Below are positions 1 through 64,000 of a stretch of 64,000 nt of DNA, one piece after another. The stretch comes from a virus. The stretch lies in IMG/VR virus record IMGVR_UViG_3300031555_005516; one strand, 5' to 3'. The notes beneath the pieces are model-generated. The model was given only the letters and a program-made list of their open reading frames with translations. It was not told the DNA's origin and did no database searches. The translations under genes and the position numbers were made by a program. Every line of letters starts with the position of its first letter. Positions within the stretch are counted from its first letter, which is position 1.

Positions 1-232
1 TACTCTATGCAACGATGGACGTAATATGGAATTAAATCATGAAAGGGTTGATGCAGAAGAATGATGATACAAAAAAACTATACAGAAGAGACTTATGAAA
101 ATGAGTTTATGTATCATATTTTAGTAGGAACAGATAGCAGTATTGAACGAGATATTATTTTAAAATATCTCGTTCAAGCTCAAGAAGAATATAAAGCTTG
201 GATAAGAAAATTTACAAAAGGAGAAAATAAAA

Positions 233-901
233 ATGGAAAATAAATATCAAGTAGTCGCGCTCATTGGAAAAGCGGGCGCAGGTAAAGATTCAATTCAAAA
301 GGCAACTTGCGAATTACACCCTCTCATGTTTCACCCTATTGTTAGCTGCACGACACGTCCAGCGCGAGAGGGGGAAGTAGAAGGAGTAGATTACCACTTT
401 ATTTCACTTAATGAGTTTACACGCAAGGTACTTAATGGAGATATGCTTGAAGCAACAGAGTTTAGAGATTGGTTTTATGGAACCACTCTTGATTCTCTTG
501 CAAAAGATAAAATCAATATTGGAGTATTTAATCCTGCAGGGGTTGAAGCTCTACTTGAAGATCCTCGCCTTAATGTTAAAGTATTTGAAATAGTGGCGCC
601 TGATAAGCAGCGATTAATGCGATATCTTAATAGAGAAGAATATCCCGATTGTGCAGAAATGTGCAGGCGCTACTTTACTGATGAAAAAGATTTTGCAGAC
701 CTTGATTTTGATAGATATAATATTGAAAATTATGATGGCACAAGTCTTGACCTTTTAGAAGACTGCAATAGTTGCATTGAAGAATTTGAAACAATGTGGC
801 AGACACTCGATGTAGATACTCAGTTCGAGACCATTAAGCGCTGGGAGAGCTCAATGTCGAAAAAAGCTGAATCAACTGATATTGAGGGCAGTGCTGAATA
901 A
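233..901 (+). CDS. P-loop nucleotide/nucleoside kinase-like protein (dNMP kinase-like)
   Basis: Intact 222-aa ORF with Walker A 'GKAGAGKDS' near the N-terminus. First gene of the nucleotide-metabolism module. TAA stop. Confidence 0.55.
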   Translation: MENKYQVVALIGKAGAGKDSIQKATCELHPLMFHPIVSCTTRPAREGEVEGVDYHFISLNEFTRKVLNGDMLEATEFRDWFYGTTLDSLAKDKINIGVFNPAGVEALLEDPRLNVKVFEIVAPDKQRLMRYLNREEYPDCAEMCRRYFTDEKDFADLDFDRYNIENYDGTSLDLLEDCNSCIEEFETMWQTLDVDTQFETIKRWESSMSKKAESTDIEGSAE

Positions 902-954
902 TTTATTTATAATAATTTTTATATATAAACGCAAAATCAAATGATAAGGAGAAA

Positions 955-1188
955 ATGACAATGAAATTTACTTTCTACTCAAAGCCTGGGTGTCCTCAAT
1001 GCAAAGTTCTTAAAATGAAGATGGACGCAGCAGGAATTCAATATACTCATATTGAGGATATAGATGCTATTATAGCACTTGGATATCAAGGAGCTCCTGT
1101 TTTAGTTACAGAAGTTGGAGCCTTTGTTGGACCAAACGCTATTAAATGGATAAATAACTGGATAAAGGAGCACCCAAATGGACATTAA
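955..1188 (+). CDS. nrdH: NrdH/glutaredoxin-like redoxin
   Basis: 77-aa ORF with a CPQC redox motif in a thioredoxin-fold context ('FYSKPGCPQCKVLK'). RBS 'aaggagaaaATG'. Lies immediately upstream of nrdD. Confidence 0.7.
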   Translation: MTMKFTFYSKPGCPQCKVLKMKMDAAGIQYTHIEDIDAIIALGYQGAPVLVTEVGAFVGPNAIKWINNWIKEHPNGH

Positions 1189-1285
1189 TGTTAGACTAAA
1201 AAAGAATTTTACCACAGCCTATAATAAGCTTTAGGCTGAATATGGAACAGATATTGCTAGACTCAATGGCTTTGACGATAATCAA

Positions 1286-4252
1286 TTGAGCTATGTTGAT
1301 TTTATTGATAATTTTATTGATACCAAAGTAGTTGCGGATGCGAGTATTGATGGCAATAGTAACGTCAGTAAAAAAGATATAGTAACACTTCTTAATGAAA
1401 TGCCAAAACCACATAGAAAATTATTGGCATATAATAAAATTCATTATGAAATGCAAAAAGAGTTTGGATTTAAAACAGCCAATGAATGGTTAAAATCTGA
1501 ATGGGTAGGACAGCTTTACATGCATGATGCTGATACTAGCACTTTTAAACACTACTGTTATAAAGGTGAAGAGCTTGTAACAGTAAGAGATAGAATACAC
1601 CGTGAATATACTTTTGCTTTAAAAGAGTTATATGACAATATTCTTGCAATGGATACCGAAGCAGAAGAGCGTTATGATGTATCTATTGAGCAAAAAGCAT
1701 TATTTCCAAAAAATATTGAGGTACTTGATATTAATGAAGAAACTGGAGAAAAATGTTGGACTAAGGTTACTCGCGCAGTTAAACACACAAATAATAAGTC
1801 TATGCGTTTTATTAAGTTAGCAAATGGTTTATCGCAAATTGTAACTGAAGACCATCCTATTATTACAGATTGTGGCGACATTCCTGCAAAAGATGTAAAT
1901 GATGAATATCGTGTCTTTACCATTCAACCCTCTTGCTCATTCAATTGCGAATTGCCTTTTAAACAAAATCAATTAAAAGATTTAGGATGGGTCACTGGCA
2001 TGGCCTTATCTGAAGGCAATGTTATAAATAATAGACAATTTGTTATAGCACAAAAATTAAATTCTATTCAAGCAGAGAAAATGAGACAAATTTTAAATAC
2101 TCATGAAATTCCTTTTGCAGAAAGTGGAGATAGAAAATTTTATCTGCACAACAGTGAATTCCAAAAATGGTTAATTTCTTTATTCAATAAACAAACTTCT
2201 GTTAATAAATGTTTGCCTTCTTATTTTATGCAATTACCATCAGATTTTATGGATGGGGTTATTGCAGGAATGATTGATGGAGATGGTACTATTGATGGAT
2301 ATAAGAATAGACATTGTCATATCCGTATTGCTTCAGAAGTTCTTTGTCGCCAGTTAAGCATGTATTTGCACTCAAAAGGAATCTTTGTAGGAGATAGAAC
2401 ACCATTTAGATATAATAGAATTGGAAGCTTTGAACAAAAGCTACCAATGTTCGGTATCGGCTTTACTCTTACAAATGAGGAATATTTTTTAAACATTGGA
2501 AGCGTTAAAATTCAAGAAAAATATACGCCTTTAACTCGAAAAGGCAATTTTAAAAATAAACAATATGAATACAACTATGGATGGGTTTCAATTATTGATA
2601 ACTCAGAGTATATTGATGAATGCCCTGAGGTATATGACTTAACAACAGAAACAGGTCATTTTATTTGTAATAATATTCTATCTCATAACTGTTTTGCTTA
2701 TGATCTAAAAGATTTAGCCGAAAAAGGACTTTATTTTATAGGAGCTCCATTTAATCCCGAACCTGCAAAACATTTAACAACTTTTGTAGACTTCGTTAAA
2801 GAATATATTAGTTATGCATCTAATCGTTCATCAGGCGCCGTCGGTTTGCCTAACCTTATTCCTTATATGTGGTATTTTTGGCATAAAGACGTTGAGTCTG
2901 ATTACCTTGGCTTAGCTTCAAGTGGCAATGCTGAAAAATATGCGCGCCAGAACTTTCAGCGTTTTGTCTACGCCGTAAATCAGCCTTATGTTCGTGATGG
3001 TTCGCAAAGCGCTTTTACTAACACAAGTGTATTTGATCGCCCCTATTATGAAGCATTATTTGGCGGTAGCGAATTTCCCGATGGCAGCTTTATGATTGAC
3101 TATGAAGAGGATATTATTGAGTTTCAAAAATGGTACATGGAAGAAGTTGCAGAAATTAGATCTCATAATATGTTTACTTTCCCAGTGCTTTCAATCTCTT
3201 TGCTAAAACAAGATGGAGAGTTCCAAGATGAGGAATTTGCGCGCTGGGCCGTAAAGCATAACATGCGTTGGTCAGATAGTAACTTGTTTATTGATGACTC
3301 TGTGACTTCACTTTCCAACTGTTGCCGTTTAAAGAGCGATATTAAGGATCTGGGTTATTTTAATAGTATCGGAGGTACTGCGCTTAAAGTTGGTTCTGTA
3401 AAAGTATCTACTATTAATCTTGCGCGCCTGGCGCTTGATACGAATAGTGAATTTGAATATCTAATGGAATTAAGAAAGCGCACTTTACTTAATCTTCAGG
3501 CTCTTCATTGTGTTAGAAATATTATTCGTCGTAATGTTGAAAAAGGACTTCTCCCCAATTTCTCTATGGGGCTTGTAGATTTTGAACATCTCTATAACAC
3601 TATTGGCTTTATTGGCGTTTATGAAACAATGAAGCGCTTTGGCTATACTCGCACAGATGATTTTGGAAATGTATACTATACAGAAGAAGCGTCTTCGCTT
3701 GGTCAGAGAATTTTCCAAACGATGCGTGAGGTTGCTGATCAGTTTATTGAAGATATGAGTGCCGACTATCATATTAACACAGAGCAGATCCCTGGAGAGT
3801 CAGCCGCCGCCAAACTAATGCGTAAAGATAAATTCTTCTATCCAGATTCTGATATCTTTGATCTTCCTTTATATGGCAATCAATTTATTCCTCTTGGTAT
3901 TCAAACTACTCTTGCGGAACGTGTTAGAATTGCCGCGGAGTTTGATGGCTACTGCAATGGAGGTTCAATTCTTCACGCCAATATTGATGCTCCATTTGAC
4001 AATTTTGATAAAGCTTGGGAAATGGTTAACTATATTTCTGATGCTGGAGTAACATATTTTGCTTTTAATACTAAAATCCAAGCTTGCGATAATAATCATG
4101 CGTTTTATGGTCACGAATGCCCCGTTTGTGGTCGTCCAGTTGAAACCGAATATACAAGAATTGTAGGCTTTTATACACCGATTAAAACTTGGTCAAAAGA
4201 GCGCACAAATGAATATAAAATGAGAAAATGGGAGCCAGTAAATAAAAAATGA
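1286..4252 (+). CDS. nrdD: Anaerobic (class III) ribonucleoside-triphosphate reductase NrdD, interrupted by an intein
   Basis: 988-aa ORF. The N-terminal 'LYMHDADT' matches the T4/E. coli NrdD 'IHVHDIDY' region. The C-terminal 'CPVCGRPV...TRIVGFYTP' is the zinc-ribbon plus glycyl-radical motif. The two exteins total about 610 aa, normal NrdD length. The stop overlaps the nrdG start (ATGA). Confidence 0.85.
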   Translation: MSYVDFIDNFIDTKVVADASIDGNSNVSKKDIVTLLNEMPKPHRKLLAYNKIHYEMQKEFGFKTANEWLKSEWVGQLYMHDADTSTFKHYCYKGEELVTVRDRIHREYTFALKELYDNILAMDTEAEERYDVSIEQKALFPKNIEVLDINEETGEKCWTKVTRAVKHTNNKSMRFIKLANGLSQIVTEDHPIITDCGDIPAKDVNDEYRVFTIQPSCSFNCELPFKQNQLKDLGWVTGMALSEGNVINNRQFVIAQKLNSIQAEKMRQILNTHEIPFAESGDRKFYLHNSEFQKWLISLFNKQTSVNKCLPSYFMQLPSDFMDGVIAGMIDGDGTIDGYKNRHCHIRIASEVLCRQLSMYLHSKGIFVGDRTPFRYNRIGSFEQKLPMFGIGFTLTNEEYFLNIGSVKIQEKYTPLTRKGNFKNKQYEYNYGWVSIIDNSEYIDECPEVYDLTTETGHFICNNILSHNCFAYDLKDLAEKGLYFIGAPFNPEPAKHLTTFVDFVKEYISYASNRSSGAVGLPNLIPYMWYFWHKDVESDYLGLASSGNAEKYARQNFQRFVYAVNQPYVRDGSQSAFTNTSVFDRPYYEALFGGSEFPDGSFMIDYEEDIIEFQKWYMEEVAEIRSHNMFTFPVLSISLLKQDGEFQDEEFARWAVKHNMRWSDSNLFIDDSVTSLSNCCRLKSDIKDLGYFNSIGGTALKVGSVKVSTINLARLALDTNSEFEYLMELRKRTLLNLQALHCVRNIIRRNVEKGLLPNFSMGLVDFEHLYNTIGFIGVYETMKRFGYTRTDDFGNVYYTEEASSLGQRIFQTMREVADQFIEDMSADYHINTEQIPGESAAAKLMRKDKFFYPDSDIFDLPLYGNQFIPLGIQTTLAERVRIAAEFDGYCNGGSILHANIDAPFDNFDKAWEMVNYISDAGVTYFAFNTKIQACDNNHAFYGHECPVCGRPVETEYTRIVGFYTPIKTWSKERTNEYKMRKWEPVNKK
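1556..2689 (+). mobile_element. Intein (~378 aa) with a LAGLIDADG homing-endonuclease core, inserted in nrdD
   Basis: Begins with Cys ('HY|CYKGEELV') and ends 'ILSHN' followed by a +1 Cys ('CFAYDL'). Two LAGLIDADG-type blocks ('LGWVTGMALSEGNV', 'DGVIAGMIDGDGTIDG'). Inserted directly before the conserved active-site Cys of NrdD (T4 'NCCLVDLKG'). Confidence 0.75.
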
Positions 4253-4731
4253 AAGTCAAAGGAATTATAACAGAAGATTTCGTTAATTATAAAATTCCTT
4301 CTTTAACAATAGAAACTCCTTATTGCAAAGGTTTTAAATGTGATCGAGAATGCGGCATGCCAGTGTGTCAAAATAGTACATTGGCAAATATGCCAACTCT
4401 TGATTATTCAATAGACTCTATTATTGAGCTATATCAAAAGACTCCGTTTACACATGCAATAGTATTTCAAGGATTGGAGCCTTTTGATACCTTTGAAGAC
4501 TTATATGACTTTCTCTTTGTTTTTAGAGAATGTTATTTAATAGAAGATGATGTTGTTATTTACACAGGATATTATGATGATGAGATTGAAGATCAATTAA
4601 ATCAATTAAAACATTTTTCAAATATTATTGTAAAATTTGGACGCTATATTCCAGATATGGAATCTCACTTTGATGATATACTTGGAGTAAAACTTGCTAG
4701 TCCAAATCAATATGCAGAAAGGATTAGCTAA
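4249..4731 (+). CDS. nrdG: Anaerobic RNR activating enzyme NrdG-like (radical SAM)
   Basis: 160 aa, Cys cluster 'CKGFKCDRECGMPVC' near the N-terminus. 'AIVFQGLEPFD...VVIYTGYYDDEIEDQL' parallels E. coli NrdG 'ISLSGGDPL...IWVWTGYKLDEL'. Translationally coupled to nrdD. The Cys spacing is atypical (C-x4-C-x3-C). Confidence 0.6.
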   Translation: MKVKGIITEDFVNYKIPSLTIETPYCKGFKCDRECGMPVCQNSTLANMPTLDYSIDSIIELYQKTPFTHAIVFQGLEPFDTFEDLYDFLFVFRECYLIEDDVVIYTGYYDDEIEDQLNQLKHFSNIIVKFGRYIPDMESHFDDILGVKLASPNQYAERIS

Positions 4732-4925
4732 TGAAAATTCAAAAATATGCAAGCGAAGAACTTGCGCAGGAAATACGCGCATCAATTCGTGCATCTCAAG
4801 GTCATTGCCCTTGTGTATTGGAGCCTTTTAGAAATCAAGATACTTTATGTATGTGTAAAGAATTTCGTGAAGCGCCAAAAGGAACGATATGTAACTGTGG
4901 CTTATATATTAAAGTAGAAGATTGA
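4731..4925 (+). CDS. Small Cys-rich protein resembling the ferredoxin:thioredoxin reductase catalytic subunit (FTR/FDR-like)
   Basis: 64 aa with 'HCPC...(12)...CMC...(11)...CNC' spacing, like FtrC 'CPC...CPC...CHC'. Overlaps the nrdG stop (taATGa). Confidence 0.4.
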   Translation: MKIQKYASEELAQEIRASIRASQGHCPCVLEPFRNQDTLCMCKEFREAPKGTICNCGLYIKVED

Positions 4926-4983
4926 ATTTTATAAAAAATTAAGTTATAATTATTTTATAAAGTGATAAGGAGAAGAAAAGTTA

Positions 4984-5415
4984 ATGAAAGCCAATTATGA
5001 AGATAAAATTCCAAAGAAAACTTCTGAAGTTGCTCTTGGAAATCTCTATGATATGAATAAGCAACTTATGGAAAAAGAAATTGCTTTAACAGATAATGAA
5101 ATTATGAATACTGAAACCGCTCTTAAAAACTGGCTCATAGAATTATTTGCACAAAAATATTTTATGCTACTCTGTCACGAGCGCAGAGATTATACTCTAT
5201 TTAATCTTGATAAAACCAATTCTTGGAAAATACCACAAGATAAAATGGTAATGGACGCAGCCTTTGATATTATAGAATGTTTAACAAACCGCGGAACTTT
5301 ACTTTCAGCCGAATTACAGCCAGACGGAGTATGGGAGTTTTGGATTAAAGATCTTGTTGAAGGATGTTTTGCTTATTACCTTTTCCCATATGGTGAAGCA
5401 GTGCTTGAGTATTGA
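4984..5415 (+). CDS. Hypothetical protein
   Basis: Intact 143-aa ORF, RBS 'aaggagaag' upstream, TGA stop. No recognisable motif. Confidence 0.4.
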   Translation: MKANYEDKIPKKTSEVALGNLYDMNKQLMEKEIALTDNEIMNTETALKNWLIELFAQKYFMLLCHERRDYTLFNLDKTNSWKIPQDKMVMDAAFDIIECLTNRGTLLSAELQPDGVWEFWIKDLVEGCFAYYLFPYGEAVLEY

Positions 5416-5425
5416 GGAGGATAAT

Positions 5426-5686
5426 ATGAATAAACTTATAATTCGTGGAGAGCCTGTTGGACCCTTTCAATATGTTTACGCTTATGTAGATGGGAAGAAA
5501 GTAGAGTCAATAGGAATACAAATAGAAAATTTAGAAGATGTCGTTTTTGCATTGCTAAAAAATTATAATATTAATCATATTGATTTATCAGGTTCTCGCC
5601 TTTATATGGAAGGAATAGAGCATATGTTAAAAAACGCACAGATAAATGATTATGAAAAAACGGAACTTATTTTTAAATATGTTTAA
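5426..5686 (+). CDS. Hypothetical protein
   Basis: The track ORF 5354..5686 has an internal ATG at 5426 preceded by 'gaggagga'. Likely true start 'MNKLIIRGEPVG'. TAA stop. Confidence 0.4.
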   Translation: MNKLIIRGEPVGPFQYVYAYVDGKKVESIGIQIENLEDVVFALLKNYNINHIDLSGSRLYMEGIEHMLKNAQINDYEKTELIFKYV

Positions 5687-5697
5687 GGAGAAGGTGT

Positions 5698-5949
5698 ATG
5701 GGAAAATATCTAATAAAAACAACAGAAGAACATCGTGCAGATACTGAGCATGAAGCGGCAGAGCTTATCAATGCAGCAAAAGCAGATGGACGCTATATTC
5801 TTGTAAAATATTCCTCTGTAAAAAAAGAAAGAAAGCAAAAAGGTGAAATAGTAGACGAATATTATATAGTCACCTTGGTGAAAGGATTTGATGATCCTAA
5901 GCAACCCTGTGGTGAAGCCTCAGTAGAATATAAGATAGGAGCGTTTTAA
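5698..5949 (+). CDS. Hypothetical protein
   Basis: 83-aa ORF, RBS 'aaggagaagg'. Charged, no motif recognised. Confidence 0.4.
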   Translation: MGKYLIKTTEEHRADTEHEAAELINAAKADGRYILVKYSSVKKERKQKGEIVDEYYIVTLVKGFDDPKQPCGEASVEYKIGAF

Positions 5950-5951
5950 TT

Positions 5952-6437
5952 ATGAATATAAAAAATGGATATATAGTTACTCCGAAGCCCGCTAATGAAA
6001 TCGATTTTGTAAAGCTTACATCTACTGCACAGGCGCCGGTGAGAGGAAGTGAACAGGCAGCTGGTTGGGATCTTCATGCTGACCTAGAAGGATTAGATAA
6101 GATTGTAATTCCACCTCACACCTATAAAAAAATTTCTACAGGCATTGCTATTGCGCTGCCTCGGGGCACCTTTGGCGCAATCTATCCACGAAGCGGAATG
6201 GCAACAAAAAGAGGTCTTGTATTAGCAAACACTGTTGGCATCATTGATGCAGACTATAGAGGCGCCGTCATAGTGGCTCTTAAAAATGATTCTGATGAAA
6301 TGCAAGTAATAGAACATGGTGAACGTATTGCGCAACTAATTGTTCAACCTTTCTTACGTGTTGAATTTAACGAAGTAAAATCAATTGGAACTACTGCTCG
6401 AGCAGATGGTGGCTTTGGGTCAAGTGGAAATAAATAA
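5952..6437 (+). CDS. dut: dUTP diphosphatase (dUTPase)
   Basis: All five dUTPase motifs are visible: 'AAGWDL', 'PRSGMA', 'GIIDADYRG', 'GERIAQL', 'RADGGFGSSG'. Confidence 0.9.
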   Translation: MNIKNGYIVTPKPANEIDFVKLTSTAQAPVRGSEQAAGWDLHADLEGLDKIVIPPHTYKKISTGIAIALPRGTFGAIYPRSGMATKRGLVLANTVGIIDADYRGAVIVALKNDSDEMQVIEHGERIAQLIVQPFLRVEFNEVKSIGTTARADGGFGSSGNK

Positions 6438-6442
6438 TTTAA

Positions 6443-6477
6443 AGAGCGAGATTAAATCTCGCTCTTTTTGATTTTTT
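6443..6477 (+). terminator. Rho-independent terminator after dut
   Basis: Hairpin 'agagcgagat-taa-atctcgctct' followed by a T-run. Confidence 0.6.
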
Positions 6478-6519
6478 AAAAAATTTAAAATATAATATAT
6501 CCAGAATGGAGGTGCATTT

Positions 6520-7029
6520 ATGTACTTATTGGCATTAGATGCTTCAACTAAAGCAACAGGAATTGCAATTTTTAAAGATAAAGAATTAATTGGATAGGCT
6601 TGTATTACCTCTTCATCTACAGATCTATATAAAAGAATACATAAAATGGTGGACAATATTCTAGCTGTCGTAGATTAGCTAGGAATTAATTAGATTGTAA
6701 TGGAAGAAGTTATTCCAGATCATAGTAAAAACACAAATACATTTCGTGCATTAATGTATTTATAGGCATTAATTCATATTGAAATGCACGATAAACATCC
6801 AGAGGTATAGATTGAAATGATTTATCCTAGCTCTTGGCGCTCAGTATGTGGCATAGAAGATGGACGCAGCTCTAAACGAGAATAGAAAAAGCAAAAAGAT
6901 ATTGATTTCGCAAATAAAACATATAATCTATCTTTAACCAATGATGATATAGCAGATGCCGTATGCATAGGCCATGCCTATCTTAATCCTAAAAAAGAAA
7001 AAGATTATACCGCAGCTTTGGAATGGTAA
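6520..7029 (+). CDS. RuvC-like Holliday-junction resolvase containing 5 in-frame TAG codons (recoded)
   Basis: RBS 'ggaggtg' then ATG. 'MYLLALDASTKATGIAIF' matches RuvC 'ILGIDPGSRVTGYGV', and the C-terminal 'DADAVCIGHAY' matches RuvC 'DAADALAIAI'. Five in-frame TAGs (first at 6595-6597) and no TAA/TGA until 7027-7029. One TAG aligns with Gln in the RuvC 'KLGQARG' block ('MYL*ALI'). Confidence 0.7.
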
Positions 7030-7047
7030 ACAAAAGAGGAAGATATA

Positions 7048-7371
7048 TTATCTATATCTTCCTCTTTTTATTCTTTCAAACATCATATCAGTAATGTCTA
7101 TAATCTCCTCTCCAAACACAGAAATAATTTCTGCAATTAACTCCTCTTCATCGTGCTCTAACAGGACATTATACGCAAACATTGAGGCATGTACTAATTC
7201 ATGACACAATACCTGCTCAAACATCTCACTATGAAGCGCATTACTGATATAGATAGTTTTAGTAGTATCATTACACGCTCCTAAAGCATATCTACCATTT
7301 GGCATTAAAAGTGCAACGTCGTATGGATAAACTAAAACTATCTACCAATATTCTCCATTAATAGTAAACAT
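7048..7371 (-). CDS. Small HExxH metallopeptidase-like protein (1 in-frame TAG)
   Basis: Track ORF 7048..7305 carries 'CHELVH'. It extends upstream through a TAG at 7342-7344 to an ATG at 7369-7371 ('MFTINGEYW*IVLVYPYDVALLMPNG...'). A TAA lies immediately upstream. Confidence 0.45.
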
Positions 7372-8108
7372 TATTTTACTTTAGATGCTAACATAGAGAT
7401 CTTCTATTGAAGAAGTTGTTTCTCTTCTGGAGATGCATCTTGAATCATTTCAGTCATATCATTTGCAAGCTCTTGCATATAAGATTCAAGTTCCTGCATT
7501 TGTTTGGACTTGTCATGATGTCCTTTTCCTTCCATATACATCTTGCGGCGCTCACCGCTTCTTCCTTCTTTAGGGTCGCGCATCATTGCATGTCTTGGGT
7601 CCTGCATCATACCGTCTCTATAAATATAGGGCATAGGTTCATGATACATAGAATATGAAGAAGCTCCTCCATCATTATACATAGAGTAGGATGTTTGTCC
7701 GTCATCATAGCGTCTGATCATTCCATCCATATATCCTCTAGTGCCGCCTCCGCGAGCATTGTTTCCACCAGAAGAACGACCGCCGTTACCACCATTTGAT
7801 GAAGAGCCTCTGCCACCACTATTGCCGCCTTGCGCATACATAGTGCCAGGATAATATCTCTCATCATAACGAGGATCATACATTTCTGCTGGGTATGGAG
7901 AATAATACATAGGCATACTGCCTTTTTCTTCATTAGCTTGCTTTTCCATTGATTCTGTTATAGTGCAATAGTAAACAGCTTCAGAAAGGTCTTTAATCAT
8001 ATCCATTACTTCGCCAAGCTCTTCAGCATTGACTTTTTCAAGGTTTCCATAAACTTGTCCTTCAGCAACGCCAATAAGACATTCTTTCATTTTCTTTAAA
8101 TTTTCCAT
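7371..8108 (-). CDS. Low-complexity Gly/Asn/Met/Tyr-rich hypothetical protein
   Basis: The 234-aa track ORF 7404..8108 ends on TAG. Read-through adds 10 codons to a TAA at 7371-7373, overlapping the next start (TAATG). The middle is low-complexity 'GGNSGGRGSSSNGGNGGRSSGGNN'. Confidence 0.4.
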
Positions 8109-8109
8109 A

Positions 8110-8529
8110 TTATGCCACCCTTTCTATGATTAAATTTGCGTTTTGTACATCGATATCTTGTGTACTTGTGTTTCTTGCTGCAACAGAAATGCAGCAACCT
8201 GCTGGAACATCAATATAAGCTGCGCTAGCCACATTTGCAAATTCCTCTACCGCAGCAGGAGTTTGAATCATAGTTGTTGAAGCAATAGCCTCTCCATTTA
8301 CCGAGATGGCAATTGAAATGGCTTCTACGGTTCCATCTGCAGGAATAGCAATATTTCCGCTAAAGAAAACCTTGAATCTTGCGCGACACTGATTGGTAAT
8401 GCCGCGCAAGGTAATTAAGCCACTTCCTGCTCGATGGAGAATCGAGTTACATCCACTAACAACTTCATCTGTAAACTGAACATTTTCGCCAGCACCAACT
8501 GTTTGTAAAGCATTAGCAATTAATTCCAT
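8110..8529 (-). CDS. Hypothetical protein (possible beta-rich/jelly-roll domain)
   Basis: Intact 139-aa ORF, hydrophobic/Ala-rich. No motif identified. Confidence 0.4.
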   Translation of the reverse strand: MELIANALQTVGAGENVQFTDEVVSGCNSILHRAGSGLITLRGITNQCRARFKVFFSGNIAIPADGTVEAISIAISVNGEAIASTTMIQTPAAVEEFANVASAAYIDVPAGCCISVAARNTSTQDIDVQNANLIIERVA

Positions 8530-8554
8530 TCTTTTTCAAGCCTCCATTCTTAGA

Positions 8555-9325
8555 TTAGAAGCAACCGCAGCCGCAGTTAGAAGATGCGATCTGAACCTGA
8601 GGGGTATAGCAGCAATTAGGATTTGGAACTACATACGCAGGAATTGGGCAATCTCTGCCAAGTCTACGAATAAGTTCTGCTGTTTGAGCCTCTTGGTTAG
8701 CAGTGATAAATGCATTCTGATTTGCTTGAGATGCCGCAAACTTAAGAGATTGATTCTCCGCAGTAAGAGAAGCGATCTTATCTTGCGTCATGAAGTCAAT
8801 GATTCTATCACCAAGTTTGTCAATAGCCTGAAGCGTGTTGCAATTATAGGTTTGAGCAGCAAAACGGTTTTCCATATTAGCCTTCTCAATGTCACAGCAG
8901 CAAGCCGCTAACTGGCTAGATAGGGCATTAGTGTTAATTACACCCTGAGTTTTTACGTCTGCGATAGCGGCACGAGTGTCGCAGCAGCATTGTGCAAGTT
9001 GATTACCAAGTGCGGTAAAGCCTGCCTGATTTTGGTATCCAAGAGTACAGATTGCATTATCTACTCCATGGAATCCAGATGTGATAGCATTACTTAATGA
9101 ATAAGTGCTATCAGCGAGACCGTAGGTTTGGTTATCAAGTTTAGAAATAAGGGTTTGCTGATCAACAGCCGCGCGAACGTCGTCTTTAGTTGCACAAGCG
9201 CCCGAACTAGAGCCAAATCCATAGAAGTAGGGATTAAGAACGTATCCACTTCCTCCTTCGGAACCTCCATTGCCCCAGCCGTTTCTTCCCCATCCAGTGA
9301 ATAGGAAAAGAAGAATGATCCCTTC
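8555..9325 (-). CDS. Gly-rich and Cys-rich secreted-type protein; start and frame ambiguous
   Basis: Track ORF 8555..8875 continues upstream without a stop through repeated '...LAQCCCDTRAAIADVKTQ...LAACCCDIEKAN...' and a Gly-rich N-region 'GWGRNGWGNGGSEGGSGY'. It ends 'NCGCGCF'. The only ATG with an RBS ('aggataacATG', 9325-9327) is in the -1 frame. Confidence 0.3.
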   Translation of the reverse strand, partial: EGIILLFLFTGWGRNGWGNGGSEGGSGYVLNPYFYGFGSSSGACATKDDVRAAVDQQTLISKLDNQTYGLADSTYSLSNAITSGFHGVDNAICTLGYQNQAGFTALGNQLAQCCCDTRAAIADVKTQGVINTNALSSQLAACCCDIEKANMENRFAAQTYNCNTLQAIDKLGDRIIDFMTQDKIASLTAENQSLKFAASQANQNAFITANQEAQTAELIRRLGRDCPIPAYVVPNPNCCYTPQVQIASSNCGCGCF

Positions 9326-9561
9326 ATGTTATCCTATAAGCTTTTTATCTTATAGTTCTATTACTTGTTATTTGTAATAGGTCAGCATATCTTTTCTATT
9401 AATTTTTCCAAAAAATTTTAATAGTCGCGGCCTCGTGGCGGGATTATATCTTTTCACCCGCTATGCGTTGCCCCTGACTATACTTAGTATAGCCTTCGGT
9501 TCTGATTCCCATTTCAGGGTTCCAGCTTAATTCCGCGATTTAAAGATGGCAGATCGGTTTA

Positions 9562-9666
9562 CCATCCATTCTCTCCAAAGCCGTCTCCGAATCCTCCGTT
9601 TCCTCTGTTGCCACCTGTTACAGCAGCGATGTCGGATAATGAATATCCGTTTGAAGTGTTGAACAT
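9562..9666 (-). CDS. Small Gly-rich peptide (~35 aa)
   Basis: Strong RBS 'aaggaggacataatATG'. Encodes 'MFNTSNGYSLSDIAAVTGGNRGNGGFGDGFGENGW', TAA stop. Confidence 0.3.
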
Positions 9667-9706
9667 ATTATGTCCTCCTTTATAAAAAAATATTTATTTA
9701 GAATCA

Positions 9707-9952
9707 GAGTCCAAAATACTGCTTTTTGAATCTACTGAATTCTTTATCGAAATCAATACCCTACTCCTTAGCAAGATTACGCGCAAATTTTTCTATATCT
9801 GCCGTACGATTATCTTTTGCCATAGTTAATAGGTTGCCAATGATTGGGTTCTGTGAAGCTTCTCCTTCAAGAATATCAATCATAAGTTGCTCAGGATTTT
9901 TACCCTGACGCATTTGCATTAATAAGTATGCAGGATCTACATTATAAGCCAT
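9707..9952 (-). CDS. Hypothetical protein (1 in-frame TAG)
   Basis: Track ORF 9761..9952 ends on TAG. Read-through runs 17 codons further to a TGA near 9704-9706. Confidence 0.35.
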
Positions 9953-9969
9953 TATATACCTCCTTATAG

Positions 9970-10428
9970 ATTAAATGTTTTTACAGTTTGTGGCTTAGGC
10001 GCGGGACCAGCTTCAGTATTCTTTTCCTAGACTAAGCTTTCTTTAAATCTGGCTAATATTTCATCAAGCTCATCTTTAGTAACGTATACTGGAGTCGAGG
10101 CGCTCTAATCGGCTCCGGCGCCGCTTAATTCAAAAATATTAAAAGCCGCAGTTCCATCCATATTTATCTGTTTGGTATAAATTTTCTTATTTCCCAGATC
10201 TGGAAAAACATAGAGCGAGCCATCTAAATCAATCTAACTAGCTCTTGCTTCATCGATTGAAACTACTGGGCGACCTTTAATATAATTTGGTTGCATCATC
10301 AAAGGCTGCGTGTAGGTTGGCTAAACTGGAGCAGTCATCTCTGCCACCTAAGAAGCTTGTCTTTGATAAGTTTGTGGCGCATAATAATACGCTGGCGCCT
10401 ACTGAGGTAGATTATTGAACATATTCAT
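9970..10428 (-). CDS. Hypothetical Gln/Tyr/Pro-rich protein with several in-frame TAGs
   Basis: RBS 'aaaggagaataaaaaATG' near 10428. Encodes 'MNMFNNLPQ*APAYYYAPQTYQRQAS*VAEMTAPV*PTYTQ...'. No TAA/TGA until about 9970. Confidence 0.35.
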
Positions 10429-10525
10429 TTTTTATTCTCCTTTCACTCTTGTTCAAGATTATATGAAAATTTAAATAGTGCTTTTATTAAATTTTGATAT
10501 AAATTTTGAAATTTAGCAGGTAATA

Positions 10526-10563
10526 AAAAAAGTTCTCATCAATATGATGAGAACTTCATTTTT
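10526..10563. terminator. Intergenic hairpin terminator
   Basis: 'gttctcatca-atatg-atgagaac' flanked by A/T runs on both sides. Confidence 0.5.
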
Positions 10564-10605
10564 TCTATTTTTATTCAAAATTTTAATATTTTATTTCTTT
10601 CAATA

Positions 10606-10645
10606 AAAAAAGAACTCATCGCTGAGTTCTTTTTATTTTTTATAT
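10606..10645 (-). terminator. Terminator downstream of the 622-aa gene
   Basis: 'agaactcatcgctgagttct' hairpin flanked by T-runs. Confidence 0.5.
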
Positions 10646-12508
10646 TCGTTCATCTGCTTTAGAAGCACTAATATTCATCATACCACTTGCATCAAGAGGA
10701 ATGGTAATAGAGTTTATCATAAACTCTCCATCTATATCACTATTATCGTCTTTAATGTAAATTCTTGAATTTGGTTTTAAGTGATAAACGGGAATTGTCT
10801 ATAAAGAAACTGTATTTGCATAACTTGTATAAGTATGAAGCGCCGAGCGCACAGTTTCATAAGCAGAAACCTAAGCTACTCCTATTGAAACATAATTCTT
10901 AATATCGTCTGTTAAAACAATATATTTTTTACCAACTGGAGCAGCATCATCTTCATTAATAAACAATACTTCATCAAACTTAGGTTCAAAAACACAATTT
11001 ACAGCATTATCGTTTATAACTGTATTTCTCTATCCTATCTTTTCAGCAGACATATCCTTAATCATATTGTCTCCAACTAAAGATTTAGGATCTAGCATAT
11101 CTAAGAAATATTTTATAGAACTAGAACTAAGAGTATATTTCCATCCTGTTTTTCCATTTGCCGTCGCGCCATTAAAGCCAATATCAAATATCTTAGGGAA
11201 CTCTTCTTTAAACTCTTTAGCAAGATTGGTTTGAATACTATCTGCAATAATGCTTAAATAATATTGCTATTGCCAGTTAGATGCTTTAATTGCATTTTCA
11301 GGTTTATCATTGGCAGAATATCTAGTCACTTTTTTTGCTTTGATATTGCCAAGATAGTCAATCTCTACATCATCAATAGTAAACCAGTCTCGCTCCTCTG
11401 GAGGAGTATCTATAATCAAATGATATCTCACTGGCGCCTATTTATCTTCAGCCTTTCCCCAAATAATAATATCATTTTTAATATTTGTATATTGAGGTGA
11501 GTTATTGTAAGACGTAATTAAAGCATTGTTTTCAAAAGAATATTCCACTTTACCATTAGATAAATTCTTTAAATACTTTTCATTAATAGCTTCATTTAAA
11601 TCGTCAATAGAACTACCTTCATTCAAATAGTTTTTGATTTCTTTAAAATGAAATATACCATTTTCATCAAAGTAATATTCATAATTACCTAGAGCGTTTT
11701 TAATCTTGTCTAATACTGAAGTTACTGTTTCTCCAGCTTTAGATTCAAGAGTTCCAGGATAAGTAAACTTTTCTTTTTTATATCCTAAATTCTCTTGGTT
11801 TTTAAACAGTAAAGCTCCTTCTTGAGGAATAGAAGTTAATTTATATCTATCATTTTCGATAGGAATCATAAAAATATTTCCTAAACCAGTCCATCTTACA
11901 ACAGCTTTAAATTCATCTTCAATATCTTCTATCATTATTTTATCTTCTGGTATACCACCCATTTCACTTACCAATTCATGAATTAAAGTAGTAAATAAAA
12001 CAGGCTCTTCATCACCGTTTTCAACAGCAATAGGCGAGTGTATGAGTGCACTTGTGAAGCGTCCGCCGCAATCTCCATTAAGCAACGACATTTTATCACT
12101 TATAGAAACTGAAATAGAAATATTCTAAGCGTTGTTTGATACCGATGCGCTTTTAATTACAAAAACACCTTGATTAAACCAAAAGTAATCATAATCTAAA
12201 TATTGATTATCTGTATTGCGCAAACCAATCTCTATCTTCACCCTTTTATTAATTGATATAAGATTCTCAATATCGGTCACGTGCGCAATTGCATCATCTG
12301 GATCATTAGCAATAGAAATAAGTGAAACGGAACCAGTTCGTCTAACCACTGATTTTGCATTAACATTGATACTTCCTCCTGTCGCCAATCCAGAGATACT
12401 TTTTAAAGGAATATCTTTATCATTTAAAATAGTAAGTCTTACATACTATTCTTTAATTAATAAAGAGTCTATATAGTTTAAAATATCTTTATTATAATAA
12501 TATCTCAT
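10640..12508 (-). CDS. Hypothetical structural protein (~622 aa), TAG-recoded
   Basis: RBS 'aaaggagggtattATG' at 12508. Track fragments 12125..12388 and 11438..12091 are in one frame and joined through TAGs. I scanned 12061-12180 and found no TAA/TGA. True stop TAA at 10640-10642. Confidence 0.45.
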
Positions 12509-12520
12509 AATACCCTCCTT

Positions 12521-14208
12521 TATTAAGAGAAGTATTTTTGATAAGATACACCGTTTGCTTCTGCTACTTCAGTAGCTAAAGCTGAAAATGAATAAATCAT
12601 TCTACCTAACTCTTCTTTTGGTGTTAAAGAAATATTTGTTAAATAAACAAAAATATTTCCTTCTGGGGCAGATTTGAAAAGTTTTACATCAGGAGAATAT
12701 AAGAATTCTAATACATTGTCTCTAAAATTCTTTTCAAGTGCAAAATCAAGCGCCTTAGGGTCAAGGTTAGCCGCCTAATATTGCTCTTTCAACCCAGTAG
12801 AAATAAAGTCTTCATTTCCTTCATCATTAAATCCAAGTGTTATTAAACCATTTATAGTAAAACTTCTATAATCCTAAATACCATTTCTCATTACCTTGGG
12901 ATAACGTGCGCCTAAAGTTGGAGTTAACTTATCTATACTATTTCTCTTTAACCCAGATACTTTTGGATCATACTAAATACGCAATGATTTATCTTTAGTA
13001 CAAAGAACCATATGATCATAATCAATACATATTAATTCTTTAGTAGTAATGCCATTTTCTTTATAGTAATACTCATAAGGAACACCTATTTCAAGTGTTT
13101 TATCTATATAGTCATTAACGTTTTTTGCAACTCTCTCAATTTTATTTGTAAGTATATTTTTTCTTACTAAAGAAAATTTATTCGTATAAGTATTTTCTTT
13201 AATCCATTGAGTTAACTCTTCATTATCTGAAGGGATAATAATTTCAATAGATTTAAAAGTATCATCAATCCAATATTCCTCAATTTCTCCAGTTGTCCCA
13301 AACGCATTATGATAATAATAAACCATTGTATTATCATAATATAGCTCTTTGATTAAATCTGATCCACCTTCATTCCATGTAAATCTCATAGATGAAAATT
13401 TAATATTATTAGATATAAAGCTTATTATCCCAGAAATATCGCCGTATTGACCAGACCCATAGGGAGAGCTATAAAATTTTTGTATTTTACTAATAAAGCT
13501 AAGAGTATCTAATTCTTGTTCTGCTTTTTTTGCTACTTCACTCTCTGGTGACCATTCTCCGGGATATTCCGACCATGTTGTTGTATTTGATAAAGTAAAG
13601 CCTGATTTTGCCACATATTTTCTCATTATCTTAAAGAGATATTCCATTTTATCAATTGGAGTAGTATCTAAAACATGTGTCCAGACTTCTGCTTCATAGT
13701 ATCGAGTTTCTGGTTCAATTAGATACTTGTCTTCTGCATATGAATATAATGAAATCTCTTGATAGAGCACATCAGTTAATCCTTCCACCTAATTTGATAA
13801 ATAAGAAGATATATCAAGAGTTGAATCAGCTGGCATATAATTTTCTCCAGCAAGATATATTCCGTCGATAATAATCTTTTCTATAGTATCACTCCATACT
13901 GAATGATATTGCTTGTTATTGGAATCTTCAAGCCATTGCTATACATCTGAAATATCCTAGTTTTTCGCAATAGTTATTGCCTAAATTCTTATTTTACCAT
14001 CTTGCAAGGTTATACTATTATTAGATACGTTCTATAACGCAATATTGGTTTCCCATTTGTTTTCGTCTTTATTCCACGTCTATAATTTTACTATTATTCG
14101 ACCTGTGTCGACATTAACAGTATGCAAAAATTCAATAGGAACGATACTGCTAGTGCAAGAATATGTTTCATCTATTATTGGAGGATACAAAATTTTTGTA
14201 TCTATCAT
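12521..14208 (-). CDS. Hypothetical structural protein (~562 aa), TAG-recoded
   Basis: RBS 'aggagtgattatATG' near 14208. Track fragment 12973..13788 is in the same frame. Multiple in-frame TAGs. Ends '...GVSYQKYFS*' with TAA near 12521. Confidence 0.4.
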
Positions 14209-14245
14209 ATAATCACTCCTTTTATCTCTTTATAAATTCTTTATA

Positions 14246-14740
14246 TCAGTCTTTATGAACTGGGATTACAGTAATAGTAGGAAGTGCACTAATCTCTTCT
14301 ACCATTTTTTTCGCCCATCCATTGCCGCCTTCTTTATTATATATTTTATAGCGCTGTAAAATCAGGTCTAAACTCTAGCTGTCAATGCATTGAAGCGCAA
14401 TCCACTTTTCATGTTGCTCTTTTATCCAAGCTTTAGTATTAAGCATATCTGACTCTGTCAATTGCTCAATTAATTCTTTCTATTGAGAAACAATTACCTT
14501 TAAATCAACGATATCAGATTCCATTTTTTTAACTCTTTCTTCAAGTTTACTTTTTTCAAATTGCTCTTCTTCAGCTTCAACACCTTCCTGATATCCCCTT
14601 TGTTCATTCTCTTGTGCAAAAGCCTATCTTTGTTTCCAAAGCTTTTTACACCAAGAGATAAAATTAACTATGGATGGAATAGCTATAAGTAAAATAACAA
14701 TGATGCCAGTCACACCATAGGTTGTTAATAATTCGACCAT
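14246..14740 (-). CDS. N-terminally membrane-anchored coiled-coil protein (2 in-frame TAGs)
   Basis: RBS 'aaaggaggatttgacaacaATG'. Encodes 'MVELLTTYGVTGIIVILLIAIPSIVNFISWCKK...' then heptad-like charged repeats. TGA stop at 14246-14248. About 165 aa. Confidence 0.4.
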
Positions 14741-14815
14741 TGTTGTCAAATCCTCCTTTGCATAAATGTTTTCTATTTATATATAAAAAATGTTATAAAT
14801 AAATTAAATAAAATA

Positions 14816-14844
14816 GATAGCAGGCGGCTAAGGCCTGCTATCTG
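14816..14844 (-). terminator. Terminator after the small Cys-rich peptide gene
   Basis: 'atagcaggc-cttagcc-gcctgctat' hairpin followed by a T/A-rich run on the minus strand. Confidence 0.5.
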
Positions 14845-14858
14845 AAACATAGCTTGAT

Positions 14859-14978
14859 TATACTTTGTTTTTCTTCTTCAAATGCTTATAGCACGCACAT
14901 AAGGCGCCCATAGTCATAGTAGAAACTGCTGTAATAATCGCACAAGCGATACATATAGGACAGGTAAAACACATCATA
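14859..14978 (-). CDS. Small hydrophobic Cys-rich peptide (39 aa)
   Basis: RBS 'ggaggattagattATGATG'. Encodes 'MMCFTCPICIACAIITAVSTMTMGALCACYKHLKKKNKV', TAA stop. Confidence 0.4.
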
Positions 14979-15007
14979 ATCTAATCCTCCAATATAGAAT
15001 TTTTATT

Positions 15008-15322
15008 TTAGAAGAAAAATACTCCCGCTCGTATTAACATATAAAAATTATTTATAATAACTATAAGATACAATATTGTCACAAGCCAAGCCTCCCAAGA
15101 CAGCCTCTTATCAGCTTTAATAATAAGGCCAAGAGCTAACAATAAAATTGGCATAATAATTAATTTTAGCCATCCACAATCGGCTGCAAACATAAGGCGC
15201 CCTATTGGATTGAGCTCAACGCCAAGTCCAAAAAGTCCTATGGCGTATGCTGTTTGGCAATAATCAATTATGTTAAAAATGGACGTTATTATCAATAATA
15301 TAATAGTTGTAGTCATTATCAT
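15008..15322 (-). CDS. Small polytopic membrane protein (holin-like or GtrA/flippase-like)
   Basis: Intact 104-aa ORF with about three hydrophobic segments. Lies directly downstream of the GT2 gene. Confidence 0.45.
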   Translation of the reverse strand: MIMTTTIILLIITSIFNIIDYCQTAYAIGLFGLGVELNPIGRLMFAADCGWLKLIIMPILLLALGLIIKADKRLSWEAWLVTILYLIVIINNFYMLIRAGVFFF

Positions 15323-15363
15323 CCCTCCATTGTAAAAAATTGGGGTTCTGTTAAATCTTGTTT

Positions 15364-16344
15364 TTACACCATTGCTTCAACTTGCTTAATCCACTCGTTA
15401 AAAGTAAGCGTTTCAAGTACCATACCTTCAGCATACATCCGATTCTTAATTCCCATAATAATCTGAGCTTTTATATCTTGAGGAATTTCATCATGCAACT
15501 TTTTATACTTTAGCCAATACTCCTTAAAGCGTCTCTCCGTTGCATAACGATAATTTTTATTCTCTTGATTTAGCCACTCGTCTTTATTCATTGTGAAATA
15601 TGCATCATAAATCATGCCTACTACATAGAATTGAGCATCCTCTTTTCTCTTGCGATTTAAGAATTGAGTTACAAGAGCATCATTACTATCAAGCATATTG
15701 TTATAGGTTTTTAAAATATACTTTGGATCATGGCGGCAAACCGAAGCATCGCGCCAACGCCACAAATAGAATGAAGTCTGAGAATACTTCAACTCTTTTG
15801 CAAGTCTCTGACATAGACAATTAAAATAACTATCCTCGTGAATCGTCAACTTATCATTCCAACGAATATTATTATCAATAAGGTATTGTCTACGATGCAC
15901 TTTTCCATGCACAAAAGTAGAATCCATATCGTGATTGATATAAAGCGGTTCTTTAGTATCTGGAATATGAGACTCTTCAATGAATGCAGATACTAAACTA
16001 TCAAAGCCACCATTCTCTATTTCACGGAAGATGATGTATAAGCCGCAAGCATTGTAGAACATATCATCTGCATCACAGAACATTACATAATCTGCAGTTG
16101 CTTTATCAAGACAAGCATTACGAGTTGCAGAAACACCTTTATGTTCATTGAGATGATACTCAATTGGGAAAGAATATCTCTTAAAGAAGTCTTCTGATAG
16201 ATGGACATCAGTGCCATCATTTACTATAATGACACCAACATCTTCTTTTAGGTTTACATTTTGTTGAACCTCAATACTATCAAGTAATGGTTTAATAATA
16301 TCTTCCGTTTCTTTATACTGAGGTACTAAAATTTGTAATTTCAT
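15364..16344 (-). CDS. Family 2 glycosyltransferase
   Basis: Intact 326-aa ORF. 'ILVPQYKETEDI...VIIVNDGTD' plus the DxD-like 'MFCDADDMF' are typical of GT-A/GT2. Confidence 0.65.
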   Translation of the reverse strand: MKLQILVPQYKETEDIIKPLLDSIEVQQNVNLKEDVGVIIVNDGTDVHLSEDFFKRYSFPIEYHLNEHKGVSATRNACLDKATADYVMFCDADDMFYNACGLYIIFREIENGGFDSLVSAFIEESHIPDTKEPLYINHDMDSTFVHGKVHRRQYLIDNNIRWNDKLTIHEDSYFNCLCQRLAKELKYSQTSFYLWRWRDASVCRHDPKYILKTYNNMLDSNDALVTQFLNRKRKEDAQFYVVGMIYDAYFTMNKDEWLNQENKNYRYATERRFKEYWLKYKKLHDEIPQDIKAQIIMGIKNRMYAEGMVLETLTFNEWIKQVEAMV

Positions 16345-16376
16345 TTCCTTTTATCTCCTTTTATCTCTTTTAAATA

Positions 16377-17432
16377 TTATGTGAAGTTATATGAAAAAAT
16401 TCTATTTGAAAAGAAAACCCAGTTAGTTGCAGCTTTATAAGAAGCAAGTAAGGAGGCCGGAACGAAGATTGAGCCTTTGTTTGACCAGATACTAGTTTGT
16501 GAAAAAGCGTCTGAGCCTTCTAAAAAACATACTGTAGATGCAGCAAGATAAATAGAAGCAAGTTTTGAACAACGTAGGAATGCGTAAGAACTAATATTTG
16601 TAATTTTTGGAAAACTTACAGTCGTAAGGTTTGAACAGTTTTGGAATGCAGCGAGGTTAATAGCTGTAACTGCTGGAAAGCTCACTCCCGCAAGTTTTAA
16701 ACAACCTACAAAGGCAGAAGCACCAATAGTTGTAACCGCTGGAAAATTTACAGTTGTAAGGCTTGAGCAATATCGAAACGCATAGTCTCCAATAGTTGTA
16801 CATTGTGGAAAACTTACGCTTGTAAGGCTTGAGCAAGAATAAAACGCATAATTTCCAATAGTTGTTACTCTATCATTTGTATAAGTCGTCAAAGTTCTAG
16901 TTACTAGTCCATCTTCTGCACTTGTATCTCCGCCACTACTTCCACCTCCACTATTAGCAGTACCAACCACTCCAAAAATACTCTTGCCACTTACGATATT
17001 GCTCGCTACTAAATTAGCATCGCCTTTAATAGTTTGCACCCCAGTTAAATACTGTCCAGATGCAATTGTCTGATTAGTTGTACCAGGGATAATGGTTTGC
17101 GCAGCTTGAAATGCTAACTGTTTAGTTGCAGATTTAGTACCTGCCGCCACATAACCAGCAGTCTGAGTTGCAGTTGCAGTAATCAGTCCACTTGAATTAA
17201 CAGTAATACTCGGTGTTGCCTGTGTAGCCGTAGGCATTGCATTAACAGTTACCGTATCTAATCCATCATATCCGCTATCTGCAGTTACCGTTTGCTGACT
17301 CGTTGAAGGAGTTACTGTTTTATCTTGAAGAATAGGGTCGGTACCTCCCACATCGGGCAACTCATTAAGCTGTGTTATAATTTCCTCCAAAGAGGAATTG
17401 TTTGCTTGTAATTGCGTATTATAATTTGACAT
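16377..17432 (-). CDS. Tail fibre/receptor-binding protein with C-terminal BspA-type leucine-rich repeats
   Basis: Intact 351-aa ORF. The C-terminus has tandem ~22-aa repeats 'TTIGNYAFYSCSSLTSVSFPQC / TTIGDYAFRYCSSLTTVNFPAV / TTIGASAFVGCLKLAGVSFPAV'. The N-terminus 'MSNYNTQLQANNSSLEEIITQLNELPDVGG' is shared with the next two genes. Confidence 0.55.
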   Translation of the reverse strand: MSNYNTQLQANNSSLEEIITQLNELPDVGGTDPILQDKTVTPSTSQQTVTADSGYDGLDTVTVNAMPTATQATPSITVNSSGLITATATQTAGYVAAGTKSATKQLAFQAAQTIIPGTTNQTIASGQYLTGVQTIKGDANLVASNIVSGKSIFGVVGTANSGGGSSGGDTSAEDGLVTRTLTTYTNDRVTTIGNYAFYSCSSLTSVSFPQCTTIGDYAFRYCSSLTTVNFPAVTTIGASAFVGCLKLAGVSFPAVTAINLAAFQNCSNLTTVSFPKITNISSYAFLRCSKLASIYLAASTVCFLEGSDAFSQTSIWSNKGSIFVPASLLASYKAATNWVFFSNRIFSYNFT

Positions 17433-17451
17433 TTGTTAATCCCCCTTTACA

Positions 17452-17820
17452 TTATCCTTTCGATAAAGTTGCATCACCCGAAATAAAAAATCCTTGATGA
17501 CTTGTACCAGTACCAATTGAAGCGATGCTTCCAGAGATCTCAGACGCATATTCAACAAAAATTATACTATTTTTCATAACGATTACAGATTTACTCTGTC
17601 TAAAGGCGGGAAAACTAGATTGTTGAAGCGTTAAAGTGTCATCTATATAATAAACTATTTCGTCGCCCGTGGGTACGCCCATACTGGATAATGTAAGAGT
17701 ACAAGTTTCCAAGTCTCCTCCTCCGCCAGAACCTCCGCCAGCATCAGGAAGTGCGTTTGCCTTATCTATAAGTGCTTGGAGGTTGGTGTTATTTGTTTGT
17801 AATCTTGTTTTATTTGACAT
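17452..17820 (-). CDS. Short tail-fibre paralog (shared N-terminal module)
   Basis: Intact 122-aa ORF. 'MSNKTRLQTNNTNLQALIDKANALPDAGGGSGGGGD' parallels the N-termini of 16377..17432 and 17839..18945. Confidence 0.4.
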   Translation of the reverse strand: MSNKTRLQTNNTNLQALIDKANALPDAGGGSGGGGDLETCTLTLSSMGVPTGDEIVYYIDDTLTLQQSSFPAFRQSKSVIVMKNSIIFVEYASEISGSIASIGTGTSHQGFFISGDATLSKG

Positions 17821-17838
17821 TATTTATTTACCTCCTTA

Positions 17839-18945
17839 TTAACTACAGGTTATAGTACAATCGTTTTCATTTGGTAGTTGGATTACAAGACCGACATTTA
17901 CAATATTTACAGAATCTTGCATCACATGTAACAAATTGCCTCCATTGGAAACACTACAATTACTCATACCATAGTCGTTAAAAACCCCTATGTCGAAAGC
18001 AACTATGGTAATTACAGAGCCTTGTAGCGCATTAACAGTTATTGTAGATGTAGAATTAAGAAGGAAGTCACTTTTTTTTCCTATAATGGAATTATTTTCT
18101 AAAGAATTATAAAATATAATCCAAATACCATTAAATGATGAATTGCTGCTTATAGTTACAGTGCAAGTCTCTATGCTCCCTCCACCAGAGCCTCCGCTTG
18201 CTTTACTATCTAAGATAGTGCTTAACTCTGAAATTAAACTTTCTTGTTCAGTTAATTCAGTATCAAGATTTTCACTTCCGCTATGAGTTCCAGCTACTCC
18301 AAAAATGCTAACTCCAGAAGCAATATTTTCAGCTTTAAGATTTGCATCGCCTTTAATAGTCTGAGTGCCAGTTAAATAAATTCCACTTGATATTGTTTGA
18401 TTCGAAGTAGTAGGAGTATAAGTGGTCGCTGTTTTAGTGGTCAATTGTTTAGTTCCACTCTTAGTTCCTGAAGCTACATATCCCGCGCTCTGTGTGGCAC
18501 TTGCTGTAATTAAACCACTGGCGCTAACCGACACTGTAGGAGTTGCTTGAGTAACAGTAGCTACAGACTTACTTGCGTTACTTGCATAATATCCTGCGGG
18601 AACCGTAACCGTAGAACCGCTTGCAGTTAAATCACTTGATGTTTTAGTAGCAATTGAACCAGTAATCTTATTACCTTCACCATCAATAGCTTCTTTTCCA
18701 CTAAGAATGTCTGTAGCACTTGCAGGATTATCAAGAGTAGGAAGAACTGTTCCTCCTGAGCCGCCAGCCTTACCATCAAGCGCAGTCATAATCTGTTCAA
18801 TTAACTCGGTCTGCGCATCAACCTCACTATTAGCCGCAGTAGTATCAGATATTAAATCATCAAGACTCTTTTCCTCAGTAGCGCCACTTAGCGTTCTCAC
18901 TTCATCTGCTAATGTAGTCATTTTTTCATTAAATCCCATTACCAA
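17839..18945 (-). CDS. Tail-fibre paralog
   Basis: Intact 368-aa ORF. An internal ~95-aa block 'VTQATPTVSVSASGLITASATQSAGYVASGTKSGTKQL...LTGTQTIKGDANLKAENIASGVSIFGVAGT' is closely similar to 'ATQATPSITVNSSGLITATATQTAGYVAAGTKSATKQL...LTGVQTIKGDANLVASNIVSGKSIFGVVGT' in 16377..17432. Confidence 0.5.
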   Translation of the reverse strand: MVMGFNEKMTTLADEVRTLSGATEEKSLDDLISDTTAANSEVDAQTELIEQIMTALDGKAGGSGGTVLPTLDNPASATDILSGKEAIDGEGNKITGSIATKTSSDLTASGSTVTVPAGYYASNASKSVATVTQATPTVSVSASGLITASATQSAGYVASGTKSGTKQLTTKTATTYTPTTSNQTISSGIYLTGTQTIKGDANLKAENIASGVSIFGVAGTHSGSENLDTELTEQESLISELSTILDSKASGGSGGGSIETCTVTISSNSSFNGIWIIFYNSLENNSIIGKKSDFLLNSTSTITVNALQGSVITIVAFDIGVFNDYGMSNCSVSNGGNLLHVMQDSVNIVNVGLVIQLPNENDCTITCS

Positions 18946-19727
18946 GTCGCCTCCTCTGCTACTGTCGTGTCAAGATAGTTCTGCGCAATAGGTTCAACTA
19001 CTGCAGGATCACCGCTTGCTAAACCATCAATGTACGCAATTAATTGACTAAGTTTTGTTTCGGTAAGAACTGTATTACCTACCTTAATAGCTGGAACATC
19101 ATTTGATCCATCCCATGCTGTCGTAACACTAAATCTATCGGATGTTTCTCTTAGCGCCCTACCTGCGCCTACCGTTGTTAATTCTTCATCCATTAAAAAG
19201 GTAATTATACCATTAGAATCATTATTAATCGTCCAATTTCCTCTATTAAAAGTTATACTAACAGTATAAGTAGTCGTATCTTCCATTCCTCCAGAATAAT
19301 TACTAACGGTAAAGGTCTCTGAGTAAAAGGTTCCTTCCATAGTGTATGCGGGTACTTCTAAAGTTCTATCAAAATACTGGTAATAAGGAAGATTTCCAGT
19401 ACCGCTATAATTAATAGTATTGTTTTTAACCCTAATTTTTAATGGAACAATACAAGCTTGGTCATAAGTTTGCTCATCTAAAAGAGGAAGATTTGGAGCG
19501 TCTCCATATATTTCTGTAGTTTCACTAGAACCATTATTAGCAAAAGGCAATGCATTTACATTACTAGTGCCATCACCTATTTTAAAACGCTCATAATTGT
19601 AATTCGCGTCAATATCATAAATAATTATTTCTCCCTGCTTAGGGATAAAGTTTGTGGCTTTAAGCCAATTCTCTTCGGTATCGTGCTTATGCACAATACG
19701 AAATTTTAATGCTTCAGTTGTAGCCAT
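18939..19727 (-). CDS. Tail-fibre protein with HylP-like N-terminal domain
   Basis: Intact 262-aa ORF. The N-terminus 'LKFRIVHKHDTEENW...PKQGEIIIYDIDANYNYERFKIGDGTSNVNALPF' matches the conserved N-terminal module of Gram-positive phage fibres/HylP ('R..DT..NW....L..GE.G.E.DTG..KIGDG....L.Y'). Confidence 0.5.
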   Translation of the reverse strand: MATTEALKFRIVHKHDTEENWLKATNFIPKQGEIIIYDIDANYNYERFKIGDGTSNVNALPFANNGSSETTEIYGDAPNLPLLDEQTYDQACIVPLKIRVKNNTINYSGTGNLPYYQYFDRTLEVPAYTMEGTFYSETFTVSNYSGGMEDTTTYTVSITFNRGNWTINNDSNGIITFLMDEELTTVGAGRALRETSDRFSVTTAWDGSNDVPAIKVGNTVLTETKLSQLIAYIDGLASGDPAVVEPIAQNYLDTTVAEEATW

Positions 19728-19834
19728 AATATACTATCTCCTTTTCAAGTATTAAATTCTTGAGTTATCACTTTCAAACTCAAGTGGCTTTTAAAAGAGG
19801 GTGGGTAGAATTACCCACCCTTATGTGTATTTAA

Positions 19835-21733
19835 TTATATAACCTCTGTAGAAGAACCACAGTTAATTGTTGTAATTGCGCCAAGTGCTGCCTCGATAAG
19901 AGCATTAACCTGAGCCTCTGTCTGACGAGCAGTAATTGCCGCATTAAGAGTTGTTGTATCTGTTCCAGACATCTTAAGAGTTTCACCATTAAGAACAAAC
20001 TGTCTAGATGTAGCATAATCACCAGCACTAAAGTTTTCAAGAATTGTTTCACCATTAATCGTTGTTTTAGCAATTGCCTCAAGAGAGTCATAAACTGTAA
20101 CGCCTCTATCCATAACTGAATCAGACTCAACATGAATATTTTCTGCATAAATATTTATGCTCTCAGAAAGTGCCTTACCGTTTACAGTAGTTGTCTTATC
20201 AACCTTGTTGCTTTCAAGAGTAGTAACTCTGTCAAGAGCATTGTTAAGGCCGCTAGCAACAGTTACACCCTCATTAGTTCCGCCTATGTTAGTGTTGTTG
20301 ACGGCATTTTCAAAATCAGTTACTTTTTCAGAAGTAATTGTATCAAGAGTTGCAAGATCACCAAGATCAGCAGTCTTAGCATAACCTGCATTGGCATGGT
20401 TACCCCAGCCATGAGCAGTTACACCTTTGGCGATATCTGTATTAATAGCATCGGCGAGTTTATCAGCGGTTACTGCATCATTTGCAATCTTAACAGTAGT
20501 TACACCGCTATCCGCAATTTTTAAAGTTCTATTTTCAGTAAGATTACCTCCGCCTTCAAGACCATCTGTTCCAGTGATAGTGATGGTATTCAAAGCATGA
20601 CTACTTTCATCTCCAAGTTCAATCCACTTAGAGCCATCATAAACATATTCCTTATTACCATCAAGAACTACATCACCTGCGACAGGGTTTGAAGGATAAG
20701 ATGTGCCAACAAAGTGAAGAGCATTGGATAAGCCAAGGTCTGCTGCAGTAATTGAAATTGCTTCAGAACCATTATAAGTTTTACTACCTACAGTTAAAGA
20801 GTTGGCAACTTTATCTGCCGTTTCTGCAACTTTAGCTTTAACTGTTCCATTTTCAACACCAGTTTGAACTGCCGCTGCTGCACCGTATGCATCAAACTTA
20901 TTCGCTGTTACCACAATAGTGGGATTAGCAGCTGTACCACCAATAGTGATTGTATCATTACCTTCAGCAACAGACATAACGCCAAGTTCGGTAGGAATCT
21001 TAGCTTCAACTGCATCAGCATATCCCTTAGCTGTTGCATTAAGCGCAGATACTGTGGTATAAGCAGCGTCCTGGAGACCCTTAACTGCAACATCAGCACC
21101 TTCAACAGCGATTGTACCATTAGCACTACCGGTTGTAATATCTGCTTTTACAAGATAATTAAGAGCTTCAATTTCTGCTTGCGTTAAGAAAGCAAAAGAA
21201 ATTGTAGAACCATTACCTTCAGAAGGAGTAATTGTAATTCCCTTGCCATCTGCAGATTTAGCAAAAGTATAAGTTGTATTATCATCCTTTGCCCAAGCTG
21301 CGCGATTATCAGAAATATCTTTTTCAATTGCAGCGATATCATTTTGAACTTCTTCTAATCCTTCAGAGGTTGCAACAGAAGCAGTCGTAAATTTAATACC
21401 ACCCTTGTTTCCATTAAGAGTAGCGTCCCATTCGATGCCAGAAACAACATTACCTGTGCCTGCTTTAGAGAACTTAAGTTCGTTCTCCTTAGCCCATCCA
21501 TAAACATCAGCTGCAAGAGCGCTTGTGAAAGGAAGACTGTTAAAGTTACCAGGACCAACCTTCATTAATACTGCTTCAGAAGTAGCAGCAGGAGCTTCTC
21601 CATTGCCCTTAGGAGGAAGATATGCAATCGCAACCTCACCGGCTTTAAGAAGGGGATTTTCTCTTGCCCAATTTTCAAGAGAGTCATACTTAAGTTGAAG
21701 TCTTACATTAAGAATATTATCAGCAAATGCCAT
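19835..21733 (-). CDS. Large tail-fibre/structural protein (632 aa), HylP-like N-terminus
   Basis: Intact ORF. 'NVRLQLKYDSLENWARENPLLKAGEVAIAYL...MKVGPGNFNSLPF'. Ala/Thr/Gly-rich beta-repeat body. No in-frame TAG. Confidence 0.55.
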   Translation of the reverse strand: MAFADNILNVRLQLKYDSLENWARENPLLKAGEVAIAYLPPKGNGEAPAATSEAVLMKVGPGNFNSLPFTSALAADVYGWAKENELKFSKAGTGNVVSGIEWDATLNGNKGGIKFTTASVATSEGLEEVQNDIAAIEKDISDNRAAWAKDDNTTYTFAKSADGKGITITPSEGNGSTISFAFLTQAEIEALNYLVKADITTGSANGTIAVEGADVAVKGLQDAAYTTVSALNATAKGYADAVEAKIPTELGVMSVAEGNDTITIGGTAANPTIVVTANKFDAYGAAAAVQTGVENGTVKAKVAETADKVANSLTVGSKTYNGSEAISITAADLGLSNALHFVGTSYPSNPVAGDVVLDGNKEYVYDGSKWIELGDESSHALNTITITGTDGLEGGGNLTENRTLKIADSGVTTVKIANDAVTADKLADAINTDIAKGVTAHGWGNHANAGYAKTADLGDLATLDTITSEKVTDFENAVNNTNIGGTNEGVTVASGLNNALDRVTTLESNKVDKTTTVNGKALSESINIYAENIHVESDSVMDRGVTVYDSLEAIAKTTINGETILENFSAGDYATSRQFVLNGETLKMSGTDTTTLNAAITARQTEAQVNALIEAALGAITTINCGSSTEVI

Positions 21734-21842
21734 AATAATTTTCTCCTTTTCGTAATTAAAATTTTTTAATTTATGGTTATCAGGCGCCCAGGGTTGCCCA
21801 AAGGCGCCTGTTATTGTTTATATTAGGTGTTTACAATCAAGC

Positions 21843-24728
21843 TGTTGCGCCTGCTGCATTACCACCATTAAGGACGAGTTCAGCCTCGCCGTTAACAAGA
21901 ATATCAGTACTAATTGCCTTAACATCTGCCTTACCGTCGTTAGCTACATAAACCGTATTAACAACTGCTACGCCATCAACATCAGCCGCAGACTTGATAC
22001 CACCAAGTGCTTCAGCTGTTGCTACGGGAAGAGTGTACTCAGCAGCTCTAATGGCATCGAGTACGGTAGCAGGCTAATCTTCTCCGCCGATACCAACGAG
22101 CTTATCCTCATTAGCCTTAATACGGTTATCCATATTAACTGCATCTGTGCTATGAGTGCCGAGCCATTCCGCCATTTCAAGTAGAGTATCGAATGCTTCA
22201 GGTGCTGTTGCAAGTTGAGAAGCAATCTCTTCTTGAGCAATTGTTCTTACTGATTTTGCTTGATCGGCGCCAACAAGCGTAGTAATATTTGCACTATTTT
22301 GTTTAATATCGTCAATAGCAGTTGCAAGAAGACCTTCATCTTGAGTTCCAAGCTCTTCATTTCCAGCCTTATAGATATGATCTATTGCTAATTGAAGCTT
22401 ATTTTCTTCTCCCTTAGCACGGTTTTCTTCAGCTGTAATTAAACCTCTAACTGCAGTATCATCATACGCGTCAGCTTTTGCAAGGAACTTATCATCTGCG
22501 TCAGTCTTGCTATATACATTTGCCGCAAGTGCAAGAGGAACAAGTTTAGCATCAACTTCACCCTTTGTATAAACATTATCTGCAAGAGCTCTCTTACCAA
22601 TGTCCTCACTATTTTGATTTACCTTACCAGAAAGAAGATTAAATTCTGCAGTATGAGCTTGATCGTGTGCCTCAAGGGCGCCAATCTTTCCTGCGAGAGT
22701 GGTATCTTTTCCGTCTCCAATTGCACCGACAAGTGCCTGAAGATTTTCAATATTGGACTTATTTGTTGCAACCTGACCTTCAGCAAGTTGAGTTACTGCT
22801 TGGTTAGCAGCTTGCGCATTATTAAGCGCTGTATCAGCCTGAGCGCGCGCCTGATCTACTTCAAGGAAGAGTCCTGTTGCAGGAGTTTCACCATTTACAT
22901 CATGACCAACCTGGTTTTCAATATTCGAAACGCGTTCATTATTAGATGTCTTATATTCATCCAATTGTCTCTTAACAGATGCGGCAGTTTCAGAAGATCC
23001 TCCGCTTACTGCATCAAGCAATGCATTAACTTCTGCTTTAGAGTACGCAGAAGCAAAGATACCTGTACCATCTACAGCTTCTTGAGTAGTATTGCCTTCA
23101 CCATCTTTAAGCTCAGGAACTCCAGGAGTACCGATCTTATTATCAATTTCAGTTTTAGTATAAGCATCTGTTATACCATAACCAGCCAGAGTAGTCGCTT
23201 TCTTGGCATAGTCTCTTTCAACATTTGTTGCTAAAGTTTCAACGGCTCCTTCTGCATCTTCGATAGCTTTTGCAATAGTACGAGTATCATTGTTTTCGTC
23301 AACTGTAATATCCGTTCCGTAAAGAATTACTCCATTAGTCTAATCTTCACTCCAAATGGAGCCGATACCAAGATTATCGTTAAATGTTTTTCCATTAATA
23401 GTAGAATTTTTTAATGCAACAATCGCATCTTTTATAGTTCCATTAGACTCAGTCTCAACAATAATATCTTCAGCAGTTTTGCTATTTGCCGTATTGGCAG
23501 TCTCAGAAAGAGAATTAAGAGCTTGTGTAAGTGTCTAGCCTTCAAATGCATTTGGAGTTTCAGCATTTTCTGAAACGTTAATATCATCAGATTCAAGTGT
23601 AATATCACTTTCAAGCGCCTTACCATTAATCTTAGTAGTCTTAGTAACATATCCGCTTAAATCTGTAGTTGTGTCGCCAGTTTGAACAAGCTCTCCGCCA
23701 ATAACCATGTATTCCTTATACATGTCGCCAGTAGCAGATTCAACCTTAAGCATATAGATAATATGCTCAATAGGGTCAGTTGTCTCTCCATCAATTACTA
23801 CCTTGCCATCTTCAGTAACAGAATCAATAATAATCTTTGTTAATTTACCGACTTCTGCATTTGCAATTTGCTCAGCAACATAAACACTAACTTTCTTATC
23901 GCCAGTATCTACTTTTCCTTCAAGTGCGCCAACGCGTCCTGCAAGCGCCTCATCATTATAAGCATCAGGAACTACAATTGCAACATCAACATTGGTACCG
24001 TCTTTTGTTAAGTGATAAGTAGTTTCAGTCGCGCCTTCAGCTCTTTCATCTGCTTTTACAGCATACTCAGGGACATCAGGAATAATAACCTCTGCATAAA
24101 GTCCGTCTTCTTTTTCCTTAAGGATATTGCCTTCTTCGGCAGAAAGGTTAAGAGAAATTTCATATTTATGACCTTCAAAATCTTCCTCTGCCTTATCTTC
24201 AACGTTAATGCAAGGGCAACCAGCAGCAACCTCAGTTACGCTATTACCATCACCTTCAACGATCGCGGAAACAGGCGCCCATTCAATTTCAAGATGAAAT
24301 ACCTCTTCAACATCCTCAGCCGCAGCTACATCTACAACTTTCTTTACACGAGGAAGGTATCCAACGTGAGAAGCGGTTAAATCGCCAAAACCATGAAGAG
24401 AAATTTCTCCACCCTCAGCAACATCAATAGATTTACCATCGCCAGTAGGAATAATTCCAACGGGTTGAATAGCAAGATTTTGGTCTAAGTAATAAATAGT
24501 AGTAGCGTCTGCTCCTACAACTGCGCAAATCTGACCAGGATAAGCAACAGGATTATCGGTTACATATTCAAGTAATGAACCAGCGTAATCTGCTCCGCCT
24601 ACTGTTCCGTAAGCCTTGAATACCGAATTCGCATCAAGAGGAAGCGGATTACCTCTCTTTATCGAGACGGCTACGTCCCATAAAGAAGCCTTAGCTTGAG
24701 CCGCAAAAAAATCATCTCTAATCGACAT
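21843..24728 (-). CDS. Large tail-fibre-like protein (~960 aa), TAG-recoded
   Basis: Track fragments 23535..24728 and 22074..23021 share a frame, and both end on TAG. The Ala/Asp/Gly-rich sequence continues across the TAGs. The end near 21843 is estimated. Confidence 0.35.
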
Positions 24729-24741
24729 TATTTATTCCTCC

Positions 24742-26094
24742 TTAAGCCTTTGTTATATTAAGCGTAGCGCTACCAGAAGCAGCAGCTGCGTTGTTTACAT
24801 ACCACATATCATAAGCCATACCGCCATTAGTGGTCTCATCACCTGCAGCTACATAGTTATTAGCACCCTTTACATATACTGTAACAGGTCCTTCAACTGT
24901 CTGAGGCGCGTCTGTCTTAGAGTCTTTAATAGCAGGTTTATAACCCTTACCAGCAGGCGCCAAGAAGAACATCTGTTTCATTTGTGATACATTCATTGAG
25001 CTCTCCCAAGAGCCATTTTTCTTAGTAAGTGCACGAACTTGATCACTTGTAATAGCAGTAGGATCAGCAAGTGCGTTTGTTCCATTCTTCCAGCCGCAGA
25101 ACCATCCACGGAATCCAGTAACTTTAACAGTGCTTTCCTTATCAACAGTCTTGCCACTAAGCTTACCATCGACAACTTCATTTATATTATTAATAGGCCA
25201 ATATTTAGCATCACTAATAACACAATGAGTTGTAATCTTACCAACAGTAGCTTCTGAAGTAGAAGTTATCTAGAAAGGAGTTGTAAGAGTCCAAGTTCCA
25301 TCTACTGTAGCAGGGGTTGATGTAGTTCCAGCTTGATCACATTCCATTGAATAAGTTGCAGTACATCCTGCACCTTTTGTTGTAGAAACATTGCCAGCGC
25401 CACCATCTGCAGTAGAAGATCTACCATAGCTATAGCTACCATCTGTAAATGTACCATCCCACTTAAGAGCAGTGATTTTACTACCAACCTCAGTGCCATT
25501 ATCTGCAGTGTAGCTTGCGCTCATTCCATAGGAAGCCTGGGTAATTGTAGGCGCAATAGTCTCTGCCATAATACGTCTAATAACTTCCTCTAAAGATTTA
25601 CCCTTAGCCGCATAAGTATCAGAGTTCTTTCCGCTTGCAAGTTTAAGCGCACCTACGGAAGTAGTATAAGTTAAATCTTGGTCAAAATAAACATTAGCTG
25701 CATTGTAGTTTCCATCCATTGCCGCCCATGCTTCGCCATTCCATACATAAGCTGTGTAGGTATAAGTTGTAGCTCCTTCATAAAGAGGAGTTTTAACAAT
25801 ACCCATATCTCCAACAACCTTGCCAGCAACAAGATTGTCAATAGTGCCTTCAACGACTTGAACATCGTTGGTTACGTCAGAAAGATCAATCTCAGGAATA
25901 TCATTTGCATACTCAAGTTCTGCCCAAGTGCAAAGAACCCCTTCAGACTTTTCTTTACCGATTTTGAATAAACCAGTATCGGTCTCAACACCAAACTCAC
26001 CAGGTTTAAGAGTAGCAGTATCTTTGACTGCTTCCCAATTCGCCTTGGTATCATTTCTTAATACAATTCTAGTATTAATCTGTGACATTTGCAT
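24742..26094 (-). CDS. Tail-fibre protein with HylP-like N-terminus (451 aa, 1 in-frame TAG)
   Basis: Fragment 25270..26094 ends on TAG at 25270-25272 and continues in frame into fragment 24742..24996. TAA stop at 24742-24744. N-terminus 'TRIVLRNDTKANWEAV...KPGEFGVETDTGLFKIGKE'. Confidence 0.5.
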
Positions 26095-26620
26095 TTCCTC
26101 CGTAAATAATTTTTATATCCAATTCAGGCGCGCTACCCTATCCGCCAAAAGCTAAATAAGATTGTGTAGCTTCGTTCCATCTTTGGATACTTAAGTTTTC
26201 TTTAACATAATAAGTAGTATCGCTATCTCCAATTTTAGGAAGATCATCCATTGTATCTACTTCAATAGATACACTACCTTCTCCAGAGATTTCAATATTC
26301 TTAATCTGTTCTTGTAATTCTTTAATAGCAGCATCAAGCGCGGCAATACTACTATCATCTGACATCTTTCGCCAAGATGACTCTTCTTCAAAGCGCGCGC
26401 TATTTAATAGCATATAAATGCCATTATTTTCGCTATTTTCATCATTCGCAACAGCTACGATCATGCCTGAGTAAACCCAGACATCTCCATTACTCTATTG
26501 CCAAATGCTCCTATCTGTTAGATCTGCTTTCGCATCAACTAACATTCTTGCATCAAAAGGTGCAGCAATCTATGGCTCGTAGTTTGCGGCAGCCTTAAAA
26601 ATACCTTTATATCTAGCCAT
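26075..26620 (-). CDS. Hypothetical protein (~180 aa), TAG-recoded
   Basis: RBS 'taaggaggtaaaatATGgct' at 26620. Contains fragment 26138..26464, which ends on TAG. Read-through runs 21 codons to a TAA near 26075, overlapping the next start. Confidence 0.35.
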
Positions 26621-26631
26621 ATTTTACCTCC

Positions 26632-27846
26632 TTAAGCTACATAAATTCGTAATTCTCTTTCTCCAACTGTAAAATAGTTATGAGTATAGATTTTACGATT
26701 TTTTTCTTTGTCTTCTGCAATATCAAAGAAAGATAGTGAAACTTCTGGTCCTTCTCCGCCTAACCAAATCCATTCTTTCGTAATAGGATCAATAGCTTTA
26801 AAGCCTATAACAGAAACACTTGAATCGAGCGCGAAAGCTTGCTTTGTTCCGCTTCCTTCAGATAAGAAAATCGATTGATATCCTTCTCCATCAGTATCTT
26901 CAAACCAATTAAAACTCATTGGGACGTGGTCGGCCGAATAAAGCTAATAAACCCCATCAACAGAAATTGATCCAGATACCATTCCTGCAGGCAATGGCGC
27001 CTCAAAAGGCTAACCAATACTATTAAGAGGCTATTCTCCGGCGTTATAAAATACTGCGTAAGAAAGAATATTCTCTCCAGGAACGGGAATTATATCAATA
27101 GAAAAAGAAAGTGATAAATCATTTGATGAATAAGCACTTTCATTTACCTGATAAGAAGTAGGAAGACCTGCGCGCTTGCCAGATGTGCCATAAGCTGGTT
27201 CAATCGATCCTCGATCAAACTAAACAACTCCATTAATAGTCTTCTTTTCTCCAACTATTAAATAAGAAATTTCTTCATTTAATACGAGGCGCACGCTAGG
27301 CGCCTTAAGCGCAGGCGTTACGATACCAAAGAGCATCATTAATAAAATTTCCTCTGAGGTTTTACCAGCAACTAAATTAGGATCTGTTAACTTACCTATC
27401 GAAGTGAATCCAGTAGTATCTGTAATTTCAACTTTAGGCATTTTATTTGCGGCAATTCTGCCGTCTGGCCCATAAATAGAAGTGGCTAAGCCTCTTGCAA
27501 TCGTATCTATCGCCATATCAAGTTTCCTCCGAGCTGATTATCTAACCATGAACAGAGACATTGTCTTGAACAGCCTCAACACGCGCGCGAAGTTGTCTAA
27601 TGCCAATGACGCCTATCTCATAAAGTCCAGGTTTAGTGAATCCATCTTTAGACACTGAAAAATCACTTAAATTGATTCCCGCAATTGAGAACCAATCTGA
27701 GTCATCCTATAGGCGCCCATCAATGTAAATAACTCCATTACCCTTTATCTCTAAAGATAATACGTCTCCTGAAGCATTAATAAATGTCTTTGATAAAACA
27801 GGAATTGTAGTATTTGAAACAAAGTTCAGGTTTTTTTGAATTACCA
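26632..27846 (-). CDS. Hypothetical tail protein (~404 aa), TAG-recoded
   Basis: RBS 'gacaggaggatatataATG'. Track fragments 27220..27516 and 26632..26919 share a frame. TAA stop at 26632-26634. Confidence 0.4.
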
Positions 27847-27865
27847 TTATATATCCTCCTGTCTT

Positions 27866-27905
27866 CCAATACTAGGAGTTAAGAAATATAGCACTTCTTA
27901 ACTCC
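27866..27905 (-). terminator. Terminator after the 1649-aa gene
   Basis: Hairpin 'aggagttaaga-agtgctatatt-tcttaactcct'. Confidence 0.5.
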
Positions 27906-27935
27906 TATAATTATATTATTTTTATTTAAAATCAA

Positions 27936-30900
27936 TTAATTAGAATTGATAATAATTTTTTCAAGTGCAGCAATACGTTCTTCCAATTTGCTGTTTTGAG
28001 TTTCTAATTCAGAAACCTATTTCTTAAGTTTCTAAATTTCATAGGTATTAAGTGCAATGAATTCAGTATACACTAAACCATTTATATCGTTTGAACATTG
28101 CACAATAGCAAAGTCCTATGAATTTAAGTTAGCTTTTGAGAAAGCCTATTGTGTTTTCTATACTGTAAAACCAAAATGAGTCTACTATGATTCATCTTTA
28201 TTATATTTATAACTAACTGGCTGTAGCTAATCAAATAAAATAGAATATTTTTCTAAATTAGCAGAAATAGAATTTTTATATTTTTCATCAGAACTTGTTA
28301 CAGCATATTCTTCTAATAATAGATATTTTAAAAATGCAGTTCCGTCGTTTAAAATATAATATCCTTTTGATTGATCGCTTGGCGCCGGTCCAAGCCCAAA
28401 TGCATCAATAGAGCTAGACTAATTTGCATAAGTTTGATTATATACATCTTTAGTCTAAAAACCCTATCCAGTAAAATACCATCCTCCAACAATGCCTTTA
28501 TCTGTTGTGTCAACTGCAAAAGAGGCAGTCATACCAGAGGATCCACTTCCAACTGAAATTCCGTTAGTTCCAAAATATGCGCCCTCTGCTTGAGTATCCC
28601 ATACACTGGTGCGTTCTCCTGAATATAAATAGGTCTCTGCAACTTTAAAACCACCTATTTTTACTTCTGGATCAATCGCTGTTTTATCTGCATTAGCATA
28701 GAATTTATCTCCAATCTTTATTGCTCCTGCACTAATCAGGTCTGCATTAAGAATTCCAGTTTTAATCATACTTGCATTAATAAAAAGCTCAACAGAATCT
28801 GCATTATAAAGAATACCTATTCCTCCAATATCATTTGGAATGGTAGAGAATTTATTAGACCCGTCAAAATCTTCAAAAATAGGACGAGGGTATACTTGAA
28901 CATATCGATACTTTGATCCATTCATATCTTCAATATCATAATCTCCCCCATCTGTTACAAGATTTTTAGCTAAATAAATGATACCAGTATTTTCTCCATT
29001 ATTGGTCAAAGTATTAAAAGCCTTATAAGTAGTTAGTTCTGATCCATTAAAAATACTTCTTAATGTTTTTGATAAAATTATTAAATTTCCATAAGAAGTA
29101 TCTAATTTTTTAAAATTAAATATTACTGTATCTGTTAATCCTAGTTCTACAGAAAATTCTTCATTTCCTGTAAAAATAACTTCTTCTTCATTATTTTTTA
29201 GGTAAGATAACTAATACCCACTTGGTAATGAATCGGGAGTAGTGTAAACCTGCTATATGTTTTCATCATCTTTAAAACTTATAGATATGGTTTCTAAAAA
29301 GATATCAGTTGCTTTTGAATTTGTTGTATCAATAATACCATTAGGGTGTTCATTAAAAAGTATCTAATACTAAAAATCTTTCTACGCTACTCTTAAAGTA
29401 AACATTCCTCTTACTGGATTTCCAGTTTCAGGGGTATATATTATATTAAACAACTATTCCGCACCGTTATATTTTGGAAAATCTAACAATGTGAAAATTA
29501 CTTGATCATTGCCCAGCTTTTTATATTCATAAGCCCAGGTATCATTAGATTTGGGAGAAATTGACAACCTTTCAATATCTATTATTTGCTTTTCTTCATT
29601 GATATAATAATTAAAATAATTAACAAAACTATTAATAGGATTAAAGCTTTCATCAATCATTATTGTTTCATTAGAAGAGCTTAGTTCTAAATAAGGAATA
29701 GAATTTTCCCCTTTTGTATTATAATAGATATAAATCCACTAAATATTCTCTCCAATTTGTTTTCCATCAAGATAAATCATAAAATTTAATTTAATCTTAT
29801 AAATGGTATATTCTAACTCTAGCCCTAATCCCCAAGGATTCTCTATTTGATAATAGGCTCCTTCTTGCTTTGTTAGGATATTCTAAATAAAGGTCTCATC
29901 CTTTACTTCCTCTCCATCTTTTGTAATATAACCTTCTTGAAAAAACTAAAATTCATAGCCAACATTTGTTAAAATTGTGCCTGTCCTATCTACTACTGTT
30001 GCAAGACCTTGCTAAACAGCAATCTCTAAAGGAACTGATTTTTTTTCTGCATTCTAAAAAGAGTAGTTTTCACTATAAATATTAATTCGAAGACCATTAT
30101 CGATAACCAAACAATTAATACTAGAGTCCAAGATTATTTCTGGGACAGATCCTTCGTTTGCTACAATTGTGTTATCATATATCTCAATTTGCAAATAATA
30201 TTTACCTGACTCGCCTGGGTTAGAAATCATTGCTGTCAACTTTTCTTCTTCTGGCGCTGATTTCTAAAATACTAAATTCTAAATTAAAGCATTGTCAGGT
30301 TTATTTAAACTTTCTTTTTGATATTTGTTTGATACTACTGCGACATAGCGCTTAGAAGAATCGTTTGTTATAGGCTTAGTGTCATAGCATTCAATTTTTT
30401 CTTTCCCTTGGTATACTTCAATATCTGCAACTTCTATTGCAGTATTATTAATTTTATCAAAAATAATATTCGGATTAGAAATAATAACATTAAAACCAGC
30501 TTCTCCATCTTCAATTCGAGTAAGTGTAACAACATCAACCGCTTCTTTGGAGGTTAATTCTGCAGTGCAGCGAATTTCAGAATATAATGATGAAATATGC
30601 TCTAATGTTAAAATTTTAGAATCTGGATTTAAAACTATTCCAAAACCCAAATCATTTACAGATGTCCAAATGCTATCCTTAAGAACTTCCGCTTTAATTT
30701 CCCATTCAGAAGTTTCATATCCGCTTATTTCTATTGAAAAAGCAATATATTCTGGAGAAGATTTTTTATAAATTAAAGCATCCGTTTTTAATCGAAAGCT
30801 TTTAGCGGCTTTACCGGGCTCTCCTGGCGCGCCGGGCGCTCCTGGAAGACCATCTACTGAATAGTTACCATCTAAAACGAAATTACTCCAATCTTTAGTA

Positions 30901-32885
30901 TTTTCGTTATAGTGTAGCTTACCAAGCTAGTTATAAGGACATTCAGTTCTATATCTATTTTTATATTCATTATCAATTTCTAAAGCCTCTGTCGTCCATA
31001 CGTCATATTCTTTATCAGGCTTCCCAAAATAAACCTTGCTATTTTCAACTCCTACATAAGGATAATTATTACCAATCCAATAGAAGGTTAATGAAGGAAT
31101 TCCAGTATAGTCAGCGGTTCCTAGTTTTGCTAATACCATCCTTGTTTCAGTATTTGTTTTTTCATAACAGAGATATGGATAATCAGTATTTATATCCGAT
31201 TCTAAAGTTGCTTCTTTTTTCTTATCAATATCAATCAACCCATCTTTCTCTCCATAGAGAATATACTAGTATCCATCATCCTATTCTGAAATTAACATAT
31301 CATTATATTCAATAAAACCATTAGTATAATATACTCTCCAAATACGATAAAGATCTTGTTGTTTAGTCTCTATATAAGCAATATTTCTTTCTTTACACGA
31401 ACTTATTACTATTGTATTTTTACCTTCTTCTATATTTTTAGTAACTCGCTTCCAAAGTATTGGTTTATCAATATTACTTATTTCTCCTATACGAGGTGCC
31501 CAAGGTCCATCAAAAGGTGCATGATCTTCATTATCGCTAAAAGCGAATTCCACAGTCTATTCAGGCAAGTATAATAAATCATCATTATTAATAACTATAG
31601 AAGCATATCCAATATACTTGTCACCATCTCTGTAATGGCATTTCCAAAGATTATAATTACTATCTAAGAACACTGATATCTATTGTTCAGTAGAATAGGA
31701 TGTGTCTTTTTGACCATAAACATCTATGTGTTCCCATTTATATTGACACTCTTTTTCATTTTCATTCATTGCAATAAGAACTTTTTCATAAGAGTCTACT
31801 GTTTGCTATGAGATATATAAACCAGAATAAGAAGGGGTTAAATTCTTTAAAATAGTATTAGCTTCAAAAATCATTTCTCCATAAGTAATTTCTACCTTAT
31901 ATTTCATTGGAGAATAATATATATCTTCTGAAGTAAGCTATACAATAGGTCTCTACCAGCGCGCCGTTTCCAATTTTTTCCAGCCGCTCTCTTCCCAAGG
32001 ATCCTCAATATACCACTAAAAACCACATAAATCAGGATCTATAAAAGTGGCGCCCTACATCATTCTTGCCTCAATCGTAATCTGCTCTACTTTATCGTGA
32101 AGAGTATCTCCTTCATATCCATGGATAACCGCCTACATACGATTGGCACTTTCGTTTTCTTTTATAATATTAAAGGTTATATTTTTAATTTTTAATACTT
32201 CTGAATTAGATAATTCATTTATTTTTTCCAAATAAATAGATTCAATAGTATCAAATTCATAATCTTTAAAATAACTTTGATAAGATTTAAAATCAAAGCT
32301 ATTTTGAGTAATTTCTATTTTTACAGCAGATTTAACAAGCTATCCTTTGTAACTTAATTCAAAAACTAAATCTATACTTCCAGAACTTAGTTCAGCTAAA
32401 ACTTCTGCGCCAATAGAAAACATCATAGACTCTTTAAGATGCTTTTCTAATAAAGTCTCATTCACTTTCAAAAGGTTATTAGACTCGCCTTTTTCATAAA
32501 GTATTGTTTTAGAATCAGAAAGAGTATATTCAACAATATCATCCTCTTCATTATCCTCTACAATAGAAGAGCCTAAAGAGGTATATAAAGAGCTCTCTTT
32601 TAAAGTGGTTAAATCACTAACTGAGGTGCGCCCAACAATCACTTTAAGTGACTCATCTTCAACATTGGTGGTAAGTATCTTAACTTTCTCATCTTTACCA
32701 TATTCTCCAGTCGGCGCCTAAGCTTCAAATATAGTATCTTGATAGTTTATCTTATAAATACGCTATTCTGGGTCAATGCATCCAATGACAGTTCCTATTA
32801 TGGTGCGCGTATAGTCCGTTTGGCGCAATTTACTATCAATTTGAATATCAACCGCTGAAAATAAATTTTCAACTATATTACTCAT
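27936..32885 (-). CDS. Giant tail/host-interaction protein (~1649 aa), heavily TAG-recoded
   Basis: ATG at 32883-32885 with RBS 'aaaaggagagataatATG'. Eight track fragments (32340..32642 down to 28464..29009) all lie in one frame. I translated 32643-32885 and 27936-28464 and found only TAG interruptions. Contains a collagen-like 'DGLPGAPGAPGEPGKA' and ends in a coiled coil '...KQVSELETQNSKLEERIAALEKIIINSN', then TAA near 27936. Confidence 0.5.
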
Positions 32886-32907
32886 ATTATCTCTCCTTTT
32901 CTCTCTT

Positions 32908-32937
32908 TAAGAGGGTGGGTGAAACCCACCCTCTTAT
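32908..32937 (-). terminator. Terminator after the tape-measure gene
   Basis: 'agagggtggg-tgaaa-cccaccctct' perfect 10-bp stem directly after the TAA. Confidence 0.6.
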
Positions 32938-32939
32938 TA

Positions 32940-35900
32940 TTAAAATTTATCATCCTAATGCACATACTAAGTAGCTAGATTAATAAGGTCATTAAACGCC
33001 TCTTTAATCTCATCTTTGTCTGTCGCATTCGGGAACTCTGCTTGAATTGTAACATTTTGCTCAATTGGTTGAGAAGCTAATTGCTATAAGATAGAATTTT
33101 GTGAATTGCTAAATGGCATTCCAAAGCGGCCGATTTGCGCCATCATTGAAAGGTTAAGCTCACGAAGAATTGAAAGTGCGTCTAAGAAATTCTCAGTATC
33201 TTTTTTATTAAGAACCAATTCCTTTTCATGAAGCATTGCCATACGACCATCTGTGCCCCATTCACCAGTGTATCCACCAGTATCATATTTTTCTAGACCA
33301 TCAAATAATCCAGAATTTAATACTGCCCAATGGCCGTTCTCTGAATTCTTATTCTCATTTTTTAAAAATTCAATTGGAAGATAAAAAATTTCTCCATCTT
33401 TATCTCGCACTTGCACATATCCCCAACCTTCTGCATCTGTCCATATATCTGAACTTATAACCGTATATTTAGTGTTCTTCATATCTTTACCAGTATGATC
33501 AGAAACAGTAATAATATCTAATTCACCAGAACTATTATAGGTATGAATATTTCCTGTTCTCCAGCTTGCTACTCTATTTCCCTCTTCATCGAATCGGCTT
33601 CTTTCTGAATACAAATAAACTTCTTGATTAAATAAACTAGCAACCTCACTACTTGTTTTATTAGTTTTTCGTAGTCCACCAGTTCTAGTATTGTCAGGAC
33701 CAGGTCCAGAAATCTCTTCTTCCTCTTCTTTATTGCTTAATTTTCTTGCGTTTGCAATTGCAATATACATATCCCTAACTCGCTCAAGAGAAGCTTTAAG
33801 GATATCATATTGTCCAGCAAGAATAGATACCTCTGAATATTCAGTCTAATATTGTTTAATAACCGCATCCTATTTTTCTGATAATGTCTAATAAGAGCCG
33901 ATTAATCCAGAACTTGGATCAGCAGAACCAATTACAGTGGCCAATTCTTCTGCTCCAGTTTTCTATTTATCTAAATATTTATTAGAAATAGTAAGCATTG
34001 TATCCATTAAACTTTGATAACTATTATCAATACCATTTTTTGCTACCTCATTAATAATAGCATCGATATCTTTAGTCATCTAAAGAACAGTTCCTTGGGT
34101 CAGCTCAGAAAGATCTTTACCAAAAGTTGAAGCCGCTAACTCAGCAGATTCAAAAACATTGGTTCTAATTCTTATGCTTCTCTCTGCTAAATTCTAAATT
34201 TCTTTTTTACGCTTCTCAATCAATGCTAATTCTTCTGTGGTGTAAATACCATCTTCTCCGAATTTGCGAATTACATCCGCTAAATCCTACATTGCGCCCT
34301 AAAATTCATCAATAGAAGAAGTGTATTCATCTAGTTCCATATTATATAAAGCATCTTGAGCTTCTGTTAGTTTATTCTAAGCTTCAACAATTGCCGCCTA
34401 ATCAGCAACATATTGATAACTATAAGAGCCATCTGCGCCCCTCATTAAGCGCATTTGAGTTTTATTCTCTTGAGCTTCACGAAGCGCAATTTCGGCCTAA
34501 AGGATATCAAGCTTCTTTTGTGCATGTTGCACATCATACTCACTTAATTTCTCAATTTCTTCAAGTTGCGCCAATTCTTCTCTCTTAAGTTTATTAATCT
34601 GCTCTTGTGCACGAAGTGAAGTAGCTTCATTAGCCGCAGTATCAAATTGAACAGCAAGTTTATCTTTTTCGAACAAGCTCTATACAGAATCATAGTATTT
34701 ATCCATTTGAGATTTAGTCCAATCCCATTCACTGGTAAATAGCTCTGTATCTAAACTACCATAAACACTCTTATTAAAATTCTTTATAGCAATCTCTGTA
34801 TCATTCAGATATTTATCACGGCGCGCTTCCATTACCGAATACATCGCTTCTGCGCTTGCCTGTCCTGCTGCAGTATATTCTTCAATAATAGCTTCGCGTT
34901 CTTCGTCACTCATTGTAGTATCGTTAATTCTGCTATAGTTTGAAGCAGCTGCTGCAAATCTCTATTGAGTGCTTTCTTGAATAGCTAATGCATTATCAAG
35001 AGAAGAACTATAATAAGAATTTAACATCTCATACGCATCTTCGCCATAAATAAGCTCTATCATGCTTCTTTGAGTATCTAAAAGACCATTAATTTCTTCA
35101 AGATAAGAAATTTGTTTTTCATATCCCTCAGAAATTTTATTTAAAGCTGCAAGTCTCTATTGATCAATAGATTCTTCAATCTACTAAATCTCTTTTAACT
35201 TTTCTCCGTATTGAGAAGTTAATTCTTTTCTTTTCTCAAGCTTTGCTTCTGCAGAAATGTTTAAACTATCAATTTCTTTAAGAGCATCTTCAATAGTTGT
35301 AAGATCACTAATTGCGGTTTGATAATCTGTAATATAAGATTTAGTTATTTCTGAAAAATCTTCTTCATCAATAAATACTTCTCGTTTTAGTGCCTCAAAC
35401 TCTCTTTTTAATTCACCTTCATCTAAAGTAAATTCAATTTTATGTTCAAAACTAACAAGATTATTAGCTAACTCTTGAGCTTTCTTTTCATCTATAGCAT
35501 ACTTTGTTTTTCCAGAAGTAACTGGCTCCAAAATAGTTTCTAGATTACCAATCGCTGCAAGGTATAACTTATTAAGATTTTCATCAGCAGCTATTCCACG
35601 CTGAGCAAACATTTCTCTTATATTTAAAAGAGAATTCTAAGCACCTTCTTGAGTTGTTACATCTGTAATACCGAGTGCGTTCCAAAGCTCAGCTTCACTC
35701 ATAATATCAGCATTTGCATAGCCTGCTAATCGAGCAAGATCTTTTAACGCAGCCTCATAAGTAGTGTTGTTTTCTCCAGGGGTAAACGTTCTTTGCCTAT
35801 TGAGTTCTAGCTACTCAATCTTAGCTTGACGTTCAAGAAGCTTTATCTATTGTTGAATAACCTTATTCTATTCCTCAATATAATCTAGTCTATCTTGTCC

Positions 35901-38900
35901 ATACAAGGAATCTGCCACAGATGATAAGTGTGATAGTTTACTATCTAAATTAGAAATTAAATTAGAGATTTGATCCATCTCAGTTTTGAAGTTTTCAAGC
36001 GCCTTAGTTTCGAGTTTTACTCCTAATGAAATTTGTAATTCTTTTACCGTATCTTTAAAGGCTTTTTCATCAAACTCGTCTCCTAAAACTGTTGAAGCTA
36101 GTCCTTGAGCTTCTGCTACTCGTTCATCAAACTCTTCTTGAGAATCTGCGCTTCTAATCCACTGATCAATATATTCGTTTAATTTTTCAGTATCTGGTTT
36201 AACATCACTTGATTCAAGGTCTTTTTTAACATCAGCAACAAAAGCGCAATCTCCACCATCTTCTGGCACTTTTAATGATTCCGACTCTGGGGGAAGTCCG
36301 TCTAATTCTTGTGAATATTTGGTATAAAGCTCACTATTTAACGCGCCAATAGCAGATAACTAATATAACCATTGAGCAATATCAGATTTTTTTACATATT
36401 TATTATCGACTCCAAGAGCTTCATTTCGTTCTTTGGCTGCTTGATTAGCGATTGCGTTAGTAAGCTGTGCATAGTTAGCTTCAACATTATTTGCATAATA
36501 TCCTCCAGATGATGTCGTATTTTTAAACCATTTTTTTATTTCTTCTTCTGTAAATTCCTATTGTAATTCATCATAAGTAAATGATGTTGAATCTCCAGCG
36601 GGGTCTAAATCAATGATAAAATTCTTTCCGCCAACCTATTCCGTCATATCATTCCAAGCATCACCATTATCTCGCCAGTTATCGCCATATGTTTTAGTAT
36701 AAACAAAATCTATTACTTTATTTAATCCTTTATATTCATCAAGAGTAAGTGCTCCCTATAACACCGCATGAGTTTGTGATTCAGAAAAACCTTCAGTTTT
36801 ATTAAGATCTTTTCCTGTTAAACTAGCATTTTCATATCCTTTTACCTTAATTATTTCATCAAGCGTTTTAATTTTAGAAGCAGAAATTCCATCGTCGGAA
36901 TCAGGTATCGTATTAAAAACAAAATCATTTAAAATTTTATCATACTCTTCGTCAAAAGTCCTAATAGACTCAATTTCAGTCTTAATAGCTGCTTCTATTT
37001 TTCTTTCTTCCAAGTCATCAATAGTCTTAGCAAAATCAGTAGAGGCAGTTATCAATCTATAAGTGCCATCTTCCATTTGAGTAAAATACTTAGAGATAGC
37101 TGTTCCATACATCTCAATAAGATGCTAATAATTATCCATATCTAACGATGCTTGCTCTTCATTTAATGACTCAAGAATGCTTGCAGTTTCTTTCCACGCT
37201 TCCTTGGAAATCACCATCTAATCATTAGCACGAGATAAAGCATACGCAATCGCAAAACCTTCTCCACTAGTATAATCTAAAACTTTACCAACTTTTTCCA
37301 TTTCTGCAGAAAAGTCTGCAAGTAAAGTCTCTGATTCCCAGTTCATATTAGTAAGCACAGATTCTGCATCTGCATCAGTCATCTTACTAAATATAGACTC
37401 TGCTGCTTTAGCTGCTTGTTTTCCACCGAATAATTCGATTTTAGTTAATGCTTTACCAAAAGCTCTAATCTAAGAGGCACTAAAATTATTCCAAATGTTA
37501 GACCATTCGCCATTATCATTGAAAATCTTATTAATAGCATCATAAGTGCTTTCACCCCAGTTTTCTACTGTGGCAATATTTTCCTAATATATTTTAGCTT
37601 CCTCAATAGTTTTTCCAAGCGCTTTTTTTGCCTCACTTGATAAATTTAATTCATCAGCCCTTTCCCATATCTTTTGTAGTTCATCAATAGTGGCATTATT
37701 AAACTCTTCAATATTTTCAGCTAAAATTTCTTTATTAGAAGCCAAAAGTGATTTTAAAATATCTGTTCCTTCTAAAGAAATACCTTTTACAATTGCGTTA
37801 AGCTATTTCTTGTATTCTAATGCATTTACTTCACTAGAGGCAGTATTTTTTACTTCTGTGGTGGCCTATTGGCGAGCTATTGTTTCATAGCTCATTGATA
37901 CCCATTCGCCATTAGCGTTTTTATATTTAAAATTAGCTCCGCCTGTTTCTTTAATATCGTCCTTGGTTAAAGTAATTCCCTAAGATTCTGCCCACTAGAT
38001 AATGAGATCTTTATTATTCCCCTTCTTTTTCATTATCTATTCGGCGCGTTTACTTATCGCCTCTTCTTCTGCAGCATAATCGGTAGCTGATGCAGTCATA
38101 CCTCCCATTGCAGCCGCATCTTCTACAGAATATCCTTGAGACAAATATCTTTGACGATAAAACTCAGTATCTTGCATGAGCTTTAACTCATTTGCTTTTC
38201 TTATCTCCTAAGCTAAAGCATTTATTTCACTGGTATTACTCAATAAGGCTCTTTCTGCATTTGTTAACTCTTCAACATTCTTGTCTAACAATTCTGCGAG
38301 ATGCTTAGAGCTATTCTGTAAATATCCATTTAAGTCTTTCTCTTCTGACTCTGCTAATTTGTTTACTACTTTTATTAAAGCCTCTTCTGTATCATTTTCT
38401 TCTTCTTCTTCAAGGTATGTAGAAAATCCTCCTCCAAAGGCTCCAAGTCCTAATCCAGCAATAATTGGAACTGCTAATCCACCAGTTGCTAACCCAAAAA
38501 TACCACCCAGCGCAAGAGAAATTGCTACTGTTGCCCCAGTCCCCAATTCTGAAAGTTCATTCAAATAATTAAGCTCGCCTGCAAGACTTTCTTGTTTTGC
38601 AGCAATTTCTGCTGCCTATTTAGTCTCATCTGCTACTATTTTAGAGTTTTGAGCTTTATATCTTTGGTTTAACAATTCTCTTTCAACTTTTAACTAACTT
38701 TCTGAGTCTAGGGTTAATACTCCATTTTCATAATAGCCATTTTTAGCTATTTCTGGGTATGTTTCAATAAGCTACCTAGTTTCAGCATTAATATCAGCAA
38801 CCGCTTTTTCCCATTCAACACTACCTTCTGTTAAATCCTTTAAAGAATCCTTTAAAGAAGAAATATTAGAAAGTGAATTTGATAAATTGTCATAGGCTTC

Positions 38901-41900
38901 GGTTACTTTGTTTAAATTAGACTCGGCCTATTTTGCTGCTTCTGAAGCCGCTTTAAAATTGGCTTCTTGCTAATCATACAAAGAGGTAACAAGCTTAGAA
39001 GTTAAAGTTGCTCCTATATATGCTGCGGCGGCCGCCGCTAAGGCGCCTCCACCAACATTTAAAACTTTACCTGCTGCTGTTGTTGGAGCTTTTTTTGATT
39101 TAAAGAGATTAAAAGATTTTTTATTATCGTTTATATTTTGCTCAGTATCTTTAAGCAAAGCTTCTTTAGCAAGCTCTTCATTATTCTTTTTTCTTGCCGC
39201 AGCTTCCTTCAATGTGTTTGCAATTGCTTTTCTCTGTTCATCATTAAGATCGTTCTAAAGACTTTTTAGTGATTTTAACCAAAATGCCTAGTCAGTCATT
39301 TCTTCGGTAACTTCGTCCTGTGTTTTAGCATAAAACATATCAGTTATCGCAGAAGCGGCTGTAGCGCCTGTTGAAGCAGTAGTTGCAGCAGTTTTCTTAG
39401 AAATTGCAGCTGTTATCATTGTAATGGTAGGAAGAAGCATACTTAAAGAGGAGCCTACATTGGTTATTGTCTAAAATATTTTTTCCCCTAGTTCTAAATC
39501 TTGATTATTCCAAATGTCTCCTAAATTAATTAAATTTCGAAGTGCATTACCAGCCATTGCAATATTGGAAGTTAAATTAACAAACTATTTTATCTTTAAC
39601 TCTAGCTAAGCTTTTGAAAGAGCATTTCTTAAAGCCTCTCCAAGACCTTCTGCTTGAGCCTTTGCTTTTCCAACTCCATCAGTTATACCCTTATCTATAT
39701 CAGTAGATAAATTTTTAACTTCTTTTCTACCTTCTGCTATTGCTTTTTGCAGTGTCGCCTCATATTCTTCATATAAATGTGATAATTTTTCTGGATCTTT
39801 TAAGAGCTCTCCTCTTTTACTAGTGTCATCAAGTAAATTTCTAATGCTATTAGCTCTTTTAGTTAAATCTCCTCTGCTTGCTCCGCCAAGTAAATTTGCA
39901 TCTTCTAATTTTTTAGCTTCTTTATCAAGTTCTTCAAACTTCGACTTAATTTTTTCAATCTAATCTTCTTGATTACTATGAGCTTTATTTATATCTTCAA
40001 TAGACTGTTTAAACTTATTTGATGAAGCAGTTAATTCTTTAATTTTAATATCAATAGATTCTAGTTCCTCTTTACTGCCTAAAGACGACACTTCTTGTAA
40101 ATGACTGTTAATAAAACTACTATATTCATTTTGCAATTTTTGCAATATCGCCATTTCTTCAGAGTCAAGATGTTCTTTTGATAATAATTTAGAAATTCTA
40201 GCTTCATAATTTTCAAATTTTTTTCCTTCAGTCGTATCAGTGTAAAAAGTTTTTAAAGATTCTGTTTTTTCCACAAGTTTCTCAAACTATCGCTTAGAAT
40301 CTATAATGGTTCTACTATATTTTTCCTAATTAGCAATAGTGGTCTAAATACCCTTAGTAAATTCTTTATTTTTATTATCAATATCATCTATATTATTTTT
40401 AATTGAAATCAATGCGTCATTAATTTCTTTATAAGCATTTGCTGCACCACTCTTTGCAAGAGCTGCGTTTTTATCTCCGATAGAAGATTTAATGGCTTCT
40501 TCCGATAATCCTTTGGAGCTTAACTCATCTCCAAAAGTATAGACTCTGTCGAAATATTTTTCTCTTTTCGCTTTATCTTTAGCTATATTATGATTACCTT
40601 TTTCTGCTAAGCCTGCATCTGTTAAAACTCCTAATCTATCTTTAGTTTTTTCTCTATTTTCTTTTTTTCTTTCAATTTCTGAAATCGCATCTCCATACTC
40701 TGTAACACTTGCAGACATTGAATTAAATTCTTCTATTGTTATAACACCTTGTTGTCGCAAAAGCACCAAAGTGCGTCTTAAATCATTAATTTTTTTATCA
40801 GCTTCGGTCAAACTGTCTAAGGATCCTATTTCATTTATCCCCTAGAGCACCGATTTTAATGTTGTTGCTTCTTGGCCTGCATTTTTAAGGTTTGTTACAA
40901 AAGTTGTTAAGCCTGTTGCAATAGAACCTGAAAATACTCTAGTTAAAATAGGAATAAGCGACATCAATAAATTACCACCGCCGCCAATAGACTCTATAAA
41001 GCTACCAAATTTATCAACTATTTCAGTTAATACATCAAGTAAGTCATTGGCACTATCAGGATCTAACAATGCTTGATAAACGCGCTCGCCGGCAGTTCTA
41101 AGTTGCTCCATATGCGCTTCAATAGATTCCATATAAGTGTCCTATTGTTTCTGCAATGTTCCAGCTGCATTTACAGAGGTTTTCATTGCTTGCTCATACA
41201 TATTCCAGTTATCAAACAGCGCTAAAAGATTATTATATTGTCTGGTACCAGCCATAGTCTGAGAAAGAGCAATTTGTTGCTCACGAGACATTTGATTCCA
41301 TTTATTACCAATTTCCTCAATTACGTCTCCTTGATCACGAAGTTTGCCATTTGTATCAAGGACATTTATACCCATTGATTGCATCTATTTCGTATACTCA
41401 CCAAGAGTAGCTTCATCGCTTATGCCAGCTTCAATATCGCCAATACGCGCAAATACAGTTTTAAATGCAGTACCAACTGACTCAGGCGCCTGACGCGTTA
41501 CAGAAACAGCAGTTGCTAACATTGCATTTAACTGGTCAATATCTACTCCCATTGTATTAGCTGCAGAAGCAACTTTTGACATACCAGTTGAAAGTTCTTC
41601 AAGGTCGGCCGCCGTAGTTGCAGCAACGGCCGCAAGTTTATCTACATATAACTCAGCTTCTTGCGCCTATACCTTGTAACCATTCCAAACGGCAGTTAAC
41701 TATTCAGATACAACATCTGCAGACTAACCCGTTACGTTTGCCGCCTTTAATGTCGTTTCGGTTCTAGATTTTACCTATGCATCATCAAGACCCTATTGAT
41801 AGTAAATAAGAGAAGCATCCGTATAATCTCTAGTGCTTTTACCTAACTCTTTTGCGGCTTTATTTGCCTAGCGCGCAAACTATGCCATCGAATCCGCGCT

Positions 41901-42443
41901 TTTATCGGTTACTATCATTATATTATTTAATGATTCATCAAGCTACTTTGTATAGCTCCAAGCTTTTTGAACAGAACCTGTTACAGTATTAATTGCATTT
42001 GATGCAATACTCCATTTTACAGTGTTCATTAAGGTGGTGCCCATTGCCTTAAGTAAATCATGAGATTCTCTTAAAGGTAATTTCGTTGAAGAAATTGCAG
42101 TAGCTAAATTTCTAAACGCTATTGTACCTTCAGCGCCAGCCTCTGCCATTTTTGCTTTTACCTAAGATAAAGTTCCTACATTTTCATTTAATTTCTTTTT
42201 AAAAGTATCAATATTATAGGTGTTTAATGCAGGGTTAAAACTTTGCTAAAGAGCAGCTTCTACTTGGCCAGCCATTTCTTTAATTTCACGTAATTTAGCC
42301 TATGCTTTCCCTTTAGAATCTACATTTACTAAATCTCTAGTTTGCATATTCTATAAACTTGCTAAAGAAGCCTTAAGCTAATTTAAACCAGACTAATCTA
42401 CATTAAAACCAATGCCAAAAGTAATTCTTCCCTAATTAGCCAT
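32940..42443 (-). CDS. Tail tape measure protein (~3167 aa), heavily TAG-recoded
   Basis: ATG at 42441-42443 with RBS 'caaggaggaatatttaaATG'. Fourteen track fragments from 41943..42149 down to 33084..33770 share a frame. I translated 33771-34200 and 32940-33084: 9 in-frame TAGs, no TAA/TGA, continuous sense. The TP901-type TMP core is recognisable ('MGVDIDQLNAMLATAVSVTRQAPESVGTAFKTVFARIGD', 'INVLDTNGKLRDQGDVIEEIGNKWNQMSREQQIALSQTMAGTRQYNNLLALF'), as are Gly-zipper TM segments and long coiled coils. TAA at 32940-32942. Confidence 0.75.
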
Positions 42444-42546
42444 TTAAATATTCCTCCTTGTTTCTCTTTTGTATTTCCATACCTATAGAAATACCCTTAT
42501 TATTAATATAATAATAAGGGTAAATATATTTTCTTATTTAGTCCAA

Positions 42547-43080
42547 TTAATTAATAGGTCTATTTCCATTCGCCGCTTGAACAAATTCCATTATTTTTTG
42601 AAATTGTGCAGGATCAAAGTTCTCTATAATACCCTTAGCAGTCTCCGCATTAACTGGCAAATTCTCAATAAAATTATTGATAACGGAAGCCAAGGTATTC
42701 TTGTGATTCATTTTATTCCACATTGTTTGATCAAGAGTTGACTCAAGATAAGTAAGCTCGCTTTCAGGAATAGCATTTCTAACTGCATCAATAATGCCAG
42801 CACTCTTAAGAATATTATAAACTTCATCCATATTATTTTCAAGCATTTCATTATCAAATTCAATATCTGTATAAAGTATAGTTAAATACATATTAAAATA
42901 CATATGTAATTTAATTAAATTATATACTCCATTCTCTTCGCTATTCTAAAGAGCTATTGAAATAAGGTCATTCTTATCTTTAATTGGTAAATAATTTAAT
43001 ACATTAATAATAATATTATCATTAAAATTAATAGTATTAACATTATTATTAATAGATAAATTCATTTCTGTAAAATTCAT
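42547..43080 (-). CDS. Acidic tail-assembly-chaperone-like protein (~177 aa, TAG-recoded)
   Basis: RBS 'aaaaggagataataatATG' at 43080. Contains fragment 42547..42903. Acidic C-terminus. TAA at 42547-42549. Sits in the chaperone position between the major tail protein and the TMP. Confidence 0.4.
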
Positions 43081-43104
43081 ATTATTATCTCCTTTTATCT
43101 CGAC

Positions 43105-44826
43105 TTAGTTTTCTTAATTATATTATAATAAAAAATTTTTAAGAAGTCAAGTAATTTTATTATTAATTAAACTTCTTATATGATCATTAGTTAAAGCTAT
43201 ACTTAAAATTGTTAATCTAGCTTCTCCTAAGACTTTTGTATGACGAGCAGAAATTGCTGCGCCAATCTTACTCTTCTCTTCTAACTCCCAGTCTTTTGGA
43301 TCTACTTCTTCGTTTGCTTTTTGTAATTCCTAAGATATACTTTGCAAAGACGGAGAAAATAATACCACATCTTCTGGATTTTCATTTTTTAATAATGACT
43401 ATATAATTGAACCAATGCTAAAAAAATGAACCCTATTACTACCATCAGGTAATTTATTACTGGTATCATAAATATATAGTAATCCAGCATTGCCTTCTTT
43501 TTTTAGAATATCTCCTGTTAATGCAGTATAGACCAAGAAGATAGTTAAGGCCTTGTCTGCTTCATCGGTTAAGGATCCTGTCGCATAAGCATTTAAAAAA
43601 TGGGTTCCAGTTTTATCTATAATTTCTTGGGCTTTTAATAAGTAAGCCAATAAATTAGTTCCACTTTGTAAAGTTACCTATGCGGGAATATACTCTCCTT
43701 TTTTATTAGTGTATCCTGTTTTACTTAAATCAATAGCTTTTGAACTTACCCCTATATTATTGCCATCTACACTTATAGAAAAGTCAGCTTTGTTTTTAGT
43801 ATCATAATTTAACTCCAATGTAAGAGTGCCATCAGCAAGTTTTGTAACATAATTTTTATATTTATCTTTTTGTAATTCGTATTTATTAAAAACAATATCA
43901 TCTATTTTAAAGTTCATAGATGAAGTGGACTAGCCTTTAGTAATATTCTAATTATTCAATATATATTTTATATTGTTTAAAAACCCATCCATTGTTTCAT
44001 TTGCTATATCCTATAAAAGCGGTGCGCCAATTGTTCCCAGAACTTCTTCTGTTGCTCCCAAGATATTACTCATAACAGAACTTAGTCTTGCGGTTTTAGA
44101 AATTGAAATAATTTCATTATTAATAATTCTATTCATAGGTGCGCTTATTGCTACTTTACCTTTGTCTAAAAAAACTTGTCCTTCTCCTAATAAACCAGTA
44201 ATTTTATTATCGTTAATTGAATAAAAAGATCGTAAACTATTTCCTTCTTTTAAAGCCTGCTATTTTATACGATATAAAGAAGCAGCTAAAAAATTTAATC
44301 TATCTCTTAAAAGATTTTTTGTATTCTAATCTTGTAGCATTTTTATCATTTGATGACCAATCTTTATATGAGATAAAAGAGTATCGATATAAGAAAAATT
44401 AATTTTACTAGAAATATTAGGAATTGTAATTCTTTGTGTTGTATCTGCTTTTTCAAAAATTTCATTTAATTTTAAAGTATTATTGTTTTCATTTACTGTG
44501 AGCCATTTTGCTATATCATTTGGATTAAATTTTTTTAGCTCTGCTGCTTTTAAAACAGCTTCAATAAACTTAGTATAGTCTGCAGGAGTTTTAGCTAAAA
44601 TTTTTAAAGCTTCTATTTTTCTTTTTCTTTCTTCATTAAAAGTTTCTTCAAGCTAACGCAATCTTGTTTCATCATTTAAATAATGAGTTGCACGATTCTA
44701 AATTTGATTAGCAAACCTCTAAAAAGCTTCTTTTCCATCATTACTATTATTATCGGTATTTCTAAAAGTACCATGCTCTAAATAGTTTTCTCTATGTAAA
44801 TGAATGTAATCACTTAATGCACTCAT
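43105..44826 (-). CDS. Hypothetical protein (~573 aa), TAG-recoded
   Basis: ATG at 44824-44826 after RBS 'aaggaggtaaaaATG'. Codon-by-codon scan of 43918-44826 gave 7 in-frame TAGs and no TAA/TGA. Joins fragments 43678..43917 and 43399..43650. First true stop is TAA at 43105-43107. Confidence 0.4.
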
Positions 44827-44848
44827 TTTTACCTCCTTAAATAAAAGG

Positions 44849-44876
44849 CGGCACCGATTGGCGCCGCCTTCCTACC
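44849..44876 (-). terminator. Terminator after the major tail protein gene
   Basis: 'aaggcggcgcc-aatc-ggtgccgcctt' followed by a T-run on the minus strand. Confidence 0.55.
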
Positions 44877-44892
44877 ATTAATTATTTAATAA

Positions 44893-45795
44893 TTATACTA
44901 TTGAGTTATCGTCTGCAAAGTTATCTTCACTATTAACAGGGAATACTGTCTTAATATCCTCGATATCAGAAGTATCTTCAACGATCTGAATTGCGCAAAG
45001 AACTTTACGAGTAGGTTCAAAATAGGTATATCCAGGCATTGCATCCATTGTGAATGTAAATGTTGAAGGATCTCCCGTAGAAGCCATAGAGAATGTAAAG
45101 TTAGACTGAATCTTAACATTAGGGAATGTAATTTCAGCAGGCATATCCTTACCATTGTCTTGACGTCTAAAGAGCGTACTAGCCTCTACGTAGTAGTAAC
45201 CAGCAAAGTTTTCCGCATCTATTTGAAGCTCAGAAACCTTATCGCTTGTCTTCTCAATATAATAATCTACAAAACAAGCTCCCTTTACGCCAGTAGCAGT
45301 AACAGTTTTAGCATCTGCTTCCTCTCCTTTAACACCAAGAACAGGTTTACCATTTAAAGATCCATCTGCTGCAACAGGAAGAACATAAATCTTCGCATCT
45401 GGATCAGAACTAAAGCTATCTGCGCCAAGAGCATCAGCAAGATCAATCTTACCATCATCATCTGCATAAGCCATAGTTGTGGTATGAACATTTACCTTCT
45501 CTGCATCTGTTCCTTTTAAAAGACCAGCTCCAGAAAGAATTGCAAATCCCATAGGAGAAAGAAGTGCATCTTCAACAGTAAATGTAAGAGTTTTTTCGCC
45601 TTCCCAAGCAATTAAACGAGTATTTCCGCGGCCACCCTGAGCATATACTGTAGTAGCTGCGCCCTCAATTGTAGATGTCTTAGCAGAGTCAATATAAAGA
45701 ACAGGTTGTCCAGGTTGGAACTCAATTCCACCAATTTTGACTTTTGCTTTAGCCTTAAATACGACATCGCATATTTCGCGTACACCAAACTTCAT
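44893..45795 (-). CDS. Major tail (tube) protein
   Basis: Intact 300-aa ORF, beta-rich/Ig-like with high predicted expression. Its own terminator follows, and it sits immediately upstream of the chaperone-TMP block. Confidence 0.5.
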   Translation of the reverse strand: MKFGVREICDVVFKAKAKVKIGGIEFQPGQPVLYIDSAKTSTIEGAATTVYAQGGRGNTRLIAWEGEKTLTFTVEDALLSPMGFAILSGAGLLKGTDAEKVNVHTTTMAYADDDGKIDLADALGADSFSSDPDAKIYVLPVAADGSLNGKPVLGVKGEEADAKTVTATGVKGACFVDYYIEKTSDKVSELQIDAENFAGYYYVEASTLFRRQDNGKDMPAEITFPNVKIQSNFTFSMASTGDPSTFTFTMDAMPGYTYFEPTRKVLCAIQIVEDTSDIEDIKTVFPVNSEDNFADDNSIV

Positions 45796-46595
45796 ATGTT
45801 TGTGTCCTCCTTAAAGTTATTTTTTAAGTAAAATACTATAAACCTTATTCATGGATGTCTTTCATCCAATCTTCAGGCTCTTTCATATCTTTTGCCCCAG
45901 CCATTCGCGCTTTAAAATAAATATCATAACCCATTTTAAGCTAAAAACGCTAGAACTCGTCAAAAAGTTGATAAACAGTGTACTTCATAAAAGAATTCAT
46001 ATCTTTATGCTCTCCAACTGTTAGTATAGAAATATATCTACTAAAGATTGAGATTTTTTTATCAGACTTTGGAGATAACTCGGCAAGCTATTGTTGTCTG
46101 CGTTTAAACTTTTCTGCAATCTTTTTCGCTAATTCTCCCTACACATTATAATCTTGTGTAGAAGAAGTCTATTTCAAACAAAATATCTCTGAAATGACTT
46201 CTTTAAACTAAAGAAAATTAATATCATTAATTTGTCCACATAGCGTAAATTTATCATTTACATCAAGTAGTAAAATTTCTTTTTGATTAATCACTACTTC
46301 ATATTGCGGAAAAATTAACTATAATACTTGTTTTGCATCAGATACATTAGATTTAACTGAGGCACTGTTATCATTCATTATTGACATTAATATATTAAAA
46401 TCTGTATAATTAGATAATCTAGTTTTGTCCTCAGTTGATAATATATCTTTTGAAAACCGTAATAATTCACAGCCTGAAAATAATGCTTCTTCTCCAATTA
46501 ATGAAATTTCATAAATAGTGGGCTAATGAATTGTTGCGGTACCTTCGATAAAAGGGATATCTGCTCCAGAGAGTAAAAGTAAATTATTTTTCATT

Positions 46596-47169
46596 TATTA
46601 TCTAGTCATCTGATCCATGAATAGCCCTATATGATAATAAATATCCAGAAAAGTCTTGATTAATAACTAATTCTTTACATCCTAGAAAATTAAACTCTCC
46701 TATTCCAGAAAGCTTGCTTCTATTTAAAATACCATCTATATAGCCAGCTATCTTTAAAGGACGCATTTGAAAATTTCCTAAATCCCAATGCTTGGTATGA
46801 CATATAATATCAAAATTTACAGTACAATCTCTAAATTCAGGATTGTTTGCGTTAGGTGTAAAATGATCAAAACTTAATATAATATAAGACTTTATTTCTT
46901 CATGTTCGTAAAAAGGTAGACGAGGTTCAAGAACTATATATCCATCTTCTCTTAGCTTTGCTACGGACATAGAATCAATTTTTTGCTTATATTCAATATT
47001 TTCAAAATTACTAATACAATCTTTAACCGGTAGCACTAATAATCTTTTTAAAATATCGCTATAAGGTCTGCTTTCAACAAAAAGTTTTCGCAATATCAAT
47101 TCAGTGTCTTTTTCACAAGATAAAAATGAAGATGTAATAGGCTATGTTAAAACTAAATCTCTCTTCATA
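46596..47169 (-). CDS. Hypothetical head-tail joining/tail completion protein (TAG-recoded)
   Basis: RBS 'aaaaggagcgtattATG'. Contains fragment 46602..47099. Confidence 0.3.
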
Positions 47170-47189
47170 ATACGCTCCTTTTATCTCAC

Positions 47190-48129
47190 AATGATAGTAT
47201 TTTAATATTTTTTACAATATCTTCAATACCGTCTTTTTTATATATTAAACTAAAATCTCCACTTTTTCCAGTGATGATTTCAATTTTTACAAAAGAACCA
47301 TCCTATTCAATAATTGACGCTCGTTTATTACTAATCGACCAAGTTCCATCACTCTAATCTTGAATAGAATATGAAACTATATCAAAAGGATAAACTTCTT
47401 TAGGACCAATAATTAAAGAATCATCTGGCTCTTCAATAATATCTGTTTGCTCCCAATTATTGCCAAAATCTTCTTTTAAGTAAATTGTTAAAATACCTTC
47501 TGTAGTAAGTCTATCTACTGCCTATACTTCATAAGGTTTTCCTTTTATATTACATTTTTTAAATCTTTGAAAGAACTAATTTGTTATCTAATCATTAGAA
47601 ATATAAATTTCTATATTATAATTAAGTTCATTAAAAACAAAATGCTTAGTTTTTTGCCAATCGATACCTTTTTCATCAGGTCCTTTAAGATAATAGTAAT
47701 AATCTTTACCATTAATAGTTAATGGCTCATTCTCACATTCTCTCATTAGTCCTCTGAAATATGCTACTTCTTGTAAATACTATGAATACACGATCCAATG
47801 TGTATTATTTTCTTTCCAAGTAATAACATCTCCACATTTTACTCCTATATCTTCTTTGGCAACTGAAGTTTTACCATCGGCGCCCGGCGCCTTATTTAAA
47901 CATATATCTTTAAATGGAATAGACAACATTTTATCATCTAGTTCCATGCTAAGTTTATTTGGATTTATTAAACATCTAAACTCTCTACCATCTTGTAATA
48001 CTGCAGTGGCTGATTGATAAGCGCGCCATAGAGAATTTCTAAAACTACGCTCTTTATCCTCAATCATTCGATCTACCTACTACTTGCCGCCATAATAATT
48101 AAGTCTAGCTTTCAAATTATTCAAAGACA
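47190..48129 (-). CDS. Hypothetical neck/tail protein (~310 aa, TAG-recoded)
   Basis: RBS 'aataggagaattatagaaATG'. Contains fragment 47780..48067. Confidence 0.3.
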
Positions 48130-48444
48130 TTTCTATAATTCTCCTATTATTCCCAAGCATTCAAAAATAACTCCGCGATATAGCATAAAATCACTTTTTG
48201 CTTCAAGGGAAAACAATCCTTCTAACTTACAGGTTAATTTATAAAGATTAGACTATTGATCGAGAAATAACCTATCCATTCCTGCAAGCTCTTCCATTAT
48301 CGTTTCAAGAGGTTTTTGCCAATCATGTCCCTCTTCGCGTAATGGCAATAACTTATATATCTAATTAGTAAGACGAGCAAGATTGGCTTTAATCGCCTCT
48401 AATTCTATATCAAATCCATATTTTAGTATCATTAATTAGTCCCC

Positions 48445-48912
48445 CTTAAAAGAAGACTCCATAATACTACCAAAAGTAGATCTCATAATACCTTTACTAT
48501 CTGCTTTTCTCCGCTTGTATAATCTTTGTAAATGAAATCCTTTTCTTTCATATTCTTTTTGCAAATCTTTAAGCTTATGCATATGATTTGCCTAAGATGT
48601 AAACTTAAAATCACTACCGCTATATTTCATTCGAATTAATTCAATAGTTGCTAACTATTGACCCATCCATTCAACAATCATATAAGTAGCAATAATATTC
48701 AGCTCTTCTTCTGATAGCTAAACTAAAAATTCAGTATCAGTTCTAGCACTCAAATCTACACGTGGAAACTCAAACCAAGGTAATGCACTTTGAAGCAACT
48801 CAAAAAGAAGATTGTTAGTTTCTTCAACAGTAAGCTCCATATACATATCATCAGTTACTTTTGATAAAAATTTATCATATACTGCGGAAAAAGGTGTTGA
48901 TGCTATTGGCAT
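48445..48912 (-). CDS. Putative head-tail connector/adaptor protein (TAG-recoded)
   Basis: RBS 'aaaataggaggtgttattATG'. Fragment 48718..48912 ('MPIASTPFSAVYDKFLSKVTDDMYMELTVEETNNLLFELLQSALPWFEF') ends on TAG and continues about 90 codons. Confidence 0.3.
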
Positions 48913-48929
48913 AATAACACCTCCTATTT

Positions 48930-49505
48930 TTATTTTATAACGGTATATTTAGGTGCGGCAGCGCGTCTAACCGGCATCTCAGGCTCGTTATTTTGAGCCT
49001 CTTCTGTCAAAGGCGCAGCACGTCTTGTTCTAGTTTCTGTTTTTATTTCTGTTTCACTTAGATGTTGAATTTCTATTGCTTTTGTTACATCGAAATTAGT
49101 TTGCTCAAGAATAATTTCTCTTTTACGAACGTCATTAAGTTTAGTTTTTACAGCTCTTTCCTTAATAAGTTCAACAACGCCTTCAGGCGCAAAATCAAGA
49201 GCATCTCTTAATTGATCAAGGGTTGCGCGCTCAAGTAGATAATCTACATCTTTTGCATTATAAAAATACTCAGGCTCTACTCCAGGAAGAAGTTCATCAG
49301 CCGCTTCCTTACTGTGAATAATTAAATTGCTTTCAATTAAACGATAAATTCCAGGTATTTGAACAGCTTGGCGCAATTCATTCATAGTAATCTCTTTAGT
49401 TTCTCCTGGAACAAAACGTCTAATTATATTAGACTCTGGAACTACATATGCAACAATTGCATTAGCCCTATTTTCAACTCTAATTTTATCTGTGTTAGCT
49501 ATCAT
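48930..49505 (-). CDS. Hypothetical protein downstream of the MCP
   Basis: Intact 191-aa ORF, RBS 'aaaaggagattattatATG'. Confidence 0.4.
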   Translation of the reverse strand: MIANTDKIRVENRANAIVAYVVPESNIIRRFVPGETKEITMNELRQAVQIPGIYRLIESNLIIHSKEAADELLPGVEPEYFYNAKDVDYLLERATLDQLRDALDFAPEGVVELIKERAVKTKLNDVRKREIILEQTNFDVTKAIEIQHLSETEIKTETRTRRAAPLTEEAQNNEPEMPVRRAAAPKYTVIK

Positions 49506-49588
49506 ATAATAATCTCCTTTTATCTCCTTTTGAAATTAAGAGGGAAGGAAGTTTCCTTCACTTCCCTCGTTAAAGTTCAGTTTATTAA

Positions 49589-50641
49589 TTATCTATCAAT
49601 AGTGAGAGATGTGTTCTTATAAACACAAATATCATTATTAATCATTGTGGCAACTCCGACTTTCTTATAGAAATGGATGCTCTTAGACCAGTCGTCATTG
49701 TCCTCTTCTTTAATCATTGTATCGCCTTCAAAGGCAATCTTAATAGGCTTCTCAGCTCCGCCAGGAATAATCCATGCGTATGCAGGATCAATAACTTTCT
49801 TCGAGTTGGTCTCGTCAACATAAGACTGGCGAAGAACAATTACTTGGTGACCCTTATAACCTGCAAGTCTACCATTTGCCCAGTACTCGTCCTTCATAGA
49901 GTCAGACATCTTGCCCTTTTCCCAAGCATTATCAGGAAGCATTTGCGAAGCAAACTCAAAAGTGCAATAAATTGTAGATCTACCATTTCCATAAGAGTCA
50001 GCTACGGCAAGAAGAGAATCCATTTCAGCTTCGATGAAACTTGCGCCTTCAAACTTGTTTGCAGGCTGAATTGTATCAACAGCAGCAATTAGACAACTTG
50101 CTATCTCAGCATAGATTCTATCATCCATACCTTCCATAACGATGTCGATAAGAGTAGCCATGTCAACACGTCCATCAAGATATTCCTCGATAGCGATCTG
50201 ACAAGCAGCAGCCATAGCAGAAGTCTTAACTTCGTAGCTACGTCCATCAAGTTTGAATACTTCGTAACGACCAGCAAGTCCTGCAGGCATTGCAATAAAC
50301 TGCTTTGCACGTCTGCGAGAAGCTTCTGTGATCTTCTGTGTAAAGATTGGTTTTTCGCCTTGTCTATATGTTTTAACTTCAGCAAATGCGCCATATTGCT
50401 GCATTACCTTAGCAGGAAGCTTATCTGTGATAATTTCCTCCATAAGTGCGAATACAATATTGTGATTCTCTCTCCAAAGAGCATACGTTCCAATAAGACT
50501 ATTAAGCTCTTCACGAAGAGTGTTATCAAGATCTGCATAACTATAGTTCTTATTCTCGAAAGAATAAGCAACGGGAGCAGAAGGATTAGCGTCAGCAACT
50601 TTGTGTGCTAATGTAAATAAACTATTTCTATTTAATGCCAT
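49589..50641 (-). CDS. Major capsid protein (HK97-fold type)
   Basis: Intact 350-aa ORF, RBS 'aagggagggaataataATG'. Position (after protease/scaffold, before connector genes) and size fit an MCP. Confidence 0.55.
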   Translation of the reverse strand: MALNRNSLFTLAHKVADANPSAPVAYSFENKNYSYADLDNTLREELNSLIGTYALWRENHNIVFALMEEIITDKLPAKVMQQYGAFAEVKTYRQGEKPIFTQKITEASRRRAKQFIAMPAGLAGRYEVFKLDGRSYEVKTSAMAAACQIAIEEYLDGRVDMATLIDIVMEGMDDRIYAEIASCLIAAVDTIQPANKFEGASFIEAEMDSLLAVADSYGNGRSTIYCTFEFASQMLPDNAWEKGKMSDSMKDEYWANGRLAGYKGHQVIVLRQSYVDETNSKKVIDPAYAWIIPGGAEKPIKIAFEGDTMIKEEDNDDWSKSIHFYKKVGVATMINNDICVYKNTSLTIDR

Positions 50642-50658
50642 TATTATTCCCTCCCTTA

Positions 50659-51189
50659 TTATTTAATACGCATTACCTTAACGCCCTGTTGACCGTCAGG
50701 CATTGTGTAAACTTTAACAACTTGGAATACGATATCGCTAGTTCCTGCAGTAGAAAGGAATCCTTCATCATTGATCTTAAGCTCAGTACCAACGTCGATT
50801 TCCTCAGTACCTTCAAAAACAGCCTTGCCAGAGGTATTTGCGCCCTCAAGGCAGTTTGTAGTATAAATGTCACCAGGCATAGTCTTAAGAACTCTTGGCG
50901 CCATTACACCACCATTAAAATTATCAGCTTGAAGAGCAAAATCCTTGTAAGACTCTCTCCAAGAATCATCATAAAGCTTTACTTCATTCATAACGAGCAT
51001 CCACTCGCCCTTGCCAGTAAAGTTAATTTCGCCACCGTTTGTAGCATAGTCATATTTTACGAACTGACCATTCTCAAGGATCTTAATATCCTTGTTACAA
51101 GGGAGAGATGCGTAAACCTGACCGTTTCTTTGAGCGGATAGATGGTTAGGCTCTACCTGACCAAATCCAATACGCTTAATAGTAGCCAT
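50659..51189 (-). CDS. Hypothetical capsid-associated protein (possible decoration protein)
   Basis: Intact 176-aa ORF, RBS 'aaggaggacatatagcATG'. Between scaffold and MCP. Confidence 0.35.
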   Translation of the reverse strand: MATIKRIGFGQVEPNHLSAQRNGQVYASLPCNKDIKILENGQFVKYDYATNGGEINFTGKGEWMLVMNEVKLYDDSWRESYKDFALQADNFNGGVMAPRVLKTMPGDIYTTNCLEGANTSGKAVFEGTEEIDVGTELKINDEGFLSTAGTSDIVFQVVKVYTMPDGQQGVKVMRIK

Positions 51190-51213
51190 GCTATATGTCC
51201 TCCTTAATTAAAC

Positions 51214-52620
51214 TTAAATATTTTTAGCCATTACATTTTCAACTGCAATAAGCCACTCAGGTTTTGAAGCACCAGGATCAGACACATTAAATGTCACAGC
51301 TGGCTGCTCTATTTTATTATTATTTTTAGAGGAATCCTCTAAATCAAAATTGACCTTTTTTCTGAAACAAATTACAGAAAGTTTTTCTTCAATATCTTCT
51401 ACAGTGTAATTAGCTTTGTTAGAAATGACTTCTGCCTTATCTTCATCGCTAAGCATATAGAATTTATTAATCATTTCATCTTTCTTTGCATCGTCACTTT
51501 GTCTTTTAAATTCAACAAGTTCTGCATGTGCAGTTTCAAGCTCTGTGTATCTAGATTGAAGCTCACTATACTGAGACTCAAGAGCAGAATATTCAGCTCT
51601 TACTGTTTCAAGAGTTTCTTGCAATGCCGTATACTGTTCTTCAATAGAAGGCGCGGGAGTTGGTTCAGGATCTATTGGAGTAGGTTCTACAATAGGCTCT
51701 GGCTCAACCGCTGGTTCAGCTACAGGCTCCTCAGCAACAGGCTCAGCTACCGGTTCTTCAACAGCGATAGGCGCTTCTTCAACAACAGGCTCTTCAGATG
51801 CAGCAGATGAAGGTTCTGCGCCATCAATGGGCTCAGTTACTGACTCAACTACAGGTTCTGCAGCAGGCTCAACAACCGGCTCTTCGACAACAACAGGATC
51901 GACGATTGTGTCTATCATTTGCTGACCTCCTTCTAATGCAGTTTTTAAATCCTGCATCATCGTAAATAATGTTTGTCTAAAGTTATCATCAACTTTAGTA
52001 AAAGACGCACTAACATTTAGTGCTGTTACACTAGCTCCCTCAAAACAAGGCTTAATGTCATCACCTAAAATGCAAAGTTTTGAAAAAATTGCGTCATTTA
52101 TAATAAAGAAATCCATGCCACGAGTATTTGTTTCCCAGTGTCCTTGTAAAGAATCTTCATCTAATTCCATTGATTGCGGCTTGCCATCACTCTCAACGGC
52201 AGACTTACATTCTTCAAATTGACCAGTCCACAAATATCCAGTAGTCATTAGATATTCTCTCAAAATATTTTCTCCAAAATCATTGGTATCTTGGAACTCT
52301 TGGAACCATACCTTTGCATCTGGAGCTACAAAACCGTAAGGAACAGTTTTGCAATTAAACTTGATACCCTCATCATCAATGATGACTTCTTTTCCATGAT
52401 CTCGAAAATCTTCTTTTTCTTCTTTATAATAGCCAACAATTGGCGCGCCTCTAAGCGTTTTCGCCATATCTGTGGCTACTTCTTTGGTAATATAGGATCT
52501 ATTCCTATTTTCACCAATATAAAGAACCTTGATTTCGCAAGCGCTCATAAGAGGATTGATATCAAGTGGGGTTAAGTTGATAAACTCAGGAGAGTTTATC
52601 GTTGCAACAGATTTGTGCAT
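51214..52620 (-). CDS. Prohead protease/scaffold-like protein with Pro/Glu/Val-rich repeat linker
   Basis: Intact 468-aa ORF. N-terminal globular domain, then 'EPVVEPAAEPVVESVTEP...EPVAEPVAEEPVAEPAVEPEP' repeats, then coiled coil 'YTALQETLETVRAEYSALESQYSELQSRYTELE'. Between portal and MCP. Confidence 0.4.
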   Translation of the reverse strand: MHKSVATINSPEFINLTPLDINPLMSACEIKVLYIGENRNRSYITKEVATDMAKTLRGAPIVGYYKEEKEDFRDHGKEVIIDDEGIKFNCKTVPYGFVAPDAKVWFQEFQDTNDFGENILREYLMTTGYLWTGQFEECKSAVESDGKPQSMELDEDSLQGHWETNTRGMDFFIINDAIFSKLCILGDDIKPCFEGASVTALNVSASFTKVDDNFRQTLFTMMQDLKTALEGGQQMIDTIVDPVVVEEPVVEPAAEPVVESVTEPIDGAEPSSAASEEPVVEEAPIAVEEPVAEPVAEEPVAEPAVEPEPIVEPTPIDPEPTPAPSIEEQYTALQETLETVRAEYSALESQYSELQSRYTELETAHAELVEFKRQSDDAKKDEMINKFYMLSDEDKAEVISNKANYTVEDIEEKLSVICFRKKVNFDLEDSSKNNNKIEQPAVTFNVSDPGASKPEWLIAVENVMAKNI

Positions 52621-52636
52621 AATGTTTCTCCTCTCC

Positions 52637-54229
52637 TCAGCTCATAGCTTCTCTGTTTTGAATAGTCTTTTCAGACTTTTGATCATCCGCTTTTTCTGGA
52701 CGACCGGTTTTCTTTTTTTCAACAGGTTTATCCTATTGTGCGCCTGAAGGCTAGGTGTTAGCAGGCTATATCTTAGCCTTATGTTCTTCTTGCGCCTATT
52801 TAGAAGTGAATAATCCAGTTACATCAAGAACTTCATTTTCAAACTTAGCAGTTGCAATTACACCAGCTTGAGACTGCCCTAAAGCAACACTTGAAAGTAG
52901 TTTTGAGCCACCAGTTGCGCTAAGTTCTTTATAAAGTTTTGACATATCTTTATAATTATAAATAGTTGTAGGAAGTATATTTACTTTATAATACAACTTT
53001 TTTGGATTTTTATTAAAAGGTTTAATAAGATAATTTAAAAATGTTTCAAATTGAAGAATGAGTCCATAAATATTTGCCTCATCATCAAGAATACTTTTTT
53101 CTAACGCAATATTGCCATCAGTATTAAATAAATTTTGTGCAGTACCAGATTCATTGTAAACAGATCTTTCAACTTTTTCCAATTCATCCATACTTGCTGC
53201 GGCTTGAGTATCTGCCATATCTGCAACTTCAACATCTGCAAAAGTTGTAAGTACGTCAATACCAATTGCTTTGCCCAGCATCTTAACTGCATTATTATGA
53301 AGTTCTTGCGCTTCATCCACATCAAATATCAATTCACCATTTTTATCTAATGGCATTTTTTGAATGATAATTTTTAATAGTTTCTACGCCATTCTTTTTC
53401 TATCTAACTCTTGTGCAGCATCCAAATCTATAATATGTGGAATTACCGAAACAAAAGGCGGATAATCTTCATTATTAATATTAAATTTAAAAGTATGCTC
53501 AATATCAAGCAAATACCATCCCGCTGTATCCCCAGGAAAATCGGGTATCAATTTTCCCTCTTTAAAAGCAATATAACCTTTCTAAAAGTCTTTTGGCCAC
53601 ATTGCCAAGACTCTCATTCGATAATCAACATTTTTAAATTCATCATCAAAGAATTTCATATTGAATTCTACTGCAGGTCTACCTTTAATGCTATATCTTA
53701 CTCTACAGTATTTAGGCAATAGCTCCTAAATTTGCGCCGTATCGCCATCTTGAATAATATATCCATAATAGCATCCTCTGCGCATTACTTTTAAAGCTAC
53801 TTCACTAAAAAATTCTTTTACTCCAAATTCATTTAAATAATAACTACTTTTATTAAAGCCGTCAATTATTTTATCTGGTGTAACTTTATCTGATGGAGTA
53901 AAAGGAGTAATTGTCCAGTCATATCTATAAAAATTAGCTAAATGTTTACAAAGTCTAGAATAAATACCACTAATTTTAAAGTAAAACTCTGAGGCGCTTC
54001 GCATAGTTTCAATATCTCCGCGCGCTATCGCCTGCAGAATATTTTCTTTAGTCATTTGTGGATTAATTTTCTTATATGCGCCTAAATTCATAACCGCATC
54101 ATTAAGAGATTTAATTCCAACTTTCATTTTAGCATATTCCATTTCTGGGATAACATTTCCTTCGACTGGGATACTTCTTGGGGTGCTCATGTCAAAACCT
54201 TTTTTACGAATTTCTTCCATTCTGTCCAA
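52637..54229 (-). CDS. Putative portal protein (~530 aa, TAG-recoded)
   Basis: Fragments 53726..54229 and 52796..53356 share a frame and are joined through TAGs. Read-through of the TAG at 52796 continues to a TGA near 52637-52639, overlapping the next start. Placement between TerL and protease/scaffold fits a portal. Confidence 0.45.
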
Positions 54230-54289
54230 GTTTAAGCACCTCTTCTTTCTTCTAATATTATATTTTAAATTTTAAACTTTGTCAATAAC

Positions 54290-54647
54290 CCGCGGCAGTA
54301 AAGATATAATCATAGGTTATAATACTTTCATCTGTATAAGGAATTATAACTAAGGGAATACGGTGTTTTTTACAGTATTCCCTCTTAAGCATATCATAAT
54401 ACTGCTAAGTGCGTAATCCAGCGATTCCACCAAATTTAGACTTGGGTTCATAATGTTGAATTCCTTGAAACTCAATTAAAAAATCAACCTCACCCTCATC
54501 GTCGAGCACTGCAAAGTCAAAACGAAGTGGTGTTTTAGAATGACTGACAAGATCGGGAAAAGAATATTCTTCTTTAAAAGAAACTCCTTCAGCTGTTAAA
54601 ATATCATATATTTTAATTTCTCCTCGACTTGCTTTCATACTTCTCAC
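54290..54647 (-). CDS. Small PD-(D/E)xK (DUF559/Vsr-like) endonuclease, 1 in-frame TAG
   Basis: 'DFAVLDDEGEVDFLIEFQGIQHYEP' has the E-x-(Q/D)-G-x-x-H core of DUF559-type nucleases. Fragment 54405..54647 ends on TAG and continues about 38 codons. Inserted between terL and the portal. Confidence 0.4.
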
Positions 54648-54712
54648 TCCTTTACTATTGTTATATAAAAATTGTAATAACGATTTTATTAAAAAATGTC
54701 CTAAAATTTTAG

Positions 54713-56458
54713 TTATGAGTAGAACATCATTTGAGATATATTTCTCTTTTTTCTCTTTTTAGATCGCTCTTCTTCTTGTTTAATATAATACAAACCATAC
54801 TCAAAAGCAGAAAACTTATCCTTAGGAATACTACGAGAAGATTGTTTTAGAATAATATTAGTTCCTTCGTTGTCTTCTACAAGGTTTAAAAGCTGCTCAC
54901 GCAAAATAGTGGTTAAAGTAAATGGCTTTAAATATTCTGCACGCTTATCAGCATCCATCTCCTGTCCCACCTTGGTTGTCATAAGCTTGTTCTTAGCCGT
55001 AACTTCATCAATTAGGAACTAAATTTTACCACCAACAAGCTAGGTTTGTACATAGGTATGAGCTTCTGTGTTAATAGGTGCATTAGCCTTAATTAAATAC
55101 ATAGCATCCTCTTCCACTCCTGCGCCTTTAATCTTCTTATATTGCTCATTGAATTCATCTGAAGTTCCTCCAGCCACTCCAAAAGGAGGTAAGTACTCAC
55201 CTGATTCAGGATCCTCTTGCGCCTTGGTCATAAAGTCTATTAATCCTGCGCCAAGACCATTGGCGTCGATTGCCGCTACTCGCGCGCGATATTTGTAAAA
55301 TAATTTTTTAATCTTAATCGCTTGTGCTTCAAAGTCCTCTGCTTCATAAGAGTAGAGATTAACAAGTGACTTAATAGCGGCGCCTTGCGCCTGGGGCGAG
55401 ACCTTAAATACACAAACCTCGGTTGTACATTTAAATCTACCTACGTCGACACCTAAGACATAGTATCCATTCTTTGAGATTTTGCCTGAATACTCATACT
55501 CGGGCAATAGGCGCGACCTGTGCTTATCAAATTTTTCAGCTGAGAAAAATGCATTCTCAGCATCGCCGCTCCACTCAGACTCATACTCTCTTGAGAACGA
55601 TGCATCATTATATGTTCCGTCAAGCTTTAGCTCATCAATAAAACTCTTTTTCAGTAGCTTTTCCATAACTGGAATACGCCAGGTTCCGCCCATAACAACG
55701 GCTTCATCAGGGTATATAATCTAACGGATAAGAAGCTCTATAAGTTTTTCATATGCGAAGCTGTTTTTCCAACCCGCTGTTGTTACGTAGATCTAGCTCT
55801 TATTTACAGTTTCCGATTCTATACGACTACCATCTGCCAATCGCCTGTCGACATTAAGGGTGGGAATTATTACTTCATTCAGTAGCGTCTAGTCAATTAA
55901 GATACACTCCTCCATAAGTCCGCCAGTAGCACGCTTACCTCTCGAAGACTGGCGCGCTGCCATAATATCAAGTTTTGAACCATTTTTAAATATTAATTCA
56001 ATGTTATCTTTACTTGTTTTAGTCTTACCTCTTGTCATATCTAACTCGTTTCGCAAGCCTGGAATTAGCTTGCAAAGTTCATCACTTTTCTCTTTAGCAA
56101 TTCCTGCTGCTTGCTCTTTTCCGCCCGTAGTGACGAATAAATGACTACCTGGATATAAAATACATCTAAGCATCAATACAAGAACTGATAAAAAGCTCTT
56201 TGAATAGGCTCTTGGAAACGTCGCATAGGCATATCTATGACGCATCACTGCTCTAAGGAAAAGACGCTAATAAAAGAAAAGCTAAAAATTTTCTGGGTTA
56301 GGACCACAAAGAAACTCTACAAACATATCTGGATATTCACGCCAATAGGCAACATACTGGCGGACTATAGGTAATTGCGCCCTAACGCGTTCTTCTGATA
56401 AGCCTATTTTTTGTTGACCTCTATCAAGAGTAAGGTCTAATAAATCTTGTAGCGCCAT
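54713..56458 (-). CDS. terL: Terminase large subunit (TAG-recoded, ~581 aa)
   Basis: RBS 'gaggtataagatATG'. N-terminus 'MALQDLLDLTLDRGQQKIGLSEERVRAQ'. ATPase region 'HLFVTTGGKEQAAG...IELIFKNGSKLDIMAARQSSRGKRATGGLMEECILIDE' (Walker B/coupling). Nuclease domain 'YVLGVDVGRFKCTTEVCVF'. Fragments 55889..56248, 55040..55693 and 54713..54982 share a frame and are joined through TAGs. TAA at 54713-54715. Confidence 0.8.
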
Positions 56459-56461
56459 ATC

Positions 56462-57682
56462 TTATACCTCAGTATAAATATTTTTATCTTGTATTTTTTG
56501 ACTCATAATTTCATCATAATAATCAATTAAATCTTCATCAGCCAATTCATTTGGCGCATATGGATCATAATCGTCGCCCTCTTCCATTTGACGCTCTTCC
56601 GCCTCTTTATTCATTTCATTTTGAAGCATAATCTTTTTTAAAGAATCTTCTATTTGCTGTCCGAAACCAAGGTCTTGAGTAACCAATTTGCGCACATATT
56701 CATTCATATCTTTTAAAGTCATATCTACTTTATCTTGAGGAATATCTGTAGCGAATCTAGGAATAAAACCATCTCTTTCGCATAACGCTATTAATTCACC
56801 AACAGAGTCAACAAAATCTCCTTTTTCCTCTTTATTCTATTGAGCGGTAAATTTTGCGCTTTTACGCAAAGATTCTGCCACTTTCGCAAGTTTTTGATAA
56901 CCTTCAATATCTCCACAGTCAATAGCTTGATTAGCTTTTAAATTAGTTTTACAAAGAAGGATTAAGGTATTTTCAGAGTCCGCATCTTGAATATCAAATG
57001 ATTTTTTCATTTTAGTATAATCTGTTTCAAGAATAACCCATTCATTTGGTTTGTATAGCTTTCCCCATTTTACAGCCATTGCTATTTTATCTTCCTATGT
57101 TAAAGACGCGGCGGGGTCTGGGATCTCAGAATCATCTAAGAATTGATTTTCATCAAAAAAGTTGGTATCAGGCGCAATCGGCTAAGCTATAGATGGCGCC
57201 TTTGAATAAAAATTAGCATTTCGCGCAGTGGTGCTTACTAATGTTCTATACTAAGCTTCTGAAATTTCCCCTTTATCATACTGCTCTTGATACATTGCGT
57301 CCAATTCTGCTAGTTCTGCATCAGATGCAGCTTTTTTCTGCGCAGCCTCTGCCTATAGGCGCTCACTATCCGCCCAGCGCGCATCTTTAAATTGTTTCAG
57401 TTTCATTTTAGATAAATATTTTCCAAAGACAGACATGCCATTTAATTTACGAGGATCATCATTCGCTTTTGCCATTGCGTTGTCTCGTAATCTATTCCAT
57501 TCACCAGGAACGTAAGGAACATCCATTTTTTCTAAAAGCCAAACAAAAGTAGACTCATCAAAATTATTAATATGAAGTGTCATACATTTTTTACAAAGTT
57601 CAGTTTTAGTTCCATCATGATAGGTATAAAACTATCCTTCATCCATTGTCTTTTGACACTTATCACAAAAACAAGTTGCCAT
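56462..57682 (-). CDS. Zinc-ribbon N-terminal protein upstream of terL (possible small terminase), TAG-recoded (~406 aa)
   Basis: RBS 'aaaggagaataaaattgaATG'. N-terminus 'MATCFCDKCQKTMDEG*FYTYHDGTKTELCKKC'. I translated 56720-57682 and found 5 TAGs and no TAA/TGA. Fragments 57353..57583, 56837..57079 and 56462..56722 are one gene. TAA at 56462-56464. Confidence 0.35.
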
Positions 57683-57769
57683 TCAATTTTATTCTCCTTT
57701 CTAATTAAATAATTTATTCTATAGAGAATTAAAAATATTATTATAATAATTTTTATAATATGTTTAAAT

Positions 57770-58956
57770 TATTTTTTATTCTTTGCATTACGACATTTTT
57801 TACACATACTATACCATCCATCTTTAGAACTGCTATTTTTAGAATAGAAATAAGTATGAGCGGGTTTAGTTACCCCACAACAAGAACATTTTTTCCAACG
57901 GGCGCCTTTATGTGACTAATAGTATTTTATAACATAATCGATTTGCGCCTGTTGTGCTATTAATTTAGGTATTTTATTGCGCCATAGGTTTGAAATATAT
58001 TCTACGGTGTAGGTTTTATTATATGTTTTTAATAAATATTTTTGTATATCAATATTCTGAATCCCATCAAACTTCATATTGACAATATCGCGAAATATAG
58101 GTTCATTGTTAAGCGCCTTGTCCAATAGCTCATCAAAATCCAGCATAAGAAAATAAAAATCGCTAGAAAATTTATCTTTAACAGCAAGTTTTAATCCATT
58201 ATAATTGCACATAATTGCAGAAATATGCTTAGGATCAAAAAAAGATATTACACCTTTACTTTGTGGAATTCTATTTTCATCTAACCAATATTCTACGTGC
58301 AAATCAATTTTATTTACTCCTTTGGCGCAGGGTGCCGCAACCACAGGCTGGCGCACCGAACTTCGTAATATATATTGATCTTTACGCATTTCAATTAATT
58401 GTTTTTTTAACAGATATTTTCTCTTGCCACGGGCGCTTTTACATGCCGCCTCTACTTTTTCAATCTCTTCGCGCAGCTCTTTTAATCCAGGAATTTCTTC
58501 AATATCCCGCTCTGAAATAGGATCTTTTAATTGAAAAAACATATTTTTATTATCAGTGATTAAATTATAAATACCATCTTCACCATTTTCAAGTTTTTCT
58601 GCTAATCCTTCGTATGAGGTTTCGCGCTTATTAATGGTTATAAGGCGGTTTGTAGTAAGGTATTGGCGCCCCTTCTTTTCTTCTTTTGTAATGCCGCCCA
58701 TTATATAATCGCCTAATATTTCTAAATAACGATTTGTAAGATTCTGCGCCGGAGTTTGCTCTACGATCTTATTAACAAGACCGGCGCGCTCTTCGCAAGT
58801 TTTTAAAGTATAGTCTAAATGCAGAGTTTGTTCAATATCCTCTGCCGCAATCTAGTCTTCAATTATATCTGCCTCTTGGTTAGGAGCCGAGTCTTCGTCT
58901 TCTATGTCCAAAAGGTCTTGAGTATTATCGTAATCCAAGTTATTGGCTCCTTTCAT
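57770..58956 (-). CDS. First gene of the leftward operon: acidic N-terminus and C-terminal Cys4 zinc ribbon (putative regulator), TAG-recoded
   Basis: ATG at 58954-58956 ('ATGAAAGGAGCC'). Contains fragment 57916..58701, which reads through a TAG into '...SHKGARWKKCSCCGVTKPAHTYFYSKNSSSKDGWYSMCKKCRNAKNKK'. At least 2 in-frame TAGs. Confidence 0.3.
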
Positions 58957-58968
58957 CTATCTTTAAAT

Positions 58969-58997
58969 AAATTATACCAAAATTTTTTGCGCCTGTC
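58969..58997 (-). promoter_or_regulatory. Sigma-70/SigA-type promoter for the leftward morphogenesis operon
   Basis: Minus strand reads 'TTGACAggcgcaaaaaattttgGTATAAT' (-35 TTGACA, 17-nt spacer, extended -10 TGgTATAAT), about 15 nt upstream of the 58956 start. Confidence 0.6.
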
Positions 58998-59020
58998 AAG
59001 AAAGTGTGGTATTTTAGATT

Positions 59021-59049
59021 GACTTTAAGAAAAAATAATGTTATAATAA
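59021..59049 (+). promoter_or_regulatory. Divergent rightward promoter for early ORF 59071
   Basis: 'TTGACTttaagaaaaaataatgtTATAAT', then RBS 'aaaaggagatttaaaaATG'. Confidence 0.55.
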
Positions 59050-59070
59050 AAATAAAAAGGAGATTTAAAA

Positions 59071-59382
59071 ATGTATAGTATTTGGAAATATAATGTTGAG
59101 CCTAATATTATTAATCAGGAATATTATTTGCCAGAGGGCGCGCAGATTGTTAGCTTTGGATTGGATCCTGCAGATAATATGTGTTTTTGGGCAAGAGTAA
59201 ACACTAATGCGCCAAAGGTCGCGCGCATGGTTGCTTGTGTAGGAACAGGGTGGCCGCTTGATAACGTGTATAGTAAAAGCAATGGGCGCCAAGTGGAGTT
59301 TATAGGAAGTTTAACACATGGGCCTTATGTTTGGCATCTATTTGATTTGGGAGAGTGCGTAAACGATCGAATTGGCGGTTAA
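59071..59382 (+). CDS. Early hypothetical protein (103 aa)
   Basis: Intact ORF with RBS, followed by a terminator at 59426-59451. Confidence 0.45.
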   Translation: MYSIWKYNVEPNIINQEYYLPEGAQIVSFGLDPADNMCFWARVNTNAPKVARMVACVGTGWPLDNVYSKSNGRQVEFIGSLTHGPYVWHLFDLGECVNDRIGG

Positions 59383-59425
59383 TATACGCATGGGTAAAAA
59401 ATAGAGTGAATATGAGAAAAGAGAA

Positions 59426-59451
59426 AGAGGGATTTAAAATCCCTCTTTTTT
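59426..59451 (+). terminator. Rho-independent terminator
   Basis: 'agaggg-atttaaaat-ccctct' plus a T-run. Confidence 0.6.
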
Positions 59452-59665
59452 GATGAAATGGGGATGATTTTCGTTTTTTAGAATAAAAAGAATTTTCTAG
59501 GAGAGAGTTTTCGTGAGCAAAGGGGTATTGGCAATTTCTGGAAAATTTATCCTGAAAGCCTCCCATTTTTTACCATTTCCAAATGTTACCAATATCTCTG
59601 TGTAGTCTTGGCAAAACGCACAAAAAAATACCTAAAAAAATTTTAAACTTTGTGCATTTTACCTC

Positions 59666-59693
59666 TTGCAATTATTTTTAAAAGTGGTATAAT
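59666..59693 (+). promoter_or_regulatory. Early promoter
   Basis: 'TTGCAAttatttttaaaagtgGTATAAT' (extended -10). Confidence 0.5.
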
Positions 59694-59751
59694 ATTTACA
59701 GAGCTTGAGAGAGTCAAGCAAAAAACAAAAAAAGAAAAGAGAGGTAAAAAA

Positions 59752-59901
59752 ATGATGAACACAAACAACAATCTTTTAACTTTCAGAATTGCAAACAAGT
59801 ACAATGGAACAGTAAAACACATTAAAGGTATTAATGTATGGGAAGCAATGAAAAACAATGGTTGCGACTGTAAAGAATGGATATTGGTTGCAATAAATTA
59901 A
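59752..59901 (+). CDS. Early small hypothetical protein (~49 aa)
   Basis: RBS 'agaggtaaaaaaATGATG'. Lies inside track ORF 59650..59901. Confidence 0.35.
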   Translation: MMNTNNNLLTFRIANKYNGTVKHIKGINVWEAMKNNGCDCKEWILVAIN

Positions 59902-59961
59902 CAATATCTAAAAATGGTCACTTTAACAAAAAAAAGAAAAAATAAAAAGGGGATAAAAAAA

Positions 59962-60216
59962 ATGGCTAACACAATATGCTACAAACTTAAAAAGCCCGTC
60001 GTTTATAACAAAGGCACAAGCTGGGAACAAGAACACTATACTTTTTTAGCTTGTTACGGTTCTGATAATATAGAAAACCATAACGCAAGACTCCACAAGC
60101 TAAACACCGACGAACAAGCAAGAAAAGAGTTTTGTGAGTATTACAGAATTGACGTCAATAATGTTGAATACTTTTTTAATAATGTTCAAGATGAGTTTGA
60201 TACAAGGGGGGATTAA
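59962..60216 (+). CDS. Early small hypothetical protein (~84 aa)
   Basis: RBS 'aaaaggggataaaaaaaATG'. Lies inside track ORF 59914..60216. Confidence 0.4.
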   Translation: MANTICYKLKKPVVYNKGTSWEQEHYTFLACYGSDNIENHNARLHKLNTDEQARKEFCEYYRIDVNNVEYFFNNVQDEFDTRGD

Positions 60217-60219
60217 ATA

Positions 60220-60402
60220 ATGGTAGTTATTGACAGATACATAGACAATAAAAGAGAGCTTGAGTTTGAGATAGCGTTGCAAGAGTTAGAAAACGAATTA
60301 AAGCCACATATTCCAACAGATGAGGAGCTTGATGAAATGGCGCTATACTTTGAATATAAAGCGAATATCGGTAACACTCAAAAGTTAATAGGGGCGCAAT
60401 AA
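60220..60402 (+). CDS. Early small hypothetical protein (60 aa)
   Basis: ATG 3 nt after the preceding stop ('ggattaaataATG'). A terminator follows at 60391-60409. Confidence 0.4.
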   Translation: MVVIDRYIDNKRELEFEIALQELENELKPHIPTDEELDEMALYFEYKANIGNTQKLIGAQ

Positions 60403-60433
60403 GCGCCCCGCTATATAAAAGGGGGATTTAAAA

Positions 60434-60739
60434 ATGAAAAAAACAGTAAAAATCTTTAACAATGAATATTTTTGCACTTATAACACAACAGCAGTTTTAG
60501 TATCTGAAAAATATGCGTATGGTATTTCTTATGATAATACCTTAACTGTTTACTCATATAAAAATACGTTGCTTGACCTCTTAACAAGCAATGAATATCT
60601 TACCGAGCTTATGAATGAACACGGCTATGAAATAACAAAAGACTGGAATAGGGGAGACATTATAATAATTAAAATATATATGCACTCATTCGACAAACCT
60701 GTGGAATTAAGTGTTGACGCATTTACAAATACATTTTAA
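60434..60739 (+). CDS. Early hypothetical protein (101 aa)
   Basis: RBS 'aaagggggatttaaaaATG'. Confidence 0.45.
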   Translation: MKKTVKIFNNEYFCTYNTTAVLVSEKYAYGISYDNTLTVYSYKNTLLDLLTSNEYLTELMNEHGYEITKDWNRGDIIIIKIYMHSFDKPVELSVDAFTNTF

Positions 60740-60853
60740 AAGAAGGGAGTATATAACAATGTTAGGTGAAATGTTGGGTTTTATATTGGTTATAGGCATT
60801 GCAAGTATTCCGACAATAGTAATATCCATATATCAAGAATACAAATATCATAA

Positions 60854-60871
60854 GGGGCTCAAATGAGCCCC
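60854..60871 (+). terminator. Hairpin (terminator/attenuator) overlapping the start of ORF 60863
   Basis: 'ggggctc-aaat-gagcccc'. Confidence 0.35.
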
Positions 60872-61108
60872 TACTCAAGAGGTAGGATTATGTTATATGC
60901 AAGAATAATATTATTAAGCGATAAGGGGCGCCAACCCCTTACCCGCAGAGTAGAGATACAAAGCATAGAGGATTATATTGCAAATAAGAAGTATTATCAA
61001 GAGCGCGCCATACTGTCATTATGCAAGAGTAGGGCGCTAACCCCTCGACACTTAGAGCAATACGGTTATACAAAGGTAACAGTTAAATTTGAGTATAAGG
61101 AGAATTAA
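60863..61108 (+). CDS. Early hypothetical protein (81 aa)
   Basis: Intact ORF, Arg/Lys-rich. Confidence 0.35.
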   Translation: MSPYSRGRIMLYARIILLSDKGRQPLTRRVEIQSIEDYIANKKYYQERAILSLCKSRALTPRHLEQYGYTKVTVKFEYKEN

Positions 61109-61112
61109 ACAA

Positions 61113-61409
61113 ATGAAAAGAATACATATCGAAAATGAGTTTACACAGTGGGCAGAATACCTTGCAAGATACTTTGGTGACGTCCTCGCCATATACGATA
61201 AAGAAGGGCGCAGAATGTGGGGAGACAGCGACAGTGAGCCATATATTGAGGTTAATAAATATCTGCCCCCAAGTGTATATCCTATCTATAAGGATATTGG
61301 GGAAGTGATAGCCTACTATGATATTATAGGGTTGACCGCCAAAGAGGTTGAGATACTTAAAACTATTATACCATTCATAGAGTCACAGCTTGATGACGAG
61401 GGCGCCTGA
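61113..61409 (+). CDS. Early hypothetical protein (~98 aa)
   Basis: RBS 'taaggagaattaaacaaATG'. Internal start of track ORF 61089..61409. A terminator hairpin 'gagggcgcctgagtgcgccctt' follows at about 61399-61420. Confidence 0.45.
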   Translation: MKRIHIENEFTQWAEYLARYFGDVLAIYDKEGRRMWGDSDSEPYIEVNKYLPPSVYPIYKDIGEVIAYYDIIGLTAKEVEILKTIIPFIESQLDDEGA

Positions 61410-61437
61410 GTGCGCCCTTATCCGCTTAATATTGACT

Positions 61438-61510
61438 GCGCGGCGCGTCATCCCCCGCGACGCGCCGCTAAAGCAATTTGTGAACGATTTGTAAATTATT
61501 TGTTTCCAAA
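61438..61510 (+). repeat. Conserved early-region intergenic element, copy 1 (GC hairpin with ATCCCCC loop plus GCAATTTGTGAACGATTTGTAAA box)
   Basis: 'gcggcgcgtc-atccccc-gcgacgcgccgc' then 'taaagcaatttgtgaacgatttgtaaattatttgtttccaaattgtaaat'. Homologous copies are at 62026-62100, 62763-62880 and 63567-63650. Confidence 0.5.
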
Positions 61511-61592
61511 TTGTAAATATTTTATGAACAAAACTTATCCCAATATTCATATACTGTTTACAAAAAATTCATAAAGAAATTTATAAAACCTA

Positions 61593-61621
61593 TTGACATT
61601 TAGTATCCATTGTGGTATAAT
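61593..61621 (+). promoter_or_regulatory. Strong consensus promoter driving the GC-rich non-coding transcript
   Basis: 'TTGACAtttagtatccattgtgGTATAAT': perfect -35, 17-nt spacer, extended -10 TGnTATAAT. Confidence 0.65.
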
Positions 61622-61627
61622 ATAAGT

Positions 61628-62020
61628 GTCAAAGGGAGAGCGGAGCGACAGACCTCGACAATCGCACCCAATCCACACGAGAGTAACGGCTGACCGCCCC
61701 TTGACCGACAGTTGGGATAGTCGATAACACCGTCCAGCTTGGCAACTGCAAAGTAGCCGCCCCCTATTGGTAGCGAAGGGGCGAACAACGACTACCCTAC
61801 CCCACTCCGAGGGCTTGTGTTCAATATCGGAGCGGAGCGTGGCTCTCCATAAACCACGACCAATAACCCGAGCCTACGGCATATAGTCGGGAGCGTTTTG
61901 GTAGGTAGCGTATAACCACCCTCATTCGAGCATATGACCAACCTCTTGCAGATGGCTTACCTCCTGTCCTCCTGCAAGAGGTAGACTATAAAGCGCCTTG
62001 CAGCATCAAGGCGCTTTTCC
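61628..62020 (+). ncRNA. Candidate structured non-coding RNA (~390 nt, class unidentified)
   Basis: Sharp GC jump (about 55% against 30% background). All three + frames are closed within 40 codons and there is no RBS. Long-range complementarity 'gggagagc' (61633-61640) with 'gctctcc' (61842-61848); local hairpins 'cgcccc...ggggcg' and 'cctcttgcag...ctgcaagagg'. Ends in terminator 'gcgccttg-cagcatc-aaggcgc' plus T-run (61993-62020). Confidence 0.5.
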
Positions 62021-62025
62021 TTTCG

Positions 62026-62100
62026 CCGTCGCGCCGGCGGTCGTGGCGCGACGTTTTACGCGATTTGTATAGGTTACACAAATATTTGATTGAAAGTTTG
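62026..62100 (+). repeat. Conserved early-region intergenic element, copy 2
   Basis: 'cgccgtcgcgcc-ggcggtcgt-ggcgcgacg' hairpin, then 'ttttacgcgatttgtataggttacacaaatatttgattgaaagtttgtgc'. Confidence 0.45.
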
Positions 62101-62112
62101 TGCATTCTGCCT

Positions 62113-62141
62113 ATTGACTTCTATCCCGATATGTGATATAA
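62113..62141 (+). promoter_or_regulatory. Early promoter
   Basis: 'TTGACTtctatcccgatatgtgaTATAAT' (extended -10 'tgtgatataat'). Confidence 0.55.
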
Positions 62142-62248
62142 TAATGGTACAGTAAGAGAGAGGAGATAAGGGTTGAAAAAGCACCCTCGCAATATGCACT
62201 CCTACCTTGCAAGGCTCTTTTACTGAATACATAATCAAGAGGTACACT

Positions 62249-62524
62249 ATGGACTACACCAAACTTACTCTTCATAACTGTCAGAACTTGGCGGTTCAGG
62301 AATTCGGCTTTGAGGATATTCACACTATCGCAATCGCGCAACTTGTTGACCTTGTTGCAGACGATATGCTCGACAAAGAGCGCGCAACCGCTATGGCGCA
62401 AATCATCTATGACCACGGCGCCAATAGCCTCATCTATAATGATGCGTGGGACGATGATTTCGTCGATGAAGCTGATGAGAGCGGCTTTGACCCCTATATG
62501 GGTTGCTACACGGGGGATTGCTAA
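62249..62524 (+). CDS. Early hypothetical protein (~91 aa)
   Basis: RBS 'aagaggtacactATG' inside track ORF 62207..62524. Acidic C-terminus. Confidence 0.4.
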   Translation: MDYTKLTLHNCQNLAVQEFGFEDIHTIAIAQLVDLVADDMLDKERATAMAQIIYDHGANSLIYNDAWDDDFVDEADESGFDPYMGCYTGDC

Positions 62525-62553
62525 GGCAATCCCCATAAGGAAAGGAGATACAT

Positions 62554-62730
62554 ATGACAGTAAGAGAACTTATAAAGAAACTTGAAGAAATGCCTCAAGA
62601 CGCACCTATTATGCTTGAGGTTATGAGTGGCTATGTCGGATATGTAGAGGTCAAGACTTCAACAGACAATCCTGACGTTGAAATATACGAAACATCAGAT
62701 GATGTAGTTTGTATTCAAGCGATAAACTAA
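62554..62730 (+). CDS. Early small hypothetical protein (58 aa)
   Basis: RBS 'aaaggagatacatATG'. Below the 60-aa cut-off of the ORF track. A terminator follows. Confidence 0.4.
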   Translation: MTVRELIKKLEEMPQDAPIMLEVMSGYVGYVEVKTSTDNPDVEIYETSDDVVCIQAIN

Positions 62731-62733
62731 TAT

Positions 62734-62759
62734 AGAGGGCTTTGCGCCCTCTTCTTTTC
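62734..62759 (+). terminator. Rho-independent terminator
   Basis: 'agagggc-tttgc-gccctct' plus T-run. Confidence 0.6.
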
Positions 62760-62762
62760 TTT

Positions 62763-62880
62763 GCCGGCTCGCACACAATCGCGCGCGAGCCGCTTTGCGC
62801 AATTGTGAACAGTTTGTAAACTTTTTTACACAAAATTATGAACCATTCATTTCAAATTTGTTACCCGTAAAGGCAATAGT
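62763..62880 (+). repeat. Conserved early-region intergenic element, copy 3
   Basis: 'cggctcgc-acacaatcgcgc-gcgagccg' then 'ctttgcgcaattgtgaacagtttgtaaac...ttatgaaccattcatttcaaatttgtt'. A further 'ttatgaaccttttgtaaacttgttcg' copy at 62896-62925. Confidence 0.45.
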
Positions 62881-62953
62881 TTAACACCTACTATTAAATT
62901 ATGAACCTTTTGTAAACTTGTTCGATATTTCAAAAAAACTTTTGCAAAAACAC

Positions 62954-62982
62954 TTGACAAATAGATTTATTTATGATATAAT
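62954..62982 (+). promoter_or_regulatory. Early promoter
   Basis: 'TTGACAaatagatttatttatgaTATAAT'. Confidence 0.55.
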
Positions 62983-63125
62983 ATGTATGTAATCAAGAGC
63001 AAGGCTCGGAAACGATGAACGAAAACTCGGAGAACGCACGGTTGAGATACCCGAAACCATTGAGTAGTTTAGAGCAGACAGACAACTTGCTCTTGATACA
63101 AATACATAAAAGAGAGGTAAAAACA

Positions 63126-63368
63126 ATGTTAGACACAAACAAAGCAATATGGGATATCACAGAGGTTGGCGAGTGGCTTGATAGCAACTTTGTAGACGAA
63201 GAAAGCGGAGAAGTCTTCTTTGTAGAACTCAAGAAAGAAGACGGAGAAGAAATGGAAGACTTTATAGCAAAATGTCAAGAGATTGCTGATGACAACTTTG
63301 ACAATGCAATATTTCTTGGTCTTGTAGACGGAGAAACCGCTGAGATACTTGGCTATGACACTTATTGA
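63126..63368 (+). CDS. Early small acidic hypothetical protein (~80 aa)
   Basis: RBS 'agagaggtaaaaacaATG' inside track ORF 63015..63368. Terminator 'gagagggcgcaaagccctctctc' at 63367-63389. Confidence 0.4.
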   Translation: MLDTNKAIWDITEVGEWLDSNFVDEESGEVFFVELKKEDGEEMEDFIAKCQEIADDNFDNAIFLGLVDGETAEILGYDTY

Positions 63369-63414
63369 GAGGGCGCAAAGCCCTCTCTCATAAAAAATAT
63401 AAGGAGAAGAAAAA

Positions 63415-63546
63415 ATGAAAGTCTATGTAGTATGTGAAGATTATACTTGCGCTTTTGAGGATTTGTTTACCAATAAAAAAGAGGCGGAAAAAAGAGCCAA
63501 AGAGATTGGCGGTTATGTAATTCCATATGACTTAAAGGACTGCTAA
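63415..63546 (+). CDS. Early small hypothetical protein (43 aa)
   Basis: RBS 'aaggagaagaaaaaATG'. Encodes 'MKVYVVCEDYTCAFEDLFTNKKEAEKRAKEIGGYVIPYDLKDC'. Confidence 0.35.
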   Translation: MKVYVVCEDYTCAFEDLFTNKKEAEKRAKEIGGYVIPYDLKDC

Positions 63547-63566
63547 CACAGCAGTCTTTTTTCACT

Positions 63567-63650
63567 CGCCGTGCCGCAATCCCCCGCCGCGGCACGTTTT
63601 ATGCAATCTGCACAAATCATCGTCTTTTTTTCTTCAAAACTTTGTTACAT
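63567..63650 (+). repeat. Conserved early-region intergenic element, copy 4
   Basis: 'cgtgccgc-aatccccc-gccgcggcacg' then 'ttttatgcaatctgcacaaatcatcg...'. Confidence 0.45.
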
Positions 63651-63657
63651 TTGACTA

Positions 63658-63686
63658 TTGACAAAATCCCGCATTTGTGATATAAT
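63658..63686 (+). promoter_or_regulatory. Early promoter
   Basis: 'TTGACAaaatcccgcatttgtgaTATAAT'. Confidence 0.55.
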
Positions 63687-63720
63687 ATAAGTGTAATAAA
63701 GGAAAGGGGTAATACATACT

Positions 63721-64000
63721 ATGATTAACATTCGTTCAATTCTCAAGCTGAAGGATAATGACGGTTTAACACTCAAGAAGGGCGCGCCTATCATATATAA
63801 GACAGGTTATCAAGTCGCAACAGAGGGTATAGAATGTCGCACAGCAAGAGAAGCAATCAATGCTGTTAAGGCATATGGCGGTAACTGCGGTGTATGGTTT
63901 AGCAATGGCATATACTACATTGATAAATCACATCGTGAGAGCACTCTCAAAAAGGCGCTTGAGGTTGGGCGCGCTTGTGAGCAAATCTCCATACTGAGAT
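63721..64000 (+). CDS. Early hypothetical protein (partial, continues beyond the window)
   Basis: RBS 'aaaggaaaggggtaatacatactATG'. Open to the window end. Confidence 0.35.
   Translation, partial: MINIRSILKLKDNDGLTLKKGAPIIYKTGYQVATEGIECRTAREAINAVKAYGGNCGVWFSNGIYYIDKSHRESTLKKALEVGRACEQISILR

Follow-up and report, generated by a model that had tools for sequence, protein, structure and literature searches.

The code-block model of phages that read the TAG stop codon as glutamine holds that early genes can be translated under either genetic code and late genes are recoded (Borges et al., preprint 10.1101/2021.08.26.457843). The same early/late model of recoded phages was presented with Mgcod (preprint 10.1101/2022.06.29.495998), and Ivanova 2014 and Yutin 2021 are also cited for the code-block structure of TAG-to-Gln phages. 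In the published code-15 phages, code and strand switch at the same point, and it is the early block that can be read under either code. Phass-1 (OQ749652), from the 'Caudoviricetes code 15 clade' (Babkin et al. 2023, PMC10607447), resembles the stretch of DNA analysed here (64,000 nucleotides, hereafter the window) in its genome size of ~136 kb, its use of TAG as Gln, its tape measure of ~3150 aa, its genes for NrdD, NrdG and dUTPase, and its TAG-free capsid block and receptor-binding fibre genes. The two differ in the fibre genes themselves, no similarity was found between them at the DNA level, and suppressor tRNA genes, of which Phass-1 carries three (two beside NrdD), are absent from the 64-kb window.

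Like the published code-15 phages, the window has early genes on one strand without TAG as sense codon or stop, and structural genes on the other strand that use TAG as Gln; its standard-code relatives (L008 and L009) have no TAG stops, as in published accounts of the relatives of recoded phages. Unlike those accounts, it carries at least three either-code blocks inside its late strand, namely the fibre block, the head block together with the major tail gene, and the set at 8110-9327, and its most TAG-dense gene lies on the early strand. The early/late split of TAG usage is already published, and the TAG-poor fibre block inside the late region extends it; the pattern of the window is an extension of a known pattern and not a new system. 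A conserved TAG-poor fibre block is not described in the accounts of code-15 phages consulted here.

Genetic code and relatives of the window

Coverage of the window by stop-to-stop ORFs of at least 100 codons rose from 64% under the standard code to 93% with TAG as sense, and reached only 68% with TGA as sense. In alignments with the standard-code relative L009, the residue opposite the window's TAG codons was Gln at 24 of 66 positions, the next commonest being E, R, D, K and N. Both results bear out the first-pass annotation, which had taken the window to be recoded, and as far as these alignments indicate TAG is read as Gln (code 15). TAG functions as a stop in none of the genes and is found solely as a sense codon in a subset of the late genes. 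In the TAG-rich late genes, CAA:CAG:TAG stands at 258:45:209, TAG making up ~41% of their Gln codons, the ratio that AT-biased mutation produces if TAG is freely interchangeable with CAA and CAG. Neither the 64-kb window nor the 17 kb of recovered flanks of the ~136-kb genome holds a suppressor tRNA gene (CUA anticodon), the flanks (L098 and L102) having only a tRNA-Thr, and we infer the existence of a suppressor from Phass-1. No match to the rest of the source genome came from exact-pattern scans of metagenome and viral collections.

The major capsid protein (MCP) is 44.7% identical to that of Phass-1 and 37% identical to that of Enterococcus phage EF1, the terminase and portal are 43% and 39% identical to those of Phass-1, and the 3167-aa tape-measure-like protein matches the 3150-aa tape measure of Phass-1 (25% identity over 1042 aa). 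The window and the Phass-1 group have in common a hallmark set of MCP, terminase, portal, tape measure of ~3150 aa, NrdD/NrdG/dUTPase and a genome of ~136 kb, the source contig of the window being 135,988 bp. On the strength of these protein matches, the source can be placed as a siphovirus of ~136 kb in the group of Phass-1 and EF1. With the structural region and the island as queries, megablast gave 0 matches in the phage collection. The DNA identity expected within a genus (about 80% or more, judging by the three described genomes) was not found, which puts the window outside the genus Phassvirus.

TAG in early genes and in head and tail genes

The early nucleotide-metabolism block on the + strand (61-6437) encodes guanylate kinase, NrdD with an intein, NrdG and dUTPase, and can be translated under either code. 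Under standard-code gene calls, TAG is absent from it as sense codon and as stop, save for a possible TAG at NrdD codon 19, which belongs to the gene if the start is the ATG at 1178 (with an AAGGAG ribosome-binding site) and not the TTG at 1286. With that one reservation, the earlier claim that these early genes are free of TAG holds under standard-code calls; the companion claim for the small early ORFs from 59 kb on (59071-64000, +) proved right, and these ORFs, translatable under either code, never end in TAG either. Counting the early regions together with the sequences that extend them, L098 and L102, the + strand has 41 genes; none of their stops is TAG and no internal TAG occurs. The - strand ORFs called mechanically at 61052-62536 are probably spurious, better-supported genes lying on the opposite strand. 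The RuvC-like Holliday-junction resolvase (6520-7029, +), in which 6 of 7 Gln codons are TAG, is the most TAG-dense gene of the window. The reading of the TAG pattern as a division between early and late genes, already offered in the first-pass annotation, fits the data, and it is the published model.

The three TAG-free sets recognized at first were an incomplete list, as it missed the gene at 44893-45795, the head genes at 48930-52620 and a further late set at 8110-9327. The head block consists of four consecutive - strand genes, a scaffold-like gene (51214-52620), a 176-aa gene (50659-51189), the MCP gene (49589-50641) and the gene at 48930-49505; a + strand ORF called mechanically at 50635-51207 was rejected as spurious, since the opposite strand has better-supported genes. 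In the recoded relatives L004 and L007, as in Phass-1, the homologues of the scaffold-like gene, the MCP gene and 48930-49505 contain no TAG; only L010, which is more distant, uses TAG, in two of these three genes. The virion structural (major tail-like) gene at 44893-45795 (-) likewise has TAG-free homologues in L004 and L007, and the Phass-1 gene that matches its N-terminus is TAG-free.

The TAG-poor fibre block inside the late region

The six consecutive genes at 15364-21733 that had been singled out as a TAG-free island are indeed without TAG on counting, and the TAG-free run reaches 14858, adding a DUF5658 gene (15008-15322) and a 39-aa ORF (14858-14977). In the seven genes from 15008 to 21733, none of the 62 Gln codons is TAG, yet 87 TAGs occur out of frame, and the island differs from the other late genes by a Fisher test (p=3.5e-11) and by a permutation of gene order (p=0.004). 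Its neighbours were said to be TAG-dense on both sides, which is true of only one. Downstream, the tail/baseplate-like gene at 10640-12508 and the genes at 12523-14208 and 14246-14740 (10640-14740, all -) contain 19 TAG, ~40% of their Gln codons. Upstream, two further fibre genes of 963 and 450 aa (21837-26094, -) are TAG-poor, with 4 TAG in 1413 codons (4 of 39 Gln codons, 10%), below the TAG-rich genes (p=6e-5), and the next TAG-rich late genes (26075-44826, -) include those for a 1649-aa protein (38 TAG) and for the tape-measure-like protein (69 TAG). The island is therefore the TAG-free core of a wider TAG-poor fibre block at 14858-26094, in which CAA:CAG:TAG is 64:33:4.

This block has two parts. 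The far cassette (14858-19727, -) has seven genes with TAG at 0 of 54 Gln codons: three fibre-like genes (18939-19727, 17839-18939 and 17452-17820), a BspA-type LRR protein (16377-17432), a GT2 glycosyltransferase (15364-16344), the DUF5658 membrane protein and the 39-aa Cys-rich ORF. The near fibres are the two TAG-poor genes just described and a TAG-free 632-aa fibre gene (19835-21733, -) that forms the upstream end of the island; this last protein is a mosaic with 848 partial, mosaic homologues, its N-terminal 250-500 aa being common to relatives and its C-terminal part differing. Just 3' of the 632-aa gene stands an intrinsic terminator-like hairpin followed by a T run (GGGTGGGTA/TACCCACCC, 19803-19820, -), which marks the upstream boundary of the far cassette and is followed by a promoter-like site (19777-19748, -); the site is a weak one, with a 9/12 match of a kind seen 61 times against a shuffled expectation of 44.8. 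A second terminator-like hairpin, of 11 pairs and then a T run (14815-14843, -), lies just 3' of the last TAG-free ORF, and the gene past it, 14246-14740, contains TAG.

The comparison of the island's codon usage with that of its flanks, proposed earlier, gave no foreign signature. GC3 of the island (0.20-0.31) is about the same as that of the flanks (0.16-0.34), and its RSCU correlates at 0.91 with the early genes and at 0.91 with the TAG-rich late genes; foreign composition as a sign of transfer was thus looked for and not found. A target of a diversity-generating retroelement, considered on account of weak Mtd_N matches (17.8 bits, below the Pfam cut-off of 26.3 bits), was dropped, as the repeat pair is absent; no direct repeats of at least 40 nt were found in 14800-27900.

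Highly expressed genes avoid poorly decoded codons, a phenomenon known as translational selection, and the window shows a similar picture. The MCP, major tail and near fibre genes form one codon-usage class, with more AAG and C-ending codons, and are TAG-poor or TAG-free; when each gene is scored for codon usage in a leave-one-out test, the near fibres resemble the MCP, whereas the genes of the far cassette, with their ordinary codon usage, do not. Genes with a higher share of C-ending codons have a lower TAG share (Spearman -0.60, p=1e-4). Where a Gln site is conserved, 26 of the 33 differing codon pairs in TAG-rich genes involve TAG, compared with 4 of 18 for fibre genes (p=2e-4). The difference from the usual form of translational selection is that the avoided codon is here a reassigned stop that needs a suppressor. 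In published data on crAss-like phages, a tail tube gene is reported to prefer TAG, which would count against the pattern holding outside this group.

Exchange, selection and competing explanations

Two classes of late genes escape TAG: those for the putatively most abundant virion proteins, and the whole fibre block. The second class recurs in relatives. Four recoded relatives keep a TAG-poor fibre block even where their fibre genes differ, with TAG at 4% of the block's Gln codons in L107, 1% in L112, 0% in L111 and 14% in L001, against 20-42% in their flanks (each p<1e-3). In L107, genes of 1278 and 311 aa occupy the place of the far cassette, and L112 also has other genes at that position. 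The fibre gene at 24742-26094 is 84% identical to its L107 counterpart, and the adjacent genes at 26632-27847 are 49-52% identical. The pattern is not universal, as the GT2 region of L085 is fully TAG-rich. These relatives were reached through homologues of the 632-aa fibre; a scan of viral contigs with the TAG-rich protein of 12523-14208 found no relative and so did not lead to the fibre loci of the closest relatives (L004, L005 and L007).

The homology search of the island proteins that had been suggested was carried out, and it places the best relatives of GT2 in loci without sense TAG. GT2 has 153 homologues in viral contigs of 26-54% GC, and the best of them, 82-91% identical in protein, lie in unrelated contigs, at loci of 21-31 kb. 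The fibre, LRR and GT2 gene order of the far cassette is found in L019, L020/L021 and L024, together with DUF5658 in L020/L021, and in L024 the order is the same from the 24742-like gene to GT2; beyond the fibre block, the tail, tape-measure and head genes of the window have no counterpart in these loci. Of the stops in the 'standard-code' loci L018, L019, L020, L024 and L083, 1 in 84 is TAG. These loci might be TAG-free parts of recoded genomes, although for L024 the absence of sense TAG from 31 kb of its contig, including 1504-aa and 1677-aa proteins, argues otherwise. At the DNA level, the nearest GT2 is only 82% identical and its synonymous (four-fold) sites are saturated, so no recent donor is identified.

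Tail-fibre mosaicism and autonomous cassettes of the 'moron' type are known from tailed phages. The window's fibres resemble the former, being domain-level mosaics with conserved N-terminal anchor segments, and the far cassette resembles the latter, with its own terminator-like hairpins, a candidate promoter and genes that recur in unrelated phage genomes. What sets it apart from the usual exchange of fibres and morons is that the exchange here crosses a genetic-code boundary and the block is marked by the absence of the reassigned codon.

The explanation towards which we lean combines re-import of fibre genes from a mostly standard-code pool with selection against TAG in abundant virion proteins, two processes that are inseparable with these data. 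The fibre block would be a recombination hot spot, at which alleles and whole cassettes are swapped among divergent, mostly standard-code phages. Incoming alleles would arrive free of TAG, because TAG is a stop in standard-code donors, and would be replaced before CAG-to-TAG changes build up. This gene-swapping step fits the far cassette best, given its bracketing terminators, its ordinary codon usage and its gene order in common with standard-code phages. In parallel, TAG would be selected against in proteins made in bulk, presumably because incomplete suppression costs yield; this step fits the capsid, scaffold and major tail genes and may also fit the three near fibres, which fall in the same codon class.

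A related and distinctly more tentative possibility is that incompatibility of genetic codes shapes the exchange of modules among phages: in recoded phages, selection would keep TAG out of the receptor-binding fibre block, as sense codon and as stop, so that the block can be traded with the much larger standard-code pool. TAG-free genes can be translated under either code, and their expression is hence independent of the suppressor. On this reading, which we hold just as loosely, the island would mark an exchangeable either-code host-range module rather than a passive by-product of a recent transfer.

Selection by itself, without any transfer, seems unlikely. Under this account, leaky suppression keeps all the TAG-free late genes as they are, since truncated subunits would reduce yield or spoil multimeric assemblies, in line with the conserved TAG-free state of the capsid, scaffold and major tail genes across relatives, the fall in TAG share with rising C-ending codons, the codon class of the near fibres and the scarcity of TAG among codon changes at Gln sites conserved in the fibre genes. 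Yet the far cassette genes lack the MCP-like codon signature, TAG is frequent in the portal, terminase, tape measure and baseplate genes although their products too form multimers, GT2 homologues elsewhere tolerate TAG, and exchange in the fibre block is directly visible.

Still less probable is a single recent acquisition, in which the 6.4 kb island came from a standard-code phage and is too young to have gained TAG codons. This was the first of the two options offered by the first-pass annotation, and it is supported in part: for the far half (14858-19727), the GT2 relatives at 82-91% identity, the same GT2, LRR, fibre and DUF5658 order in unrelated loci without sense TAG, the bracketing terminators and the different genes of L107 at the same position all speak for acquisition from a standard-code phage. 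Against a single and recent event, the nearest GT2 is only 82% identical in DNA with saturated synonymous sites, the TAG poverty runs past the island to 26094 and recurs in four relatives with differing fibre genes, the N-terminal half of the 632-aa fibre is common to relatives, and the far genes have the GC3 and codon usage of resident genes.

The other proposal made at first, that the cassette must be expressed before suppression is established and that selection for this timing excludes TAG (for example, for modification of the host surface or for pre-made fibres), we regard as improbable. The two terminators and the promoter-like site could make the far cassette its own transcription unit, and the envelope of the cell would be a possible target of GT2 and the small membrane proteins. 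However, the cassette is surrounded by virion genes in the middle of the late strand, the promoter-like site is a poor match of a kind that exceeds the shuffled expectation only modestly, and the near fibres, which lie outside the terminator-bracketed unit, are also TAG-poor. Moreover, the GT2 family does not exclude TAG: its members in other recoded phages have TAG where Gln is conserved, as in L085, in which three of the six TAGs fall in conserved Gln columns. GT2 adjoins a fibre or LRR gene in ~75 of 80 loci, a constant adjacency that suggests a virion-related role, and for GT2 with a small membrane protein, such a virion-linked role is at least as likely as a Gtr-like function in surface modification. 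Chance or composition, that is, few Gln codons in the island or local avoidance of the TAG trinucleotide, is already refuted by the counts, for although Gln is rarer in the island (29 per 1000 codons, the TAG-rich genes having 45 per 1000), it is encoded there by 62 CAA or CAG codons and no TAG, out-of-frame TAGs abound, a TAG-free island has P ~1e-14 at the late-gene rate, and the permutation of gene order agrees.

Stop-codon recoding in phages is now read as a timing switch, from the standard code early to a recoded late phase. The late region examined here has a finer pattern, in which TAG makes up a large part of the Gln codons of TAG-rich genes (~41% in the window, 20-46% in flanking genes of the relatives), is missing from the putatively most abundant virion proteins and is almost absent from the host-range (fibre) block, in the window and in relatives. 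If this is general, the TAG density of each gene would be a record of selection on yield and of residence time in the recoded genome, and gene callers that apply one code per strand or block would have to allow for a mixed pattern. A change of code, moreover, would not cut a phage off from the shared stock of receptor-binding genes.

Genetic code and identity of the phage

Reading TAG as sense raised the long-ORF coverage of the window from 64% to 93%, with no such rise when TGA was read as sense. In genes with homologues in L009, a standard-code relative, 24 of 66 aligned window TAGs stand opposite Gln; E, R, D, K and N come next in frequency, and these residues commonly replace Gln. Identity of the major capsid protein (MCP) is 54% to L009, 44.7% to Phass-1 and 37% to Enterococcus phage EF1. 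The 3167-aa protein at 32940-42443 resembles the Phass-1 tape measure (roughly 3150 aa), a 135,988-bp contig carries a protein identical to one window fibre, and strong AGGAG-type ribosome-binding sites lie upstream of the window genes. Together, these results indicate that the window represents about half the genome (~136 kb) of a Phass-1/EF1-group siphovirus in which TAG is read as Gln; its host is probably a Firmicute. A tRNA search found none in the window and only a tRNA-Thr in 17 kb of recovered flanks. Phass-1 carries three suppressor tRNA genes (OQ749652; Babkin et al. 2023, PMC10607447), and by analogy we infer a suppressor for the window phage.

The clade holds both codes. The standard-code relatives L008 and L009 (MCP 54% identical) have no TAG stops among 15 and 17 genes, respectively, and no sign of sense TAG either; this absence fits the published idea that TAG stops are lost before reassignment. 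The upstream flank, L098, contains a DNA polymerase III alpha gene (2162-7250) seemingly split by a GIY-YIG endonuclease gene, and the downstream flank, L102, encodes a PemK-type toxin.

Distribution of in-frame TAG among early and late genes

For gene calling, only TAA and TGA counted as stops and the first ATG was taken mechanically as the start; TAG, CAA and CAG were then tallied per gene. The first-pass annotation had described the + strand early genes as TAG-free, and under standard-code calls the blocks 61-6437 and 59071-64000 indeed hold zero in-frame TAG. None of 41 + strand genes, comprising both blocks and their extensions in the flanks, has a TAG stop; such genes can be translated with both codes, matching the Mgcod usage (10.1101/2022.06.29.495998).

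Two + strand genes depart from the TAG-free pattern, the first of them only possibly. When the anaerobic ribonucleotide reductase NrdD (1178-4252) is read from the ATG at 1178, which overlaps the end of the preceding gene and has an AAGGAG site 8 nt upstream, codon 19 is TAG (1232-1234); the standard-code start is a TTG at 1286, with no ribosome-binding site visible. This 'early' gene may therefore be suppression-dependent or be started at two sites. Directly upstream of its NrdD gene, Phass-1 carries two of its suppressor tRNAs (OQ749652; PMC10607447). A large insertion in the window NrdD, ~370 aa long, resembles an intein and a homing endonuclease in having a block led by Cys after residue ~127, the motif 'GMIDGDG' and an 'SHN/C' end, and the same protein in L098 has a weak Intein_splicing match in precomputed Pfam. 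The second exception, a RuvC-like Holliday-junction resolvase at the end of the early strand (6520-7029), is the most TAG-dense gene, with TAG at 6 of 7 Gln codons, a density that would fit a nuclease restrained until late infection.

On the - strand, the run at 15364-21733 reported as TAG-free contains zero TAG and is in fact longer, continuing through the DUF5658 gene (15008-15322) and a 39-aa ORF (14858-14977). The seven genes at 15008-21733 use 39 CAA, 23 CAG and no TAG; the same stretch holds 87 out-of-frame TAGs, so only in-frame TAG is missing. At the rate of TAG-rich late genes (41%), all 62 Gln codons would escape TAG with a probability of ~1e-14; comparison with the remaining late genes yields 3.5e-11 in a Fisher test, and shuffling gene order gives p=0.004 for a TAG-free run this long. 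The island is real and far from chance.

Its surroundings differ from the initial description. The fibre genes at 21837-26094, taken to be TAG-dense, are TAG-poor, with 4 TAG in 1413 codons (10% of Gln codons, significantly under TAG-rich genes, p=6e-5). Nor do three TAG-free sets stand against a uniformly recoded remainder: TAG is equally missing from the major tail-like gene (44893-45795), from the genes at 8110-9327 and from a head block (48930-52620) made up of the MCP, a scaffold-like gene, a 176-aa gene and one further gene. A second cluster that is TAG-poor and of higher GC (7371-9327, -) lies at the late strand's far end; its products include a low-complexity protein rich in Gly, Ser, Met and Tyr (7371-8108) and a phrog_20016 protein of 139 aa (8110-8529) with homologues in 9 of the GT2-bearing loci.

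TAG-rich late genes have CAA:CAG:TAG of 258:45:209. At a GC3 of ~0.2, mutational bias runs towards A rather than G at third codon positions and towards T rather than C at first positions, and we infer that ~5:1:5 is the level a freely interchangeable TAG would reach. Comparison with relatives supports such interchange: between the terminases of the window and L004, a recoded relative (90% identical), TAG is involved at 10 of 22 conserved Gln sites, and at seven of those 10 one phage has TAG where the other has CAA or CAG. The fibre block (14858-26094, -) gives 64:33:4, with abundant CAG, a single step away from TAG, left unconverted.

Proposed replacement and selection in the fibre block

We analyzed four related recoded loci, reached through homologues of the 632-aa fibre with L001 added, that have tail and fibre genes in common with the window; their counts are based on 12-24 kb. 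The TAG share of Gln codons in fibre block versus flanks was 4% and 30% in L107, 1% and 40% in L112, 0% and 20% in L111, 14% and 42% in L001, and 4% and 37% in the window (p<1e-3 in each of the five; the window test ran with 101 CAA/CAG codons, the true count being 97, with unchanged result). In place of the far cassette (14858-19727), L107 has genes of 1278 and 311 aa and L112 genes of 814 and 847 aa. Because the blocks are TAG-poor despite different fibre genes, TAG poverty belongs to the locus in this phage group, not to one newly arrived segment. In Phass-1, both fibre genes and the capsid block lack TAG.

On balance, we lean slightly towards reading the island as the TAG-free core of this block, from which replacement and selection jointly keep TAG out. 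In the first process, fibre alleles would be repeatedly replaced from a pool dominated by standard-code phages. The gene at 24742-26094 shows identities of 84% to L107 and 79% to L111, but only 25-36% to L112 and L001; for the adjoining genes (26632-27847) the figure is about 50% with L107, L112 and L001. Such discordance points to exchange. The 632-aa fibre has 848 homologues, mostly spanning only a third to half of it, and GT2 has 153, on viral contigs whose GC ranges over 26-54%. Those nearest to the window GT2 (82-91% identical in protein, up to 82% in DNA) lie in loci with zero sense TAG, in phages with no tail, tape-measure or head genes in common with the window outside the fibre block. 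The GT2-bearing locus L024 keeps the window gene order from the 24742-like gene through GT2; extended to 31 kb, it encodes 1504-aa and 1677-aa proteins without any sense TAG, which argues for a standard-code phage, at least in the structural region. TAG stops are also almost absent (1/84) from the loci termed standard-code, as published for relatives of recoded phages (Borges et al. 10.1101/2021.08.26.457843), and those other than L024 may be TAG-free parts of recoded genomes.

Several further features of the block were observed. GT2 directly follows a BspA-type LRR or fibre gene (the window pair is at 15364-17432) in ~75 of 80 viral loci (L018-L097), across a GC range of 26-54% and genomes of 30-285 kb, and is a widespread fibre-linked glycosyltransferase. 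The fibres at 18939-19727, 19835-21733 and 24742-26094 have a similar 60-70-aa N-terminus (weak Mtd_N-like match), the only part in common with the replacement genes of L107, L109 and L112, and probably a common anchor domain where fibre genes recombine. Within 16377-18939, the LRR protein and the 122-aa and 366-aa proteins contain similar segments (an 'L..LPD.GG' N-terminus and 'GGSGGG..ETCT.T.SS'), a pattern suggestive of duplication and shuffling inside the cassette. An 8-bp GC-rich hairpin (CAGGCGCC ... GGCGCCTG) lies between the genes for the 963-aa and 632-aa fibres (21740-21836, -); no clear T run follows it, and it could be an RNA processing or attenuation site.

In the second process, a suppressor-dependent codon would be selected against in abundant virion proteins. 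In L004, L007 and Phass-1 the counterparts of the scaffold-like, capsid and major tail genes have no TAG, and in L010 nearly none; their neighbours are TAG-rich. These genes are co-inherited with the genome (identity to L004 is 85% for the MCP and 89% for the terminase), so gene flow does not explain their lack of TAG. Across late genes, a higher C-ending share of two-fold codons accompanies a lower TAG share (Spearman -0.60, p=1e-4), and a leave-one-out codon-usage test ignoring Gln codons places the MCP, the major tail gene and the three near fibres (19835-26094) in one class, with the far cassette genes outside it. At Gln sites conserved between recoded genomes, TAG occurs in 26 of 33 differing codon pairs in TAG-rich genes, but fibre genes show it in only 4 of 18 (p=2e-4). 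The 40-53% divergence of four-fold sites indicates that TAG has had time to arise.

Timing of expression and relation to published accounts

That the cassette is TAG-free for expression before suppression, as first proposed, is very doubtful: its terminator-bracketed layout (a clean terminator-like hairpin at each end of 19727-14858, with a weak promoter-like site before it) is the one feature favouring separate timing, but the block sits in the late strand among virion genes, and GT2 homologues of other recoded phages carry TAG within the conserved body (six in L085, three at invariant Gln columns; one each at a conserved Gln in L092 and L079), so the family need not be TAG-free. In the GT2 homologue of another recoded phage (L043, 10001-10972), both in-frame TAGs fall at invariant Glu columns, one within a conserved HED motif; either this copy may be inactive or TAG may not be read as Gln there.

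On this reading of joint replacement and selection, replacement from a standard-code pool is clearest for the far cassette. The case for selection against TAG is clear in the head and major tail genes, while for the near fibres it is plausible. For the fibres, the two processes are inseparable from sequence alone. The early/late TAG split is already published (Borges et al. 10.1101/2021.08.26.457843; Mgcod 10.1101/2022.06.29.495998). Two features are absent from these accounts of code blocks: either-code blocks inside the late strand and a conserved TAG-poor fibre block.

What the first reader, a model, noticed from the sequence alone, without database searches (positions are those of the whole stretch)
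955..4925. Complete thioredoxin-type class III RNR module: NrdH-like redoxin, NrdD, NrdG and an FTR-like Cys protein
The nrdD/nrdG pair is flanked by a CPQC glutaredoxin/NrdH-like redoxin (955-1188) and a 64-aa protein (4731-4925). The latter has the CPC...CxC...CxC spacing of the ferredoxin:thioredoxin reductase catalytic subunit. A ferredoxin:disulfide reductase plus thioredoxin-like protein is the electron-delivery route described for formate-independent class III RNRs (NrdD thioredoxin-dependent subtypes, e.g. Methanosarcina barkeri). A phage carrying the whole redox chain would be self-sufficient for anaerobic dNTP synthesis.
Basis: partly seen in the sequence, partly recalled or inferred. 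Interest (0 to 1): 0.6.

Follow-up and report, generated by a model that had tools for sequence, protein, structure and literature searches.

The report
Phage anaerobic RNR operon with mini-FTR
A gut phage carries a tightly packed operon for making DNA building blocks without oxygen: an anaerobic ribonucleotide reductase, its activating enzyme, a small NrdH-like redox protein and a 64-residue miniature of the iron-sulfur enzyme ferredoxin:thioredoxin reductase, which together probably let the phage drive the reductase with the host's reduced ferredoxin.

Summary

**What is there**
- 955-1188 encodes a CPQC, NrdH-like redoxin.
- nrdD is a class III reductase 50% like Thermotoga maritima NrdD. 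That places it in subclass NrdDh, Wei's thiol-type NrdD2, not the formate type.
- 4249-4731 is a radical-SAM activase with an unusual cysteine spacing.

**Conservation**
- The order grx-nrdD-nrdG-ftr(-dut) holds in nearly all of 80 viral loci and in Clostridium phage c-st.
- Every linked NrdD carries the xCCR double-cysteine motif.
- In cellular genomes a sister clade of the mini-FTR sits directly upstream of a thioredoxin gene.

**Corrections**
- nrdD starts at 1178, not 1286.
- It contains an in-frame TAG read as Gln; the phage recodes TAG.
- It carries a 378-residue LAGLIDADG intein placed exactly before an active-site Cys.
- The NrdD is type 2, not the M. barkeri type 3.
- The module still needs host ferredoxin, SAM and TAG suppression, so it is not self-sufficient.

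Verdict: a new variant of a known kind.

The parts
955..1188 (+). NrdH-like glutaredoxin-fold redoxin, 77 aa, active site C13-P-Q-C16
   Evidence: Scores 25 bits on Pfam Glutaredoxin (cut-off 22.9), E 2.9e-9 on TIGR02194 NrdH (below its cut-off) and E 9e-13 on phrog_22. Best PDB sequence hits are NrdH-redoxins 4fiw, 1r7h, 4hs1 and 4f2i. A homologue lies directly upstream of nrdD in 71 of 80 viral loci.
1178..4252 (+). nrdD, class III ribonucleotide reductase precursor (1024 codons; 646 aa after splicing), subclass NrdDh / NrdD2-like. Corrected start ATG 1178, overlapping the grx stop by 11 nt.
   Evidence: Pfam NRDD scores 290 bits. The extein aligns with T. maritima NrdD 4coi/4u3e at E 1.6e-144. 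The N-terminus upstream of TTG 1286 is conserved in relatives. Motif positions are Y126-C127, C337-C338 (NCCR), I353 (NSIGG), E491 and G619.
1232..1234 (+). In-frame TAG, codon 19 of nrdD, read as Gln
   Evidence: The window reads YNKL*AEYGTD where relatives L008, L010 and L031 read YNKLQAEFGTD. L003 has a TAG at the same place. Reading TAG as sense raises minus-strand ORF content from 5308 to 14215 aa.
1556..2689 (+). Intein, 378 aa, with a LAGLIDADG homing-endonuclease domain, inserted between Tyr and the conserved active-site Cys (T. maritima Y124|C125)
   Evidence: Starts with Cys and ends His-Asn followed by Cys. Sub-threshold Pfam Intein_splicing, LAGLIDADG_3 and TIGR01445 hits. Removing it gives HDADTSTFKHYCFAYDLKDL, identical to intein-less relatives. 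Present in only 3 of 80 related loci.
4249..4731 (+). nrdG-like radical-SAM activase, 160 aa, overlapping the nrdD stop by 4 nt. Non-canonical cluster motif C26-x4-C31-x8-C40-Q-N.
4731..4925 (+). Mini-FTR: 64-aa homologue of the ferredoxin:thioredoxin reductase catalytic subunit / ferredoxin:disulfide reductase. Motif is CPC-x11-CMC-x11-CNC. Its start overlaps the nrdG stop by 1 nt.
5952..6437 (+). dUTPase, a conserved downstream companion of the module
   Evidence: Pfam dUTPase scores 103 bits. Present downstream in 72 of 80 viral loci and in phage c-st.
6441..6467 (.). Bidirectional terminator-like hairpin that closes the + strand transcription unit
   Evidence: 12-bp stem followed by a T run on both strands.

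Best explanation
The window holds a translationally coupled operon, grx(NrdH-like)-nrdD-nrdG-miniFTR, of a roughly 136-kb TAG-recoded phage of gut Clostridia.

**Proposed mechanism**
1. NrdG, a radical-SAM enzyme, installs the glycyl radical on NrdD at G619.
2. NrdD is of the NrdDh/NrdD2 kind. It reduces NTPs at the expense of an active-site cysteine pair (C127 and C337), not formate.
3. The resulting disulfide is re-reduced by the 77-aa CPQC redoxin.
4. The redoxin is re-reduced by the 64-aa mini-FTR. This is predicted to be a [4Fe-4S] plus redox-disulfide protein that takes single electrons from host reduced ferredoxin (or flavodoxin).

**Shown here**
- Homology and fold of all four proteins.
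- The active-site signature of NrdD.
- Conserved gene order across many divergent phages.
- Exclusive pairing of the mini-FTR with xCCR-type NrdDs in this sample.
- Pairing of the sister clade with thioredoxin genes in bacteria.

**Inferred**
- Cluster binding by the mini-FTR.
- Ferredoxin as the donor.
- The direction and partners of thiol-disulfide exchange.
For: **NrdD type**
- Aligns over its full length with T. maritima NrdD, with YC, NCCR (for SCCR) and NSIGG conserved.
- PMC4493059 states that SCCR is specific to NrdDh and that both Cys are essential. It also reports that formate gave no activity with tmNrdD and that a protein reductant was needed. NbNrdD, of NrdDh3, uses thioredoxin.

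**Mini-FTR identity**
- Six invariant Cys align with the CPC/CPC/C(H/Y)C motifs of FDR structures 4tpu and 7pwe.
- 24 of 30 relatives hit PF02943, and all seven tested individually exceed its 22-bit cut-off.
- 7pwe is a natural glutaredoxin-FDR fusion, which ties a Grx-fold partner directly to this domain.

**Genomic linkage**
- In 80 viral loci, nrdG is present in 79, nrdD in 76 and grx in 71, on the same strand and in the same order. Protein identities fall to 22-50%.
- Clostridium phage c-st carries grx-nrdG-nrdD-ftr-dut.
- All linked NrdDs carry xCCR.
- NrdDG-linked and other mini-FTRs form two nearly pure clades.
- In 23 of 53 cellular loci lacking NrdD, the next gene is a PF00085 thioredoxin.

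**Operon structure**
- Genes overlap by 11, 4 and 1 nt.
- There is no strong + strand terminator before 6441.

**Precedent**
- NrdD3 of M. barkeri is fed by a ferredoxin disulfide reductase plus NrdH. This rests on Wei et al. 2015 (title from the reference list) and Table 1 of PMC9176816.
Against: - The window protein itself gives no Pfam hit at E<=1.
- The His of the CHC motif is Asn here, and Asn only in the window's own subclade.
- At 64 aa the protein lacks about 40% of the Pfam model (its relatives match roughly positions 18-89 of 106). Whether it still docks ferredoxin is unknown.
- No ferredoxin or flavodoxin gene was seen among the neighbouring genes scanned or in the about 6 kb upstream.
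- The redoxin scores well below the NrdH family cut-off (37 against 85.75 bits).
- NrdH proteins elsewhere are reduced by NADPH-thioredoxin reductase, so a host enzyme could serve instead.
- crAss001 carries a mini-FTR far from any RNR gene, so the family is not tied to RNR alone.
- No biochemical data exist for any member of the mini family.
Confidence: 0.6

Rival explanations
1. The mini-FTR is a general redox auxiliary gene. It reduces host thioredoxin or other disulfides, or NrdD directly, using ferredoxin. The NrdH-like redoxin is not its dedicated substrate, and the linkage to nrdDG reflects common timing of expression.
For: The sister clade pairs with ordinary thioredoxins in bacteria. 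crAss001 gp5 stands alone among tRNA genes and was described as an auxiliary metabolic gene.
Against: The NrdDG-linked genes form their own clade. grx is retained with them in 71 of 80 loci despite deep divergence. A Grx-FDR fusion exists (7pwe).
Confidence: 0.15
2. The mini-FTR acts as a small ferredoxin-like electron carrier. It reduces the [4Fe-4S] cluster of NrdG for SAM cleavage, replacing host flavodoxin, and does not act as a disulfide reductase.
For: The gene directly follows nrdG, with a 1-nt overlap, in this phage family. NrdG here has an atypical cluster motif and might need a dedicated partner.
Against: In phage c-st the ftr gene follows nrdD, not nrdG. The c-st NrdG shows no detectable similarity to the window's. 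All six Cys are invariant, including the two that align with the FTR redox disulfide, and only four would be needed for a plain cluster. The cellular clade pairs with thioredoxin, not with radical-SAM genes.
Confidence: 0.1
3. The redoxin is recycled by the host's NADPH-thioredoxin reductase, as for E. coli NrdH. The 64-aa protein is a Zn- or Fe-binding structural or regulatory factor that has lost FTR chemistry.
For: His to Asn in the C-x-C motif. The domain is extremely truncated. The window protein gives no Pfam hit.
Against: All six Cys are strictly conserved, as is the GLY(I/K) segment after the last pair, across 1388 clusters. The solved FDRs 4tpu and 7pwe also lack the His and have Tyr.
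Confidence: 0.1
4. NrdD is formate-dependent like the T4 and E. coli enzymes, and the two small redox genes are unrelated passengers.
For: Phage T4 also carries redoxin genes near nrdDG (own knowledge, not checked here).
Against: The NrdD is only remotely similar to formate-type enzymes (8p23, E 7e-7 over the C-terminus alone). It carries the NrdDh-specific double Cys. Formate did not support the homologous T. maritima enzyme.
Confidence: 0.03

Closest known systems
Methanosarcina barkeri class III RNR operon: NrdD3, NrdG, NrdH-like thioredoxin and ferredoxin disulfide reductase (Wei et al. 2015, Biochemistry 54:7019; cited in PMC9176816)
   Same: It is the same four-part logic in one operon: glycyl-radical reductase, activase, small NrdH-like redoxin and an FTR-catalytic-type [4Fe-4S] disulfide reductase.
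   Different: The reductase here is NrdDh/NrdD2-like, about 50% identical to T. maritima NrdD, not NrdD3. The reductase partner is only 64 aa, has no extra domain, and has CNC instead of CHC or CYC. The carrier is a phage, not an archaeon. I could not read the 2015 paper.
Thermotoga maritima NrdD (PDB 4COI, 4U3E), subclass NrdDh1, and Neisseria bacilliformis NrdD (NrdDh3, thioredoxin-dependent)
   Same: The alignment covers the full length. YC, the double-Cys motif, the SIGG finger loop with Ile, the glycyl motif and the Zn-site Cys/His are all conserved.
   Different: NCCR replaces SCCR. The 14-residue insert of the T. maritima enzyme is absent. Phe stands where NrdDh1 has Tyr227, read from the alignment. 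The phage gene carries an intein and an in-frame TAG.
Clostridium botulinum phage c-st genes CST074-CST078 (AP008983)
   Same: The gene content is the same: glutaredoxin, NrdG, NrdD with an intein, a 63-aa FTR-like protein (44% identical) and dUTPase. The 2005 annotation already noted weak similarity of CST077 to an FTR catalytic chain.
   Different: nrdG precedes nrdD and belongs to a different or undetectably related NrdG lineage (C-x6-C-x2-C). The intein sits at a different site, around the SCCR region.
Ferredoxin:thioredoxin reductase catalytic subunit (1DJ7) and archaeal/bacterial ferredoxin:disulfide reductases (4TPU; the Grx-FDR fusion 7PWE)
   Different: About half the length. No variable subunit, rubredoxin or glutaredoxin domain. 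The middle pair is CMC instead of CPC, and the last pair is CNC (CHC in most relatives).
crAss001 gp5, 'putative ferredoxin-thioredoxin reductase' (PMC6235969)
   Same: Same mini family: 65 aa, PF02943 at 23.6 bits.
   Different: It is not next to any RNR gene and lies in a tRNA array. It is 33% identical.

Membership tests
FTR catalytic subunit / ferredoxin:disulfide reductase (Pfam PF02943 FeThRed_B) | Match to the family HMM above the gathering score (22 bits) | tested here: inconclusive
   The window protein gives no hit at E<=1. Relatives pass: P0064 (66% identical) 26.3 bits, P0116 48, P0098 28.5, c-st CST077 23.0. In all, 24 of 30 aligned members hit the family.
FTR catalytic subunit / ferredoxin:disulfide reductase (Pfam PF02943 FeThRed_B) | Three C-x-C pairs in register with CPC...CPC...CHC (four cluster ligands plus the redox disulfide) | tested here: met
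   CPC, CMC and C(H/N)C align with the CPC, CPC and CYC of 4tpu and 7pwe. All six Cys are invariant in 30 sequences.
FTR catalytic subunit / ferredoxin:disulfide reductase (Pfam PF02943 FeThRed_B) | His between the last two Cys (His86 of Synechocystis FTR; role recalled from own knowledge) | tested here: not met
   The window has C54-N-C56. Most relatives have CHC. The solved FDRs 4tpu and 7pwe have Tyr.
FTR catalytic subunit / ferredoxin:disulfide reductase (Pfam PF02943 FeThRed_B) | FTR catalytic fold | tested here: met
FTR catalytic subunit / ferredoxin:disulfide reductase (Pfam PF02943 FeThRed_B) | Binds a [4Fe-4S] cluster and reduces disulfides with electrons from ferredoxin | not testable with these tools
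   Needs anaerobic expression, spectroscopy and activity assays.
Classical heterodimeric FTR (catalytic plus variable subunit) | Variable-subunit gene partner | not tested
   None of the eight neighbouring proteins scanned hit a variable-chain family. The whole window was not scanned. FDR-type enzymes lack this subunit (own knowledge).
Class III RNR, subclass NrdDh (RNRdb) / subtype NrdD2 (Wei et al. 2014) | NrdD homology and a C-terminal glycyl-radical motif | tested here: met
   Pfam NRDD scores 290 bits. RIVG619 aligns with T. maritima RIVG621.
Class III RNR, subclass NrdDh (RNRdb) / subtype NrdD2 (Wei et al. 2014) | xCCR double-Cys motif (SCCR, or MCCR in NrdDh4), carrying the 'third Cys' | tested here: met
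   N-C337-C338-R aligns with S-C329-C330-R of tmNrdD. The definition comes from PMC4493059. The first residue is Asn, a variant not listed there.
Class III RNR, subclass NrdDh (RNRdb) / subtype NrdD2 (Wei et al. 2014) | Tyr before the conserved Cys (Y124-C125), and a hydrophobic residue at the finger-loop tip (Ile359 in SIGG) | tested here: met
   HY126-C127 and NS-I353-GG are seen in the alignment.
Class III RNR, subclass NrdDh (RNRdb) / subtype NrdD2 (Wei et al. 2014) | Active-site Glu that separates NrdD2 from NrdD3 | tested here: inconclusive
   The motif N-I-E495-Q-V-P-A-E of tmNrdD is conserved as N-T-E491-Q-I-P-G-E. That E495 is the defining Glu is my recollection. Wei 2014 is not held, and PMC4493059 does not number it.
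Class III RNR, subclass NrdDh (RNRdb) / subtype NrdD2 (Wei et al. 2014) | Thiol-protein reductant rather than formate | not testable with these tools
   Biochemical assay needed.
NrdG, radical-SAM activase of class III RNR | Canonical C-x3-C-x2-C cluster motif | tested here: not met
   The invariant Cys are C26, C31 and C40 (C-x4-C-x8/10-C-Q-N). C35, which would give C-x3-C, is not conserved.
NrdG, radical-SAM activase of class III RNR | Family HMM above the curated cut-off | tested here: not met
   TIGR02491 scores 20.4 bits against a cut-off of 126. Only Pfam Fer4_12 just passes, 22.5 against 22.
NrdG, radical-SAM activase of class III RNR | Radical-SAM partial-barrel fold and adjacency to nrdD | tested here: met
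NrdH-redoxin | Grx fold with a C-x-x-C site, closest to NrdH sequences | tested here: met
   The site is CPQC. The top four PDB hits are NrdH proteins (E 3e-7 to 2.5e-5), ahead of glutaredoxins.
NrdH-redoxin | TIGR02194 above cut-off, and the C-terminal WSGFRP motif (motif recalled from own knowledge) | tested here: not met
   37 bits against 85.75. The sequence reads ...VGAFVGPNAIKW... with no WSGFRP.
Intein with LAGLIDADG homing endonuclease | Cys1, block B TxxH, terminal His-Asn, +1 Cys, two LAGLIDADG motifs | tested here: met
   The sequence shows CYKGEE..., TEDHP, ALSEGN, GMIDGDG and ...SHN|C. Pfam and TIGR intein models hit below their cut-offs.
Intein with LAGLIDADG homing endonuclease | Precise removal restores the conserved host protein | tested here: met
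   The junction after removal is identical to intein-less relatives L003, L007, L008 and L010, and continuous with tmNrdD.

The most novel reading that the evidence does not exclude
The 60-66-residue mini-FTR is a free-standing, minimal [4Fe-4S] ferredoxin:disulfide reductase family. It is the smallest enzyme of this type and has two specialised branches. One branch is the thioredoxin reductase of many gut Clostridia, Treponema and relatives. The other has been captured by phages as the dedicated electron source for double-Cys (NrdDh) anaerobic ribonucleotide reductases. If so, ferredoxin rather than NADPH or formate is the physiological reductant of this large RNR subclass, whose reductant in T. 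maritima is still unidentified.
Probability: 0.45. Interest if true: 0.72.

Novelty: new variant of a known kind. Interest (0 to 1): 0.57.

Why it matters
**An open question becomes testable.** Class III RNRs of the NrdDh type are common in anaerobes and their phages, but their physiological reductant is unsettled. T. maritima NrdD is inactive with formate and with E. coli thioredoxin (PMC4493059).

**The module names candidate partners.** A four-gene module conserved in scores of the related phage contigs examined names two small candidates that could be expressed and assayed directly.

**It links phage dNTP supply to host metabolism.** The module would connect phage dNTP synthesis to the host's ferredoxin pool. 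That makes it an auxiliary metabolic module suited to fermentative gut hosts.

**It flags a candidate thioredoxin reductase.** The same 7-kDa protein family, next to thioredoxin genes in Clostridia and spirochaetes, is a candidate unrecognised thioredoxin reductase.

**It matters for annotation.**
- The nrdD gene is mis-called under the standard code. The true start lies upstream of a TAG read as Gln.
- It carries an intein in an active-site position.

Tried and rejected
- **Direct Pfam and NCBIfam scans of the 64-aa protein** gave nothing. The link had to be made through relatives, a profile and a structure model.
- **Megablast of the module against 50,697 phage records** gave no match.
- **TTG 1286 as the nrdD start** was rejected. 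The conserved N-terminus continues upstream through a TAG.
- **TGA or TAA recoding** was rejected. Only TAG read as sense lengthens the ORFs.
- **A suppressor tRNA in the window** was not found; there are no tRNA genes.
- **The three ORFs between ftr and dut, and the guanylate-kinase gene,** are not core parts. They are kept in only 8-15 of 80 loci and gave no Pfam match above the gathering cut-off; only the 143-aa and 83-aa ORFs were scanned in full, and the ORF covering the 86-aa gene only against PHROGs.
- **Homology between the window's NrdG and c-st NrdG** was not detectable (E 9.9).
- **Wei et al. 2014 and 2015** could not be read, so the defining Glu of NrdD2 was not pinned down.
- **Literature searches for phage FTR-like genes linked to RNR** found only the crAss001 annotation and cyanophage papers.
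- **The promoter scan** was uninformative: 34 sites found against 33.9 expected.

Full report
**1. The observation**

ORFs on the + strand lie at 955-1188 (77 aa), 1286-4252 (988 aa from a TTG), 4249-4731 (160 aa) and 4731-4925 (64 aa). Family scans gave:
- The 77-aa protein is a glutaredoxin-fold protein with CPQC. Pfam Glutaredoxin scores 25 bits, NrdH TIGR02194 gives E 2.9e-9 but below its cut-off, and phrog_22 'thioredoxin domain' gives E 9e-13.
- The large ORF is NrdD (Pfam NRDD, 290 bits). It also gives sub-threshold intein and LAGLIDADG hits.
- The 160-aa ORF matches NrdG-type models weakly: Fer4_12 22.5 bits, TIGR02491 E 4e-4, phrog_626 E 8e-5.
- The 64-aa ORF hits nothing in Pfam or NCBIfam. 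It does hit phrog_38239, of unknown function, at E 1e-13.

**2. The 64-aa protein**

A search of 5.8 billion proteins found 125 homologues, nearly all 60-66 aa. Thirty were aligned. C26, P27, C28, C40, C42, C54, C56 and the following G-L-Y are invariant. The consensus is GYCPCVL...DTKCMCKEFRE...CHCGLYIK.

Sequence evidence for FTR homology:
- 24 of the 30 members hit Pfam PF02943, the FTR catalytic chain.
- All seven relatives tested singly exceed the 22-bit gathering score. They include one 66% identical to the window protein, c-st CST077 and crAss001 gp5. They cover roughly profile positions 18-89 of 106.
- A profile of the family hits only two iron-sulfur disulfide reductases in the PDB at E<0.01: 4tpu and 7pwe. 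The three Cys pairs are in register.

Structural evidence:
- An AlphaFold2 model has mean pLDDT 96.2.

The protein is therefore a truncated FTR-catalytic-type domain. Its peculiarities are CMC for the second CPC, and CNC for CHC. The Asn is confined to the window's immediate subclade. The solved FDRs have Tyr at that position. At 50% clustering the family has 1388 representatives at E<=1e-3.

**3. NrdD**

*The intein.* Removing residues 91-468 of the TTG-started ORF (window 1556-2689) leaves 610 residues. This segment begins with Cys, ends His-Asn and is followed by Cys. It contains TEDHP and two LAGLIDADG-type motifs.

*Alignment with T. maritima NrdD.* The 610 residues align without a break with T. 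maritima NrdD (4coi/4u3e) at E 1.6e-144. Conserved features include:
- Y-C (tm Y124-C125).
- The double-Cys motif: NCCR for tm S328-C-C-R331.
- The finger-loop NSIGG (tm S358-I-G-G).
- N-T-E-Q-I-P-G-E (tm N-I-E495-Q-V-P-A-E).
- The Zn-site residues and the glycyl motif RIVG.

*What the literature says about these features.* According to PMC4493059, SCCR is found only in subclass NrdDh, and both its Cys are essential. Tyr124 is conserved throughout NrdDh, and Ile359 marks NrdDh1. tmNrdD was inactive with formate and needed a protein larger than 10 kDa from extracts. NbNrdD (NrdDh3) uses thioredoxin. Wei's NrdD2 is defined by a third Cys plus a Glu, and NrdD3 by the Cys without the Glu.

*Classification.* The window enzyme is thus NrdDh, close to but not within NrdDh1: it lacks the 14-residue tm insert and has Phe where I read tm Tyr227. 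It fits NrdD2. I could not verify which Glu is the defining one, because Wei 2014 is not held.

**4. Corrections to the gene model**

*Start and TAG codon.*
- The region upstream of TTG 1286 encodes MDINVRLKKNFTTAYNKL-TAG-AEYGTDIARLNGFDDNQ in frame, starting from ATG 1178. An AAAGGAG lies about 9 nt upstream of that ATG.
- Relatives read ...YNKLQAEFGTD..., so the TAG stands for Gln.
- nrdD is therefore 1178-4252: 1024 codons, and 646 aa after splicing (tmNrdD is 651 aa). It overlaps grx by 11 nt.

*Recoding across the window.*
- Reading TAG as sense raises minus-strand ORFs of at least 250 aa from 5308 to 14215 residues. TGA or TAA as sense do not.
- No gene from 233 to 6437 ends in TAG, and only nrdD carries one internally.
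- The major capsid protein is 45% identical to that of phage phAss-1. phAss-1 is a 136-kb gut phage group described as using TAG for Gln, with suppressor tRNAs and predicted Clostridia hosts (PMC10607447).
- The window itself has no tRNA gene.

*Intein position and distribution.*
- The intein sits exactly between Tyr and the active-site Cys.
- Intein-less relatives read HDADTSTFKHYCFAYDLKDL, identical to the window's spliced junction.
- Only 3 of 80 related loci carry it.

**5. NrdG**

Across relatives down to 42% identity the invariant Cys are C26, C31 and C40, giving C-x4-C-x8/10-C-Q-N. This is not C-x3-C-x2-C. The GGE-like GLEP and the IYTGY segments are conserved.

It is an activase-like radical-SAM protein with an unusual cluster loop.

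**6. Linkage**

*Viral contigs.* 387 viral contigs encode a relative of the mini-FTR. Among the best 80 loci, tblastn finds nrdG directly upstream in 79, nrdD in 76 and the redoxin upstream of nrdD in 71. dUTPase lies about 1 kb downstream in 72. All are on the same strand and in the same order, and NrdD identity ranges from 90% down to 22%. The absences are mostly at contig ends.

*Phage c-st.* Clostridium phage c-st has glutaredoxin-NrdG-NrdD-FTR-like-dUTPase. Its 2005 annotation already noted weak FTR similarity.

*NrdD type.* Every linked NrdD, including the most divergent, carries xCCR (NCCR, SCCR, MCCR or QCCR). None is of the GCR type.

*Species genomes.* At least 591 stretches encode relatives. 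About 27 of the best 80 have the phage-type module. The other 53 have no NrdD. In 23 of those 53 the next gene downstream is a WCGPC thioredoxin, PF00085 at 100-119 bits.

*Phylogeny.* A neighbour-joining tree of 118 distinct sequences separates NrdDG-linked and other members almost cleanly.

*Operon boundary.* Within the window the four genes overlap or abut. The first strong terminator-like hairpin on the + strand follows dut at 6441-6467. Upstream lie replication genes and a guanylate-kinase-like gene.

**7. Mechanism**

The best-supported reading is an electron chain: host reduced ferredoxin to mini-FTR ([4Fe-4S] plus the C28/C56 disulfide) to the CPQC redoxin to the NrdD active-site cysteines. 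NrdG generates the glycyl radical.

Homology, fold, active-site signatures and linkage are shown. Cluster binding, the donor and the order of thiol exchange are inferred.

Support for the redoxin-to-FTR pairing comes from:
- the natural Grx-FDR fusion 7pwe;
- the thioredoxin-linked sister clade;
- the M. barkeri precedent (FDR plus NrdH feeding NrdD3). Only the 2015 paper's title was seen here, in the reference list found; its content is my own recollection.

Rival readings are listed in the Rival explanations section with their tests:
- a general redox auxiliary role;
- an electron donor for NrdG, weakened because in c-st the gene follows nrdD and the NrdG is of another lineage;
- a degenerate metal-binding protein;
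- a formate-dependent NrdD.

'Self-sufficient' is too strong. No ferredoxin or flavodoxin was seen nearby, and NrdD requires TAG suppression and protein splicing.

**8. Comparison and novelty**

- The logic matches the M. barkeri NrdD3 system. The reductase, however, is of the NrdDh/NrdD2 kind, and the FTR-like partner is a free-standing 64-aa core domain.
- The family is already within the reach of Pfam. Members were annotated as putative FTR in c-st (2005) and crAss001 (2018, as an auxiliary metabolic gene).
- I found no paper connecting it to class III RNR in phages or describing the mini form. That search excludes most subscription journals.
- I rate it a new variant of a known kind, of moderate interest. 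It offers a concrete, testable answer to what reduces NrdDh enzymes, and it points to a possible minimal ferredoxin-dependent thioredoxin reductase in gut anaerobes.

Noticed in passing
window 6800-58000, minus strand; also 1232-1234: The phage reads TAG as a sense codon (Gln). With TAG open, fragmented late-gene ORFs fuse into long ones. Examples are 32940-42443 (3167 aa, tape-measure-like), 27936-32906 (1656 aa) and 21837-24731 (964 aa). There is no suppressor tRNA in the window. Among the + strand genes 233-6437, only nrdD carries an internal TAG. The phage is related to the phAss-1 group, where this recoding is described (PMC10607447).
   Followed up: partly
window 1556-2689: A 378-aa LAGLIDADG intein is inserted exactly before the conserved active-site Cys of NrdD. 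It is present in only 3 of 80 related loci (L004-L006, 79% identical), so it is a mobile element.
   Followed up: yes
L011, L015, L032, L083, L086, L091, L094, L096, L106; L001 (c-st 3993-6929): nrdD genes of related phages carry insertions of about 0.2-1.3 kb at five or more other positions. In extein residues these lie near 139, 192-200, 313-316 (the xCCR region, as in c-st), 458-472 and 583. Whether they are inteins or introns was not examined.
   Followed up: no
window 4324-4371 (NrdG residues 26-41): The NrdG family here has invariant Cys spaced C-x4-C-x8/10-C-Q-N, not the radical-SAM C-x3-C-x2-C. c-st NrdG has C-x6-C-x2-C and shows no detectable similarity to the window's NrdG.
   Followed up: partly
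L111-L162, e.g. L153 8001-8601, L117 8001-8530, L137 8001-8496: In Clostridia, Oscillospiraceae, Treponema, Bacilli and Coriobacteriaceae genomes, a sister clade of the mini-FTR (62-66 aa) is followed at once by a WCGPC thioredoxin gene, in 23 of 53 loci. This could be an unrecognised two-gene ferredoxin-dependent thioredoxin system.
   Followed up: partly
L002 2271-2468 (Bacteroides phage crAss001 gp5): A 65-aa member of the same mini-FTR family lies inside a tRNA array, far from any RNR gene.
   Followed up: no
L163 728-5816 (about 6 kb upstream of the window start in the same phage): The DNA polymerase III alpha gene appears split into two ORFs (839 aa and 433 aa) by a GIY-YIG endonuclease gene, which suggests an intron or a mobile insertion.
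   Followed up: no
window 7404-8108, minus strand: This 234-aa protein has a long Gly/Ser/Asn/Arg-rich low-complexity centre and many Met and Tyr. Its function is unknown.
   Followed up: no

Follow-up and report, generated by a model that had tools for sequence, protein, structure and literature searches.

TAG is very probably read as glutamine in the late genes of an undescribed relative of the phAss-1 phages

In the late genes of the phage studied here, TAG very probably specifies glutamine ('genetic code 15'). The window (our term for the whole 64,000-nt stretch that was analysed, IMG/VR record IMGVR_UViG_3300031555_005516) covers roughly half of a large long-tailed phage's genome; the phage belongs to the SPbeta/Enterococcus-EF1/phAss-1 lineage, and its complete genome is probably about 135 kb long, as are the contigs of relatives. 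The reassignment is not uniform across positions 6520-58956: the most abundant virion proteins and, very nearly, one fibre cassette are encoded without TAG. Most likely, it is imposed by the phage as suppression late in infection, and is not a property of the host's code.

The case for recoding begins with coding density. Over 6520-58956 (greedy ORF set) this was 0.638 under table 11 and 0.958 when TAG was read as sense, compared with 0.684 for TGA and 0.808 for TAA as the sense codon, and the mean gene length rose from 151 to 313 aa. The called frames of the window hold 226 in-frame TAG codons and not one TAA or TGA, so the claim of a sequence-only reading of this DNA, that genes are interrupted by TAG alone, is confirmed, as is its expectation that a TAG-sense translation would gain coding density, though out of frame TAA and TGA are far commoner. 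All 64 called genes end, as had also been stated, in TAA (48) or TGA (16), whereas TAG ends 19 of 164 genes (11.6%) in standard-code relatives. No frameshifts were found in the recoded genes, the tape measure frame remaining intact over 9.5 kb. The recoded proteins match tape measure, large terminase (TerL), portal and tail families end to end (PHROG), in line with the family searches proposed at the outset, and identical proteins recur on separate metagenome contigs, whose copies of these genes are likewise broken up by standard-code gene callers.

Some particulars of the sequence-only reading held and others did not. Its six TAGs in the tape measure frame at 33771-34200 are there, and the coiled-coil peptide that it quoted lies at tape measure residue 2851, with three of its four glutamines encoded by TAG (Y-TAG-TLSEK-TAG-DAVIKQY-TAG-TEYSEV). 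The segment 43918-44826 is indeed open but for TAG, with eight such codons on recounting instead of the seven given. It was wrong, however, to say that every large structural gene is broken: 12 late genes of at least 100 aa lack TAG, among them those for the major capsid, YonD-like head and major tail proteins and a 632-aa fibre-like protein. Terminator hairpins, described as often following genes, had no statistical support (7 sites vs 8.0 expected, 26-46 kb), although individual clear examples occur at 6441-6467, 7032-7068 and 42522-42492.

Table 1. Features of the window (positions in the 64,000-nt stretch), with the matches and TAG codons on which their description rests
Feature	Coordinates	Strand	Matches and TAG content
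Nucleotide-metabolism block	61..6437	+	guanylate kinase, glutaredoxin-like protein, NrdD with intein, NrdG-like protein, dUTPase (including JGI Pfam table)
RuvC-like (Pfam DUF3882) gene	6520..7029	+	PF07066, 23.4 bits vs cutoff 22.1; TAG = 6 of 7 Gln codons
Distal end of late block	7048..14749	-	recoded genes and two TAG-free genes (both in 8110-8875, -); TAG: 7048-7371 (metalloprotease-like) 1; 9964-10428 6; 10640-12508 (tail protein) 7; 12523-14208 9; 14246-14749 (membrane-anchored coiled coil) 3
TAG-poor cassette in late block	15008..21733	-	membrane protein, GT2, LRR, Gly/Thr-rich fibre-like proteins
GT2 glycosyltransferase	15364-16344	-	Pfam Glycos_transf_2
BspA-type LRR protein	16377-17432	-	Pfam LRR_5
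Distal tail/fibre genes	21837..27847	-	weak tail-protein PHROG matches; few TAG: 963 aa (3), 450 aa (1), 181 aa (3), 294 aa (4), 109 aa (2)
Tail fibre-like gene, 1649 aa	27936..32885	-	C-terminus resembles phrog_1980 tail fibre protein, E=1.4e-8; 38 TAG = 55% of Gln codons
Tail tape measure, 3167 aa	32940..42443	-	10 PHROG tape-measure families, best E=4.6e-70; 69 TAG, no TAA/TGA
177-aa gene between major tail and tape measure	42547-43080	-	1 TAG
559-aa gene between major tail and tape measure	43147-44826	-	11 TAG
Probable major tail protein, 300 aa	44893..45795	-	phrog_2729 virion structural protein; TAG-free
Head-tail connector/completion genes	45845..48912	-	phrog_4051, 6123, 31155, 29637; all recoded; TAG: 45845-46594 8; 46584-47168 2; 47186-48160 8; 48121-48432 3; 48436-48912 3
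TAG-free head module, four genes	48930..52620	-	0 TAG among 31 Gln codons (3 genes counted)
phrog_30998 protein (head module)	48930-49505	-	
Major capsid protein, YonB type	49589-50641	-	PHROG families; JGI Pfam YonB
phrog_35301 protein	50659-51207	-	0 TAG in ORF
YonD-like head protein	51214-52620	-	JGI Pfam YonD_N
Portal, 530 aa	52637..54229	-	phrog_2739 portal, E=3.5e-67; 7 TAG
HNH/homing-endonuclease-like gene between TerL and portal	54282..54647	-	phrog_559, phrog_9084; 1 TAG
Large terminase (SPbeta YonF type), 581 aa	54713..56458	-	phrog_2 and phrog_5909 TerL; 7 TAG
Gene upstream of TerL, 406 aa	56462..57682	-	phrog_3314 (family without assigned function); 6 TAG
First gene of leftward late block, 395 aa	57769..58956	-	phrog_5767 'sigma factor', E=9e-39; 2 TAG
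Rightward block of small early-type genes	59071..64000	+	without in-frame TAG

The late genes (Table 1) are those expected of an SPbeta/EF1-like phage: TerL, portal, capsid, major tail and tape measure are homologous and in conserved order. A tblastn search matched 122 records, including SPbeta-like 'YonF' genes, TerL itself being 42-70% identical to its counterparts in MT836163, Geobacillus E3, Enterococcus VRE9_4 and others; and JGI Pfam calls on the same DNA (YonB, YonD_N, YomW) go with synteny with VRE9_4, in which the connector families run in the same order and a homing endonuclease occupies the same position as the gene between TerL and portal. The major tail protein is so named, as probable, from its gene's position upstream of the tape measure gene, and position alone suggests a tail-assembly role for the two genes between them, which had no match in family searches (PHROG, Pfam). 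The label 'TerS-like', earlier given to the gene upstream of TerL, is unconfirmed, since its PHROG family has no known function and a Pfam search of the 406-aa protein found no match (a fragment shows a weak YonG_N match in the JGI table). Likewise, 'sigma factor' for the first gene of the late block is a PHROG label alone; no Pfam sigma domain was found in the protein, which has a C-terminal zinc-ribbon/HNH-like tail. Its orthologues in relatives contain two or three TAGs each, and directly upstream of it is a TG-extended sigma70-type promoter matching the consensus at 12 of 12 positions (58999-58971, -). The RuvC-like gene is a separate unit, lying between the first two of the hairpins mentioned above; a PDB sequence search with it gave no match. 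Lysis genes were not identifiable in the window.

That TAG stands for glutamine is a statistical conclusion drawn from aligned sequences. Close standard-code relatives have Gln opposite a window TAG in 56 of 140 cells (40%), and opposite a window CAA or CAG in 156 of 365 (43%), so the positions are not random, and the rate matches that of true Gln codons. In recoded relatives, a window TAG aligns with TAG (60), CAA (56) or CAG (7). When BLOSUM62 scores were summed for each possible residue at TAG, Q was best (353), followed by E (188) and K (132). TerL codons 64, 222 and 473, all TAG, correspond to an invariant Gln in every standard-code homologue aligning there, and portal codon 168 to Gln in all five. 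Codon counts indicate that TAG largely takes the place of CAG in the AT-richest genes, a change requiring one C-to-T transition; the Gln codons of the tape measure gene are 84 CAA, 13 CAG and 69 TAG (42%).

Could these be decaying pseudogenes of a defective prophage or dead-end lineage, with TAGs that are ordinary nonsense mutations? Table 11 does split the large genes into many short ORFs, but the asymmetry among in-frame stop codons already refutes this idea, and the long frames free of frameshifts, protein lengths that match those of homologues, the siting of TAG at conserved Gln positions and the maintenance of the pattern in several related contigs all stand against it, so that its probability is negligible, and the original preference for code reassignment over pseudogenisation is supported. 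It is also very unlikely that TAG, though sense, encodes another amino acid (such as Glu, Lys, Tyr, Trp, Leu, Ser or pyrrolysine). ARAGORN labels CUA tRNAs 'Pyl' by default, and in 60% of cells a residue other than Gln faces TAG, E and K being next commonest; but the spectrum of partners is the same as that opposite CAA and CAG, Q scores almost twice as high as E, several TAG sites are invariant Gln, TAG swaps mostly with CAA and CAG in relatives, no pyl genes were seen, and the tRNA(CUA) of a relative (described below) carries the marks of tRNA-Gln.

Glutamine decoding of TAG is unevenly exploited. The late block has 208 TAGs among 16,274 codons, and these sites (in tail, connector, portal, terminase and resolvase genes) make up 32% of all Gln codons; use is heterogeneous among genes and falls with gene GC (rho=-0.61). 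In low-copy proteins (tape measure, fibres, portal, terminase, resolvase) up to 55-86% of Gln codons are TAG. The cassette at 15008..21733, with a higher GC (0.37-0.40), has just one TAG among 63 Gln codons (P=1.2e-9 against the late-gene average). None of the four recoded relatives has a TAG in its capsid or major tail orthologue. This property of high-copy proteins has been kept across lineages that have otherwise diverged to 45-52% identity. Because TAG is kept out of the highest-copy proteins (capsid, head scaffold-like, major tail) throughout the clade, we suggest that decoding TAG still carries a cost.

Both flanking blocks on the + strand lack convincing in-frame TAGs and are therefore readable under either code; in the nucleotide-metabolism block TAG is neither sense nor stop, bar one ambiguous TAG upstream of the NrdD start at 1286. 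The rightward block has TG-extended sigma70-type consensus promoters at 59019, 61593, 62114, 62954 and 63658 (promoter-like sites numbered 38, vs 20.0 +/- 3.9 expected). Judging timing from gene order, strand and promoter-like sites, the recoded codons would be concentrated in late structural genes, and early-type genes would be compatible with the standard code.

There are no tRNA genes in the 64-kb window. A search of the window and about 17 kb of its own flanks, together some 60% of the genome, found neither a tRNA(CUA) nor a gene for a release factor or an aminoacyl-tRNA synthetase. The closest long relative (TerL 88.7% identical), however, has one stand-alone tRNA(CUA) gene (L051:18594-18668, Rfam 58.9 bits), homologous to a phAss-1 suppressor and lying behind a 12/12 consensus promoter. 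Its product has U1 with a weak 1-72 pair, G2, G3, G73 and CCA. All but the last of these features are among the elements that mark tRNA-Gln in E. coli, and the acceptor thus appears Gln-like. If such a suppressor were charged as tRNA-Gln, TAG-containing late proteins might be completed only once the charged tRNA(CUA) was present, and the recoding would then act as a translational gate on morphogenesis. We calculate that a protein with 69 TAGs needs about 99% read-through per codon for half of the product to be full length, which implies that RF1 termination at TAG would have to be almost abolished late in infection; no factor able to do this is visible in the window.

We know of no bacterium in which TAG encodes Gln, and it is most improbable that TAG is a sense codon of the host and that the phage, far from driving a switch, mirrors the host's code. 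The window's lack of a suppressor tRNA would fit such a host, as would the absence of one from some published recoded phages (PMC10607447), but an ordinary host codon would not be expected to be missing from the flanking blocks and the most abundant virion proteins; moreover, the closest relative and phAss-1 encode their own tRNA(CUA), the standard code is used by sister phages whose proteins are 54-70% identical, and published surveys predict standard-code Firmicutes or Bacteroidetes hosts (10.1101/2021.08.26.457843). A different idea is that TAG remains mainly a stop, inefficient read-through serving only to attenuate expression or to yield minor extended products. TAG density is inverse to presumed protein copy number, and C follows TAG more often than it follows CAA or CAG (19% vs 9%, p=0.0035), a weakly terminating context in E. 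coli. Yet in the genes for TerL, portal and tape measure, essential proteins of single-copy function, a TAG already occurs among the first 70 codons and the total reaches as many as 69, conserved domains lie downstream of TAGs, and 50% read-through per site would give no full-length tape measure, so that this idea is extremely unlikely.

More speculatively, and with a good deal less than even likelihood, TAG density in the clade may be not just tolerated but tuned to protein stoichiometry and timing, suppression serving as a late-transcription checkpoint and as a rheostat of virion protein ratios. The first late gene, labelled 'sigma factor' by PHROG alone, contains TAG itself and lies behind a consensus promoter of the host type. 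Standard-code sister phages at 54-70% identity would then also imply that the code has been gained or lost repeatedly, possibly because a single suppressor-tRNA lineage, which phAss-1 has too, spread horizontally.

TAG-to-Gln recoding in gut phages is already published, and the window adds a new, divergent member, not a new kind of system: the lineage joins the few described Firmicute-type siphoviruses with this code and its highest-copy virion proteins are spared the recoding in a clear-cut, conserved way. Its standard-code sisters, at 54-70% protein identity, are a useful comparison set for the origin of the code change. Standard pipelines shred such genomes (in the JGI calls, TerL, portal and tape measure are broken into dozens of pieces annotated 'hypothetical'), and the phage and its relatives are mis-annotated because standard-code gene calls fragment their genes; the contig warrants re-annotation with table 15. 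Related phage contigs have been deposited inside MAGs titled Eubacteriales and Methanobrevibacter.

The standard-code relatives (MT836163, IMG/VR 3300028048_000073, Enterococcus VRE9_4/EF1, Geobacillus virus E3 and Bacillus SPbeta-like phages with YonF/YonB/YonD) have their genes from TerL through to the tape measure arranged as in the window, with 30-70% identity between homologous proteins. Unlike it, they reach coding densities of 0.84-0.92 under table 11 without recoding, and about 12% of their genes end in TAG. Stop-recoded gut phages include the crAss-like phages, for which there is proteomic proof of recoding (PMC9523058), the Lak phages and the clades Garnet, Amethyst, Jade, Sapphire, Agate as well as Topaz (Borges et al., bioRxiv 10.1101/2021.08.26.457843; Peters et al., 2022, PMC9523058). 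The window resembles these in recoding late structural genes (there also lysis genes) while leaving replication and nucleotide-metabolism genes standard-compatible, in low GC, in no longer ending genes with the recoded codon and in having close standard-code relatives; its clade shares with them a phage suppressor tRNA, and a gate on late translation is proposed for both. It differs in belonging to another lineage (SPbeta/EF1-like siphovirus) and in having no RF2 or aminoacyl-tRNA synthetase gene in the sequence examined.

The phage is probably a tailed phage of the gut or rumen, and is an undescribed relation of the phAss-1 group (Babkin et al., 2023, PMC10607447; proposed Phassvirus, OQ749652, BK046881, BK025033); Phass-1 itself is placed by NCBI in a 'Caudoviricetes code 15 clade'. 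One related contig belongs to an assembly with the name 'RUG', a hint that the origin may be the rumen, and the JGI metagenomes that yielded the relatives are not the human gut samples used in the phAss-1 paper (PMC10607447). Phassvirus members share 80-86% nucleotide identity, with genomes of about 133-138 kb and tape measures of 3149-3209 aa, and read TAG as Gln (PMC10607447). The window does not have high nucleotide identity to them: phAss-1 is a distant relative (TerL 42% (41.7%) and capsid 45% identical in amino acids), and a megablast of 10640-14229 against GenBank phages gave no match. GC is 35% in the window and 40-50% in the phAss-1 group; phAss-1 has two suppressor tRNAs beside NrdD, where the window has none, and the window's closest relative has the single suppressor already described, which is nevertheless homologous to one of phAss-1. 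For the rest, the phAss-1 group is the closest match to the window among published code-15 phages, with a large siphovirus-type genome, a tape measure of about 3150 aa, a syntenic morphogenesis module, an NrdD/NrdG/dUTPase block, and TAG as Gln in TerL, portal, tape measure and fibres alongside TAG-free capsid and major tail genes.

Under the standard code (table 11), no stop-to-stop ORF in the window (35% GC) exceeds 1005 codons, whereas with TAG read as sense (genetic code 15, TAG to Gln; 'recoded' below) the longest two reach 3167 and 1656 codons; translation of the window with TGA or TAA as sense gave no frames of comparable length. In a simple non-overlapping gene call over 6520-58956, coverage was 0.638 with table 11, 0.958 with TAG as sense, 0.684 with TGA as sense and 0.808 with TAA as sense, and average gene length doubled from 151 aa (table 11) to 313 aa (TAG-sense). 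Nearly all genes between 7048 and 58956 are on the minus strand. The called frames contain 226 TAG codons and not one TAA or TGA, the two codons that, out of frame, are far more frequent than TAG; moreover, TAG terminates none of 64 genes in the window, as against 19 of 164 in standard-code relatives. The sequence-only reading had proposed code reassignment rather than pseudogenisation, and these figures bear it out: the reassignment is real and is not decay. Its count of six TAG codons in 33771-34200 and the peptide that it quoted were both recovered, its count of seven in 43918-44826 proved one short (there are eight), and an enrichment of terminator hairpins downstream of genes, where it had reported them as frequent, was not supported.

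Some single-TAG ORFs had to be set aside as spurious output of the greedy gene caller, namely 4747-4965 (+), which overlaps a real gene (4731-4925) stopping at TGA, 50635-51207 (+), which lies opposite a minus-strand homologue of phrog_35301, 9128-9421 (+), and several on the minus strand in the 61-64 kb interval. Nor do TAG codons near C-termini look like relics of former stops: about five genes have one within their last 10 codons, and about five would be expected from overall TAG density. An assembly artefact is ruled out by exact copies of the capsid protein, guanylate kinase and one small early protein on independent metagenome contigs from JGI and ENA, on which the standard-code gene calls are visibly fragmented. 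We also considered whether phrog_15503 and phrog_24618 (unknown families, one matching the N half of TerL and the other the C half) might be fragments of misannotated recoded phages; this idea was rejected, as phrog_24618 traces to Enterococcus phage EF1 (MF001358), and in EF1/EF5 an HNH homing endonuclease gene divides the region that matches TerL.

Full-length matches to known families were obtained for the recoded proteins in a search of the kind proposed earlier for the tape measure, TerL and portal: the tape measure matched ten PHROG tape-measure families (best E=4.6e-70), TerL matched phrog_2, and the portal phrog_2739. The order of tail and virion-structural families is that of Enterococcus phage VRE9_4. 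Among the 122 phage records matched by TerL in tblastn, the best was MT836163, an unannotated human-faecal fragment (69.8%), followed at 42-44% by Geobacillus virus E3, Alicyclobacillus phage KKP_3916 and Enterococcus phages, and at about 30% by SPbeta-like Bacillus and Lactococcus 949-like phages (annotated 'YonF'). From these matches and the gene order, the window phage is, by homology, a large SPbeta/EF1-type siphovirus. TerL and portal are separated, here as in VRE9_4, by an HNH/homing-endonuclease-like gene. NrdD, at 988-1024 aa rather than the usual 730 or so, has an intein-splicing domain in the JGI table, and seems to be interrupted by an intein that carries a LAGLIDADG-like insert. 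Among the late proteins, two small ones (7371-8108 and 8555-8875) are unusual: one is highly rich in Gly, Ser, Met, Tyr and Arg ('GGNSGGRGSSSNGGNGGRSSGG...'), and the other, with a terminal Cys cluster ('NPNCCYTPQVQIASSNCGCGCF'), is reminiscent of a modified-peptide precursor.

Features of the window, with in-frame TAG codons where counted
Feature	Coordinates	Strand	In-frame TAG	Remarks
Left flanking block	61-6437	+		guanylate kinase, glutaredoxin-like protein, NrdD with apparent intein, NrdG-like protein, dUTPase
Glutaredoxin-like gene	955-1188
NrdD	1286-4252	+
RuvC-like gene	6520-7029	+	6
Small late protein gene	7371-8108	-
Two small genes	8110-8875		0
Small late protein gene	8555-8875	-
Gene	9964-10428		6
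Gene	10640-12508		7
Gene	12523-14208		9
Cassette	15008-21733	-	most genes 0	GT2 glycosyltransferase, BspA-type LRR protein, Gly/Ser/Thr-rich fibre-like proteins
1649-aa fibre gene	27936-32885		38
Tape measure gene	32940-42443		69
Gene	43147-44826		11
Probable major tail protein	44893-45795		0
Gene	45845-46594		8
Gene	47186-48160		8
phrog_30998 protein	48930-49505		0
YonB-type capsid protein	49589-50641		0
phrog_35301 gene	50659-51207	-	0	head module; outside called set
YonD-like protein	51214-52620		0
HNH/homing-endonuclease-like gene	54282-54647	-
TerL			7
Portal			7
Gene	56462-57682		6
First late gene	57769-58956		2	tentative sigma factor
Promoter cluster	58971-59047, 61593-61621, 62114-62142, 62954-62982, 63658-63686			perfect or near-perfect TG-extended TTGACA-17-TATAAT
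Right flanking block	59071 onward	+		small genes

Which amino acid is inserted at TAG? With TAG coded as X, the recoded proteins were aligned with phages shown by their own coding density to use table 11. In three close standard-code relatives (MT836163 and two IMG/VR contigs), Gln stands opposite TAG in 56 of 140 cells and opposite CAA/CAG in 156 of 365, the runner-up residues (E, K, R, D) being identical in the two cases; for three distant phages the values are 40/198 and 100/401. BLOSUM62 sums over 174 cells gave Q 353, E 188, K 132 and every other residue at most 72, and at TerL codons 64, 222 and 473 and portal codon 168 all the standard-code homologues aligned there have Gln. In five recoded relatives, window TAG aligns with TAG (60), CAA (56) and CAG (7), and window CAA/CAG with CAA (233), TAG (72) and CAG (58), so the three codons act as synonyms. 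The earlier surmise of Gln is thus upheld: in the late genes TAG encodes Gln, and the stops are TAA and TGA. CAG has nearly gone from recoded genes (CAA 84, CAG 13 and TAG 69 in the tape measure; 28, 3 and 38 in the fibre gene) and is retained in TAG-free genes such as the capsid gene (CAA 4, CAG 6), which would fit CAG-to-TAG transitions, in the genes richest in AT, as the origin of TAG; TAG fraction is negatively correlated with gene GC (rho=-0.61, p=4e-5).

The sequence-only reading had supposed reassignment across the whole region, but it is not uniform: 12 late genes encoding 100 aa or more are TAG-free, namely those of the capsid, YonD-like, phrog_30998 and probable major tail proteins, most of the cassette, and the two small genes at 8110-8875. 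The capsid and major-tail orthologues lack TAG in all four recoded relatives examined (including phAss-1 and a heavily recoded contig, just 52% identical), which we read as suggesting that TAG is selected against in the highest-copy proteins. In the cassette at 15008-21733, inside the tail-fibre region, TAG makes up one of 63 Gln codons compared with a late-gene average of 32% (P=1.2e-9), and GC is higher (0.37-0.40); here the cause may instead be recent acquisition from a standard-code source, perhaps as a host-recognition module. In the plus-strand flanking blocks there is no convincing use of TAG, whether in frame or as a stop codon (apparent in-frame examples being caller artefacts or upstream of a plausible start), and both blocks are code-neutral. 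The RuvC-like gene, with TAG at six of its seven Gln codons, forms its own unit flanked by two strong hairpins; its label is a tentative one, drawn from a borderline Pfam DUF3882 match, and the protein gave no match among PDB sequences.

How might TAG-bearing genes be expressed? The 6 kb of the right-hand block has 38 matches to sigma70-type promoters (20.0 +/- 3.9 expected), several of them perfect (12/12) with a TG extension, and no such enrichment was seen in the late block. The promoter cluster listed in the table includes a divergent pair where the late (minus) and early (plus) blocks meet. Early on, host RNA polymerase would transcribe the code-neutral genes and a suppressor tRNA, and with the suppressor on hand the TAG-bearing late proteins could be completed. 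For a tape measure with 69 TAG codons, half-maximal full-length yield requires about 99% read-through per codon, so competition from RF1 must be almost eliminated; no candidate for this role was found in the window or its extensions. Across all in-frame TAG sites the next base is C in 19%, versus 9% after CAA/CAG (chi-square p=0.0035), and T follows 34 of 64 genuine TAA/TGA stops; both biases fit efficient suppression. The first late gene, which has a perfect host-type promoter upstream and carries TAG in its orthologues too, owes its 'sigma factor' label to PHROG only; Pfam gave no sigma-factor domain, indeed no match at all, so the label is tentative. If this protein does drive late transcription, suppression would, speculatively, gate both transcription and translation.

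The tRNA with anticodon CUA for which the sequence-only reading had proposed a search was found in the closest long relative alone. No tRNA was detected in the window (ARAGORN with introns and lowered thresholds; Rfam), and no CUA tRNA in the phage's own flanking sequence, which extends 7.4 kb to the left (helicase and DNA polymerase III alpha, the two parts of the latter separated by a GIY-YIG endonuclease gene at 4895-5737 of that extension, L009) and about 10 kb to the right. The CUA anticodon was also absent from the tRNA arrays (15-21 tRNAs each) of three IMG/VR relatives; as a positive control, the same tool recovered all three phAss-1 suppressors. The closest long relative, IMGVR_UViG_3300029705_000054 (135 kb; TerL 88.7% and capsid protein 85.8% identical), has one stand-alone tRNA(CUA) (18594-18668 of its piece L051; Rfam score 58.9 bits), about 19 kb past its tRNA array, with a perfect TTGACA-17-TATAAT promoter about 110 nt upstream. 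It has anticodon loop CUCUAAA, a U1.U72 mismatch, G2, G3, G73 and an encoded CCA; its acceptor features are, by the identity rules of E. coli tRNA-Gln, those of tRNA-Gln, and its acceptor and anticodon arms are nearly the same as those of one phAss-1 suppressor. By analogy, the window phage itself would have a similar suppressor. When metagenomes were scanned with the anticodon-arm/T-arm pattern of this suppressor, only three contigs matched (two from human-gut assemblies), none of them shown to be a member of the window clade; a looser pattern matched at least 120 IMG/VR phage contigs, showing merely that such tRNAs are widespread.

Other unusual tRNAs were encountered in these relatives. TAG-recoded IMGVR_UViG_3300029305_005988 has, at 4312-4387 of its piece L049, a tRNA with anticodon UCA according to ARAGORN (opal-suppressor type, labelled SeC), which is possibly another suppressor, possibly a miscall; coding density in this relative does not rise when TGA is read as sense. 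In another piece (L029) of the closest long relative, two Rfam tRNA-like genes not called by ARAGORN (14120-14260 and 15883-16033) have anticodon-loop insertions of 39 and 81 nt resembling partial tRNAs with T-arm and CCA, and could represent nested or interrupted members of the phage tRNA array.

Late-gene stop-codon recoding is widespread in gut and rumen phages, and the published model is the same as that outlined here (bioRxiv 10.1101/2021.08.26.457843); in crAss-like phages, metaproteomics has proven that TAG is read as Gln (PMC9523058). Closer to the window phage, phAss-1 and relatives have siphovirus-type genomes of about 135 kb, tape measures of 3149-3209 aa, TAG as Gln in TerL, portal, tape measure and fibre genes, and two or three tRNA-Sup(CTA) genes, and their listed divergent relatives are in some cases recoded and in others not (Babkin et al. 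2023, PMC10607447). Two phAss-1 suppressors adjoin NrdD, a spot occupied in the window by the glutaredoxin-like gene. NCBI taxonomy has a 'Caudoviricetes code 15 clade' that includes Phass-1. At 42% (TerL) and 45% (capsid protein) identity to phAss-1, and with no nucleotide-level match to any GenBank phage, the window phage is, on protein similarity, a member of the broad phAss-1/code-15 group outside the proposed genus. The sequences closest to it are unannotated IMG/VR contigs, together with two related phage contigs deposited in MAGs, one of 106 kb (JAZKZW010000082.1) titled 'Eubacteriales bacterium' and one of 139 kb (CACYVR010000001.1) titled 'Methanobrevibacter sp. RUG12316'; the latter placement especially looks like mis-binning rather than a host assignment. 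MT836163 (the closest GenBank TerL, 70%) and two IMG/VR relatives (L021 and L022; capsid 54%) use the standard code, whereas recoding is found in phAss-1, which is more distant, and in closer relatives from IMG/VR, so that code states are interleaved within the group, a pattern that Borges et al. also described in other clades (bioRxiv 10.1101/2021.08.26.457843). The phenomenon is therefore already known and the window phage is an additional member; the clade-wide exemption of capsid and major tail proteins from TAG, the TAG-poor fibre cassette, and the stand-alone, promoter-driven suppressor of the closest long relative go slightly beyond the literature consulted, as modest additions to it.

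Follow-up and report, generated by a model that had tools for sequence, protein, structure and literature searches.

Phass-1, a phage of 135,976 bp assigned to the 'Caudoviricetes code 15 clade', was placed by Babkin et al. in a monophyletic group of phages with probable Clostridia hosts, and TAG was inferred to be read as Gln in this phage (PMC10607447). The group also includes the standard-code Enterococcus phage EF1 and Enterocloster phages. For the crAss-like phages, the reassignment of TAG to Gln was shown by metaproteomics (PMC9523058). A timing logic was proposed by Borges et al. (10.1101/2021.08.26.457843) for recoded late and lysis genes as well as for a recoded intron endonuclease in an early gene, and resolvases are not mentioned in that work. 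The heavily recoded gene in question encodes a homing endonuclease of the Agate phages, and its recoding was read by the authors as a block on nuclease production until late.

T4 endonuclease VII (gene 49) has a fold unrelated to RuvC and is controlled by mRNA structure, not by codon reassignment. On the early transcript, the synthesis of this enzyme is restrained at a post-transcriptional step. It is a portal-associated, junction-resolving nuclease by which DNA is debranched for packaging; debranching for packaging is a function of phage junction resolvases, and their genes can be host-toxic, the toxicity being documented for the gene of SPP1 G44P (PMC3485210).

The window analysed here is the whole stretch of 64,000 nucleotides from the IMG/VR virus record IMGVR_UViG_3300031555_005516. 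Its capsid protein shared 44.7% identity with the Phass-1 protein and 37% with its counterparts in the Enterococcus phages EF1, H1 and VRE9, and its resolvase showed 22.8% identity to that of Phass-1, with homologues at 23-30% in Phass-1/Enterococcus phages and Enterocloster phages. No match was obtained when positions 5900-7100 were compared by blastn (word size 11) with 50,697 phage records. The phage is a distant relative of Phass-1, Enterococcus phage EF1 and the Enterocloster phages. With no blastn match and with identities of these proteins so low, the similarity to Phass-1 falls short of genus level, and the phage belongs to the wider group and not to the proposed genus Phassvirus (Phass-1, BK046881 and BK025033). 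As in the code-15 gut phages (the Phass-1/Phassvirus group, PMC10607447; the crAss-like phages, PMC9523058; the clades of Borges et al.), in-frame TAG codons are found in the terminase, portal, tail and further genes, and a TAG-free replication block and a low GC content are common to both.

The resolvase gene of the window is a genuine, well-conserved amber-recoded RuvC-like gene and a clear but ordinary example of the known TAG-to-Gln code. The best explanation of the locus as a whole, i.e. a RuvC-fold resolvase read with TAG as Gln and with its amber codons serving as a translational gate, was given a probability of roughly 0.65.

The open reading frame and its predicted product

The resolvase gene (Table 1) starts with ATG and ends with the TAA at 7027-7029, comprising 169 codons. 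Its frame was interrupted six times by TAG and never by TAA or TGA. When the ORF was shuffled 20,000 times at the mononucleotide level, no shuffle was likewise free of in-frame TAA and TGA, so the frame is open in a TAG-sense code and not by chance. The standard code would allow a product of 25 residues at most, and a working enzyme needs the read-through of every TAG, since the acidic residues D143 and D146 lie downstream of all six. The coordinates given in the first-pass annotation were correct and its peptide 'RALMYL*ALIHIEM' is present, with codon 82 as the TAG, whereas the five in-frame TAGs reported there have to be raised to six.

Table 1 Positions of the resolvase gene, its in-frame TAG codons and the surrounding features in the window
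Feature	Position	Strand	Basis or remark
gmk (guanylate kinase)	233-901	+	PHROG; 0 TAG
nrdD (intein-containing)	1178-4252	+	PHROG; 1 TAG
nrdG	4249-4731	+	PHROG; 0 TAG
dut (dUTPase)	5952..6437	+	PF00692, E=1.4e-29; 0 in-frame TAG vs 5 CAA/CAG; last gene of the block
Intrinsic-terminator-like hairpin	6441..6477	+	Consensus scan and folding; 12-bp stem at 6441-6467 with T-rich tail
Sigma-70/sigma-A-type promoter-like site	6468..6496	+	TTGATT-17 nt-TATAAT; 10/12 consensus match only
Shine-Dalgarno sequence	6508..6514	+	GGAGGTG, 5 nt before ATG; read from sequence
RuvC-fold Holliday junction resolvase gene (predicted)	6520..7029	+	PHROG, AF2, Foldseek, catalytic residues; six TAGs to be read through
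In-frame TAG, codon 26	6595..6597	+	Variable column, S/C/Y/W/H/Q in homologues
In-frame TAG, codon 53	6676..6678	+	Opposite Q of E. coli RuvC 'EIITQFQ'; E/K/N/Q/Y in homologues
In-frame TAG, codon 58	6691..6693	+	Variable column, K/V/E/T/L/M
In-frame TAG, codon 82	6763..6765	+	Invariant Gln column, 'LQA/LQG' motif; diagnostic anchor
In-frame TAG, codon 97	6808..6810	+	Variable column, E/K/T/D/H
In-frame TAG, codon 122	6883..6885	+	Variable column, E/T/A/S/M
Hairpin with flanking A-run and T-run	7032..7068	.	16-bp stem; looks like a bidirectional terminator between resolvase (+) and virion module (-)
Virion protein (phrog_2729)	44893-45795	-	0 TAG
HK97-fold capsid protein	49589-50641	-	0 TAG
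Scaffold-like protein (YonD_N)	51214-52620	-	0 TAG
Portal	52637-54229	-	
Terminase	54713-56458	-	

The product, translated with TAG as X, was matched over its whole length by PHROG 159, 827 and 1770 (E=3.5e-18, 4e-16 and 2e-10), which are named 'RuvC-like Holliday junction resolvase' or 'Holliday junction resolvase', and 328 database homologues were found. The scores for PF02075 (RuvC; 16.7 bits) and PF07066 (a phage family, DUF3882; 20.1 bits) stayed under the gathering cut-offs of 22.2 and 22.1, respectively; precomputed PF02075/PF07066 hits are carried by several close homologues. The AlphaFold (AF2) model, obtained from 33 homologues, had a pLDDT of 90.3 and showed the elements E2-7, E12-19, E22-30, H36-54, E58-62, H72-92 and E97-101, and the order of an RNase H-like alpha/beta fold (beta1-2-3, alpha1, beta4, alpha2, beta5 and C-terminal helices) was recognized in it. 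When the model was compared with the PDB by Foldseek, the 14 best matches were all RuvC (TM 0.6-0.8, E down to 8e-10), headed at TM 0.7-0.8 by the enzymes of D. radiodurans, P. aeruginosa, T. thermophilus, phage bIL67 and E. coli.

RuvC resolvases are dimeric, Mg2+-dependent enzymes by which four-way junctions are cleaved symmetrically, and catalysis in E. coli RuvC depends on the acidic residues D7, E66, D138 and D141. In the window resolvase, D7 and E62 lined up with catalytic residues of E. coli RuvC by hhalign, D143 and D146 lined up with its 'DAADA' by MAFFT, and D7, E62/E63, D143 and D146 were invariant across the 33 homologues; the four acidic residues of RuvC resolvases are all present. 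The RNase H-like fold, a similar length of about 160-170 aa and the four acidic residues D7/E62/D143/D146 are shared with the known RuvC proteins (E. coli, 1HJR; Lactococcus phage bIL67, 4KTW, at 22-23% identity; PHROG 159/827), and the Gln of the 'LGQARG' helix of E. coli RuvC is conserved. The differences from known RuvC proteins are the scores below the Pfam RuvC/DUF3882 gathering thresholds, the amber form of six of the seven Gln codons and a function that is predicted only. The earlier resolvase call was thus supported by the profiles, the fold and the catalytic residues, and the RuvC similarity that had been described as clear is so by PHROG and by predicted fold but not by Pfam. With a very high degree of confidence, the gene encodes a predicted RuvC-fold Holliday junction resolvase in a gut phage for which TAG is a sense codon, best explained as Gln (code 15).

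Six stop codons under table 11, and the fragmentation of the region in the JGI code-11 gene calls (contig L018 of the same phage), are also what a decayed pseudogene in a standard-code genome would give. This reading is refuted and retains virtually no likelihood: TAG is the sole interrupter of the frame, as the comparison with the shuffles showed, the homology and the confident fold run through all six TAGs with the catalytic residues kept invariant, and the terminase, the portal and many other ORFs of the window are interrupted by TAG in the same way.

Reading of the TAG codons

When TAG was counted as sense, the summed length of the long ORFs in the window rose from 49 kb to 80 kb and a continuous gene array was restored on the - strand from 7048 to 58956, in which giant ORFs of 1,649 codons with 38 TAGs and of 3,167 codons with 69 TAGs are contained. 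In-frame TAG codons, with TAA and TGA missing, were found in conserved essential genes (7 in the terminase and 7 in the portal, next to the 6 of the resolvase), and a further 29 ORFs were interrupted likewise. Opposite the TAG codons of 19 genes shared with related genomes, CAA (46) and CAG (20) were leading (66 Q, 39 K, 33 T and 30 E), and the BLOSUM sums were 274 for Q and 137 for E. In the standard-code Enterococcus phage EF1 and a part of PMBT24, Gln was the commonest residue opposite the window TAGs (21/112), with a BLOSUM sum of +59 against -5 for the runner-up E, and the conservation of Q was 19% at the window TAGs and 20% at the window's own CAA/CAG codons; TAG sites of the window thus correspond to Gln in standard-code homologues. 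On these alignments, Gln is by far the best fit for the TAG codons of the window.

Within the resolvase, codon 82 is the informative position. The E. coli RuvC string quoted in the first-pass annotation, ALKLGQARGVAIVA, was confirmed by translating ruvC of NC_000913. When the family profile was aligned with E. coli RuvC by hhalign (86% probability), X82 was placed opposite the Q of 'LGQARG' in 'ALKLGQARG', codons 26 and 58 were placed opposite S and Y, respectively, and codons 97 and 122 fell outside the aligned part. A different placement was given by MAFFT with E. coli RuvC, where X82 stands opposite R in a shifted 'LGQARG'; the shift was judged to be an alignment artefact, because the hhalign placement is backed both by the spacing from 'AL' and by the 'LQG' motif of the phages. 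The 1HJR alignment from phmmer and a profile search against the PDB sequences ended at residue 72, short of codon 82, and hhalign was used instead. A Gln stands in column 82 of the homologues from the standard-code phages VRE9_3 and PMBT24, also in MT838220 (not classed as standard-code) and in the relative L006, and in the homologue of the code-15 phage Phass-1 this Gln is given by a sense codon. All homologues whose DNA was fetched failed to translate to the query under table 11, and the comparison was made at the DNA level, where column 82 was TAG in 9 and CAA in 2 of the 11 distinct clade sequences. The Q residues of the 328 database homologues were rejected as independent evidence for Gln, as they are the code-15 translation of TAG.

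The alignment of the TAG in question with the Gln of E. coli RuvC was therefore borne out by hhalign and by the standard-code homologues. When all TAG columns were inspected, codon 82 and, by hhalign, codon 53 (Table 1) were opposite Gln of E. coli RuvC, and all columns but that of codon 82 were variable in the homologues. The claim that the resolvase is a direct anchor for TAG as Gln stands for codon 82 and fails as a stand-alone proof, the BLOSUM62 sums over the six TAG columns being 44 for E, 37 for Q and 31 for K. Since the five other TAGs lie in variable columns, the resolvase alone does not separate Gln from Glu or Lys; one of its TAGs is a good anchor, and taken together the six do not settle the reading.

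It is highly improbable that TAG stands for Glu, Lys or Tyr instead of Gln, or that its decoding is ambiguous. Such a reading would draw on the lead of Glu over Gln in the resolvase columns, on Tyr or Trp opposite codon 26 in distant homologues and on W/Y/F opposite the TAG at codon 10 of ORF 7048-7371. It is opposed by codon 82, an invariant Gln column in which TAG interchanges only with CAA, by the window-wide scores, in which Gln wins both against the relatives and against the standard-code phages, and by the tRNA(CUA) genes of the related Phass-1, which were judged to be of the Gln type (PMC10607447).

A phage-encoded suppressor tRNA with anticodon CUA is frequent in code-15 phages but not universal. 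Three tRNA(CUA) genes are present in Phass-1, two of them just upstream of nrdD; for the window phage, none was found at that place or in the rest of the sequence covered. By ARAGORN, by which all three Phass-1 suppressors were found as a positive control, no tRNA(CUA) was detected in the 64,000-nt window. The same result was obtained for the flanks of the window, of which 7.4 kb on the upstream and 10 kb on the downstream side are covered by contigs L018 and L022 of the same phage (genome probably 136 kb), and for a close relative, of which about 68 kb and the complete array of 24 tRNAs were covered, the contig IMGVR_UViG_3300029305_004519 having been walked for this search. The ARAGORN runs extended to 40 loci besides the window and its flanks and were repeated in intron mode and at lowered thresholds, and a custom scan for CUA loops was added, likewise without a find. 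A pattern derived from the Phass-1 suppressors gave 97 matches in IMG/VR, none of them in the contigs of the clade except that of the distant relative L069, in which one tRNA(CUA) is present, and nothing was found when metagenomes were scanned with the terminal part of L022. The tRNA-Thr(AGU) near the window end was considered as the decoder and rejected, as no CUA anticodon could be placed in any sensible loop register.

Gene neighbourhood and distribution of TAG

Upstream of the resolvase lies a + strand block of nucleotide metabolism and replication, which comprises gmk, nrdD, nrdG, dut and two small ORFs, and which continues upstream of the window with a helicase and a split Pol III alpha. 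The small ORFs are free of TAG, as are gmk, nrdG and dut, the last as stated earlier from the sequence; in dut, TAG occurs six times in the +1 frame. The distance between dut and the resolvase is 82 nt. The hairpin behind dut folds with -16.3 kcal/mol (z=-4.6; none of 200 shuffles was equally stable) and has an equivalent in the relatives L001, L003, L005, L015 and L006. TTGACT-17-TATAAT is found in relatives at the position of the promoter-like site, and AGAATGGAGGTGCAT at the ribosome-binding site is kept in them. The hairpin 3' of the resolvase folds with -19.9 kcal/mol (z=-7.3), and its equivalent, AGAGGAAGAT...ATCTTCCTCT, was present in all the relatives inspected. Judged from these signals, the resolvase appears to be a separate terminator-promoter-SD-ORF-terminator unit between the nucleotide-metabolism/replication block and a convergent virion module. 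An attempt to class its promoter as early or late was abandoned: the same host-type consensus precedes TAG-free and TAG-bearing genes, and therefore the promoter assigns no expression class. The - strand module comprises the virion and packaging genes, with terminase, portal, tail and virion proteins, and a Pfam scan of eight of its unannotated proteins gave no usable match.

Six of the seven Gln codons of the resolvase are TAG and one is CAA, the highest TAG share in the window, against 1 TAG and 56 CAA/CAG in the rest of the + block (Fisher p=6e-7). Compared with the share of 0.43 in the other TAG-rich genes of the window, the excess is marginal (p=0.03). In eight relatives, down to 41% identity, 2-5 TAGs and 0-2 CAA/CAG were counted per resolvase gene (31:8 when pooled), and gmk, nrdD, nrdG and dut were almost TAG-free. 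TAG occupied 15 different alignment columns across 11 resolvase sequences, so the gene retains its load of TAG at shifting sites. CAG makes up 0.36% of the codons where TAG is common and 1.02% elsewhere in this comparison, and Gln plus TAG amounts to 4.6% of the codons in the TAG-rich genes versus 3.0% Gln in the TAG-free ones, from which it follows that TAG is being added and not merely swapped for CAG. The resolvase homologue of Phass-1, itself a code-15 phage, has no TAG, so the enrichment of this gene in TAG is specific to the clade of the window phage.

These counts can also be accounted for without any regulatory meaning. TAG would then be one more Gln codon, drifting into any gene translated after the switch by C->T at CAG and by substitutions at permissive sites, and the high share of the resolvase would be noise in a sample of seven codons. 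The marginal excess within the window, the depletion of CAG where TAG is common, the location of five of the six TAGs in variable columns and the TAG-free homologue of Phass-1 all suit this explanation. It is nevertheless regarded as somewhat unlikely, as the bias recurs in all eight relatives with gmk, nrdDG and dut next to it nearly TAG-free, and as the load is maintained by TAG codons that are added while their positions turn over.

Recoding is independent of strand, as the first-pass annotation had it: the resolvase differs from the rest of its own strand block, and the capsid, scaffold-like and virion protein genes of the - strand are free of TAG. Its further statement that recoding follows the expression class of a gene is only partly right and too simple, given these TAG-free genes on the late strand; a dependence on expression class may be inferred. 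Against it as a rule also stands Phass-1, where the resolvase has no TAG while the dUTPase was reported with one (PMC10607447).

Possible role of the amber codons

A translational gate on the resolvase is put forward as a tentative role of its amber codons, with a chance slightly short of even, the timing being deduced from the position of the gene and from the model in the literature. Production of the resolvase would have to wait until the amber codon is suppressed in the infected cell, presumably by a phage tRNA-Gln(CUA), i.e. it would coincide with that of the packaging machinery, and early replication would proceed without its nuclease activity. It could then debranch the replication and recombination intermediates (branched concatemers) before packaging, as T4 endonuclease VII does. 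A late context of the gene is supported by the order pol-gmk-dut-resolvase facing the late module, which is also found in the standard-code VRE9_3 and EF1, and by the RuvC gene of Enterocloster phage PMBT24, which lies within the tail module and adjoins the tape measure gene. As in the Agate phages, a recoded nuclease gene is located in an early/replication region; there TGA is read as Trp and the enzyme is a selfish intron endonuclease, whereas here TAG is read as Gln and the enzyme belongs to the phage core functions, its gene having promoter- and terminator-like signals of its own. The gate is doubted because TAG use maps poorly on 'late', the capsid, scaffold-like and virion genes having none, because no tRNA(CUA) was detected in the sequence covered, and because of the TAG-free resolvase of Phass-1 and the marginal excess within the window. 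A regulatory reading of the resolvase TAGs is thus plausible but unproven, and it is already anticipated in the literature.

The same TAG-free virion genes raise the question of dose. If suppression is incomplete, six serial TAGs would act not as a timer but as a limiter, by which a potentially toxic nuclease is held low throughout infection, and TAG density would follow how little of a protein is needed and not when. The most abundant virion proteins are TAG-free (the capsid, scaffold-like and virion proteins of Table 1), the low-copy proteins, i.e. terminase, portal, giant ORFs and resolvase, are TAG-rich, and the top TAG share falls on the resolvase, a kind of gene for which toxicity is documented in SPP1 G44P. 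This explanation is considered unlikely: the invariant and presumably functional Gln82 is TAG in most of the relatives, which would be better tolerated with efficient decoding, and the two giant ORFs would hardly be completed if each of their TAGs were leaky.

A more far-reaching version, in which the resolvase is transcribed from the start of infection by the host-type promoter, the six ambers are its sole delay or limit and UAG is decoded in the clade without a canonical tRNA(CUA) gene, is distinctly improbable. If true, such decoding would point to a mechanism derived from the host or to a decoder of an unrecognised kind.

The amber-recoded resolvase adds nothing that changes the existing knowledge of code 15, as the TAG-to-Gln code is already known in some gut phages. 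For annotation, it offers a compact and checkable anchor within the window for using translation table 15, as table 11 shatters the resolvase, the terminase, the portal and most of the tail genes. The TAG-free capsid, scaffold-like and virion genes beside TAG-rich low-copy enzymes refine the simple rule that late genes are recoded. As a core DNA-processing nuclease, the resolvase joins the short list of non-structural genes preferentially written in the reassigned codon, and it is the kind of case in which the idea that recoding times or limits the production of dangerous proteins could be put to an experimental test.

Codon usage and genes with a single TAG

Across the whole window, CAG was nearly absent from the TAG-rich genes (0.36% of codons) compared with 1.02% of codons in the TAG-free genes, and Gln and TAG taken together accounted for 4.6% of codons in the former and 3.0% in the latter. 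Because CAG is depleted and the total of Gln and TAG is raised in the TAG-rich genes, TAG is acquired at variable K/E/T/S sites, besides substituting for CAG.

In nrdD, the only TAG was found at codon 19, where Gln or Lys was aligned in relatives, and the start in the JGI prediction with TAG as stop (code 11) was placed downstream of this codon. The window copy is interrupted by the intein, and its product was 1,024 aa long, compared with about 645 aa in relatives. The HNH homing endonuclease gene was located as an insertion between the terminase and portal genes, and shortly before the window begins (contig L018), the gene for Pol III alpha was split by a GIY-YIG endonuclease. For the metalloprotease-like ORF, W, Y, F or M rather than Gln was observed in relatives at the position of the sole TAG (codon 10); this could reflect local misalignment, an unusual site or a start codon that lies 3' to the TAG.

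Coordinates of the features (window positions unless a contig is named)
Feature	Position	Strand	Remarks
NrdD, anaerobic ribonucleotide reductase	1178-4252	+	LAGLIDADG-type intein
Metalloprotease-like ORF	7048-7371	-	
Higher-GC cluster	15008-21733	-	GC 37-40%
Giant ORF, 1,649 codons	27936-32885	-	38 in-frame TAGs
Giant ORF, 3,167 codons	32940-42443	-	69 in-frame TAGs
Virion protein, phrog_2729	44893-45795	-	zero TAG
Virion-module gene	48930-49505	-	zero TAG
HK97-fold capsid protein	49589-50641	-	zero TAG
YonD_N protein	51214-52620	-	zero TAG
HNH homing endonuclease	54282-54647	-	one TAG; PHROG 559, E=1e-25
tRNA array, close relative	L042 5622-16865		24 tRNAs
tRNA-Thr(AGU), unusual, 70 nt	L022 10992-11061		window's own phage, ~7.4 kb beyond window end

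Transfer RNAs and promoters

In the close relative, contig L042 (IMGVR_UViG_3300029305_004519), none of the tRNAs in the array had a CUA anticodon; long variable arms were found there in tRNA-Lys(UUU) (87 nt) and tRNA-Thr(UGU) (86 nt). Near-perfect TTGACA-17-TATAAT promoters were located at 58999/59019 (a divergent pair), 54285, 43150, 62954 and 63658, some upstream of the TAG-free small plus-strand ORFs (59-64 kb) and others upstream of late genes that contain TAG, the portal gene among them. The two codon classes are not told apart by promoter type.

TAG-free genes of the virion module

The higher-GC cluster, TAG-free or nearly so within the TAG-rich module, encoded a glycosyltransferase-like protein, leucine-rich-repeat proteins and fibre-like proteins, and may be a host-recognition cassette of recent acquisition. 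A homologue of the 3,167-codon ORF was present in the related standard-code Enterococcus phage EF1, misannotated as a cobalt-zinc-cadmium resistance protein. The capsid protein was assigned to Pfam YonB, and a Foldseek search with its AF2 model (pLDDT 69) matched both phage capsids and encapsulins, at around 1e-5; the YonD_N protein was acidic, coiled-coil and scaffold-like. The recoded codon is avoided by the late proteins of presumed highest abundance, while low-copy late proteins are TAG-rich.
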